From the NCBI RefSeq assembly GCF_963921235.1, contig NC_086097.1, positions 58,034,001 to 58,094,000 on the forward strand: a stretch of DNA of 60,000 bases, written 5' to 3'. The notes under the pieces were generated by a model that worked only from the letters and a program-made list of their open reading frames with translations, did not search any database and was not told the origin of the DNA. A program made the translations under genes and the position numbers. Numbering within the stretch: position 1 is the first letter of the stretch; every line of letters begins with the position of its first letter. The DNA is from Mobula hypostoma (taxonomy: Eukaryota). Shown in pieces: positions 1-60,000 of the stretch.

Positions 1-2010
1 CTAAAGATTTAATCATTGTGGAGGATTTCTTACTCTTGTGGGATAACATCTTTCCTGACAAGGGGGTTGGGGGGGCCACTCTGTTTGGCAGGTGAGACCT
101 GTGGCTGTGAAAACTATCTCAGGTTCCGGGGCTTCCTCCATGATGGTTGTAGGAGCTGATTCTGACAATGCATGAAATAGTTCTGACAGCTTTGGACACC
201 TTTCTTTTCCTTCTTTCTTCTTCTTCTTCCTCCAGTTTATGCATCTTGATCTTCGGAAGGTACTTGTAGGTCACTGGAGTATTTGTCCTTCTATCACTCT
301 CTTTAATTTCTGATCTCTCCTCTTTGTTTCCACATCTGCAATATCATTTGATGAATCCTCTATTTTCATATCTTCTTTGACTCCTTTCTTTTTGACCTTC
401 CAGTCACCCAGGTGAGCTTTGGTCTTTGCATTCATTTTACAAGCAGCTTTTTGTCTCCTGCTTGAAGTTCACGCAATAACCTTAAGGTACACAGAGTAGA
501 TTCTGGTTTTTTGAACTCACAAAAGCTGAATGTTTGCAACATTCCTGAAGCTCCTTGAGCTCTATTCCAGCTTAAAACCAAGACACATTTTGCAATGTGT
601 AACTGCCTGATTAACATATCAGAAGCTTTCTCAAATATGTTGCATATGCAAGCTGTTGTAGTTGGACCCCATTTCTTTTGTCACTTCTATGATTCCTCTG
701 AGCAACATGGCTCTTCCTTGGTCCAATATGCCTTCCTACCAGAGGTACAGAAGTTGGCACCAACATCTGTTGGCTCCCTTTTTGGTAATAGTTCATGATG
801 TACAACAGGGAGACTGTTGTGGCATCATCCAATACTGCTCTTCATTCACTTTCAGTTGACTGTATTGCAGGGGATGTGGCACCGAAATGGTGGATGGATC
901 TCCAACCAAGTTGTAGTTGTCTCAGCCACTCATGACCCTACAATGCAGGCCCATTGTGGCTTGCTGGTTGTTGTAGTTCACTGTCATGAATGCCTTTCCC
1001 ACAGGAGTTATCTTTTCTCCAGTATAAGTTCTCAGTTGGATATCTGTAGGCTTCAGTTTAGTATCTTGGAAATGCCATTCAAACTCATTTTGTGGAATGA
1101 CTGAAGCCACCAAGTCAGTGTCCAATTACATTTTAATTAATTTGCCATTCATTTCTGGTGTAAGCCATATTGCTTGTCTACTGTTAGCTTTTACATTGTA
1201 ATCCTCAAGATTAGCCAGTCCTATGTCACTCTCATCATTATCAAATTTTTCATCAACAGCATGAAGATTAATGCTTTTTTGAAGCTGCAACTGACTTTTT
1301 ATCTTTTTCTCTTTCCTATGCAGTCCATTTATTTCTATCTGCCTGACATACTTTTCATATGTCCTACTTTGCTGCATTTTCGGCAAGTTTCACCTTCAAA
1401 TCTGCATTGGTCTGGTGAATGTGAATTCCTACCACAATGGTAACACAATTTGTTTGGGCAAGCTAGCTTCTATTTAACACTGCAATTTTGTTCACACTCA
1501 CTTTCATTTCTGACTGCAACACTATTGCATCTCTGTCTGCTGTTTCTATTGGTACAGCTATTTCAACTTCTCTTTTAAATGTAAGTTGTGCTTCAGTTGG
1601 AAGCCGTTTTGAATGCTTTCTTGTAAGATTCTGCAAACTAAATGGTCTCTCAATGCATCACTAAGCCCATTGCCAAACTGACAAAGCTGAGACAACTTTT
1701 TCAATTCAGCCACATATGCTGAAATGAACTCACCTTCCTTTTGATTTCACTTATGAAACCTAAAGCATTCTGTAATCAACAACAGTGTTCCCGCATTATT
1801 TTCACAATATCAGCAAAGCTCATTTTGGCTGGTTTGGTTGGAGCAGTCAAACTTCGAAGCAAACTGTATGCATTAAAACCAAATACACACAGTAAAATTG
1901 GTACTAATTTCTTATTGGCTATTTCATTTGCTACAAAATTCTGTTTAATTAGCTCAGTACACATGAGCAAGTTACCCGCTGAGCAATCAAATGTGTCTAC
2001 CCTTCCGATG
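1..2010 (-). mobile_element. Decayed, internally deleted Ty3/Gypsy LTR retrotransposon (family A): gag, zinc knuckles, protease and the 3' end of pol
   Basis: The minus strand reads gag-like IGRVDTFDC...AYSLLRSLTAPTKPAKMSFADIVK (1776-2010), knuckles CYHCGRNSHSPDQC and CRKCSKVGH (about 1360-1447), and protease-like DTDLVASVIPQNEF (about 930-1125). Bases 1-205 are the reverse complement of the pol 3' end at about 39450-39650. Stops and frameshifts are present. Confidence 0.85.
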
Positions 2011-2028
2011 TAAATACACTGCAAACAC

Positions 2029-2235
2029 CACTGTTCCTTCTAATCTGTGCTGGTGTGCAGCCACACAGTAATGGAAATGCTCCTGTCTGCATAGATTTTG
2101 TTGCTGTGCAGCTGGAATTTTCTTTTATATAACATTTTATTAATGTGACACACAGTTTTCAGGCTGTGTAAAAATTTCTTGCACAGAGCTATGGTTGGTC
2201 TGTGCAGCTATAAGAAAAAATTAGAGAGAATGTTG
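2029..2235. mobile_element. Short non-autonomous DNA transposon (MITE, possibly hAT-like)
   Basis: Degenerate terminal inverted repeats cactgttccttctaat (2029-2044) and attagagagaatgttg (2220-2235), matching at 11 of 16 positions. Confidence 0.45.
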
Positions 2236-2245
2236 GTCAGAACAT

Positions 2246-2340
2246 AGAAACATAGAAACATAGAAAATAGGTGCAGGAGTAGGCCATTCGGCCCTTCAAG
2301 CCTGCACCGCCATTCAGTATGATCATGGCTGATCATCCAC
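2246..2340 (-). mobile_element. CR1 LINE 3' terminal fragment
   Basis: (AGAAACAT)n 8-bp tail followed by a CR1-type 3' end (gcaggagtaggccattcggccc). Possible TSD gaacat at 2240 and 2341. Confidence 0.75.
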
Positions 2341-3733
2341 GAACATGTGTGAAGCTGTATCTGAGACAGCAGGGTGGCACTGATAGTGGAGAAAGGTCTC
2401 TAGGTGAAGATTGTCTTGCATAAGCATTGCTCTTTGGAGAAAAATCTATCAATTAGCATGAAGTCTTGCACACTCTAGATTTTGAGTTACAAACGTTTCT
2501 GCATCTTCTCTTATATAATCCTGTTGTTGCCTATACAGACATCAATACCAATGGTCCATTGATATGTTATCAGGCAACAAAGGTGTTGCACACAGACACA
2601 TGCCTACTGGAAGTCAATTTGGGATCCAATTGTCATATGTGCAAGAAATACTCATTCTCAAAAGTGTGAGTAGTGTGTAGAGTAGGAAGTGAGGTGACAG
2701 AGTAGACTGACCAAAAATGTATTTTGTGTGGATGTCCTCAGAACTAACATAGTTCCTAGGAAACATGATTGCTAAAAGTTGGCTGTTCTCTGTCTAAACA
2801 ATACCTGTCATTTATCAGTCACATGAGGTTGAAACTCATGCAAGCAAAACATTCGATATTGTGCAATTCATGACACTCTGAGGCAGTTTTACACCAGAAA
2901 AAATGTTTCTTGTGTTGATGAAGTCCCATTGGAAAGATTTGGGTCAGATTTCCTTAAGGGCCCTGGAGACATGGTAATGGATAATAAATTGCCCCACTTT
3001 CGGTTAATCTAGTTTTCATTTCTTAACACTAACTTTCACCATATTGGGAGAAGTTTCTAGCATCATATATTCCAGCTTTAATTGCAAATAATGGCTGCAA
3101 ATCAGTTAACTATTATTGATATTAACTTGTGGTTAGATAATTGGAATTTTAATGCATTTTGCGCAATAAGAGTAAGTATAAAGTCAATTATAGTGATGAA
3201 TAGTTTCAAATAAAACACAGATCAATAAAATGAAAGAAAAATATGTTTTATTCCATGTTTGAAAATCATTATGTAATTTGAAAAGCAATATTTAGTAGGT
3301 ACAAATACAGAAAGTTCACACCAAGGTCTGTAACAAGAAGGATGAAGGATTATTTGGAACAAAGATGGGTTCAACTTCAGGCAGTGGAGTCAACCGATGG
3401 TTAAGAATGATTGGGGAATTTTCCTGCACGGAAAGCTTCCTGCACGCATGCAGAACTCGTTGATTTTATTAACTTTGCCTCCAACTTTCACCCTGCCCTC
3501 AAGTTTCCTGGTCCATTTCCGACACCTCCCTCCCCTTTCTAGATCTTTCTGTCTCTGTCTCTGGAGACAGCTTATCCAGTGATGTTTGCTATAAGCCTAC
3601 TGACTCTCACAGCTATCTGGACTATTCCTCTTCTCACCCTGTCTCTTGCAAAAACGCCATCCCCTTCTCGCAATTCCTCCGTCTCTGCCGCATCTGCTCT
3701 CAGGATGAGGCTTTTCATTCTAGGACGAGGGAG

Positions 3734-4477
3734 ATGTCTTCCTTTTTTAAAGAAAGGAGCTTCCCTTCCTCCACTATCAACTCTGCTCTTAAACGCATCT
3801 CCCCCATTTCACATACATCTGCTCTCACTCCATCCTCCCGCCACCCCACTAGGAATAGGGTTCCCCTGGTCCTCACCTACCACCCCACCAGCCTCCGGGT
3901 CCAACGTATTATTCTCCGTAACTTCCGCCACCTCCAATGGGATCCCACCACTAAGCACATCTTTCCCTCCCCACCTCTCTCTGCATTCCGCAGGGATCGC
4001 TCCCTACGCAACTCCCTTGTCCATTCGTCCCCCCCATCCCTCCCCACTGATCTCCCTCCTGGCACTTATCCGTGTAAGCGGAACAAGTGCTACACATGCC
4101 CTTATACTTCCTCCCTTACCACCATTCAGGGCCCCAAACAGTCCTTCCAGGTGAGGCAACACTTCACCTGTGAGTCGACTGGGGTGATATACTGCGTCCC
4201 GTGCTCCCGATATGGCCTTTTCTATATTGGCGAGACCCGACGCAGACTGGGAGACCGCTTTGCTGAACATCTATGCTCTGTCCGCCAGAGAAAGCAGGAT
4301 CTCCCAGTGGCCACACATTTTAATTCCACATCCCATTCCCATTCTGACATGTCTATCCACGGCCTCCTCTACTGTAAAGATGAAGCCACACTCAGGTTGG
4401 AGGAACAACACCTTATATTCCGTCTGGGTAGCCTCCAACCTGATGGCATGAACATCGACTTCTCTAACTTCCTCTAA
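3734..4477 (+). pseudogene. Penelope ORF fragment: RT thumb, Cys-rich linker and GIY-YIG endonuclease
   Basis: YPCKRNKCYTC...FTC, then GVIYCVPC..FYIGETRRRLGDRFAEH, and terminal QPDGMN. Confidence 0.9.
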
Positions 4478-4772
4478 GGCCCCACCTCCCCCTAGTACCC
4501 CATCTGTTACTTATTTTTATGCACACATTCTTTCTCTCACTCTCCTTTTTCTCCCTCTGTCCCTCTGAATATACCTCTCGCCCATCTTCTGGGTCTCCCC
4601 CCCCCTTGTCTTTCTTCCCGGACCTCCTGTCCCATGATCCTCTCGTATCCCCTTTTGCCTATCACCTGTCCAGCTCGCGGCTCCATCCCTCCCCTTCCTG
4701 TCTTCTCCTATCATTTTGGATCTCCCCCTCCCCCTCCAACTTTCAAATCCCTTACTCACTCTTCCTTCAGTT

Positions 4773-4809
4773 AGTCCTGACGAAGGGTCTCGGCCTGAAA
4801 CGTCAACTG
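4773..4809 (+). ncRNA. Minimal hammerhead ribozyme motif in the Penelope terminal repeat
   Basis: agtc-CTGACGA-agggtctcggcct-GAAAC-GTC-aactg. The core is intact; stem I has one mismatch. Confidence 0.7.
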
Positions 4810-5299
4810 CACCTCTTCCTACAGATGCTGCCTGGCCTGCTGTGTTCACCAGCAACTTTGATGTGTGTTGCTTGAATTTCCAGCATCTGCAGAATTCCTG
4901 TTGTTTGGGGAATTTTCAATGTGTTGTAATTAATGTGCATTGGTCACATACCAAATATTAAGTAATCTTTTAGGTTATACATTTAGTTCACCCCTGAGCA
5001 AAACTACACAGGAAATTCTATGCTCACACAAAGTACAGACATTCCTTATAAATATTAACTTGTTGAAATCAGCACATTGTTCATCTACTCCTTTACCCAT
5101 ATAAATAAATCATATATTCACCATATCTTCATCTCCTCTCAAAGGATCTCACTCAGTGCAAAGCATAAGGTCTATAAGCCACAAATGAACAATTATAGAA
5201 AACAAAAGCAGGAGAAACTACTTTTGCCACTGAAAGGAAGGACAATGTGTGCAACAGATGTGGCAGGATCAGAAGCTTTAATAATTTGCAAGCCAATAT

Positions 5300-5643
5300 G
5301 AGGTTATGAGAAGATTCAATTGAAACATTCTAGATTTTGGAGAGATACTGTTTTTCTGCTGGTAGGGATTTCAAGACATGTGGACATGGTTTCAAATTCA
5401 GAGTCAGGCTGTTCAAGTCAAAATTCAGCAAAGATGGTGAAGGTATGGAACTCTCCCACACGAAGGAATAGATACTAATTCATTTATGAACTTAAATGTG
5501 AGGTTCACATTATTTGCTGGTTACGATACTAAGGAACATAGAACAAGGGCTTCTGCTGCAGATAGGATAAGGATCTGTTCAAGGTTACTGAATGGCAGAG
5601 GAGGCTTAAGAGGCTAAGTGGACTACTCCTATTTCTATATTGT
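5300..5643 (+). mobile_element. Old degenerate CR1 3' fragment
   Basis: Diverged similarity to the CR1 3' ends elsewhere in the window (gaatggcagaggaggcttaagaggctaagtggactactcct). Confidence 0.55.
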
Positions 5644-5794
5644 AAGTAGATATAGGAGTTCATGGCTTGTTAACTCTAATTTATTTCTATAGTGAATTTA
5701 GTGAATCAATAGTTCTCTCACATCTGAAGCAATTATAATTTGACATTAGAATTAGTATTAGTTGAATACAGGGCAAGAAATACATGTACATGCA

Positions 5795-6120
5795 GGCCTG
5801 CACAATGGCACAACTAACAAAGCTGGTGGCCCACAGCTCCAGTCCATGGGTTCATTCCTGACCTTTAGTACTGTTTGCGAGGAATCTATACGTTCTCACT
5901 GTGACCACCTGAGTTTCCTCTACATGCTCTTGTTTCCGCCCATGTCTCAAAAAGGGTGAAGTTAAGTCATTGTCAACTGTTCCTCATGTGTTGAGAGGTA
6001 AAATCTGCGAGGTGTTGTTGCAAATGTGGGAAGGATAAAATGGATTAGTATAAATATGTGATGCATTGTGAGGACTCAGTGGGCTAAAGTTTCTTCTTCC
6101 ATGATGCATGACTCTATGAC
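5795..6120 (+). mobile_element. tRNA-derived V-SINE (HE1-like), degenerate
   Basis: B-box-like gggttcattcc, V-domain-like gttctcactgtgaccacctgagtttcctc, and CR1-like tail gactctatgac. Confidence 0.65.
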
Positions 6121-6404
6121 AATGGTATGTATAAATTTCAACAGACAGGGAAAATGACTTACCAGGAATTTGTGGTTAAATAAGGAAATGTACTAATGAA
6201 TAACTTTGTTCAGTATGTTTGGAGATAGCAATTCTGCTACCTTCCCATTAGTCTAAATTATATCCATCACATCTCTCACTAAACACACCACATTGCCTGT
6301 CTCTCTCCGATCCCTCAGAAAGCCCCCCTTTCAGAGAATTGGTAAATTTTCTACTTCAGTCATTAAAAGAGCTTATAAACATATATACCAACAGCGATTA
6401 ACAG

Positions 6405-6585
6405 TAAACACGAGAAATTCGGCAGATGCTGGAAATCCGAAGCAAAACACACAAAATGCTGGAGGAACGCAGCAGGTCAAGCAGCATCTAGGGAATTGAA
6501 TAAACAGTCAACGTTTGGGCTGAGACCTTTCTTCAGGACTGGAAAGGAAGGGGGAAGGCACCAGAAAGTGATGGAGGAGGGGCAG
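6405..6585 (-). mobile_element. Penelope terminal-repeat copy with a degenerate hammerhead motif (6505-6541)
   Basis: Reverse-complement similarity to 4770-4907; reads cagtc-CTGAAGA...AAACGTT-gactg. Confidence 0.85.
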
Positions 6586-7689
6586 AGACCCTATAAAGAG
6601 TCAGAGAGAGGCAGAGATAAAAGGTGTAACTTTTAAGAATGTCAAAGGTCTGAGCTGAAATAGGTGGATACATCTCTTACACAAACAATCAGAGATATTT
6701 TCCCTGTTAGAGCCCTTGCAAGTTAGGCAAATACTATGTTTTTCAGTAGCAATTGACAATACCACCTCTACTCTTCATGTTTGCTTTCCTGGTTGAGGTC
6801 CATGTATTTTACAATAATGCATGTAAAGCCAGATATTCAAAGAGTGTTGTGTTCCATGTTAACTGATATCATTTCTCGGTGCTAAGCAGCTTCTATCACA
6901 AGGGCAAAAATGGGTGAGTCATTTCCTGATCTGATCTACCTTCTCTTGGAAGTGCTTTCAGCAATCAGTTTTGTCCATAGTTCAATTACACAGCATGTGT
7001 AATCTGATCTATACAATTGAATTCCATCTCAGTTACAAATTTGCCTGAGACTCCAAAGGCTGAATTTAATCTGAAGCTTGAAGAATTTACTTCTTAATAG
7101 TCTGGGAGTCAAAATAATAATTATTTCTTCCGTTTATCTAGATAAGGAGTGACGAGCAAACTCTGGAACCTTTTGATGGATGGAATTCTACTGAACCGTG
7201 CTGCAGGTTGGAACCTAGCCCACAGGTCACAGGAATAAGAAGTTCACATCCACTCTGTGCACAGCTGAAAAGTTGTTGCCTTTTACTATTAATTAATTAT
7301 GGTTATTAGTCAGAAAATGGAGGGAGAATGTTCTTTTGTTACTATTCATCATGAGTCTTGAATGCAAGTCAGGGGCAAGTGAAAGAAGGGTGAGATATGG
7401 CACCGTGCCCCCAAATCTAATGATCTCTATCCTTTCAATATTCTTTACGCATATTAAAGAAGCACATGTGTGTGCACTGGCTTGTAGAGAGACTGAAGGA
7501 ATGCACAGAGAAACAGTCCTGAGCACATTGATTGATGTTACACCAAAAATCTCTCAGTGTTCTGATCCAGGTGTCAAAAATAGATATATTGCTGTAGGAG
7601 TCCAGTTCTACTTCAAAAAGCAGACCACTTAATAGAACAACTGATCTAATGTCTAGTGTACATCTCTATACTGGCCTCAAATTAACAGT

Positions 7690-9878
7690 TGGCATTGCAT
7701 ATGATGTTGTAGCCATCACTGAATCATGGCTGAAGGACGGTTGTAGTTGGGAGCTGAATGTCCAAGGTTACATGTTATAACGGAGGGATAGGAAGGTAGG
7801 CAGAGGGGGTGGTGTGGCTCTCCTGGTAAAGAAAGGCATCAAATCAGTAGAAAGATGTGACATAGGATTGGAAGACGTTGACTTCTTGTGGGTTGAGTTA
7901 AGAAACTGCAAGGGTAAAAGGATGTTGATGGCAATTATATGCAGGCCTCCAAACAGTGGCTGGGAGATGGACCACAGATTACAACAGGAAATAGAAAAAG
8001 TGTGTCAAAAGGGCAATGTTATGGTAGCCATGGGAGATCTGTGGATAGTAAAGGTTTTTTCAAGTATGTTAAAAATAAAAGAGAAATGAGAGTGGATATA
8101 GGACTGCTAGAAAATGAAGCAGGAGAAATAAAGACAGGGACAAGGAGATGGCTGATGAACTAAATGAGTATTTTGCATCAGTCTTCACTGTGGAAGACAC
8201 TGGCAGTATGCCTGATATTGTAGTGTGTGAGGGAAAAGAGTAGGGTGCAGTTACTATTACAAGAGAGAAGGTGCTCAAAAAGCTGGAAGACCTAAAGGTA
8301 CGTAAGTCATGCGGACCAGATGTATTGCACCCTAGGGTGGTGAAAGAGGTAGCATTAGAAATTGTGGTGGCATTAGAAATGATATTTCAAAAATCACTGG
8401 ACTCTGACATGGTGCCAGAGGTCTGGAATATTTCAAATGTCACTCCACTCTTTAAGAAAGGAGGAAGGCAGCAGAAAGGAAATTATAGACCAGTTAGCCT
8501 GACCTCAGTGGTTGGGAAGATGTTGAAGTCAATTGTTAAGGATGAGGTGATGGAGAACTTGGTGACACAGGACAAGATAATACAAAGTCAGCATGGTTTC
8601 CTTCAGGGAAAATCCTGCCTGACGAACCTGTTGGAATTCTTTGAGAAGATTACAGGTAGGATAGATAAAGGGGATGCAGTAGATGTTGTACACTTGGACT
8701 TTCAGAAGTCCTTTGACAAGTGCCACACATGAGGCTACTTACCAAGTTAAGAGCCCATGGTATTACAGGAAAGTTATTAACATGGTTAGAGCTTTGGCTG
8801 ATTGGTAGGAGGCAGTGAGTGGGAATAAAAGGATCCTTTTCTGGTTGGTTGCCAGTGACTAGTGGTGTTCTGCAGCGATCGGTGTAGGGACTGTATGCTA
8901 TTATTTATGCTGTATATAAATGATTCAGATGATGGAATAGATGGCTTTGTTGCCAAGTTAGCAGATGATACAAAGATTGGTGAAGGGGCACGTAGTGTTG
9001 AGGAAACAGGTAGGATGCAGAAGGACTTAGACAAATTAGGAGACTGGGCAAGAAATTGGCAAATAAAATGCAATGTTGGAAGATGAGTGGTCATGCGCTT
9101 TGGTAGTAGAAATAAACATGTGGACTATTTTCTAAATGGGGAGAAAATCCAAAAATCTGAGATGCAAAGGGACTTGGGAGTCCTTGTTCAGAACGCCTTG
9201 AAGGCTAACTTGCAGGTTGAGTTGATGATGAGGAAGGCAAATGCAATGCTTGCATTCATTTCAAGAGGTCTAGAATACAAGAGCAAGAATGTGATGCTGA
9301 GGCTTTTTAAGGCGCTGGTGAGGCCTCACCTTGAGTATTGTGAACAGTTTTGGCCCCTCATCTTAGAAGAGAAGTGCTGGCATTGGAGGGTGTTCAGAGG
9401 AGGTTCACAAGGGTGATTCCAGGAATGAAAGGGCTATCATACGAGGAACGTTGGATGGCCCTGTGTCTGTACTCGCTGGAATTCAGAAGGATGAGGGGGT
9501 ATCTCATTGAAACCTCTCAAATGTTGAAAGGCCTGGACAGAGTAGATGTGGAAGGGGCGTTTCCCATGGTGGGAGAGTCTAGGAAAAGAGGGCACAACCT
9601 CAGAATAGAGAGGGGCGCCCTTTCAAAGCAGTGATGCGGAGAAATTTCTTTAGCCAAAGGGTGGTGAATTTGTGGAATTTGTTGCCACATGCAGCTGTGG
9701 AGGCCAGGTCGTTGGGTGTATTTAAGGCAGAGATTGATTGGGTATGGCATCAAAGGTTACGGGAAGAAGGCCGGGAACTGAGGTTGAAGAGGAGAGAAAA
9801 AAATTGGATCAGCCATGATTGAATGGTGGAGAGGCTTGATGGGCCAGATGCCCTAATTCTGCTCCTATGTCTCATGGT
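7690..9878 (+). mobile_element. CR1 LINE ORF2 (APE endonuclease and RT), 5'-truncated, with an internal deletion at about 8040
   Basis: ITESWL, WVELRN, NYRPVSLTSVVGK, LDFQKSFDK, KLADDTK and RPHLEYC motifs; CR1 3' end ctgctcctatgtct; many stops and frameshifts. Confidence 0.95.
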
Positions 9879-9894
9879 GTAACACTTTTGCTTA

Positions 9895-10230
9895 GATTAG
9901 GTTTATCAGTCAAATGCACATCAAGGCATACAGTGAAATGCATTGTTTGCGTTAGGGACCGACACTGTGAGAATGTTCTGGGGGCAGGCTGCAAGCTTTG
10001 CCACACATTCCAGCGCCAACATAGCATGCCCACAATGTTCAGCAGAACATACAAGATAGACACAACAACAGCAAAACAAATCCTTTCTACTATGGTCCTC
10101 TGGACCTGCCAACTGACCTCCGGCCTGCCCCGCAGACCTCCAACCCTGGGACTCGCCTAACTTAGGAGTCACTAGCTCTTGTCCTCATGGTCTGCCAATC
10201 TTCATCACTGGTCTTTATCCTCAACGCCTG
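9895..10230 (-). repeat. Unclassified SINE-like interspersed repeat
   Basis: A related copy lies in the opposite orientation at about 10760-10890 (ccacacattccagcgccaacatagcatgcccac versus gtgggcttgcatgttggtgctgggaatgtgg). Confidence 0.55.
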
Positions 10231-10324
10231 CTGACATGACTTCTATCCTTAGGGATAGATGGAATCTGATATCTGGGCCTTTACAATATACTTCCTTGAG
10301 TTTTTCAGCATTCCCTAATGTCTC

Positions 10325-10573
10325 TGTTGTGTACTTAACATGTCAGTAATATTTGCTCAAAATTGTAACTATACAGTATTGTTTTATTAAGCATTCCTGG
10401 TTGTTCACATAATTCACTTTGGGGTATATGTAAAAATACATAAATGGCATATGTTGTCACGCCAGATCATATGTGCGCACTTCCCTAAAGTAAAACTAAC
10501 ATACACAATTTATTCTCAGTACCTGTGTTTTTCTTTCGATTAGTTTTATGTTTTGGAGTTAAAAAACATACCA
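10325..10573 (+). mobile_element. Solo LTR of Gypsy family A
   Basis: TG...CA ends, 249 bp, perfect 5-bp TSD gtctc (10320-10324 and 10574-10578), homologous to 23559-23807 and 40470-40705. Confidence 0.9.
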
Positions 10574-10759
10574 GTCTCTTGTTACGTATTTTCACTGTGT
10601 GAGTAAGGTGGCCTTTGTGAGTAATCCTCAGGGCCTGCCAACCACAGTCCTTGATCTCAAAGGTCAAGAACTGCGGTCGACAGGCCCTATGGATGAGGGT
10701 CGGTGATCTCTAATGGGCTTACCCATTGGGGTAGGAAAGGGTTTATGTTACTTTCGTTG

Positions 10760-10890
10760 TGTCTGTCCTTTATGCTATTCTGCTAAACGTGGTGGGCTTG
10801 CATGTTGGTGCTGGGAATGTGGCGATACCCGTGGGCTGCCCACAGCACATCTTCAGACTGTGTAGGTTGTTAACGCAGGTGACGCATCAG
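10760..10890 (+). repeat. Second copy of the unclassified SINE-like repeat
   Basis: Inverted similarity to 9940-10050. Confidence 0.5.
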
Positions 10891-11971
10891 CTCAGGGCTT
10901 TGAAACGCGAAAAAAAAATCTCCACCTGACGTATAAATAATTCATTTACAGTTATATGTTGGCAAACTATGAAGCAAGTATTATGCAATAATTACTAAAA
11001 TTTGCAAGGAGTCACTATGCACAGGTTCAAGTTACAGGTATGTCAATTTCAAGTTATTCACCTGCAGGCAGTACATGAATTAATATTGATATTTTGACAA
11101 TATTCATTTACTTTTCTTAATACCCACTTGACAGCGTGATGAAAAGCAATGCCTCTTCTCTTGTGCATTAGTCAACTGTTCAACAGGGATCATTGTTTCG
11201 ATGGAGAACTGCCAATACTGTACAGCATTCTACATATCTGGCCATCAGTACACAGATTGGATGTGAACTCTGATGCTTGAGATCTGTGGGATAGGCTCAA
11301 ACCAACAGCATGGATCAGTAGAACTCCATCCATCACTCACACAGTAAAAGACTCCAAAGATTGCTAGTCACTGCTTGTTTTGGTTCATAGAAGAAATAAT
11401 GTAATTGCTCTCTTAAACACTAAACTCTTTAGACAAGCTTCTGGCCATGTCCCATTTCTGTGCTCAATGACAAATTTCGATCTAATATCCTATGAGGTGT
11501 CTGGGGATGAAATTATTGCATTGAAGATGCAAAATAAAAGCAAATTGTTGGTGTTATCTTCATTTCCAGAACCTAATTTACGGTTGGCAGATACAGATAG
11601 TAAAACCTTTCTTTCAGAGCTCACGCAACAGTAGTCAGGTTAACACAAGCTGCTGCAAACTTTAACCACTTGCAACAATTAAAAGAGGCACTATTAACTC
11701 AGAACATATTACAGGATTGCCTTGATTTATTCCAGTTAAACAGTGCCATTACTATTTCAGTAACCGTATAATTGTAATCCAATTCCAGTCAACTCCGCTG
11801 ATTCAAACTGTTCCATATCATTCAGCTTGTAGTAAATCCTCACATTGATATTAAAATGTTAATTTTTTTCCAAATTTTGTATTTCCTACAATTTTTGGTA
11901 GCTTTTAAAGAGATCCACTCCCTCCCCCCCAACCCCCGACCGAATTCATCCTTCTAATCTTCATACAGCAA

Positions 11972-12105
11972 GTACAGGCCTAGAGCCATCAAATGCTCTT
12001 CATGCATTAAACCTTTCATACTTCGGATCATCTTTGTAAACCTCCTCTGGACCTTATCCAATGCCAGCCTATCCTTTGGGGTCCAAAACCACTCACAATA
12101 CTCCA
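11972..12105 (-). mobile_element. CR1 RT C-terminal fragment
   Basis: Reverse complement resembles the LEYCE.FW...VQRRFTKMI region of the other CR1 copies. Confidence 0.7.
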
Positions 12106-12665
12106 TTGTATCAGAACACAGCCAAAAAAAATAGCATCACCATTTGTACGACACCCATTCCTTGTAGAGCCTGAATCCCAAAGGTACAGACAAACACTGA
12201 CATAGAATAAGCTCAGTATGACCAGGATCATGTGGCATTTTTCTTGCTATTTAAAGGAACCCCGCAGAGGGAGACCTGACTGAGAAGTTTTTAGAACTCA
12301 TCGGCTGTTCAAACACTTTTCAACATCCACAGAATGCTAAAACTGATGAGGAATAATCTTTTCTGCATTTAGCAGCTGAGATGCTTACTCAACATGTGCC
12401 TCAGTTGTGATGCCAATGGCAACACTCCTTTACTGGGTGGGTGACATTTCAACTCTCAGGGAGATTTCAGAGCTATTTCATTCTATCGGGAGCTCACTGA
12501 TGAACAACATATTCACAATCCCTAAGACGGATCATTGACCCAAAACAGTGACTCCTCTCAGATTCTGCCTGCCATGCTGAGTGTTTTCAGTGAATCTATG
12601 TGTTCAGAAGGACACCAAAGCTGTTATGAAGGAGATATAGGAAACAAAGCAAGAAGACAATGGAG

Positions 12666-13696
12666 GATTGGAGGACGGTGTGTAGCGGTGTGCCTCAGGG
12701 ATCTGTACTGGGTCCAGAGTAGTTTGTAATATATATTAATGATCTGGATGACGGGGCAGTAAATTGGATTAGTAAGTATGCAGATGATACTAAGATAGGT
12801 GGTGTTGTGGATGATGAGGTAGGTTTTCAAAACTTGCAGAGAGATTTAAGACAGTTAGAAGAGTGGGCTGAAAGATGGCAGATGGAGTTTAATGCAGAAA
12901 AATGTGAGGTGCTACATTTTGGTAGAACTAATCAAAATAGGACATACATGGTAAATGGTAGGGCATTAAAGAATGCTGTAGAACAGAGGGATCTAGGAAT
13001 AATCGTGCATAGTTTCCTGAAGATGGAATCTCATGTGGATAGGGTGGTGAAGAAAGCTTTTGGTTTGCTGGCCTTTATAAATCAGAGCATTGAGTATAGG
13101 AGTTGGGATGTAATGTTGAATTTGTATAAGGCATTGGTAAGGCCAAATCTGGAGTATTGTGTACAGTTCTGGTCACCGAATTATAGGAAAGATGTCAATA
13201 AAATTGAGAGAGTACAGAGGAGGTTTACTAAAATGTTGCCTGGGTTTCATCTCCTAAGTTACAAAGAAAGGTTGAACAAGTTAGGTGTTTATTCTTTGGA
13301 GCGTAGAAGGTTGAGGGGGGACTTGATAGAGGTGTGTGAAATTATGAGAGGGATCGATAGAGTTGACATGGTTAGACTTTTTCCATTGAGAGTGGGGAAG
13401 ATTCAAACAAGAGGACATGGGTTGAGAGTTAGAGGACAAAAGTTTAGGGGTAACATGAGGGGGAATTTCTTTACTCAGAGAGTGGTAGCTGGGTGGAATG
13501 AGCTTCCAGCAGAAGTGGTTGAGGCAGGTTCTATGTTGTCGTTTAAAGTTAAATTGGATAGCTATATGGACAGGAAAGGAATGGAGGGTTATGGGCTGAG
13601 TGCAGGTTGGTGGGACTAGGATATGGTAAGAGTTCGGCATGGACTAGAAGGGCCGAGATGGCCTGTTTCTGTGCTGTAATTGTTATATGGTTATAA
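12666..13696 (+). mobile_element. CR1 LINE 3' fragment (same subfamily as 31612-35694)
   Basis: VPQGSVLGP and KYADDTK motifs, an open 270-aa C-terminal frame (12807-13619) and the tail ttatatggttata. Confidence 0.95.
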
Positions 13697-13924
13697 GACC
13701 TTCACCCAAGCCCTCCTCTCTCCATGGAAGCCAAGGTCACATGGTCTCTCAACTTGCTCACCCGAGGATGATCCCAAAATGCCACATCTCCCAGTTTGCT
13801 GCTCACCACAGGACAAAAGAGGTCACAAATCATTTTATCTGCTGTAATGTTTGAGGAGAAAGTGGCACCTCAGCCAATGAAGTTCACCAGCATTCCTCAG
13901 ATCTCAGATGGCCATGAAATCTTG

Positions 13925-14650
13925 CCATGCACTCAATGCCAGTAAGACCAAGGAATTGATTGTGGACTTCAGGAAGGAGAAATCAGGAGAACACGCAGGA
14001 GGGGTCAGCAGTGGAAAGTGTGAGCAGCTTCAAGTTCATGGGTGACAGCATCTCAGAGGATCTATCCTGGGTCCAATACTTTGATGCAATCATAAAGAAA
14101 GAATGCTAGCATCTCGACTTCATTCACAGTTTGAGGAGACTTGGTATGTCACCAAAGATTCTTGCAAACTTCACTAGATGTACAGTGGAGAGCATTCTAA
14201 CTGGTTGCATCACAGCTTGGTACAGAAGCTCCAATGCACAGAATCATGAGAAGCTGCAGAGGGTTGTAAACTCAGCCAGCCTTATTACAGCCATGGCTCA
14301 CTTCACCATCGAGGACTTCTTCAAGAGGCAGTAACTCAAGAAGGTGGTACTCATCACTAAGGACCCTGACCATCTGGGACATACTCTCTTCTAGTTACCA
14401 GCACCAGGGAGAAGGTACAGGAGGCTGAATAATTCAGGTGCAACAATTCAGAAGCAGTTTCTTCCCCCTTCACCAATAAATTCTGAGCAGCCCATGAACT
14501 TATGAACACTGGCTCATTATTTCATTTCTTTGCACTATTTATGAAACTGGTAACATAGTAATTTCTATGTTTTTGCACTCTACTGCTGAAAAAGAACAAC
14601 AAATTTCATGTCATACAAGTTAGTGATGATAAACTTTGATTTTGATTCTG
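13925..14650 (+). mobile_element. Rex1/Babar-like LINE 3' fragment
   Basis: LNASKTKELIVDFRK and CTVESILTGCITAWY motifs; degenerate (TTCTGA)n tail at about 14635-14650. Confidence 0.85.
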
Positions 14651-15285
14651 CTGGCTTCCCTGCATACAATTGGTCTTTTCCTGACCAAGAAAGGCTTCCA
14701 TTACCTCAATGTGAAAACTTTGTGTATCACCAGACTTTCCTGGTAATCAATACCGTGGTTCTTGGAGGTGCTCATGAGGAGATAGTAACACTTAACATTC
14801 TCAACAGCTAATGCTGTCCCTAGGCGCTGCCTTTGAGGACAAAGAGAAGATAAAACACATACAGAATTACAAGGATACTAGTGGGAAAATGTAAGTCTCT
14901 GTTGCCTGCATCAGTCCAAAGAGCTTTAGCAGTATGCTCCAATCTAATGTGGAGATTTCACTGCTCTGTACTGTTTGTAAACAGTTGGAGGCAGGGGAAG
15001 AGGAAAGGGAGACCTGCAATGTGAGGGTCATGAATCAAAGAGCAGTGTGAAAGAGGCAGACACCAGGGTACCCACTGCTTTTTTCCCCCTCTGAGCTGAG
15101 TGGAAAAAGCAGACCTTGCCCACACAAACTATACAGAGCAGGGGGTAGAGAGAGAAACTTCTCCAGAAGAACCACAAAATCATGTGCTCTGTAAGATAAC
15201 CAAGTAATCCTCTGCATACTCCAATAGTTTAGAATAAGAGAGCGCACGGTAAGACAGTGGAGCCACAGGGCATTTAATAACTTGA

Positions 15286-15522
15286 GGCTGCATGGTAACA
15301 ACGGTTAGTGTAATGTTATCACAGCCCCAGTGATGTAGGTTCAATTCTGCCACTGTCTGTAAGGAGTTTGTACATTATGGCTGCATGGATTTCCTCCGGG
15401 TGTTCCGCTTTCTTCCCACACTCCAAAGATGTTCAAAGGACACATGTGAGTAATTGGGCAGTGCAGACTCATTGGGATAGAAAGGCCTGTTATTGTGATC
15501 TATCTTTAAACAAAATAAAGTA
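15286..15522 (+). mobile_element. tRNA-derived V-SINE
   Basis: B box ggttcaattc; V-domain ggagtttgtac...ggatttcctccgggtgttccgctttcttcccacactccaaaga. Confidence 0.75.
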
Positions 15523-17544
15523 AAATCCTTCACTTTGTTGAATAGATTAATCGCCAATTCAGGTTTCTTTCACTAAATCTATGGTTGTCTCTCGTAGACT
15601 CTCTCTCCCTCATGCCAGCCACACTGTGTTGCTGCTGTTTAGCTACTAGGGTACTGTACCTTTAAGGACTGAAGCCTTTCTCTGATAGATTTACAGCAAA
15701 TTGTTAAAGGATGCATCAGGGACACCTAGTCCATCTAGGAAAAGTGTACGCTTTAGCATATTTTGGATGTAATCCACTTTGGATGTTTCAATTGTCATTT
15801 TGATCAACTTCATGAGAGTTTTTGGCTAATCCTGTTCTGACATTAGCACAAACCTCAACAATATTTTAGTGCAGGCAAATCAAAATAGATGAAACCAAAT
15901 TTCTACACCTCAATGCTTAGACTGTACTCTCTTTTCAACAACTTATTTACTAATGTACTGAATTGATTGTCAGCATAGCAACACCACAGGATAATTCACC
16001 AATAATCACTCAGCTGAAAGCTACATCTGGACAATGTTCCTGAAGCCATCAACACAGGTTTAACCGTGCTTAATCTGTGTGCATCACCTGAAGCTCACAC
16101 GGTCTGAGCTCAGTGATTCCAAGCAACAGAGCAACTCACAGCACGCATCAACTTTCAACCCTCCCAATCAATGGCTGTGCTTATCATTCCGAGGGGATTT
16201 TGAAAATAGGCTTGAGTAGACTGCCCTGGGTGATAGATAGAACCTGAGTGAACTAGAGCAGATGGTGGGAGCAGAGAAGCAGCTCTGATGACCAGTTCAC
16301 ATCTATTATTAGTGGATGAAAATAGGGATTCCGTCCTCAGGGAGTTTGCTTTTAAAAGAAGAATGCTTACTGAGCATGAAAGATTTGCAGCTATTAGACT
16401 CCATGCCAATCAATCTTCAACAGGTGGTGACTCGTGTGGTGGAGTCCATTACAGTATTGATGCACAGAATCAAAGCCTTGAAGTCGACCTTGGAACATAT
16501 GGTAAATCCAGAGACATCTGCAATGAAGTCCCCAGTTGAAACGGTTCAAATGCCACTAATACCCTCTTCTTTGAATGGAGCTCCTGCCTGAGCAACTTCA
16601 GGGCAGTACTATATGCAAAAATTTAGCAGACTGTGAAAATAGCAAACACTGGCAATTTCAAAAAGGATCTAGGCATATTCTTATCAGTAGATGAAATCAT
16701 AGTCATTAGAATGCATCAAGGGGATAATTGTGGGTAAGTGGGCAGATGGACTGAAGGACATCTCCTCCTGCGAACTCTCGCAATATTATGTAAGTTTGGG
16801 AGATCGAATTTACATGGACTCAGAAACGAATACCTGGAAAGATAAAGCTATACAAGCCAGAAGCTCTCAATTAACAATCCAGACCAGGACGCCACATTCA
16901 GCATCATTGTGGTACTGAAGAGGTAAAGCACCACACAAGGCTCCTTTTCCTGATACAGGTTGAGTATCCATTTATCTAAAAATCTGAAGTCTGAAACTTT
17001 TTCAAAAAAGGCACAGCATTAAATTTTAAAGATTTATGATGAAAAAGCGCCTGCTGATCACAAAACAGCAGAGCAATTCATTGATGAGTTTGCTAAGATC
17101 ATCACAGATGAAAATCTAACACTGGAACAAGTCTACGACACTGACTGTAACCTAACACCTAAAAAAAGTAAAATACAAATACAGTGTACTGTAGCCTTTT
17201 AATCGAAATGCGACATTATAGGTGGAGACTGAAAGCTTGCCATTGTTTGTTTGTTGTTCAACAGCTAAATCCGATGCCGCTATGCTGCTTTTGTCACCCT
17301 GCACACATTATATTAATAGTATGTAGTCATTTTTACTGTGAAGTACAAATGCGTGATGAACAAGTGTAAGACAAAGTCTGCTTACCAGTAACACATAAAT
17401 TCAGAGTCAGAAATGATGGCGATCCCAAGCTATATATTCCAATACGTAAACATAAGGGAATCTGCAGATGCTGGAAATTCAAGCAACACATACAAAATGC
17501 TGGTGGAACGCAGCAGGCCAGACAGCATCCATAGGAAGAATCAT

Positions 17545-17580
17545 AGTCGACGTTTTGGGCCGAGACCCTTCGACAGGACT
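17545..17580 (-). ncRNA. Hammerhead motif with a mutated core
   Basis: Reverse complement reads agtc-CTGTCGA-agggtctcggccc-AAAACGTC-gact. Confidence 0.5.
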
Positions 17581-17626
17581 AACTGAAAACAGGACTAACT
17601 GGGTAAGTGGGCAGATGCTTTCAGCT

Positions 17627-17663
17627 AGTCCTGACGAGGGGTCTCGGCCTGAAACGTCGACTG
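17627..17663 (+). ncRNA. Minimal hammerhead ribozyme motif, intact core
   Basis: agtc-CTGACGA-ggggtctcggcct-GAAAC-GTC-gactg; stem I is AGUC/GACU. Confidence 0.75.
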
Positions 17664-18141
17664 TGCTTCTTCCTATGGATGCTGTCCGGCCTGCTGCGTT
17701 CCACCAACATTTTGTGTGTGTTGCTTATATATTCCAATAGTATATTGAAAAATCCCCAAAATATCAGAATTCAAAGTTTCAAAGGTTGAAAGGCTCATTT
17801 ATTATCAAAGTATACAACTCAGAAATTCTTCTTCTCCAGATTGCCATGAAACCAAGAAAGAAAAAAACGGCAGCACGATCATCAACCGCCAAATCCCCCC
17901 TCCTGCATAAAAAAAAGAACAAAAGTAGAACAGGCACATCAACCCCAAAATTCCCCTCCTCCACACACAAAACAAACAAGAAAGATGAGACAAAAAACAG
18001 AATATAAAAAACTATAAGACTAAAAAAAAGTCTGTAGTCCAAGTCCTTATCCAAAACGCAGACAGCCTGAATAACATTCTCCAGACACAGCAGCAGGCTT
18101 TCCTGTCTCCAGCAACAGAGCATTCCAGCAGCAGTCAAAAG

Positions 18142-21100
18142 TGATCATTAATGCTGCCCTCAACCACATCTCTTCCACTTCACGCTTGCCTGCTCTTACC
18201 CCATCCTCTCGCCACGCTACCAGGGTTGGGGTTCCTCTTGTCCTCACCTACCACACCACTAGCTTTTGTGTCCAGCTCATAATTCCCTGAAACTTTCGCC
18301 ACCTCCAACTGGATCCCACCACCAAATACATCTCTCCCTCCCACACACTTGTCTGCTTTCCGCAGAGATCGCTCCCTATGCGACTCCCATGTCCATTCGT
18401 CCCTCCCCACTGATCTCCTCCCTGGCACTTATCCTTGCAAGCAGAACAAGTGCTACACCTGCCCCTACATCACTCCCTCACTACCATTCAGGGCCCCAAA
18501 CAGTCCTTCCAGGTGAGGCGACACTTCACCTGTGGGTCTGTTGGGGTCATCTACTGTTCGGTGTTCCTGGTGTGGCCACTTGTATATTGGTGAGACCCGA
18601 TGTAGATTGAGAGACCGCTTCACCGAGCGTCTATGCTCCGTATGCCAGAACAAGTGGGATCTCCCAGTGGCCAGCCATTTTAATTCCACTTCCCATTTCC
18701 ATTCCGATAAGTCCATCCACGGCCTTCACCACTGTTGGGATAAGGTCACACTTAGGTTGGAGGAACAACACCATATATTCTGTTTGGGCAGTTTCCAACC
18801 TGATGGCGTGAACATATTTCAATGCGAGGAGTATTATGAATAAAGCGGATGAGCTTAAAGTGTGGATCAGCACTTGGATGATGTTGTAGACATTTCAGAG
18901 ACTTGGATGGTGCAGGGACAGGAATGGCTACTTCAAGTGTCAGGCTTTAGATGTTTCAGAAAGGATAAGGAGGGAGGCAAAAGAGGTGCGGGCATGGCAC
19001 TGTTGATCAGAGATAGTGTCACGGCTGCAGAAAAGGAGGAAGTCACAGAGGGGTTGTCTACGGAATCCCTGTGGGTAGAAGTTAGGAATAGGAAGGGATC
19101 TATAACTCTGCTGGGTGTTTTTTATAGTAACAGGGATATTGAGGAGCAGATAGGGAGACAGATTCCGGAAAGGAGTAATAATGACAGGGTTGTCGTGGAG
19201 GCAGATTTTAATTTTCCAAATATTGATTGGCATCTCCCTGGAGTGAGGGGTTTAGATGGGGTGGAGTTTGTTAGGTGTGTTCAGGAAGGCTTCCTGACAC
19301 AATATGTAGATAAGCCTACAAGAGGAGAGGCTGTACTTGATCTGGTATTGGGAAATGAACCTGGTCAGGTGTCAGGTCTCTCAGCGGGAAAGCATTTTGG
19401 AGATAGTGATCACAATTCTACCTCCTTTACCATAGCATTGGAGAGGGATAGGAACAGACATGTTAGGGAAACGTTTAATTGGAGTAAAAGGAATATGAGG
19501 CTATCAGGCAGGAACTTGGAAACATAAATTGGAAACAGATGTTCTCAGGGAAACGTATGGAAGAAATGTGGCAAATGTTCAGGGGATATCTGTGTGGTGT
19601 TCTGAGTAGGTACGTTCCAAAGAGACATGGAAAGAAAGGTAGGGTACAAGATCCGTGGTGTACAAAGGCTGTTGTAAGTCTAGTCAAGAAGAAAAGAAGA
19701 GCTCATGAAAGGTTCAAAAAACTAGGTAATGATAGGAATCTAGAAGATTATAAGGCTAGCAGGAAGGAGCTTAAGAATGAAATTAGGAGAGCCAGAGGGG
19801 CCATGAGAAGGCCTTGGTGGACAGGATTAAGGAAAACCCCAAAGCGTTCTACAACTATGTGAAGAGCAAGAGGATAAGAAATGAGAGAATGGGACTAATC
19901 AAGTGTGACAGTGGAAAAGTGTGATTGGAACCAAAAGAAATAGCTGGGGTAATTAATGGATACTTTGCTTCAGTATTCACTACGGAAAAGGATCTTGGCT
20001 ATTGTAGGGATGACTTGCAGTGGACTGAAAAGCTTGAGCATGTAGACTTTAAGGAAGAGAATGTGCTGGAGCTTTTGGAAAGCATCAAGTTGGATAAGTC
20101 GCCGGGACCGGATGAAGTGTACCCCAGGCTAGTGTGAGAGGCGGGGGAGGAGATTTCTGAGCCTCTGGTGATGATCTTTGCATCATCAGTGGGGACGGGA
20201 GAGGTTCTGGAGGATTGGAGGGTTGCAGATGTTGTTCCCTTATTCAAGAAAGGCAGTAGGGATAGCCCAGGAAACTACAGACCAGTGAGTCTTACTTCAA
20301 TGGTTGGTAAGTTGATGGAGAAAATCCTGAAAGGCAGGATTTATGAACATTTGGAGAGGCATAATATGATTAGAAATAGTCAGCATGGCTTTGTCAAGGG
20401 CAGGTCATGCCTTATGAGCCTGATTGAATTTTTTGAGGATGTGACTAAACACATTGATGAAGGTAGAGCCGTAGATGTAGTGTATATAGATTTTAGCAAG
20501 GCATTTGATGAGGCTTATTGAGAAAGTATGGAAGCATGGGATCCAAGGGGACATTGCTTTGTGGATCCAGAACTGGCTTGTCAACAGAAGGCAAAAAGTA
20601 GTTGTAGACGGGTCATATTCTGCATGGAGGCTGGTGACAAGTGGTGTGCCTCAGGGATCTGTTCTGGGACCTCTACTCTTTGTGATTTTTAGAAATGACC
20701 TGGATGAGTAAGTGGAGGGATGGGTTAGTAAATTTGCTGATGACGCAAAGGTTGGGGGTGTTGTGGATATTGTGGAGGGCTGTCAGAGGTTACAATGGGA
20801 CATTGATAGGATGCAAAACTGGGCTGAAAAGTGGCAAATAGAGTTTAACCCAGATAAGTGTAAGGTGGTTCATTTTGGTAGGTCAAGTATGATGGCAGAA
20901 TATAGCATTACTGGTGAGACTCTTGGTAGTGTGGAGGATCAGAGGGATCTTGGGCTCCAAGTCCATAGGACACTCAAAGCTGCCAGACAGGTTGACTCTG
21001 TGGTTAAGAAGGCATACGGTGCATTGGCCTTCATCAGTCGTGGGATTGAGTTTAAGACCCGAGAGGTAATGTTGCAGCTATATAGGACCCTGGTCAGATC

Positions 21101-21994
21101 CCACTTGGAGTACTGTGCTCAGTTCTGGTTGCCTCACTACAGGAAGGACGTGGAAACCATAGAAAGGGTGCAGGGGAGATTTACAAGGATGTTGCCTGGA
21201 TTGGGGAGCATGCCTTATGAGAATAGGTTGAGTGAACTCGGCCTTTTCTCCTTGAAGCGTCAGAGGATGAGAGGTGACCTGGTAGAGGTGTACAAGATAA
21301 TGAGAGGCATTGATCATGTGGATAGTCAGAGGCTTTTCCCCAGGGCTGAAATGGCTAGCACGAGAGGCCATAGTTTTAAGGTGCTTAGAAGTAGGTACAG
21401 AGGAGATGTCAGGGGTAAGGTTTTTATGCAGAGAGTGGTGAGTGCGTGGAACGGGCTGCCGGAGGTGTCGGTGGAGGCAGAAATGATAGGGTTTTTTAAA
21501 GGAGTCCTAGATGGCTACAAGGAGCTTAGAAAAATAGAGGGCTATGGGTAAAGCCTAGGTAGTTCTAAGGTAGGGATATGTTCGACATGTGGGCTGAAGG
21601 GCCTGTTTTATACTGTAGGTTTTCGATGTTTCTATCAATTTCTCAAACTTCCGGTGATGACTCCACCCACCCCCCCTCCCTCACCATTTCCCATCCCCTT
21701 GTCCATCTCTCGTGTTATCTTCTGGTCTGCCCATCGCCTCCACCCCACTTTTTTCTTTCTTCCATGGCCTTCTGTCTCTTTCACCAATCAACTAGCTCTT
21801 CACTTCATCCCTCACCCCTCCAAGTTTCACCTATCCATGTCATTTCTCTGTCCCATCCCTCCACCTTTCAAATCTGCTTCTCAGCTTTTTTTCTCCAGTC
21901 CTGCCAAAGGGTTTTGTCCTGAAATGTCGACTGTTCTTTTTTCCATAGATGCTGCCTGGCCTGCTGAGTTCCTCCAGCATTTTGTGTGTGTTGC
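18142..21994 (+). mobile_element. 5'-truncated Penelope-like element, split by a CR1
   Basis: GIY-YIG remnant LYIGETRCRLRDRFTE. The sequence resumes after the CR1 at 21636 (caatttctcaaacttccgg) and ends in the terminal repeat. Flanked by agcagtcaaaag and agcaatcaaaag. Confidence 0.88.
18815..21635 (+). mobile_element. CR1 LINE covering nearly all of ORF2
   Basis: [41 protein letters not shown] and KFADD motifs; tail tttcgatgtttctat. Confidence 0.95.
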
Positions 21995-22860
21995 AGCAAT
22001 CAAAAGGTAGCCTCCCCTCCCCGGCAGCAGAGTGATCTCACCAGCCATCAAAAGGCCGTCTCCCCTGTCTGGCAGCAGAGCGATCCCACTAGCGATCAAA
22101 GGGCAGGCCGCTGGTGCTCACTTTTTGCATTTGCTTCAATGTTTCAATCTCCCTCATCACTTTAATTGGTGAAATGGTGTCGAACATCGGCTTGAACCCC
22201 GTCCCGAAGCCTTCTCTCCACGAGATTCACACACGCTGCCTATGACCCCTGGAATCCTCTTGGAGACTGCAGAGTGGTGAAACACCCCAACAATCTCCAA
22301 ACTGCAGATCTCAGGCTCTAACAGTTCCTGAATCACATACAAGATGAAAAACAAATGTAAAAGAAATAAAAGAAATGAAATACACATGAAATAGGATTTC
22401 ATGGTCTATCCAGAAGATGTCGATTGTGGGAAAGTTGAAATGCGGGTGCCATCTTGACCGGAAGTCAATTCTATTCTGAAACTCTTCTGGCCTCAAGCAT
22501 TTTTGATAAGGGATGCTCAACTTGTACCAGTAATTTCTTGTAGAAAATAAATTAATATACGTGTGAAGTGACAACAGAATTGGGCTCAGCGGAGAATATT
22601 CTTTGTAGTGAAGTAATATATCTGCACAGCATCTGCTTGGATACTCCAGTGAAGATCAGAGTCAGTAATGGACTATCCAATATGAAGTCCAACTGAGGCC
22701 ATACCTCTAATCCATTGTGTATGCAGACAATTTACAAGATTCTTCAGCACTGCTGCGTAACCATCTCTGGTGATCTAGAATGTTTGTAATAATTCAACCA
22801 AAATCATAAGAACATATTCCTGTATCATTACTGTTAGCAGAAACTTCCTGCCGAAATTGG

Positions 22861-22993
22861 TCCTGACGAAGTGTCTCGGCCTGAAACGTCGACTGCACCT
22901 CTTCCTACAGATGCTGCCTGGCCTGCTGCGTTCACCAGCAACTTTGATGTGTGTTGCTTGAATTTCCAGCATCTGCAGAATTCCTGTTGTTTG
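22861..22993 (+). mobile_element. Isolated 133-bp Penelope terminal repeat with a hammerhead motif (22860-22895)
   Basis: Near identical to 4775-4907. 12-bp TSD tgccgaaattgg / tgctgaaattgg (22849-22860 and 22994-23005). Core CTGACGA...GAAACGTC-gactg. Confidence 0.9.
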
Positions 22994-23558
22994 TGCTGAA
23001 ATTGGCTAGTGAATTTGCTACATTATGAAAGTAAACACACTTTTGAAGAATTAACTGGCTCTCCAAAGTTAATTCATATACTATTTAGTACTTGTTCTTC
23101 CAGCACTTCCTTTGAAGAAAGAATTTTAGTATAGGGTCAAGTTCTGTGTGGCAGAGAGGGGGAAGAGCTTGGGGCATGATGAACAGTGAATATGACATTT
23201 GGAAGCAGTTGAGGAAGGAAGATGGAACAAGGGGAAGGAAACTTCTGCTCTGTAGCTTGTAGAGCCTGTTCTAGCTGGTCTATAAGTTGTATTCCAAAAG
23301 GCATTTATCTCATTGATCCACTACTGCTACAGGGGTTTTCCATCGTTTTCAGTACTTCGTCCCTGCATCCTTCTATCAAATATTAACAATTTACATCTGA
23401 ACATTAGAGTAATGATAGGAAGGCTAATAAATGAGGCAAAAAGACGAGCATAGATGGTCTGGAGGAAGATGTAGATGTCTGGTCATTTGGGCAGTAAAAT
23501 GGCTTGTGAATTAATGAGGGAATGCATTTAGATGCAACGAGAGAATAAATGTGAGACC

Positions 23559-24087
23559 TGTTGGATATTTAATATTTCAGTAATGTTTGAATAATTTTGT
23601 AAATATATTGTTTGATTAGGCATACTTGGATGTTTATGTAATTCATTACAGGTTATATATATATAAATACATGAATGGCTTATGTCATCATGCAACCACA
23701 TCATATGTCTGCCCCTCACCAAAGGTAAAGAATGAAGAAAACACGTTTACTCCTGGCTCCATGTTTTCTTTCGACTAGTTCTATGTTTCGGAGTTCAAAA
23801 CATAACAGTGACAACGTGAAAGTTTTAAAATGAACCTAAGACACCTACCTACCTTTCAAAGCACAGCAAGACATTCAAATTCTTAAAAAAGAGCAGCACG
23901 TAATCTTCCCAAGAGGAGAGAAATATTCAAGTTAAAAGAAGACAGGAAATGGATGAAATTTATGGGTTCATAAACAGTGAGTAGTGGGAGTTAATATTAA
24001 TAAATTATAAAAAATCAGAAATGGTTGGCTGCATTGGAAAAGTTAGCCATGTTCAATCGCACAACAGATGACTGGATAATTCATATG
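23559..24087 (+). mobile_element. Gypsy family A 5' LTR (23559-23807), degenerate PBS and start of gag
   Basis: 249-bp TG...CA LTR, followed by gtgacaacg (PBS-like) and ATG GTT GGC TGC ATT GGA AAA at 24021, resembling the gag start at about 2010. Confidence 0.8.
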
Positions 24088-24476
24088 ATAAGCCTTTCAA
24101 TCCTGGGATCATGTTCGTGAATCTCCTTTAAAACCTCTCCAATGTCAGCACATTCTTTCTTAGATAAGGCCCAAAACTGCTCACAATACTCCAAGTGAGG
24201 ACTCGCCAGTGCCTTGCAAAGCCTCAGCATTACATTTTTGTTTTTATATTCTAGTTATCTTAAAATGAATGTTAAGATTGTATTTGTCTTCATTACCACC
24301 AACTCAATCTACACTTACACCTTCAGTAAATACTGCACCAAGTCCCTTTGCACTGCAGATCTTTGAATTTCCTCCCCATTCAGAAAATAGTCGATACTTT
24401 TATTCCTTCTACCAAAGTGCATGTCCATCTACAGTCCTTCCACAGGCTCCCTGCTTTGTCAACACTACCTGCTCCT

Positions 24477-25257
24477 TGGAAAATGCATGGTCATGCACTT
24501 TGGTAGTAGAAATGAATGTGCGGACTATTTTCTAAACGGGGAGAAATTCCAGGAACCTGAGATGCAGAGGGACTTGTGCAGAACACCCTGAAGGTTAAAT
24601 TGTAGATTGAGTCATTGGTGAGGAAGGCAAATACCATGTCAGCATTCATTTCAAGAGGTCTAGAATACAAGAGCAAGGATGTGATGCTGAAGCTTTATAA
24701 GGCACTGCTGAGGCCTCACCTTGAGTATTGGGAACAGTTTTGGGCTCCTCATCTTAGAAAAGATGTGCTGGCATTGGAGAGGCTCCAGAGGAGGTTCACA
24801 AGGATGATTCCAGGAATGAAAGGGTTATCATATGAGGAAAGTTTGATGGCTCTGGTTCTGTACTTGCTGGAACTCAGAAGGATGAGGGGAGATCTCATTG
24901 AAACCTTTCAAATGTTGAAAGGCCTAGAAAGAGTAGATGTGGAAAGGATGTTTCCCATAGTGGAAGAGTCTAGGACAAGAGGGCACAGCCTCAGAATAGA
25001 GGGGTGCCCTTTCAAAGCAGAGATGCAGAGCCAAAGGGTGGTGAATTTGTGGAATTTGTTGCCACATGCAGCTGTGGAGGCCAGGTCGTTGGGTGTATTT
25101 AAGGCAGAGATTGGACATGGCATCAAATGTTATGAGGAGAAGGCCGGGAACTGGGGTTGAGAAGGAGATTAAAAAAAAAGGATCAGCCATGATTGAATGG
25201 TGGAGCAGACTCGATGGACCAGATGCCCTAATTCTGCTCCTATGTCTTATGGTCTTA
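24477..25257 (+). mobile_element. CR1 3' fragment inserted antisense into another CR1
   Basis: RPHLEYWEQFW motif, tail cttatggtctta, TSD tgctcct (24470-24476 and 25258-25264). Confidence 0.9.
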
Positions 25258-26158
25258 TGCTCCTCCAGCTATCTTTGTATCGTCTACAAAGCCATCAAAT
25301 TCTGTCATCCAAAACATTGACAAATATCGTAAAGGGAAGTGAACCCAATGCCAACCCTGTGGAACACCACTAGTCATTGGCAGCCAATCAGAAAAGGCTC
25401 CCATTATTCCCATACTTTGCCTCCTGTCAATCAGCCAGTCCTCTATCCAGGATAGTATCCTTCCTGTAATACCATAGGCTTTTATATTACTGAGCAGCTT
25501 CACGTGTGGCAAGTTGTCTAAGGCCTTTTTGAAAATCCAATTGCAAAATATCCACCGATTCTCTTTCGTCCATCCTTCTTGCTATTTCCTCATAGAATTC
25601 CAATAGATTTATCAGGCAAGATTTTCCCTTCAGTAAACCATGCTGATTTTGGCCTGTTTCATCATGTGCTTCCAAGTATCCTGACACCTCATCCCTAACA
25701 ATGGATGTCAACATCTTCCCAAGCATTAAGGTCAGACTAACTGGCCTATAATTTCCTTTCTTCTGCCTTCCAACCTTCTTGAAGAGTGGAGAGACCTTGC
25801 AATTTTGAAATCCTCCAGAACCATCCCAGAATCTAGTGATTCTTGAAAGATCATTACTAATACCTCCACAATCTCTTCAGCTACCTCTTTCAGAATCCTT
25901 GGATGTAATTCATCTGGTCCTGGTGACTTATTTACCTTCAGACCTTTCAGCTTCCCAAGCAACTTCCCCCTAGTAATAGCAAGTGCACTCACTTCTGACT
26001 CCTGATGCTCTTGAACTTCCAGCATACTGCTAGTATCATCCACAGTGAAGACTGATGCAAAATACTTATTCAGTTCATCCACCATTTCCTTGTCCCTCAT
26101 TATTATCTCTGCAGCATCATTTTCCAGTGGTTCGATATCAACTCCCACATCTCTTTTA

Positions 26159-26463
26159 TAGGCATCCATTAGACTCATGAGACCATGGATTTGCGCCTTG
26201 GAAAGTTTCCAGGGCGCAGGCCTGGGCAAGGTTATATGGAAGACCAGCAGTTGCCCATGCTGCAAGTCTCCCCTCTCTACGCCACCGATGTTGTCCAAGG
26301 GAAGGGCATTAGGACCCATACAGCTTGGCACCGGTGTTGTCGCAGAGTAATTTGTGGTTAAGTGCCTTGCTCAAGGAAACAACACGCCGCCTCAGTCAAG
26401 GCTCGAACTAGCGCCCTTCAGATCATTAGACAAATGCCTTAACTACTTGGCCATGCGCCAACA
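26159..26463 (-). mobile_element. tRNA-derived SINE with a CORE-like central domain
   Basis: Minus strand has A box tggccaagtag, B box agttcgagcc and CORE-like ccttgagcaaggcacttaacc. It interrupts the CR1 ORF2. Confidence 0.75.
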
Positions 26464-27744
26464 CTCTTTTACACTTTTACACTTTATATCACATCTTTTT
26501 TACACTTTATATATCTGAATAAACGTTTGGTATCCTCTTTGATATTATTAGTTAGCTTACATTCATATTTCATCTTTTCAGTACTTATGGTTTTTTTAGT
26601 TGCCTTCTGTTGGTTTTTAAAAGCTTCCCAATCCTCTAAATTACCTCTAATTTTTTCTCTATTTCATGCCCTTTCTTTGGCTTTTATGTTGGCTTTGACT
26701 TCTCTTGTCAGCCACTGTTTTGTCATCCTGAATTTAGGATAATTCTTCTTTGGAATGTATTTATCCTGCGCCTTCCAAATTCCTCCCAGAAACTACAGCC
26801 ATTGCTACTCTACTGTTAACTCTGCTAGTGTCACCTTCCAATCAACTTGGCCAGCTCCTCTCTCATGCCCCTGTGATTCCCTTTACTGCACAGTAATACT
26901 GATGAATTTGACTTTAGCTTCTCCTTTTCAAATTGCAGTGTGAATTCTGTCATATTATGATCACTGTCTCCTAAGTGTTCCTTTACCTTAAGCTCCCTAA
27001 TGAAATCTGGTTCATTTCACAACAGCCAATCCATAATAGCTGAGCCCCAATGGGCTTAGCCACAAGCTGCAATAAACAAACTATCTTGTAGGCATTTGAC
27101 AAATTCTCTCTCTTGCGATCCAAAATCATCACCAACCTGATTTGACTAATCTACCCGTATTGAAATCACACATGACTATTGTAACATTGCCCTTCTGACA
27201 TGCGATTTCTACCTCCCATTGTAATTTGTAGCTCATATCCTGGCTACTGTTCAGAGGCCTGTATATAACTCACATCAGGGTCTTCTTACCATTGCAGTTC
27301 CTTAACTCTACCCACAATGATTCTACATCTTCCTATCCTGTATCACCTCTTTCTAAGAATTTGATTTAATTTTTTATTGACAGAGCCACGATACTCACTC
27401 TGCCTACCAGTCTATCCTTTTGATACAATGTGCATTCTTGGATGTTAAGTTCCCAACTATAATCTTCTTTCAGCCATAACTCAGTGATGCCTGCCAATCT
27501 CTAACTGCATTACAAGATCATCTACCCTATTCTGCATAAGACACCTTCAGTCCTGTATTCATCACCCTTTTTGATTTTGTCCCTCTGTTACACTGCAGCT
27601 CATTCCACTGACTGCAATTTTGCCCTGTCATCTACTTGTCCTTCCTGACTGTCGGACTACATACTGTACCTGCTTGTGCACCATCTGTCCCATCTTCAGC
27701 CCTATCACTCAGTTATCCATCCTCCTGCCAAGTTAGTTTAAACC

Positions 27745-30090
27745 TGTGATGAGAGACCCAGGCGTGGATGCTTGGACAGTAAGTGCTGGAGTATCTGAGG
27801 CTGGAATCTGGACATGATGCGAGACTGAAACAAGAACAGAATACTAAACCAGATGCGAGATGACAATCCAAGTGGAGCTGATGATTGAGCACTGCACCTC
27901 TGTTCAGGTGCTCCTTAGATATTGAAATCCTGGCAGCAAAACATGGCTGCCAATTAGTGGGATAGTCCTGAACCCTTAAAGGGGCCGTGCCAGCTGTCCA
28001 TATTCTGGAGAGTTAGAGCGATCAAACCATAGAAGCAGCCGCGGTTGGGGGCGTGTCGTAACTGGACTCCCTCCTCACGGCTGCTCAGAGAGATGGTCAT
28101 GGTAGTTGAGGATGAGAGCCGGATCCAAGATGTCCCTTTCAGGAACACAGCACTGCTCCTTGGGTTCAAACCCTTCCTGGTCCATGAGGAACTGCTGAAC
28201 ACCATGAACAGCATGTGAATCCAAAAATTCTTCTCACGGTGAAGACCTGTTTCCCATCGACAAACCTGGGTGGTGGAAGGATTGATGGAGGTGGGGCTAA
28301 AAGGCTGTTGTTCACAGGTTTTAATTTGGAAATATGGAAAGTGGAATTGATTTTGAGGGTCTTGGGGAGCTGCGAGGTGTAAGCTGCCAGGTTTACTTTC
28401 CTGAGACCCTTGAAGGGTTCAATGAACTTGGGTGCCAACTTCTGAGACTCCACCCGGAGAAGGAAATCCTGAGTAGACAGCCGGATCTATTGCCCAGGCT
28501 GCAAAACTGGTCCCTGCCTTCTCTTGCAGTTAGCCTTTCCTTCAGTCTCCTGGGTAGAAGCCAACAAAATCTCCCTTGCTCTAGTCCATTTCTCCTTGCA
28601 GCATTGGACAAGATCTTCAGCCATAGGAAACCCAACCTTGGCCTCTTGCTCAGGGAGGAGTGGTGTAAAATGCACAAATTGGCATTTGAAATGGGACGTT
28701 CCATGTACCGAATGACATGAAGTGTTGTGGGTGACCTTTGCCCACATCAAATGGTTGCACCACTTGTCAGGTCTTTCTGAGGCCAGGCGTCTTAGGGTTC
28801 GTTCCAAATTTTGGTTCACTCCATCTGGTCATTGGTCTGTGGGTGAAACTCAGAGGAAAGACTCATTGTTGCCTGATCAGCTTACAGAACTCCCTCCAAA
28901 AATGTGACATGAATTGCAGATCGCAATCCAACACAATATCGTACTGGAAAACCATGGATCCTGAAGACCTGGTGCAGAACAATTTTGGCTGTCTCCACCA
29001 CAGATGGTAGTCTGTCCAAGGTGATGAGTCTGCAAGCCTTTGAAAATTGTTCAACAATTACCATGATGATGGTCTTCCCCTTGGAAGGAGGAAGTCCCAT
29101 GACAAAGTCCATGGAGAAGTGCACCCATCGTCTGTCCAGAACAGACAGCTAGTGAAGGAGCCCTTGGGGTTGGGTACGAGGCTGCTTGTTCCAGGCGCAC
29201 ACCTCACATGCCTGCATGTATTGTCGGACCTCTCTTGCCATTCCAGGCCACCAGTATCTTCTCGTAATGAACTCAAGGGTCCTGGTAATCTCTGGGAGTG
29301 TGGTCGTTCTTGATGCACATCACTATTGAAGGATCTGAGACCAGATGGAACTTGGGATGAACAACCAACTGGAGAACCGTTCTTAGGAATCTCCTCTTCC
29401 CTGAGCCTTGCAAACAAGAGCATTGATTTCCCCAACGAATTGGTGCTATCACCTTAGCTTGGGGAAAAATGATGGTATGCTGTACCTCTCATTCAAGTTC
29501 ATTGAAATGACTGGACAAGGCATCTGGCTTCTGATTTTTTGACACTGGTCAATAGGTCAGGATAAAATTAAAGCAGTTAAAGAAAAGAGACCACCTGGCC
29601 TGCCTGGAACTCACTCTCCCGGCCTCCTGAATATAAGCCAGGATTTTGTGGTCCATCCAATTGATAAAAGGGTTCTTGCCCCCTCAAGCCATTCCTCCAA
29701 AGCCAACTTGACTGCGGGCAGCTCTCTATTTCTAATGTCATAGTTCACCTCTGCCGGGGGTAGCCGCCTGGAGAAGAATGCAAATGGGTGCAGTTTACTG
29801 TCCAAAGGTGTCTGTTGAGACAATACTGCACCCACACTGATGTCTGAGGCATCCACCTCCATGAAAACGGGTAAGTCCGGATTAGGTGAAACCAAAATGG
29901 GAGCTGTCATGAACTGCTATTTGAGCTCTGCTAAAGCAGCCTCCACTTCAGTCGTCCAAACAAAAGGGCCCATGGATTTCTTCATTACAGCTTAGTTAAA
30001 GAAGTTCCTGATGAATTTCTAGTAAAAGTTGGCAAATCCCAGGAATCATTGGACTTGTTTCACATTGGATGTTTGTGGACATTAGGAGCA
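27745..30090 (-). mobile_element. Chromoviral Ty3/Gypsy remnant (family B): RT end, RNase H, integrase, chromodomain, PPT and 3' LTR (about 27745-28063)
   Basis: [59 protein letters not shown], and chromodomain VFTVRRI/LDS..QFLMDQEGFEPKE..VPERDILDPALI. PPT gaggagggag at 28067-28076. Confidence 0.9.
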
Positions 30091-31739
30091 CATGTCCTTT
30101 GTTTCACGGAATCCTGATTAACCCCTTCCATATCGGATGCAGCGATTCAGCTCGACGGGTTTACTTCACACTGACAGGATAGATATATAGAGTCTTTCAA
30201 AAGCAAAGGTGGAGGAGTATGTCTCATGATCAACTCCTCTTGGTGCACAAATATATTAGTGCTATCCAATTCTGATCACCAGACCTGGAATATCTCGCAA
30301 TTAAGTGTTTTCCATTTTACCTACCACGAGAGATTTCCATGGTCATTTTGGTAGCGGTATACATTCCAACTCAGGCCAATGTCAATCAGGCTTTAGATGA
30401 TCTGAGCAATGGGATCAACATGCACAAAACAGTGCACCCTAACACCTTCACCATCTTTTTGGGGATTTTAACCAGGCCAGTCTGAAAAAAATCACTAAGC
30501 ATTTACCATCAACAAATCACTTGCAATACCAGAGGAAACAACACACTGGACCATTGTTACACCACCATCAAATATGCCTACCGTGCTATTCCACGCCCTC
30601 ACTTCGGGAAGTTTGATCACCTGGCTGTACTTCTACTCCCTTAGTATAGGCAGAGACTGAAGACTGCAGCATCATTAGTGAGGACCAAGAAGGTGTAGAC
30701 AAGGGAAACACAGGAGCATTTACAGGACTGTTTTGAATCGGTGGTATGGACCATATTCTGGGATTCATCTTCAAATCTGGATGCAGTTATTACTGACTTC
30801 ATTAAAACCTGTGTAAATGAGTGTGTGTGTACAAAGACTTGCTGTACATTCCCAAACCAAAAGCCGTGGATGAACCAGGCGGTACGTCATCTGCTGAAGA
30901 CTAGATCTGAGGCATTCAAGTCTGGTGACCCAGGTCTGTACCAGAAAACCAGGTATGACTTGCGGGGAGCTATTTCAAGGGTAAAGAGACAATTTCAAAT
31001 GAGGTTGGAGGCGATATCCGATGCACAGCAACTCTGGCATGGTTTAGAAAGTGAAATCCAATAGCATGATTGGCAGTGATGCTTCACTATCAGATGAACT
31101 CGATGCCTTCTATGCCCACTTTGAAAGGGAGGATATAACTATAGCTGTGAAGATCCCTGTTGCACCTGATGACCCTGTGATCTCTGTCTTCAAGGCTGAT
31201 GTTAGGCTGTCTTTAAAGAGGGTGAACACTCGCAAGGTGGAAGGTCCCAATGGAGTACCTGGAAAGGCTCTGAACACTTGTGCCAACTAATTCGTGGGCG
31301 TATTCAAGGACATTTTCAGCCTCTCACTGCTATGGGCTGAAGTTCCCACTTACTTCGAAAAGTACCAGTGCCTAAGAGGAATAATGTGAACTGCCTTAGT
31401 GACCCAGTAGCACTCACATCTACAGTGATGAAATGCTTCGAGAGGTTGGTCATGACTAAAATGAACTCTTGCCTCAGCAAGGACCTGGACCCACTGTAAT
31501 TTGCCAATTGCCACAACAGGTCAATGGCAGATGCAATCTTAATTGCTCTTCACACAGCCTTAGACCACCTGGACAATATAAACACCTATGCCAGGATGCT
31601 GTTCCTTGACTGAGTGGATAGAGCAGGAAGGCTTTGCCCCTGAGGCTTCGGCGAGCAGAGGCTGAGGAAGAGCTTCACTCCAAGTGAGGTAAGGCCGGGT
31701 AAGTTCCTGTAATTAATCGAATTACTTTAAGAGTAGGTA

Positions 31740-32681
31740 ATGGAGACAGTAGTTAGGGCAGTTGAATGCTCCATTTTCAGGACGTGGGAAGTCAGGGCGA
31801 GCACAATCGTCCCTGATAGCTACACCCGCAAAAGATGCATCCAGCTGCAGCTCCTGACAAACTGAGTTAGGGAACTGGAGCTGGAGCTGGATGAACTTTG
31901 GATCATTCGGGAGGCAGAGGCAGAAGTAGAGAGGAGATACAGGGAGATAGTCACCCCTAAGGGTCAGGAGACAGGTAGCTGAGTGACTGTCAGGAGAGGG
32001 AAGGGGAATAGACAGAATGAGCAGAGCACCCCTGTGGCCGTTCCCACCAATAATAAGTACATCGTTTTGGATATTGTTGATGGGGACGACCTACCAGGGA
32101 CAAGTTGCAGTGGTTGCATCTCTAGCACCGAGATGGGACACTCAACTCAGAAGGGAAGGAGGGAAAAGAGGAGAGCAGTAGTGATAGGGGATTCGATAGT
32201 TAGGGAGACAGATAAGAGGTTCTGTGGAAGAGATCGAGAATCCCAGATGGTCTGTTACCTCCCTGGTGCCAAGGTCCGCGATATCTCAGATCGAGTTCTC
32301 GGTATTCTCGAGAGGGAGGGTGAGCAGCTGGATGTCGTGGTCCAGGTAGGGACCAATGACATGGGTAGGAAGAGTGCAGAGGTCCTGAAAGGTGAGTTTA
32401 GGGAGTTAGATGCCAAGTTAAAGGGCAGGACCTCCAGGATAGCAATCTCAGGATTTCTACCAGTGCCATGTGCAGGCGGGTTTAAAAATAGTAAGATAGC
32501 GCAGATCAACACGTGGCTGAAGACATGGTGCAGGAGGGAGGGCTTCAGATTTATAGATAATTGGGCAGTTTTCCAGGGAAGGTGGGAACTGTTCCTGCAG
32601 AACAGTTTACATCTTAACAGGAGGGGGACAAATATTCTTGCAGGCAGGTTCGCTAGAAAGGCTCTGGTGGATTTAAACTAG
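31740..32681 (+). pseudogene. CR1 ORF1p: decayed zinc finger, coiled coil and SGNH/GDSL esterase
   Basis: ATG at 31740 is in frame with ORF 31983-32681. Motifs VIGDSIVR, VGTND and SLHLN. In-frame TGA stops at about 31863 and 31980. Confidence 0.88.
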
Positions 32682-32799
32682 ATATGAGCGGGGAGGGGAA
32701 CCAGAGTGTAGGAACAGATGTAGGGAAGAAGGAAGAAAAAGGAAATAGTAAAGTTGTTTGCACCGTTAGTGATAAACAGAGAGTGAAAGGTGGAAAATT

Positions 32800-35596
32800 T
32801 CTTAAATGAATTTATTTTAATGCTAGGAGCATTATAAGAAAGGTGGAGGAGTTTAAAGCATGGATTGATACCTGGAAGTATGATGTGGTAGCTATTAGTG
32901 AAAGATGGTTACAGGCGGGGTGTGATTGGCAACTAAATATTCCTGGATTTAATTGCTTCAGGTGTGATAGAATCAGAGGGACAGAAGGGGGAGGTGTTGC
33001 ATTGCTTGTCAGAGAAAATATTACAGTGGTGCTCTGGCAGGATAGATTAGAGGGCTCGTCTAGGGAGGCTATTTGGGTGGAATTGAGGAATGGGAAAGAT
33101 GTAGTAACTCTTGTGGGGGTGTACTATAGATCACCAAATGGGGAGCGAGAATTGGAGGAGCAAATCTGTAAGGAGATAGCGGATATTTGTAGTAAGCACA
33201 AGGTTGTGATTGTGGGAGATTTTAATTTTCCACACATAGACTGGGAACCCCATACTGTAAAAGGGCTGGATGGTTTGGAGTTTGTAAAATGTGTGCAGGA
33301 TAGCTTTTTGCAGCAATACATAGAGGTACCAACTAGAGAAGGGGCAGTGTTGGATCTCCTGTTAGGGAATGAGATAGGTCAGGTGGTGGAGGTTTGTGTT
33401 GGGGAGCATTCGGGTCCAGTGATCACAATGCTATTAGTTTCAATATAATTATGGAGAAGGATAGGTCTGGACCCAGTGTTCAGATTTTTGATGGAGAAGG
33501 CTAACTTTGAGGAGGTGTGAAAGGATTTAGGAGTGGATTGGGACAATTTGTTTTATGGGAAGAATGTAATAGAGAAATGGAGGTCATTTAAAGGTGAAAT
33601 TTTGAGAGTACAGAATCTTTATGTTCCTGTTAGGTTGAAAGGAAAGGTTAAAAGTTTGAGAGAGCCATGGTTTTCAAGGGATATTGGAAACTTGGTTCAG
33701 AAAAAGAGAGATATCTACAATAAAATATAGGCAGCTTGGAGTATATGAGGTGCTCGAGGAATATAAAGAATGTAAAAAGAATCTTAAGAAAGAAATTAGG
33801 AAAGCTAAAAGAAGATATGAGGTTGCTTTGGCAAGTAAGGTGAAAATAAATCCCAAGGGTTTCTACAGTTATATAAATAGTAAAAGGATAGTGAGGGATA
33901 AAACTGGTCCCTTAGAGAATCAGAGTGGACAGCTATGTGTGGAGCCAAAATAGATGGGGGAGATTCTGAACAATTTCTTTTCTTCGGTATTCACTAAGGA
34001 GAAGGACGTTGAATTGAGTAAGATAAGGGAAACAGGTAGGGAAGCTATGGAAACTATGATGATTAAAGAAGAGGAAGTTCTGGAGCTTTTAAGGAATATA
34101 AAAGTAGATAAGTCTCCGGGCCCTGACAGGATAGTCCCTAGGACCTTGAAGGAAGTTAGTGTGGAAATAGCAGGGGCTCTGACAGAAATATTTCAAATGT
34201 CATTAGAAACGGGGATGGTGCCGGAAGATTGGCATATTGCTCATGTTGTTCCATTGTTTAAAAAGGGTTCTAAGAGTAAACCTAGCAATTATCAGCCTGT
34301 GAGTTTGACGTCAGTGGTGGGTAAATTGATGGAAAGTATTCTTAAGGATGGTATATATAATTATCTGGACATTCAGGGTCTGATTAGGAGCAGTCAACAT
34401 AGATTTGTGCATGGAAGGTCGTGCTTGACAAATCTTATTGAATTTTTTGAAAAGGTTACTAGGAAAGTTGACGAGGGTAAAGCGGTGGATGTTGTTTATA
34501 TGGACTTCAGTAAGGCCTTCGACAAGGTCCCACACGGAAGGTTGGTTAGGAAGGTTCAATCATTAGGTATTAATATTGAAGTAGTAAAATGGATTCAGCA
34601 GTGGTTGGATGGGCGATGCCAGAGAATGGTGGTGGATAACTGTTTGTCAGATTGGAGGCCAGTGACTAGTGATGTGCCTTAGGGATCTGTACTGGGTCCA
34701 ATGTTATTTGTCATATACATTAATGATCTGGATGATGGAGTGGTAAATTGGATGAGTAAGTATGCAGATGATACTAACATAGGTGGAGTTGTGGATAATG
34801 AAGTAGGTTTTCAAAGCTTGCAGAGAGATTTAGGCCAGTTAGTAGAGTGGGCTGAAAGATGGCAGAAGGAGTTTAATGCTGATAAATGTGAGGTGCTACA
34901 TTTTAGTAGGACTAATCAAAATAAGACATACATGGTAAATGGTAGGGCATTGAAGAATGCAGTAGAACAGAGGGATCTAGGAATAATGGTGCACAGTTCC
35001 CTGAAGGTGGAATCTCATGTGGATAGGGTGGTGAAGAAAGCTTTTGGTATTCTGGCCTTTATAAATCAGAGCATTGAGTATAGGAGTTGGGATGTAATGT
35101 TGTAACTGTACAAGGCATTGGTGAGGCCAAACTTGGAGTATTGTGTACAGTTTTGGTCACCAAATTATAGGAAAGATGTCAACAAAATAGAGAGAGTACA
35201 GAGAAGATTTACTAGAATGTTACCTGGGTTTCATCACCTACGTTACAGAGAATGGTTGAACAAGTTGGGTCTTTATTCTTTGGAGTGTAGGAGGTTGAGG
35301 CGGGACTTGATAGAGGTATTTAAAATTATGAAGGGGATAGATAAAGTTGATGTGGATAGGCTTTTTCCATTGAGAGTGGGGAGGTTCAAACAAGAGGACA
35401 TGAGTTGAGAGTTAAAGGGCAAAAGTTTAGGGGTAACATGAGGGGGAACTTCTTTACTCAGAGAGTGGTAGCTGTGTGGAACGAGCTTCCAGCAGAAGTG
35501 GTTGAGGCAGGTTTGATGTTGTCGTTTAAAATTAAACTGGACAGCTATATGGACAGGAAAGGAATGGAGGGTTATGGGCTGAGTGCAGGTCGGTGA
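32800..35596 (+). pseudogene. CR1 ORF2p: APE endonuclease and reverse transcriptase
   Basis: YFNARSI, GDFNFP, MDFSKAFDKVPH and KYADD motifs; several stops and frameshifts. Confidence 0.92.
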
Positions 35597-36989
35597 GACT
35601 AGGTGAGAGTAAGAATTCGGCACAGACTAGAAGGGCCGAGATGGCCTGTTTCCGTGCTGTAATTGTTATATGGTTATATGGTTATATGGTTATATGACTA
35701 TAGCTCAGCATCTAACACCATCATTCCCACAATCCTGATTGATAAGTTACAGATCCTGGGCCTCTGTACCTCCCTCCGCAATTGGATCCTCGACTTCCTA
35801 ACCAGAAGACCACAATCTGCGCAGACTGGTGATAATACTTCCTCCTCGCTGACAGTCAACGCTGGTGCACGTCAGGAGCTTGTGCTTATTTCACTGCTCT
35901 ACTCTCTTTATACCTATGACTGTGTGGCTAGGCACAGCTCAAATACCATCTATAAATTTGCCGATGATACAACCTTTGTTGGTAGAATCTCAGGTGGTGA
36001 TGAGAGGATGTACAGGAGCAATATATGCCAACTAGTGGAGTGGTGTCGCAGCAACAACCTGACACTCAACGTCAGTAACACGAAAGAGCTGATTGTGGAC
36101 TTCAGGAAGGGTAAGACAAAGGAACACATACCAATCCTCATAGAGGGATCAGAAGAACAGTGAGTGAGTAGTTTCAAGTTCCTTGGTGTCAAGATCTCTG
36201 AGGTCCTAACCTAGTCCCAACATATCAATGCAGCTATAAAAAAGTCAAGACAGCGACTGTACTTCTTTAGGAGTTTGAAAGGATTTGGTATGTCAACAAA
36301 TACACTTAAAAACTTCTATAGGTGTACCGTGGAGAGCATTACGACGGGCTACATCACTGTCTGGTATGTGGGGAGGGGGCTACTGCACAGAACTGAAAGA
36401 AGCTGCAGAGGGTCATAAATTTAGTCGGCTCCAACTTGGGTATTAGCCTACAAAGTACCCAGAACATCTTTAAGGAACGGTGTCTCAGAAAGACCCTTTT
36501 CTCATTTTTATCATCAGGGAGGAGGTACAGAAGCCTGAAGGCACACACTCAGTGATTCAGGAACAGCTTCTTCCCCTCTGCCATCCAATTCCTAAATGGA
36601 CATTGAACCCATGAACACTACCTCACTTTTCAATATATATTACTTCTGTTTTTGCATGATTTTAATCTATTCAATATCCATATACTGTAATTGATTTACT
36701 TATTTATTTACATTTATATATTTTTTTCTTCTATATTATGTATTACAATGAACTGCTGCTGCTAAGGTAACAAATTTCACAACACATCCTGGTGATAATA
36801 AACCTGATTCTGATTCTGATTCCTGGACTGCATGTGTCTTTGTAGGGTCCATCTTGAAATTTCCATTAGAGAAGATAAAGCCCAAAAATGAAACGGTGGT
36901 CACATGAAATTTGGACTTCTCAGGCTGACATAAAGTTCATGGTCGAGAAGCCTCTTTAAAATGTCCCTGATGCGTGCACACCACCGGTC

Positions 36990-37901
36990 ACCGGCCTCCA
37001 TGCAGAATATGACCCGTCTACAACCACTCTTTGCCTTCTGTAGGCAAGCCAGTTCTGGATCCAGAAAACAATGTCCCCTTGGATCACATGCCTCCTTACT
37101 TTTTCAACAAGCCTTTTCAAATGCCTTGCTAAAATCCATATACACTACATCTACGGCTCTATCTTCATCAATGTGTTTAGTCACATCCTCAGAAAATTCA
37201 ATCAGGCTCGTAAGGCACGACCTGCCTTTGACAAAGCCATGCTGACTATTCCTAATCATATTATGCCTTTCCAAATGTTCATAAATCCTGCCTCTCAGAA
37301 TTTTCTCCATCAACTTACCAACCATTGAAGTAAGACTCACTGGTCTATAATTTCCTGGGCTATCCCTATTCCCTTTCTTGAATAAGGGAACAACATCCGC
37401 AACCCTCCAATCCTCCGGAACCTCTCCTGTCTTCATTGATGATGCAAAGATCATCACCAGAGGCTCAGCAATCTCCTCCGTTGCTTCCCACAGTAGCCTG
37501 GGGTACATCCCGTCCGGTCCTGGTGTCTTATCCAACTTGATGCTTTCCAAATGCTCCAGCATATCCTCTTCCTTAATAGATACATGCTGAAGCTTTTCAG
37601 CCTGCTGCAAGTCATCCCTACAATCGCCAAGATCGTTTTCCATAGTGAATACTGATGCAAATTATTCATTAAGTACCTCAGCGATCTCCTCTGGTTCCAT
37701 ACACACTTTTCTACTGTCACACTTGATTGGTCCTGTTCTCTCACGCCTTATCCTCTTGCTCTTCACATACTTGTAGAATGCCTTGGAGTTTTCCTTAATC
37801 CTATCCACCAAGGCCTTCTCATGGTCCCTTCTGGCTCTCCTAATTTCATTCTTAAGCTCCTTCTTGCTAGCCGTATAATCTTCTAGATCTCTATCATTAC
37901 C
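36990..37901 (-). mobile_element. CR1 internal fragment (subfamily of 18815-21635)
   Basis: ORF 37104-37643 closely resembles the 19925-20521 peptides. Confidence 0.92.
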
Positions 37902-39726
37902 AAATGAAAGTGAATTAGGAAATGTACTAGATGATGCAACAGCAGTTTTCAAGGATGGCATCGGAAAGCTCAAACGTATCAAGGGTGAAATAGTGTCAAA
38001 TGAAAACGCCGCACCAAAGTTTTACAAAGCCCTTCCAGTTACTTATACCATCCGTGATAAAGTAGCCAGTGAGCTAGATCACATGGAGGCTGAAGGAATT
38101 CTTTCCATGTTTGAATGGAGCAGTAGCCAAGAAGAATAGGTCTGTCAGGACCTAGTACTGAAAGTAGATCAATCCCTCTGCCCAGGATAGAGGATATCTC
38201 TGCAAACCTTTCTGGAGGGAACACTTCAGCAAAGTTGACTTAGCTGAGGCCTTCCTACAGATGGAGATGGAAGATGAGTCCAAATGTCTTCTCATCATAA
38301 ATACTCACAAAGAGCTTTATCGCTATATTAGGCTTATTTTTGGAGTAGCATCTACACTCCGGCAGAAAGTGATGGACGAGGTGCTACAAGGCTGCCCAGG
38401 CACTCAGTGTTATCTGGTTGACATCATTGTTACCAATGAGGATGACAAGGAACATCTCCAAAATCTCATGACATTGTTAAAAAGATTAGAAGGTTATGGA
38501 CTTAAAGCAGAATGCAACTGGTGTGAATTCTTTAAACCAAGCATCACTCACTGTGGTCAAATCATTGACGCACAGGAATTACATAAGTATGCTGAGAAAA
38601 CTCATGCAGAGATGAATGACTCAAGGCCTAAGAATGTGTCATAGTTCAAAGTTCAAAATTCAATGTACTTTTATTATTAAAGTATGTATACATTATATAA
38701 CCTCTCCATCCCTGGGAATGGCCTGCATTGACCTGGTGGAAGTTTCATGCAGATTTTGCCAGACTTTTCATGGGCACAAATTTCTTGTTCTTCGTGGATG
38801 CAGCCGTAAAGAGGCCAGAAGTGTTTTCAATAGTCTCCACTACAGCCTTGCACTCTGTTGATGTGCTGGGGAGCCTCTTCTCAGGGACTGGTGTTCCAGA
38901 ACACTTTGTCACTGACAATGGACCACAGATTATTGCAGAACAGTTTCAGTCATTCCTGAAAATGAATGGAATAAGACATATTTCATCTACACCGTACCAC
39001 CCAGCTACAAATGGCTTGGTGGAAAGGTTTGTCCAGAGTCTAAAGACACACTGCAGGCAATGTCAGCAGAACGTGCTACACTGACACTGTGTCAGAAGCT
39101 CGTCAATTTCCTCCTTGCATATCACATTGTAGCACATTGCACAACTAACAGTTGGTCAGCTATACTGCTCTGGGGTCATCCCTCGCACACACGCGTGGAT
39201 CTCCTCAAATCAAAACTTAGAAGTATGCAGGAGAATCAGCTGAGACAAATTGAGGGCTCTTCAAACAAGGAGGTTTGATGTTTTACTCCTGGACAAGCAG
39301 TCCGAGCAAGAGACTACAGAGGTGATCAAAAGTGGGTACTTGGCAAGATTAAGGACAGAACTAGACCACTCTCCTACACAGTGAAGATTATGTCTGATAT
39401 TATCTGGAGACAACATATAGATCAGTTGAGCAGAGCAGAGTCAGTTATTAGAGAAGAAAGTTGTCCAGAGCTGTCAGAACCACTTCCTGCAGTCCCAGAG
39501 TCAATTCCAACAACCATCATGGAGAAGGAGTCAGAACCTAAGACTGTTTCACAGCCGCAAGTCTCACCTGTCAAACAGAGTGAGCCTCCTTTATCAAGAC
39601 GTTATCTCACAAGAGTAAAAAAATCCTCCACAATGATTAAATATTTAAGCCTCAATGGGACAATTTAACAATTACAATGCTATGGATGTCTATGTAGTAG
39701 TTATATTATATAGTATACTATATGTG

Positions 39727-39729
<3 letters not shown>

Positions 39730-39771
<42 letters not shown>
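39730..39771. repeat. (TA)n(CA)n microsatellite
   Basis: Direct reading of the sequence. Confidence 0.95.
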
Positions 39772-39772
<1 letters not shown>

Positions 39773-39810
39773 TCTGAATTTATGTATATAATTGAAAGGC
39801 TTTCTGTATT

Positions 39811-40416
39811 AGAAATGTAAAAAACCTACAGCACAATACAGGCCCTTCGGCTCACAAAGCTCTGCCGAACATGTCCCTATCTTAGAACTACCTAGGCTTT
39901 ACCAATACTCTCTATTTTTCTAAGCTCCATGTAGCCATCTAGGAGTCCCTTAAAAGACCCTATCGTTTCCGCCTCCACCACCGCTGCCGGTAGCCCATTC
40001 ACCACTCTCTGCGTAAAAAACTTACCCCTGACATCTCCTCAGTCCCTACTTCCAAGCACCTTAAAACTATGCCCTCTCATGCCAGCCATTTCAGCCCTGA
40101 GGAAAAGCCTCTGACTATCCACACGATTAATGCCTCTCATTATCTTGAACACCTCTATCAGGTCACATCTCATCCTCCGTTGCTCCAAGGAGAAAAGGCC
40201 AAGTTCACTTAATCTGTTTTCATAAGGCATGCTCCCCAAACCAAGCAACATCCTTGTAAATTTCCTCTGCACCCTTTCTATGGTTTCCACGTCCTTCCTG
40301 TAGTGAGGCGACCAGAATTGAGCACAGTACTCCAAGTGGGGTCTGACCAGGGTCCTATATAGCTGCAACATTACCTCTTGGCTCTAAAGCTCAATCCCAT
40401 GATTGATGAAGGCCAA
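39811..40416 (-). mobile_element. CR1 3' fragment inserted between Gypsy pol and its 3' LTR
   Basis: MLQLYRTLVRPHLEYCAQFWSP; reverse-complement similarity to about 21025-21635. Confidence 0.92.
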
Positions 40417-40976
40417 TTGAGTTGGAGTTTATGGCTATGCAGTTAGAATTGATTGCCTATACCTGTGACTGCAATGTACTTAATATTTCAGTAAGATCTG
40501 AGCAATATTGTAAATATAGTCTTAGCATTCTTGGTTGAAATAATTCATTATGGATTATATGTAAAATATGTGAATGGTATACAGTACTTCCTCACACCAT
40601 GTACATGTCTTGATAAAAGTAAAACTGAAACTCATACATGCATCTCCCAGTTCTGTGTTTTTCTTTTAATTAGTTTTATGTTTTGAAGTTACAAAACATA
40701 AAACAATCTTTTGTAACTCTTCAACACAAACAATAAATGATAAACTACTGTTTCAATTGCTGTTAGCACCTTAATTTCAATATGTTGAACATAGGTAAAT
40801 TTATAAAATTATGTATTTACAGTGGTAGCACATCCCAACTAACAGAACCCTTTTGAATATACAACTAAGCAGAAGGTTAGGAGACAAAATAGATCTGTCC
40901 TGCACTGTGCATTAAGTGACAGTGATATACCCATGGTAAAATGCTTATACCAGGAAAATTCATCTATTATCTTTCC

Positions 40977-41535
40977 CAGCAACACGTGCAAAATGCTGGA
41001 GGAACTCAGCAGGCCAGGCAGCATCTATGGAAAAAAGTACAGTCGACGTTTCCACCTGAGACCCTTCGGCAGGACTGGAAATCCAGAGCAACACACACAA
41101 AAAGCTGGAGAAATTCAGCAGGTCAACAACATCTATGGAGAGGAATAAACAGTTGACATTTCAGGCAAAGGATCTCAGTCCAAAACGTCGACTGTACTCT
41201 TTTCCATCAATGCTGCCTGGCCTGCTGAGTTCCTCCAGCATTTTGTGTGTGTTGCTCTGGATTTCCAGCATCTGCAGATTTTCTCTTGTTTGCTGTTGTC
41301 TTTGTAGCTTCAATGGGACAGAATCAAAATGTCCCATCAAATTGTGTTCGGGTTTTATTTCTTGAATGCTAGTTTATTTAATTCATAATTATGCGATACA
41401 AAAGGTCTCGGCCTGAAATGTCAATTGCGTATTCTCCTCCATAGATGCTGCTGAGCTGCTGAAGTCAATTCCTCCAGCATTCTGTGTGTGTGTTGCTCTG
41501 GATTTTCAACGTCTGCAGAATCTCTTGTGTTTATG
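40977..41535. repeat. Cluster of four Penelope terminal-repeat copies (two minus, then two plus)
   Basis: Repeated caacacacaaaatgctggaggaactcagcagg and its reverse complement; hammerhead-like motif at 41040-41077 on the minus strand (CTGCCGA variant). Confidence 0.85.
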
Positions 41536-41699
41536 CTATCCATTAAGCCATAACTCCATTCTGGATAGTATAAGTACTTCCAAGAAAACATTCCAATAAC
41601 TGTCCTAAACTCTATTGGTCTGTTTCCAATCCCTAACAAGTCACACATTCATTAAAAAATTTGAATGGCAAAGAGCCTTGCAGTGGAACTCTGACATCG

Positions 41700-41894
41700 G
41701 ATTTCTGAATGACCAATTAACCCACTGTATTTTTCTCTTTTAGCACAACTTAAATCATTTAATTTTTAATATATGCAGTATTTCCTATTGTATCTTATAG
41801 TTTTTTATTATTATGTATTGCAATGTACTGCTGCCCCAAAACAAAATATTTCACCACAAATGCCAGTGATATTATACCTGATTCTGATTCTGAT
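41700..41894 (+). mobile_element. Rex1-like LINE 3' tail fragment
   Basis: Similar to 36590-36822; ends in (CTGATT)n. Confidence 0.75.
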
Positions 41895-43789
41895 TTGGAA
41901 TTATAGACAAGACTTGTTGTCTACTGGCAACATTTCTGAATAGAACCGTCAGTATTTATCCATTTAAGCAGCGTTGTGTATGCGCATGCATGATTAAACA
42001 GGAAATGGTGAAACTGTCAGTTTACTTTTCTGCTAAAATGCATATGGAAGCGAGCAACAAAGCTTCCCACGAATTATGCAGGGAAATTGATCCTCAGTCA
42101 AGTTAGATCTGGCATAGCATCCAAAGTCGCACTGATTTCAGACAATACATGGACTACGAATCAGGAGGCAAAAAGGAAAAAAAAGTATTTTTAATTTTGC
42201 TTCATTTTAATTATCTTTAATTATTTAATATTTGGGAGGCATCAGAGCACTTGAAGAAAGCCCCATCACAGAGCATGCAAACTTCACACAGACAGCATTG
42301 AAGGATAGGGCTGAACCCAGGTCTCTGGAAATGCATACCTATAGTATTGCATATCTATTGCAATAAGATTTTGCAAATTTAATATATCAATAAAACTAAA
42401 TTTATAAATAAAAGTGTAATTTCAAGTCTATGAGGATAAATGTTAACAAAGAAAAAAATCTTTATATTCTTTAGCCTGTTGGTGCTTATATACTCAAATG
42501 CAAGTAAATTCACCTAATGTAATAGCCAAATATCATGGTTATAGGTCTAATGATGATGCATTAATACTGTATATGCAATTTTCTGAATTTGGAAGGCTTA
42601 TTCCCTTCTGCTTACTTTTATAGTTCCAATTTAAATAGATATGCATGCTTGCCACTGAAGTACAAGCCTTGACTAATAAATAAAATCTCCTGTAATAAAT
42701 GAATGCAAGAGGCATGTATGAATAATTAAACCAGCTGCTGTAAATTATACTTTATAAGATGCTAATTAGCTCATCATCATTAAAATGTATAATGTGTAAT
42801 GCAAGGCAACCTTTCAAATGTTTTTTGTTCAGTGTAGTCTTCTCATACCATGCCAGTAATTTTGAAAAGTTTCAATATCATAGAAATCAAAATGAATAGC
42901 AGCCTATTTGCATTTTGAGTAGTGAACAGAAAATTTATTTTTAGCAGATCTCAACAGTGTAATTTTCCTATTTTATTTAAAATTATTAATGCTAGATAGC
43001 AATTGCAGTGTGCCAATTAATTAAATGATTCAGATGGTTTTCTGAATTATAATTTGCAAAGGTTATCTGTTCTCTAGGTTAGCCTATTTTCCTAAAGCTG
43101 GTTGATGATATTGTAATTTATAACACACATGCTAAAGATTTTGAAGATTGCATATACTTTGTGTTCAGTTCAGACTATTAAAAACAATGGGGAAATGTGT
43201 TGTCACTGTCTTTGGGCTGTACTCTATAAGACCTTATCGTTACACTTTTGACCCCTTTCTACCATACACTGTAAATTAAAAAAAATCTATTCATGTTTTA
43301 GGAGCATCTCCACCAAGAACAGCATTTATTGTCCTCACTGATTGCCGTTTTTTCAGAAGGTGTGATGAAGAGATACGGGCATGACCCATTGCAATTGGCC
43401 AGGTAGTTTGAGGGTTTTCAGCCAGTTGATGAAAGAATGGGTATTTATTTCCAAGCCTAGATGGTGTGTGATTTGGAGGTGAATGTGGAGGACGTAATAT
43501 TCCCATGCACCTGCTGGCTTTGTCCTTCAGAGTTGTGGTAGGGAAATGCCATTGAAAATGACACAGAGCAATGTACACAATTCTAGTTGTCTCATTATGG
43601 AACATTAACGAGGTCTAAAACAGATTAATGAGACTGGTTCTTGAGATGAGCAATTACAATCACATTAAAAAACAAATCCAGTGCTGGTAAATGATAAATA
43701 CAAGATCATAACAAAATAGATTGTGAGGCCAAGAGTCCATCTTATCATGCAGGATGTCCATTCAAGAGTCTAAAACATTGCTCCATTTA

Positions 43790-44050
43790 GTAGAAGGATC
43801 AAGGACTCAAGGTGATACAGTAGGTGCACAAGAAAGGGGAATGGAATTTAAAAGTGATATGAGAAAAAATCTGTCTCACACGGGGTGTGGTTGTAATCTG
43901 GATTCCATATGTAGTGGAAGTACATTCTAAGGTGGATTCAAGTATAGTATGAAGAAAAGTTTGAATTCAAGCAGAGAAAGGCCTGAAGGAGTGGAATAAG
44001 TGTATTGTTCTTATACAGATTAGTTATGGCTGAGTGGCCTCCTGTGATGT
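43790..44050 (+). mobile_element. Old CR1 3' fragment
   Basis: Diverged match to the CR1 C-terminus and 3' UTR (ggctgagtggcctcct). Confidence 0.5.
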
Positions 44051-44953
44051 AACTACTCTGTGGGTAATGGATGAGTCGCTGCTGCAATTCTGCCATCACT
44101 CCGCAGACAGGAAGGAGTAAATGCACACGGTCACTGTCAGGGCTTCAGTTTGTTTCTGCTGGATTGTGTTGAATCATTTTAAGTGAGATTGGAACAGATT
44201 TCTTCCAAATTAATGTAGCGTTTTTCATTTTATTTTTGACGTGTGCTCTGGAGGTGACAGAAGGTCCATTTAGAATGGACAACATGCCTGCCTCAGCACA
44301 ATTTGTCCCTGTAGCCAGATGGTTTACGTGTTAATACTTGGCTCCGCTCAAACTCCCAAGATGTCGGTGAGGGTATCATAATGTTAATGCCATTAAATTT
44401 CAAGGGTGATTGGTTAAAGTCTCTCTATTGAGATGATTAGTGCCTGGCAGTCTTGTGACATGAATGTTGCTTGTCTTCCAGTACCTGTAAGAAGTATTCA
44501 CCCATCTTGGAAGTTCTCAAGTTTTATTGTTTTACAACTTTGAATCATAGTGGATTTAATTAGGCTTTGTTGACACGGATCAACAGAAAAAGACTCTTTT
44601 ATGTCAAAGTGATCTAAATTAATTTCAAATATAAAACACTAAATTATTGATTGCATAAGTATTCGCCCCTTTTTAATATGATACACCAAATCATCACTCG
44701 TGCAGACAGTTAGTTTCAGAAGTCACATAAGTAGCTAAGGTGTCCTAGCTATATAAAAACCTGTGTGCAGTCAAGGTGTTTCAAGTCAAGTCAAGTCACT
44801 TTTTATTGTCATTTCGACCATAACTGCTGGTACAGTACACAGTAAAAACGAGACAATGTTTTTCAGGACCATAGTGCTACATGAAACAATACAAAAACTA
44901 TACTGAACTACGTAAAAACAACACAAAACTACACTAGACTACAGACTGGAACC

Positions 44954-47478
44954 ATGGCCTCCCAGACATGGGCACCAGCCCCCGGTGGGCCATGGACTCA
45001 CTCGCCTCTGACTCTGACCGCAGTTCTGGGGCCCTGTAGGCTACAGGCTCCGCCACCCCCAGCTCCGGATCCAGCTCGGACCGAGGACCCGACCCTCTCC
45101 AGACTGGGACCCGCTGTTAATGCCGCTGGGTCCTACCGCCCGTCTTATTCCCCCACTACCCTCTTTCCTCCCCGCAACTCCCAACCTTCCCTCTACCCCT
45201 CATCGACCCTCCATTCCTCTGATCCCTCATCCTCCCCTAACCCTGCTCTCCCGGAATATCCCAATCCCCCTCTCCCTCCTGAGACCTCCTAACCTTCACC
45301 CTCCTCCGACCCCAGCTCCAACCCTTGCCGTGTCTTCACCATCCCCTCTGACCTTCCCCTCTCTGAGGCAGAACATTCTGTTCTTAGCAAGGGCTTCACT
45401 TTTGTCCCCCTCCGTCCACACCTCAGTGAGTTCCGTGCCCGCCATGACGCTGAACTCTTCCGTCACCTACGTCTCCGAGCCTATTTCTTTGGCAACGATT
45501 CCCCTCCCCCTACTGAGGACCCCTTCTCCCATCTTCAACACTCCTCCTCCTCCTGGACACCCCGCCCGGGCCTTCTAACTGCACTCCATCTTTTTATCTC
45601 CAACTGTCACCGAGACATCAACCGTCTCAACTTCACCACTCCTCTCTTCTGTTCCAACCTCACTCCCTCTGAACGCACTGCCCTCCACTCTCTCCGCACT
45701 AATCTCAACCTCACTATCAAACCCGCTGACAAAGGTGGTGCTGTAGTAGTCTGGCGGACGGACCTCTACCTCAATGAGGCCAAACGGCAGCTCTCTGACA
45801 CCACCTCTTACTTACCCGTGGAACAGGACCTCGCCAAAAAACATCAAACCATTGCCTCCCGCACCATCACCGCCCTTATCAACTCTGGAGATCTTCCATC
45901 CTCAGCCGCTAAACTCATTATTCCCACACCCCGTACCGCTCGGTTTTACCTCCTCCCCAAGATCCACAAACCTGACTGTCCCAGTAGACCCATAGTTTCT
46001 GCCTGCTCCTGTCCCACCGAACTTGTATCTGCCTACCTGGACTCCATTTTGTCACCCATAGTTCAGTCCCTCCCCACCTACATCCGGGATACATCCCATG
46101 CCCTCCACCTCTTCAATAACTTCCAATTCCCCAGTCCCAACTGCTTCATTTTCACTATGGATGTCCAATCCCTATACACCTCCATTCCCTATCAGGAAGG
46201 CCTCAAAGCCCTCCACTACTTTCTGGATAATAGACCTCACCAGTTCCCCACCACCACTACCCTCCTCCGGTTGATGGAACTGGTTCTCACACTCAATAAC
46301 TTCTCTTTTGGCTCTTCCCACTTTCTTCAGACTAAGGGTGTAGCTACGGGAACTCGCATAGGCTCTAGCTATGCCTGCCTCTTTGTTGGTTATGTGGAAC
46401 AGTCTGTGCTCCAAACCTATTCTGGTACTGCTCCCCAACTTTTCGTTCGGTACATTGACGACTACATTGGTGCTGCTTCCTGCACCCATGCTGAGCTCGT
46501 CAATTTCATCGACTTTACTTCAAACTTCCACCCAGCCCTCAAACTCACTTGGTCTATCTCGGACACTTCTCTCCCCTTTCTCGATCTCTCAGTCTCCATC
46601 TCTGGAGACAGACTGTCCACTGACAACTTCTACAAGCCCACTGACTCTCATAACTACCTCAACTATACCTCTTCCCACCCCACCACATGCAAGAATGCCA
46701 TTCCCTATTCCCAGTTCCTCCGTCTCCGCCGCATCTGCTCCGAGGATGAGGTTTTCCATTCCAGGACATCTCAAATGTCCTGTTTCTTTAAGGATCGTGG
46801 TTTCTCTTCTGCTATCATCAATGATGCCCTCACCTGTATCTCCTCCATTTCCCGCACTTCGGCTCTCACCCCATCCTCCCGTCACCACAACAGGGACAGA
46901 GTTCCCCTTGTCCCCACCTACCACCTCACCAGCCTCCGGATCCAGCACATTATCCTCCGCAACTTCCGCCACCTTCAACAGGACCCCACCACTAAGCACA
47001 TCTTTCCCTCTCCACCTCCTCCACTTTCTGCCGGGATTGGTCCCTCCCCACGGATCTCCCACCTGGCACTTATCCCTGTAAGCGCAAGTGCTACACCTGT
47101 CCCTACACCTCCTCTCTTGCCACCATTCAGGGCCCCAAACAGTCCTTCCAGGTGAGGCAACACTTCACTTGTGAGTCTGTTGGGGTCATCTATTGTATCC
47201 GGTGCTCCCGGTGCGGCCTCCTCTACATCGGTGAAACCCGACGCAGATTGGGGGACCGCTTCGTCGAGCACCTCCGCTCCATTCGCCACAACAGACAGGA
47301 TCTCCCAGTAGCCACCCACTTCAACTCTGCTTCCCACTCCCATTCAGATATGTCCATACATGGCCTCCTCTACTGCCACGATGAGGCTACACTTAGGTTG
47401 GAGGAGCAACACCTCATATACCGTCTAGGTAGTCTCCAGCCCCTTGCTATGAACATAGAATTCTCCAACTTCCGTTAA
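44954..47478 (+). pseudogene. Penelope polyprotein (RT and GIY-YIG endonuclease)
   Basis: IKPADKGGAVVV, FYLLPKIHK..RPIVS, TMDVQSLYTSIP, VRYIDD, then GVIYCIRC..LYIGET. One stop at 45290 and a frameshifting deletion at about 47040. Confidence 0.92.
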
Positions 47479-47742
47479 TTCCCTCCCCCTCCCTTCCCCT
47501 ATCCCTATGTCACTCTGCCCCCTCCCCCAGCTGCCTATCACCTCCCTCATGGTTCCGCCTCCTTCTACTACCCATTGAGTTTTCCCCTATTCCTTCTTCA
47601 CCTTTCCTGACTATCACCTCCCTGCTTCCTCTCCCCCACCCCTTTATCTTTCCCCTTACTGGTTTTTCACCTGAAACCTACCAGCCTTCTCCTTACCACC
47701 CTTCCCCCACCTTTTTCATAGGGCCTCTGCCCCTTTCCTCTA

Positions 47743-47780
47743 CAGCCCTGATGAAGGGTTCCAGCCCGAAATGTCGACTG
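47743..47780 (+). ncRNA. Minimal hammerhead motif in the Penelope terminal repeat
   Basis: cagcc-CTGATGA-a-gggt-tcca-gccc-GAAAT-GTC-gactg. Confidence 0.65.
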
Positions 47781-48661
47781 ATCTTTTCCACGGATGCTGC
47801 CCGACCTGCTGAGTTCCTCCAGCGTGTTGTGAGTGTTGCTTTGACCCCAGGATCTGCAGATTATTTTGTGTTTACTAGACTACAGAGCTATACAGGACTG
47901 CATAAAGTGCACAAAACAGTGCAGGCATTACAATAAATAATAAACAAGACAACAGGCACAGTAGAGGGCAGTAGGTTGGCGTCAGTCCAGGCTCTGGGTA
48001 TTGAGGAGTCTGATGGCTTGGGGGAAGAAACTGTTACATAGTCTGGTCGTGACAGCCCGAATACTTCGGTGCCTTTGGCCAGATGGCAGGAGGGAGAAGA
48101 ATTTGTATGAGGGCTGCGTAGGGCCCTTCATAATACTGTTTGCTTTTCAGATGCAGCTTGTGATATAAATGTTTGTAATGGCAGGAAGAGAGACCCCAAT
48201 GATCTTCTCAGCTGACCTCACTATCCGCTGCAGGTCTTGTGATCCGAGATGGTGCAATTTCTGAACCAGGCAGTGATGCAGCTGCTCAGGATGCTCTCAA
48301 TACAACCTCTGTAGAATGTGGTGAGGATAATGGACTTTTCTCAGCCATCGCAGAAAGTAGAGATGCTGCTGGGCTTTCTTTGCTATGGGGCTGGTGTTGA
48401 GGGACCAGGTGAGACTCTCTGCCAGGTGCACACCAAGAAATTTGGTGCTCTTTACGATTTCTATGGAGGAGTCGTTGAGAGTCATCAACGTTCAGCGGAG
48501 AGTGGTTGCTCCGTGTCCTCCTGAAGTCAACAACCATCTCTTTTGTTTTGTTCACATTCAGGAACAGGTTGTTGGCTCTGCACCAGTCCATTAGCCGCTG
48601 CACCTCCTCTCTGTATGCTGACTCATCGGTCTTGCTGATGAGACCCACCACAGTCATGTCA

Positions 48662-49114
<453 letters not shown>

Positions 49115-50275
49115 TCATGATGATGGATGTGAGTGCAACAGGACAGTAGTCGTTGAGGCAGGACACTGAAGACTTTTTCCGCACAGGGACAATGGTGGCA
49201 GCCTTGAAGCACATAGGAACGATGGCGCTGCTCAGGGAGATGTTGAAGATGTCAGTGAGAATATCAGCTAGCTGGTCTGCACATCCTCTAAGCACTCTGC
49301 CAGGAATATTGTCTGGTTCAGCAGCTTTCCGTGGGTTGACCCTACACAGGGTTCTCCTCACATCGACCACATTAAGACACAGCACCCGGTCATTTGGTGG
49401 AGGGGTGGTCTTCCTCGCCACCACATAATTTTTCACCTCAAAATGAGAGTAGAAGTTGTTCAACTCATCTGGGAGGGAGGCATCACCAGCACGGGAAGGT
49501 GGTGTTGTCTTGTAGTTGGTGATGTCCTGAATGCACTTCCACATGTGCCACGTGTCGCCGCTGTCCTGGAAGTGGCTGTGGATTCACTGGGCATCTGCAC
49601 GCTTTGCCTTTCTGATGGCCCGGGACAGCTTGCCCCTCGCTGTTGTTAGGGCTGCCTTGTCACCTGCTCTGAAGGCAGAGTCACAGGTCCTCAGCAGTTC
49701 ACGCACCTCCGCGGTCATCCATGGCTTCTGGTTAGTGCGTATAGTGATGGTCTTGGACACAGTGACATCATCAATGCACTTGCTGATGTAGCTAGTCACT
49801 GATGCTGTTTACTCCTCTAAGCTGGTAGCTTCACCATCGGTTGCAGCCTCCCTGAAGATGTGCCAGTCAGTGTGCTCAAAGCAGTCTTGAAGAGCAGAGA
49901 TTGCTCCTGCTGGCCAGGTTTTCACCTGCTTCTGAACTGTATGCTGGGACAAGCATAACAGAGACGTGGTCTGAGAAACCGAGGTGGGGGTGGGGCTTTG
50001 TGTAAACAAGGTCCAATGCGTTCTCCTCTCTCGTTGCAAAGTCCACATACTGATGGAATTTGGGGAGCACTGAACTAAGGTTCGCGTGGTTAAAATCTCC
50101 GGCGACAATAAGCAGTCCATCAGGGTGTGCGTTCTGTAGTTCGCTAATAGCCCCATACAGTTCACAGAGCACCTGCTTAGCATTAGTGCTGGGGGGATTG
50201 TAGGCATAGTGAAAATACACCTGTATCTGGAAGGTCCAACTGCTGATGAGACAGTATCCTGGCAAAAACTACATC

Positions 50276-51812
50276 ATAAAGACAAAAGAACACTCCAAGC
50301 AACTCTGTAAAAATGTCTTTGAAAAGCACAAGTTAGGAGATGGATACAAGAAGATTTCCAAGTCACTGAGGATCCCTTGGAATACAGTTAGGTCAATCAT
50401 CAAGAATATGGCACAGCTGTAAATCTACCTAGAGCAGGCCATCCTCAAAAACTGAGTGACTGTGCAAGAAGGGGACAAGTGAGGGAGGCCACCAACGGAC
50501 CTATGACAACTCTGGAGGAATTGCAAGCTTCAGTGGCGGAGACGGGAGAGATTGAGCATACAACAATTGTTGCCCGAATGTTTCACCTGTTACAGTTTTA
50601 TGAGAGAGTGGCAAAGAGAAAGCCACTGTTGAAAAAAGCTCACATGAAATCTCAGCTAAAGTTTGCCACAAAGCATGTAGAGACTCTGAAGTCAGCTGGA
50701 AGAATGTTCTATGGTCTGATGAAACCAAAATTGAGCTTTTTGGCCATCAGAATAAATGCAGACATCCTACCTCTCCCAGAAGTTCCGGGAGTCTCCCACA
50801 TATTGATAGTGGCTTCCTGATGTCCACAAATTATATTCAATATCCTGGAAATCGAGTTTTTTGAGAGCGTTAAAGTGAGAGAGAGGAAGCAAGAGAGAGC
50901 TAGTGAGAGCGTGAGAGAAAGCGAGCGCGCCATGGCAGAGTGTTCCAAAAAAATGTAAAACGTACTTCACCCCAGACTACACTAAAGTGTACCCCTGCCT
51001 AATAGGGGTCAAAAATAATGACAGTGTTGCTCGCTGCACTGTTTGCAACAGTGACTTTTCTATTGCCCATGGTGGGTTACGACTGTAAAAGACATGTTGA
51101 GGTGAGTTTAACAGGTGTCATTCGTTCATTAGCATAGTTAACGTTATTTAAACTAGCTGGCTAGCTGCTAAGGAGCTACTCTATTGCAGACATCCCACCT
51201 CTCCTGGAAGTTCCAGGAGTCTCCAGCAAATTGATGGTGCTACCTCCCTGAAATGAGTTTTTGCAAGGTGGGATGTCTGTAAACACTATGTTTGGCATAA
51301 GCCAAACACCACATATCGTGTAAAACATACCATCCCTACCATGAATTATGGTGATGGCTGCATCATGCTGTAAGGATGCTTCACTGCAGCAGGCCCTGGA
51401 AGGCCTGTGAAGGTAGAGGATAAAATGAATGGAGCAAAATACAGAGAAATCCTGGAGGAAAACCTGATGCAGTCTGCAAGAGAACTGCAACTTGGGAGAA
51501 GCTTTGTTTTCCAGCAAGACAATGACCCAAACATGAAGCCAAAGCTACACAGGAACGGCTTAAAAACAGCAATGTTAATGTCCTGGAGTGGCCAAGTCAG
51601 AGTCCAGACGTCAATCCAATTGAAAGTTTGTGGCTGGACTTGAAAAGGGCTGTTCACTCACAATCCCCATGCAATCTGACAGAGCTTGAGCAATTTTGTA
51701 AAAAGAGGACTAGGGTAAAATGGTAGTGTCTAGATGTGTAAAGCTGATAGAGACCTATCCACATAGACAAAAAGTTGTAATTGCTGCCAATGGTTCATCT
51801 ACTAAATATTGA
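50276..51812 (+). pseudogene. Tc1 DDE transposase, inactivated
   Basis: (M>I)KTKEHSKQL start; WSDETK at 50712; [15 protein letters not shown]; ends STKY-stop at 51812; interrupted by a MITE. Confidence 0.9.
50759..51279. mobile_element. MITE with a 6-bp TSD inserted in the Tc1 transposase
   Basis: TIRs cagacatcctacct and aggtgggatgtctg; flanks taaatg and taaaca. Confidence 0.85.
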
Positions 51813-53024
51813 CTTGAAGGGCGTGAATACTTATACAATCAATTATTTAGTGTTTTATATTTGTAATTAATTTAGACCTCATTGTAGAGATTTGTTTTCA
51901 CTTTGACATGATAGCTTGCAACCTTTGGAGTATGTTCACAGCCTATCTTTGGCCCTTTTTTGGTCCCTACCTGTCTCCTGCTTTGCAATGAGATCAACCA
52001 TAGGCACATTAGCAGGATAATGTAGATTTACTCTACAGTCACCTTTTGTAGTCTCTCTTTTGGCATGACTGATTTATTTCAAAACATATCTGAAATCCAG
52101 GAATTTCAGATTCTTGTCTTCAGGACCTACAACAAGTTCTGGCTGTAACTTCCACTGAATTCCATTTCCTAGCAAATACCTCATGCTAAGCTAGTTTAGT
52201 TATAAACTAGATCTTGTGCTTGCTACCAGGGTGTATACTGACCACACGTCTGTGCTGTTAGCAGTATGGTGCATTTCCAGCTGCATGTTCAACCCCAACT
52301 TTGTCTCAGCTCTTCTGTCCCTGAAACTTTCAACAATGTCTTTATTTGCTCTTGATTTGACTTGACAAACCTCCTCTGTTCCACCCTTTATAAACCTGCG
52401 CTCATTTAAATCGAATCTGTCCTTAATCAACCTCTCACCAAGTCCCTTCTGTCAATTCTCTAATTCTTATTGTTTTTAAATTACTTCATGGCCTTGCCTG
52501 CTGGTCCTAGCCATTTTCTTTGCACTGTCGAACATCCCCACTTTTAAATTACATTAACAACAGAGCAAGGTACTCCTTAATTGCTTTCCCAAAATCTTGT
52601 ACTACTCTCTGAAAGTAGATCGTCAGGGACATAAAATGCAAATCTGAAGCAAGGAGAGCTTTCATAGCACGTGCAAATTAATTGTCAATACCATGTAAAC
52701 AATTTACTAATGTTTGCCCTAATTCTGCCATTGTGAACTGCCATTCGTATTTAAAAGATAATTATATCAAAGGTCATTTATGTTAGTACAATAATGTTAA
52801 ATGATTGTCAGATTCTTTTTCCAATTTATATTTGAATTTCTCGTTCTCTTGAACATGGATCTTCATGAGTAATTTGCTGTGGTTTACGCTGCATTCTTCT
52901 TTATTTTATCACACCTATACTACTACCTGATAGGTTTCCTAGTCGGAATCACATGACTAATCTTTTCAGGGACAATGATAATCAGAGCGATAGCAGCCAA
53001 ATCTGTCTGAATCAAAGATATTCT

Positions 53025-53038
53025 GTGCCACCTGCTGG
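53025..53038 (-). promoter_or_regulatory. CTCF-like motif
   Basis: Reverse complement CCAGCAGGTGGCAC fits the CTCF core consensus and lies in non-repetitive sequence. Confidence 0.35.
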
Positions 53039-54399
53039 TACTCACCAATGTATGTACCAATTTTCAGCAGGGTCCTTGTGAAGGCTACATCAGAGTGAAT
53101 ACACAAATGTGAAACATGAACGCCTGACAAATGTTGATATAGTATGCTTCCTCAGAATGGCTGACGACATGTAAATTATTCAGTGTCAACCACGAGGAAG
53201 ACATACTAATCGACAGGCAGCATAATCTGAATGGATAAACCAGCCATAACGTGTTGGAGTCTTTTTCTTACTAATATATTGGTGACAAAAATGCTGGATG
53301 TACCAGTGTGGCTCTGCATAAAGGAATCACTGTTCTTCAAAAATAATGCAATATGTAACAGAGTTCAGAAAGCTGTCACATCTGCAGAATATTTTCTGTT
53401 TATTTAAAGCTGTCACATATGCATGAGGTAAAAATGATTTTTATCACGATTTTATTTTTCTTTGTGGATAAAATCCATCTGCAATGTCAGAAACGAAATA
53501 TGTCAGGATTTGAAATGGTTTCTAGTAAAATCCATCACATTATATTAGTTATATATCTTTCAATGTAGAATCCTTTGGAGCCTAAAAACATTTGTAGATG
53601 CAGATTCTGCTGCAGTAATAAATACGATTGATAAAACATCCCTTCCAATTTGTTGTTAAATTGCAATGTATTTGAGGTGAGTGTTGTCCTTTAAAATCTG
53701 AATAAATGACTTCATTGTCTGTAGCAGCATGATATACATGTAAATAGCTGCTGAATGTGTATGCTGTTCACTATTCACATTTGCCCTTTATCAAGCTCCT
53801 GATCCAACCTAGAATAAATACCTTATTTTGACACTTATATCATTACTCCACTATGCCTCTGTCTAATTTTCTGTGAATTGGCGGGATACCAAAACCATAG
53901 CAAATAGGGATATATTTCTTAGTTTTCAATAGTAAGTGCTCGCAATCACACTCCTTGAGTGATCAGTTTGTATCCAAGAGAAGACCTTGAAGTGAGGTCA
54001 AGAACATTGTGCTTTTCTGTGCTTTATGATTCAATGTTAATAAAAAAAATGAATCATAAATGAAACAGGCATACTCATTGCTTGTTTCATAACACTTCGG
54101 GCTTATTTTTTACAATTTGCTTGTACATCTCTTATGCTTACACCAGCTAGCTACCTGTGATGTAGAAAATTCCAGCAGTGGCCCTCGATTGAAATATTGT
54201 ATGTCCATCAGTACTCCCTGTAATTTAGATGTGATTATATTTAATTTCAGGGAATTGTGAAAAAGTAAACTACTGTATGTTTAAAAGGTGGCGAAACAAA
54301 AAGGATTGGATAGCAGAAACATAGCAAATTGGAGCAGGAGTGTGGCATTCTACCCTTTGAGCTTGTTCCGCTCAACGTCAAGATCATGACCAATCTAAG

Positions 54400-54925
54400 G
54401 TCCATGGCCTCCTCTCCTGCCATGATGAGGCTACTCTTAGGTTGGACGTGCAACACCTCATATTCTCTCTAGGTAGCCTCCAACCTGATAGCATGAATAT
54501 CGGTTTTCCAACTTCTGGTAAGTCCCCCTCTCACCTTCCCTCTTGTTCATTTCCTGTCTCTGGCCTCTGAACTCTTCTCCTCATCTGCCCATCACCTCCC
54601 TCTGTTGCCCTATCTCCTTCCCTTTCTCCTATGATCCACTCTCCTCTCCTGTTAGATTCCTTCTTAACCAGCCCTTTGCCTTTTCTACCTCACCTCCCAG
54701 GTTGGTACTTCATCCCTTCTCCCCCACCTATCTCACTTCACCTATCACCTTCTAGCTTGTCTTCCTCCCCCCTACCCTCCCCCCCCTCCCCATTTTCATA
54801 TTCTGGCATCTTTCTCTTTCCTTTTCTGTCCCGAAGACCGTCTCAGCCTGAAATATCAACTACTTATTCATTTCCATAGCTGCAGCCTGACCTGTTGAGC
54901 TCCTCCAACATTTTGTGTGTATTTA
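54400..54925 (+). mobile_element. Penelope 3' fragment, preceded by a short CR1 tail on the minus strand (about 54315-54398)
   Basis: HGLLSCHDEATLRL...LGSLQPDSMN, pyrimidine-rich UTR and degenerate terminal repeat. Confidence 0.85.
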
Positions 54926-56625
54926 TTAAAGTAAAGCCATTTTCCTGCACCATCCCCATATTCCTTGGTGCCCTTGCAAACATCCAGGGAACTCGGCAGG
55001 TTAGGCAGTATCTATTGAGAGAACAGTAGAGTCAAAATTTTGGGTCGAGACTTTTCTGGACTAGAAGAAAGGGAGAAACACACCCAGGTCCTGTTGAACG
55101 CAACATTGTCTGACGACATACCATCTATAAAATAAGTCTGCTTTTCTGTTTTGTGCACCAAGGAGTGCATCTCCACATTTTCCACATTATATCATGTTTG
55201 CCATGTTCTCACTCTGCTTGATAATGTCCCCTTGAAGCCTCTTTATATCCTCCTTTTCGGCTCATAATCCCATTTAGGATTGAGCTGTCAGTAAATGAAG
55301 ATAACTGACATGTTAATATGCCAAAATTAGAATTATTGTCAGACAGGGAAGAAAGATTTCATGAAAAATTAAATTTAAGTAGAGAGGCAGGAGATGATAG
55401 TAATGCATTTTCTCCAATAGGATAAATTCAAGTGGAAATGTTTTCCTGTACTGAAAATAGCTAACTTCCACTTTCTTTTTTAAATGGGGAGGAATCATAT
55501 TTGGTCTTGTGTGATAGTTACATCAATGTCAGCAGGCGGGAGAAACCTCAACTCAAACATCAATGTGTATTGGGGCACAGATACAGTTCAAATTGGAATC
55601 AAAGTTAGTTGCATCTTTCACCACTCCATTCTGTCTTCTAGTATTAATTCGGGCACTTAAATGCAGCTTACAAAAACATGGGGATTCATTTTCTCGGTGA
55701 TGTAACTGGGCCAAATTCAGAACGTAGATCCAATCTGGACTAATGCAGATCTGGTCCACAGCTGGAAGGAAATATATTCTTTAATATCTAGTCTTTAAAT
55801 ACCAGTATTTTCAATAATAACAACAATAAACTATGATACAGAGCAACTTTTATTGAAATAAACTGAACTAAGCTGGTCATTGCTCTGAGGAGATCAGAAG
55901 AGGAACTTTTGGTCTTTTGTACTGCTACCTTATTAGAAGCAATATTAGCTGCTTTGTGTGGGAAGAGAGAAGGTGTGCATTCCTTTTTGGCTGTGGTATG
56001 ACAAGTTGAATCAGATAATACTTATCTATGAAATGCAGCTTTTTAATAATGCAATACTGATGTGGTGTCATTGCAGTGTCTACTTCCATTAAACTGAGCT
56101 GCTTATGCAGTAAGGCTTCTTGTGAATTCTGTTTAGTTAATCCTGCATACATAGCAAGGGAGTTAAGATGAATTGTACTAATCCTGTAATCCTGTAAATT
56201 CTGAACAGAGAAACATGTCATGATATCTAACTGTGCAGAACACTATAATTGGCATTGATTGCCACGTCCTCTAGGTTTTCAAATCATGGTGTCAGCTCCA
56301 TCAGAGTTGTCTTTGGAGTACTTCTAATTAGCATAATTTTATTCTCCCTAATGCATTTGCATTGTTTTGTTTGTGGAAAATGTCTCACACATGCGCATGT
56401 GGATACTGAGGGATTGATTTTCAGCTGCCAACATTGCCTGGAACTCACGTGATGAACAATTACAAACATATGGACCGGTTCATATCTGAGAAACACTTTT
56501 TTCACATTCCAACGGCTTAAATCCCATCCTTGTCAAGCTACTTCTACGTTTTATTATAAGAAAAGGGCACACCATTATTTCAACACCTGCTATTTTTAAC
56601 TTTGAAGGGATCTAGGTACAGTGTA

Positions 56626-56805
56626 ATTGCAAAAACTACCAATGACAGAAATAAACTGAAATGCTCAAAACACTTAGCAGGTCAGAGAGCAATTGTAGAA
56701 AAGGGAGGAGAAGGATCTTCAGCCTGAAATGTTAGCTCTGTTTTTCTTTCCACAGATTCATAGCTGACTTGCTAAGTGTTTCCGGCATCTTCTGTTTTTA
56801 TTGGA
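56626..56805. mobile_element. Old palindromic Penelope terminal-repeat derivative
   Basis: Inverted arms aaacacttagcaggtcag and ctgacttgctaagtgttt; flanked by tacagtgta (56617-56625 and 56806-56814). Confidence 0.6.
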
Positions 56806-57533
56806 TACAGTGTAGGCTCTGGTAGTGAAAATACTCGGGGTTGACCATATAAAAAATTCAATTTATTCTGCTCCTTTAGAAATTTAGTGATAAGCTCTTA
56901 TGAAGGAAATCCCAGCAGAACAGTAGAAAAATCATCTGATATAATATGGCAATAGCCCTATTGAATAAAATATAAAATCTATTCTCTATGTACTGCATAT
57001 CTTGCTATTTCATGCTCTTGTTACTTTTAGCTATTTATTTATATTTGCATTTGCATAGCTTGCTGCCTTCTATGCTCTTGTTCTTTCACTGATCCTGTTT
57101 ACAGTTACTATTCTATAGAGATGTTGAGTATGCCGGCAGGGAAAAGAATCTCCATGTTGTATGTGGTGACATGTATGTACTCTTGTTAATAAGTTTCACT
57201 TTGAACTTCTGAACGTTAATTCTGATAATTATGCACAGGAGTAATTGATAATAAAAGTTACACTATGCAACAAGCCACCAGCCATAGGTTGGGAGGTATA
57301 CTGGCCATCCAGAATTGTTCTTGGTGTACAGTCTGTGGGGGTTATTTTTGTCTAATATGGAACATAAGACACAAGCTGGCAGCTGGCTCTGCTGGACCCA
57401 GGCTGTGATCATCATCACCCTTTACTCAAGACCGTTAAGCCAGTGGCATGTTGTGCCTCCTGTCTGCCTGTAACTGCAAGTGACAGTTGCATAACATTTC
57501 CTCCTGCGAGATTGAAGGAAGCTTGAAGAAGTG

Positions 57534-58338
57534 TGTTGTAAAGGTGTGTAGGAAAAGTCTGCCACAGATAACCACAGGTATGAGGAGCAAGATATGGATA
57601 AATGTGTTAGATGTAACTTATTGCTCTTTCTAGTTACCCTGATGTGTGGGACCAGTAAACATTTTACAACATTGAAGTGAGACCTGTTCCCCAAAGTTTC
57701 ACCTGTGGAATTTACCTCCTCCACTAGGAATCAAATCCGTAGTTGAAGGTAGTTTAGTACTTTAAAGTGAAGGGTTAGTTTACTTACCGGTCAAAAGTTA
57801 CTTCTGCCATACAAAAGCATGTCGATTTGCCCATTCAGTTGATTGGCCCATTTGAAGCATGTAGCAGCTCTTTCGCATTGGTTGCCTTGCACGCCACGGA
57901 ACTGGTTTCCAGTTCTGTGTGTCTCAGGGGTATAAGAATAGCATGTACGAGAGACTCAGTCTCCTTCCTTTGTCTATTTCACTAGGGATTCATCTTCACA
58001 CTGAGGTCATGACCAGTTCTGAAGAACCAAGGGAAAAGTATGTTTTAGACATAGGAAAGCCCATGCACATACTTAGTTAAGTACTTGTTTGTTGAATGTT
58101 TAGTTTTGTAGCTGAGTAACTTGTTAAAGCTTAACAAGGTACCTATTGAGTTTGAAGTGTTACTGAATTTTTAGTGTCATAGATTTTGTAACTTAGGGTG
58201 GCTTACTGAGTACTTGTTTGACCTAGATTTTGGTTGAGTGCTTTACTGTTTGTCTGTAAATAAATGGTTAATCTGCTCACTGGCTATCAGTGTCTTCTGT
58301 CCCATTCACTGAATCCACGAACTTGCCTCCCCGTAACA
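57534..58338 (+). mobile_element. Solo LTR (805 bp) of a third LTR family
   Basis: TGTT...AACA ends, perfect 4-bp TSD agtg, TATA-like ggtataag at about 57930 and AATAAA at about 58259. Confidence 0.8.
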
Positions 58339-60000
58339 AGTGCTTAGACTAGTACAGCATAAGAACGGGCCAGTTGGCCCACAATATCTGTGCTGACCAT
58401 TATGCCAACATAAACTCATCCCTTCTGACTGTACTTGGTCCATAACCTATCTGCCTTTTAGTTTCCTATCCATGATTTTAAAAACCTGTTTAAAAAGAAG
58501 AGAAAGTATTGTACCTGAAGATTGGTGAAAATTATAAACATAAAGGAACCAAGACTTAATGTTATAATTACAGAGCAGTCTTACAACTGGATGGAACTTA
58601 AAATGTATTGGCATAAAACCACAAAGGAGAATGTAAAGATGGATTGAAAAATAACAGGTTTTAGATTTGATAGAATAATTTTCTGATGGATGGACTTTGG
58701 GAAAACTTTACAGAACACAGTTCCTATTGTTCAACAACTAAGGTTTTAAGCAGCTCTTTAAACGTGTGTGGCATGAAGTAACATAACTTCACTTAGAATG
58801 TAATGGTATTCTTGAGAAACCTGTCAAAATTGATAGATGACGTTGTTGTGACCATGATTAAAGTCACTGGAGAGACACTGAAGCTGATGATATCGATGCC
58901 TTTATTCAGCACAACATACAGGTATTATTCTGGAGACTATCTCAGAAGAGGCTCACAAACCTGAAAGTACATCATATTTTTATACCTCTAAGGTAACAGC
59001 AGGTGATTCAATACAATTTCAATCGTTAAAGTGACATTGTTTACTTCAATATTTTGGGTTGACCAATGTGTCCTTTGAATTACATATCTACAGTGTGAGA
59101 CACCTCTGAATGTTCAAACACCTTTGCTGGAACAAACTAATTTACACAGATATTCTAAAAACTTCTGAAGATAGAAAACCAGACACCCAAGTTTGGTGTC
59201 TGCAAGCTGACTCACTGAATACATAGTAGATCAGCAATTGATTGCAACATACCTGTGACCGTGTTTGTTGTGCTAAGAGACAATATTAGCCTGGTTTGCC
59301 AGCTTGAACTTAAGTCATGATGGTGCAGGTAACTTAGCCACATTGCCTGATTTGAAGCAGGTCAATTAACACAATCCCATTGCCTTATCATTTGGCTGAT
59401 GCATATGCAAACATCTCACGGTCAGAATTTTGCCAAACATGTTTCTTAGTCTTTGGGGCAGCCTATGCTTTTAACTTCAATTTACTGGTTGAAAGTTTAT
59501 TTGAGGAACTGAATAGCTCTTGCTTGAATTAATATTTGCCATATTCATATTATTCCAGAATATTCCTTAACATACCCTCTTCTTGGCCCCTGGACAGAAA
59601 TCTGTCCCAGAAAGGCAAAATATTAAGGAGGATCTAATTTTGTCTGGCAGCAAAAATGCCCTTCTCTTCTGATCTCTTTCCCAATTACTAACCTATTATG
59701 TCCCTCTGTGTATCTACATCATTCCAGAAATTTGATTGCACCCTCGCTTTGTTGTTCATGTGCTTGTTGCCTCCTTCCCTGTTGGCCTATTGCAGTTTAC
59801 ATATCCTTACCTTCACCCCTTCAATATTTGATAGCTGAAACCCAGTAGTGGCTATCAGTAGTTACTCAGTGAACGGGGCACACCAAGGAAATTTATTTCA
59901 GATTCACAGACAACAGTTCACAATCTATGCCATGACAGTGAAAAGTCAGAAAAATTTGACAACAAGTCTCTGTCCCTTTCATCGATCTCCAAGAGAATTT

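Follow-up and report, generated by a model that had tools for sequence, protein, structure and literature searches.

Within the window, the 60-kb stretch of Mobula hypostoma DNA analysed here, blastn and nhmmer identified 14 copies of one repeat. All ten positions that a first-pass annotation had cited as hammerhead ribozyme motifs hold a copy of it, and four more lie at 41157-41291 (+), 41075-41166 (-), 54988-55070 (-) and 56707-56801 (+). The 14 copies are those of 17 nhmmer matches with E ≤ 1.2e-6; three matches at E 0.05-0.39 were excluded. The nhmmer profile was made from 12 of the 14 copies, which makes the scores for those circular; blastn found the same 12 independently. Four copies are joined to a GIY-YIG or RT–GIY-YIG reading frame, with the hammerhead motif 270-300 nt behind the endonuclease frame, and the other 10 are short.

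The longest copy (44946..47873, +) contains a frameshifted RT with DKG and YIDD motifs, a CX3CxxC linker, GIY-YIG, a 3' UTR, a hammerhead (C3 at 47748; core intact, stem I mismatch, UG in helix III) and a tail. It matches Pfam RVT_1 at E 3e-6, below the cut-off of that model, and GIY-YIG at E 1.8e-5; a perfect 13-bp direct repeat lies at 44933 and 47874, and both an N-terminal domain and an upstream repeat are missing. A 5'-truncated Penelope-like insertion at 3424..4906 (+) comprises the RT end, a CX4CxxC linker, a GIY-YIG frame (to 4477), a pyrimidine-rich 3' UTR, a hammerhead and a tail, based on its motifs, on TBLASTN similarity of 64-87% to the 44946 copy, and on a 13-bp direct repeat at 3411-3423 and 4905-4917. 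Its minimal type I hammerhead (4772..4809, +) has an intact core, with C3 at 4777 and a predicted cut site after 4804, and a G1.1-to-A change that breaks the closing pair of stem I; in public contigs, position 4805 is G in 84% of depth (run X1). The 35-nt tail, between two recurring 3' ends, occupies 4872..4906 (+), and loose ends fall at 4906/4907 in all four runs. A third insertion (18142..21992, +), with a 14-bp direct repeat carrying one mismatch at 18128 and 21993, is interrupted at about 18820-21630 by another LINE-type RT element; its parts are an RT end and part of GIY-YIG (18144-18816), the frame end near 21635-21660, a 3' UTR and a damaged hammerhead near 21896, with no tail. The fourth (54401..54922, +) is old and retains the endonuclease C-terminus, the 3' UTR and a decayed hammerhead near 54828.

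Among the short copies, the 133-nt copy at 22861..22993 (+) has a tail, begins 2 nt before C3 (22863), and has an intact core and a stem II mismatch; a 12-bp direct repeat with one mismatch lies at 22849 and 22994. At 17445..17725, a single insertion holds two head-to-head copies whose 111-nt arms are 90% complementary, with a perfect 14-bp direct repeat at 17431 and 17726; the minus arm has a tail and a damaged core, and the plus arm has no tail, an intact core (C3 at 17631) and G as the extra base. The copy at 6403..6557 (-) has a tail and is missing G12, and its pyrimidine-rich upstream stretch runs on past 6557. A cluster of three damaged copies (40978..41291) consists of 40978-41077 (-, no tail), 41075-41166 (-, starting in stem II) and 41157-41291 (+, with tail), with a flanking repeat of only 8 bp, within chance; the tailed copy at 41398..41532 (+) starts inside the core and has a 9-bp flanking repeat, likewise within chance. 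An old, decayed copy lies at 54988..55070 (-; nhmmer E 1.6e-10), and an old inverted pair lies at 56660..56801, its plus arm starting in stem II and its 11-nt flanking repeat lying at the top of the chance range.

Target-site duplications of 12–14 bp flank five insertions, the fifth found in a wider search window, whereas random pairs (n=300) reach ≤11; shorter ones of 8-11 nt, seen at six sites, do not exceed chance and were excluded from this count. Two fixed 3' ends 35 nt apart yield copies with or without the tail, and two inverted pairs carry it on one arm only; a tail on a single arm or end is also drawn for Penelope-like elements (PMC8557442 Fig. 2 legend). The window holds no full-length element with two repeats, and the dimer context was thus not seen here; nor does it hold a tandem array with two complete motifs. 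Adjacent same-strand copies are limited to 41075-41166 with 40978-41077 and 41157-41291 with 41398-41532, none with an intact core. The four core-intact copies are all on the same strand and never closer than 5.2 kb to each other.

The DKG-motif RT is followed by a C-terminal GIY-YIG, as in Neptune/Nematis EN+ elements. The CX2-5CxxC linker precedes the endonuclease in both long copies and, among the matches listed, in 72 of 77 relatives that reach the endonuclease motif; it likely points to Neptune/Nematis, a clade assignment read from one motif rather than an RT tree. The window element shares with Neptune/Nematis EN+ (PMC8557442) the RT, linker and C-terminal GIY-YIG, as well as 5' truncation, an inverted partner and a tail at one end; unlike in that group, its flanking repeats are mostly not (TA)n microsatellites. 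It resembles the Anolis carolinensis Poseidon element (PAc; Frangieh 2024, PMC11167929) in having a hammerhead upstream of two fixed ends, a 30-40-nt tail and templates copied uncut, but Poseidon lacks the linker. In PAc the ORF begins within stem II; the window copies, by contrast, keep no frame through motif and tail. A coding frame there was rejected: the ATG frame has stops or shifts in three of six copies and differs between subfamilies.

The full core (CUGAnGA, GAAA and UH) is present in four of the 14 copies (C3 at 4777, 17631, 22863 and 47748), and each of these is damaged in stem I, in stem II or at the extra base. The first-pass annotation held that the hairpin loop varies while the core is kept; this is not borne out, given that the core is not intact in 10 of 14 copies and the loop is CUCG in 6 of 13, CUCA in four and something else in three, mostly by CpG-type change. 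Its stem I, CAGUC/GACUG, is partly recovered: the CAGUC arm occurs at 21896, 41040 and 6505 and in none of the four clear copies, which read UAGUC/AACUG at 4773 (closing pair broken), UAGUC/GACUG at 17627 and CAGCC/GACUG at 47743 (mismatch), with the arm partly supplied by the target-site duplication at 22860. An extra A after CUGAnGA had been described for many copies; an extra base is present in all 13 covering the position, as A in 11 and as G at 17627. A G there is strongly harmful in the CChMVd hammerhead (PMC3705267). The 17627 copy is the one earlier proposed for a cleavage assay. The proposed helix III palindrome, ACGU, is kept in seven of 14 copies, and the others have UG (five), UA (one) or UU (one), the UG and UA forms being CpG-type changes. 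No bases lie between the palindrome halves, and there is no real helix III.

At position 11.1, 8 of 14 copies have U and 5 of 14 have C, which puts the canonical G10.1-C11.1 pair in the minority; most copies close stem II by G-U, as do several published motifs (PMC4209133 Fig. S3). In public contigs, U accounts for 71-84% of depth in three runs and 58% in a fourth, and C for 16-42%. Post-insertion decay as the source of U11.1 was rejected because U is the majority letter there, and U11.1 is probably inherited. Pairing of the extra A with U11.1 to give a canonical core was also rejected, as folds of the 4773 and 17627 copies leave the A or G unpaired.

Core order around stem II, the extra base, the palindrome and the location behind the ORF uphold the earlier identification of a minimal type I hammerhead in a Penelope-like terminal repeat. 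A minimal-hammerhead descriptor found four cores, whereas 300 dinucleotide shuffles gave 0.27 on average (max 3); with both stems at ≥3 bp it found one match, and the 300 shuffles gave none. The copies are homologous, so this excess reflects one origin. Rfam hammerhead models had been suggested earlier as a check; none of the 14 Rfam matches up to E 5 is a hammerhead, and an Infernal check of this kind would require a purpose-built model. The copies, having no helix III stem and loop, are not canonical type I hammerheads of the Rfam families.

A high copy number had also been claimed, and the 14 copies in 60 kb agree with it, as do the 102,544 and 83,821 contigs on 291 bases of the family in two DNA runs; contig counts and depth are not copy numbers. 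This evidence comes from four of 24 runs, with X20 (share 0.06) and X21-X24 (0.00) left out, and two runs, guessed to be RNA, also contain contigs of the family.

Positions in CpG differ in 41 of 129 cells, compared with 223 of 1486 elsewhere, and 38 of the 41 changes are of the deamination type; without position 11.1, the figures are 32 of 115 and 30 of 32. Variation among copies is mostly CpG decay. The same holds within 4772-4809 in public contigs, where 10 of 10 listed variant places fall in five CpG-type dinucleotides; the majority sequence keeps both stems and the whole core, whose letters are in the majority in four public runs, with no non-CpG variant at ≥4% among those listed. Loose ends show that similarity to other subfamilies stops at 4773 and 4809, both edges of stem I, in keeping with selection acting on the motif in parent elements. 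Two tests named in the first-pass annotation gave weak outcomes. Excess conservation of the core was not significant, with 6 of 107 core cells changed against 75 of 644 other non-CpG cells (p 0.065), and 0 of 28 against 11 of 175 variable places among the rows listed for run X1 (p 0.37). Covariation in stems I and II scored 0.148, compared with 0.150 in shuffles (n=500); 83% of cells are paired and two show a double change, and 14 decayed copies give this comparison little power.

RNAalifold found no consensus structure among the copies, and folding z-scores of 10 stretches ranged from -1.82 to 0.69, nothing special. Single motifs are predicted to fold into other structures, and the inverted pair at 17445-17726 is predicted to form a hairpin of -201 kcal/mol. 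A nearest-neighbour model, which takes no account of tertiary contacts, places the active dimer 18-31 kcal/mol above the best dimer fold.

We therefore consider it highly probable that the window holds 14 dispersed, 5'-shortened terminal-repeat copies of an RT–GIY-YIG Penelope-like retroelement, likely of the Neptune group, whose full or partial minimal hammerhead likely serves the parent element only and is likely inactive here. By analogy with Anolis Poseidon (PMC11167929), the endonuclease would nick target DNA, and reverse transcription would start at an internal RNA position about 65-100 nt downstream of the cut site, crossing the uncut hammerhead. The cut site lies inside all 14 copies, none of which begins at it, and no loose end or joint falls at 4804/4805 among the rows listed; the templates were thus likely uncut or rejoined. 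In a tandem parent transcript, as in published minimal hammerheads (PMC4209133), two motifs would pair via the ACGU palindrome, and cutting after GUC would be weak and probably aided by the element's protein. A single copy on its own would have neither helix III nor a partner, and the long duplex of an inverted pair would bury the motif.

A tentative alternative concerns the origin of the short copies and leaves the identity of the motif unaltered: they may be complete run-off copies of a 5' leader, on a template that begins or is spliced just upstream of the hammerhead, with internally primed RT stopping there. Nine of the 14 copies, tailed or not, start in the interval from about 30 nt ahead of C3 to 25 nt beyond it, at a splice-acceptor-like site, and the 22861 copy starts exactly after the stem I AG; however, a duplication above chance fixes the 5' end of one short solo copy only, the rest being junctions or weak repeats, and RT could equally stall at a stable structure. 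YAG is present in eight of nine copies with the upstream arm, and pyrimidines make up 80-90% of the preceding 20 nt in five long copies, but stem I pairing also requires YAG, and the published consensus already has a U-rich 5' flank. An intron in D. virilis starts 46 bp past the start site (PMC2377424) and has its end at helix I (PMC4209133). Joints with one side at 4772-4777 number 4 of 12 among those listed, yet no GT..AG joint occurs among 15 of 53 joints listed. More speculatively, and rather doubtfully, the genome may rank among the highest hammerhead densities known (18-171 intact cores/Mb if the window is typical), owing to a Neptune-type element that mostly inserts a 100-150-nt leader run-off with its 5' boundary at a start site or splice acceptor in stem I. 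If this wider reading is true, the copies would map the start, splice site and both priming sites of Penelope RNA, and inverted pairs would feed A-to-I editing, much like Alu pairs.

It is improbable that the motif persists in parents chiefly in a non-catalytic role, as splice acceptor, internal promoter or protein-binding site, with cutting lost in the lineage. All copies likely derive from uncut or rejoined templates and G10.1-U11.1 predominates, but such closure is known in several published motifs and the majority sequence is intact as described above. Anolis hammerhead mutants left in vitro insertion unaffected and no RNA-seq ends were found at the site, but the Anolis motif cut once protein was added (PMC11167929). 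Still less probable is a separate non-autonomous family, SINE-like or a retrozyme, driven by a master of its own. There are 10 short copies to 4 ORF-linked ones, and repeats of this kind have given rise to retrozymes (bioRxiv 10.64898/2026.07.22.740005); against this, the short 22861 copy and the ORF-linked 4773 copy agree at 129 of 132 letters, 5' ends vary among copies, and a tandem array of two complete motifs is absent. That dispersed copies are active or co-opted ribozymes cutting host transcripts, pairing in trans or across kilobases, is very unlikely: the shared strand of the core-intact copies and the family's presence in putative RNA runs fit it, but all four are altered as noted, decay is CpG-type and single motifs gave no in vitro cleavage (PMC4209133).

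The extra nucleotide after CUGAnGA (Fig. S3 consensus CUGANGAH), the palindromic helix III and opposite-strand pairs were published for minimal hammerheads in 2014 (Cervera & De la Peña 2014, PMC4209133), which reported thousands of copies per genome (about 4,000 in coelacanth, about 9,000 in Xenopus). The window copies share with these metazoan motifs the type I form, the CUGAnGA-H core, GAAA, a two-base palindrome for helix III, a short stem I, a U-rich 5' flank, opposite-strand pairs, a high copy number and mostly single dispersed motifs in truncated elements. They differ in a 4-bp stem II, closed in the majority by G-U, and in their host, as cartilaginous fish are absent from the 56 motifs of Fig. 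S3 and from Table S1; four intact cores in 60 kb would exceed the vertebrate counts in that study if the window is typical. Axolotl has up to 120,000 canonical hammerhead retrozyme copies (PMC7229834). Non-LTR retrozymes (PMC7229834; bioRxiv 10.64898/2026.07.22.740005) likewise carry type I hammerheads in pLTR-related repeats, and the preprint reports them from one cartilaginous fish; in contrast, the window has no tandem units of at least two complete motifs, and its copies have target-site duplications and tails. Beyond that preprint, whose supplement may name the family, the literature searched (including few subscription journals) held no report of hammerheads in shark or ray Penelope elements. 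The window thus supplies a cartilaginous-fish example of a class described in 2014, the structural points of the first-pass annotation all being in PMC4209133. A family with this many copies could help to test what the hammerhead does for Penelope-like elements (PMC8557442, PMC11167929): mapped genome-wide, its 5' ends would separate templates starting at the cut site from those starting at a splice acceptor or at random points.

The hammerhead motif in the terminal repeat (pLTR) of this RT–GIY-YIG Penelope-like element is real, was correctly identified in the first-pass annotation and is of a kind already known; all 10 positions listed there are copies of one repeat. A profile built from 12 copies gave 17 matches up to E 1, and the aligned set comprises the 14 copies at E ≤ 1.2e-6, with the 3 weak matches left out. 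The copies absent from the first-pass list are at 41157-41291 (+), 41075-41166 (-), 54988-55070 (-) and 56707-56801 (+). In the majority layout, read 5' to 3', a five-base arm is followed by CUGACGA, one extra base, a stem II of 4 bp with a loop of 4 nt, GAAA, CG, UC and the partner arm. The core (CUGAnGA, GAAA and UH) had been described as kept; it is complete in only 4 of the 14 copies, named by motif position (4773, 17627, 22860 and 47743), and all four show some further defect. In copy 4773 the pair that closes stem I is broken; in copy 17627 the extra base is G; copy 22860 has a mismatch in stem II and a stem I partly supplied by flanking sequence; and copy 47743 has a mismatch in stem I and a palindrome that reads UG. 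A minimal-hammerhead descriptor identified 4 cores in the window versus a mean of 0.27 across 300 shuffles, and 1 complete motif versus 0 in the 300 shuffles. An Rfam search of the window, taken up to E 5, matched no hammerhead family; its microRNA matches at 39708-39789 correspond to a TA/TG microsatellite and score far under the gathering level.

Copy 47743 lies 270 nt downstream of a frameshifted RT and GIY-YIG frame, and copy 4773 lies 300 nt downstream of a related frame. Copy 21896 belongs to the same element as the endonuclease part at 18144-18816, with another RT element in between; this LINE-type RT element, at 18820-21630, interrupts the Penelope-like endonuclease frame a few codons before it ends. 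Copy 54828 is downstream of an endonuclease C-terminus, and the window contains no full-length element. The layout of these copies is that drawn for Penelope-like elements in PMC8557442, which also assigns a CX2-5CxxC linker to Neptune and Nematis but not to Penelope/Poseidon; both long copies in the window have this linker. The nearest named proteins come from Hypanus (82% across half of the query), Mobula (76-78%) and Chiloscyllium (69% across the entire query), which makes a ray the likely host. Two ray gene models, P0092 and P0120, named as kinase-domain and chitinase-domain host proteins, consist almost entirely of this element's RT sequence and are likely annotation artefacts or exonised element copies.

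Direct repeats of 12-14 bp flank five insertions (3424-4906, 17445-17725, 18142-21992, 22861-22993 and 44946-47873); among 300 random control pairs, the longest repeat was 11. At the 3' end, seven copies stop at one point and several others stop ~35 nt before it, and in two inverted pairs only one arm bears the 35-nt tail between these ends. Loose ends in public contigs are strongest at 4906/4907, where flank agreement is only 0.40-0.43 in three runs. At the 5' end, 9 of the 14 copies start near the 5' edge of the motif. A pyrimidine tract plus YAG coincides with the stem I 5' arm in 8 of the 9 copies covering it (for example, 4760-4775, 21880-21900, 47730-47746 and, on the minus strand, 6540-6560), and the copy at 22861 begins immediately 3' of the AG. 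In sequence, this stretch resembles a splice acceptor, and it can be likened to D. virilis, in which an intron terminates at helix I. Two minus-strand copies meet head-to-tail at 41075-41077, where the tail of one copy and the other's stem I arm share a short stretch. At the 5' junction of an inverted pair (17575-17602, minus strand), a 12-nt duplication spans the stem I arm and core start, as if the template had re-annealed there. The 5'-end clustering may mark the start of the template RNA; the evidence for this is a single end fixed by a duplication, together with several junctions and a few joints.

The cut site, after GUC, is read through in all 14 copies, and none starts at it. In Anolis Poseidon, reverse transcription begins within the RNA at two sites, which set the tail; the main template is uncut RNA; and the hammerhead cleaves only with protein added (PMC11167929). 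By analogy, the window element would also use an internal start, an uncut template and protein-aided cutting. Tail-bearing copies end 98-110 nt downstream of the cut site. In a parent tandem transcript, two motifs would pair via ACGU and then cleave weakly; single motifs did not cleave in vitro (PMC4209133). No two intact cores in the window are nearer than 5.2 kb, folding predictions for monomers gave structures other than the hammerhead, and the inverted pair at 17445-17726 is predicted to form a hairpin of -201 kcal/mol. In a model without tertiary contacts, the active dimer is less stable than the best dimer fold by 18-31 kcal/mol, a predicted gap that fits low activity while not proving it.

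Among the window copies, CpG cells differed from the majority in 41/129 cases versus 223/1486 for other cells, and 38 of those 41 were C-to-T or G-to-A; these counts assume an ancestral C at 11.1, the partner of G10.1 that closes stem II, and become 32/115 and 30/32 without that column. U is the majority base at 11.1 (80%, 71%, 84% and 58% of depth across four runs), so stem II closes mostly with G-U. Contigs aligning to 4640-4930 numbered 102,544, 83,821, 5,804 and 98 in 4 of 24 listed runs; contig totals of this size are consistent with a very large family, though contigs are not copies. All 10 variant places listed inside the motif fall within five CpG-type dinucleotides. At non-CpG cells, 6/107 core cells versus 75/644 downstream cells were off the majority (p 0.065), and in DNA run X1, among the rows listed, non-CpG places varying at 4-96% numbered 0/28 in the motif versus 11/175 in the flanks (p 0.37). 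The excess conservation of core over flanks that the first-pass annotation proposed to look for was significant in neither comparison, and covariation in the stems, also proposed there, was not above shuffles. Other subfamilies in the public contigs diverge from copy 4773 at the two outer limits of stem I, 4773 and 4809; this break is the strongest indication in the analysis that the motif is retained in parent elements.

PMC4209133 already lists, for Penelope-like hammerheads, a nucleotide between 9 and 10.1 and the 15.2-16.2 palindrome, as well as opposite-strand pairs, lone motifs in truncated elements, and ~4,000 copies in coelacanth and ~9,000 in Xenopus. Among the 56 motifs in Fig. S3 of that paper, several close stem II with G-U, as in the window majority, and none is from a cartilaginous fish. 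The CChMVd viroid also has an extra A at the same place, where G was strongly harmful (PMC3705267). Axolotl retrozymes reach up to 120,000 copies (PMC7229834), and a preprint that derives retrozymes from pLTRs reports them in one cartilaginous fish (bioRxiv 10.64898/2026.07.22.740005). If this single window is typical, the density of intact cores is 67 per Mb (95% range 18-171), which would exceed that from published vertebrate counts.

In run X11, which we guess to be RNA, 12 of 33 variant places were A-to-G versus 5 of 35 in X1 (p 0.05); the two runs share an organism code and come from different samples. A-to-G changes at 4710, 4713, 4745 and 4754 reached 7-11% of depth in X11 versus 0-2% in X1, and this excess is a weak hint of possible A-to-I editing of inverted-pair duplexes.

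Other mobile elements in the window include fragments of a broken LTR-retrotransposon pol at 38168-39668 (RVT_1 and integrase core matches), a LINE at 31983-35105, which we take to be CR1-like from its domain layout (RT pieces and part of a GDSL-esterase ORF1), and a fragment of a Tc1-type transposase (HTH_Tnp_Tc3_2) at 50392-50820.
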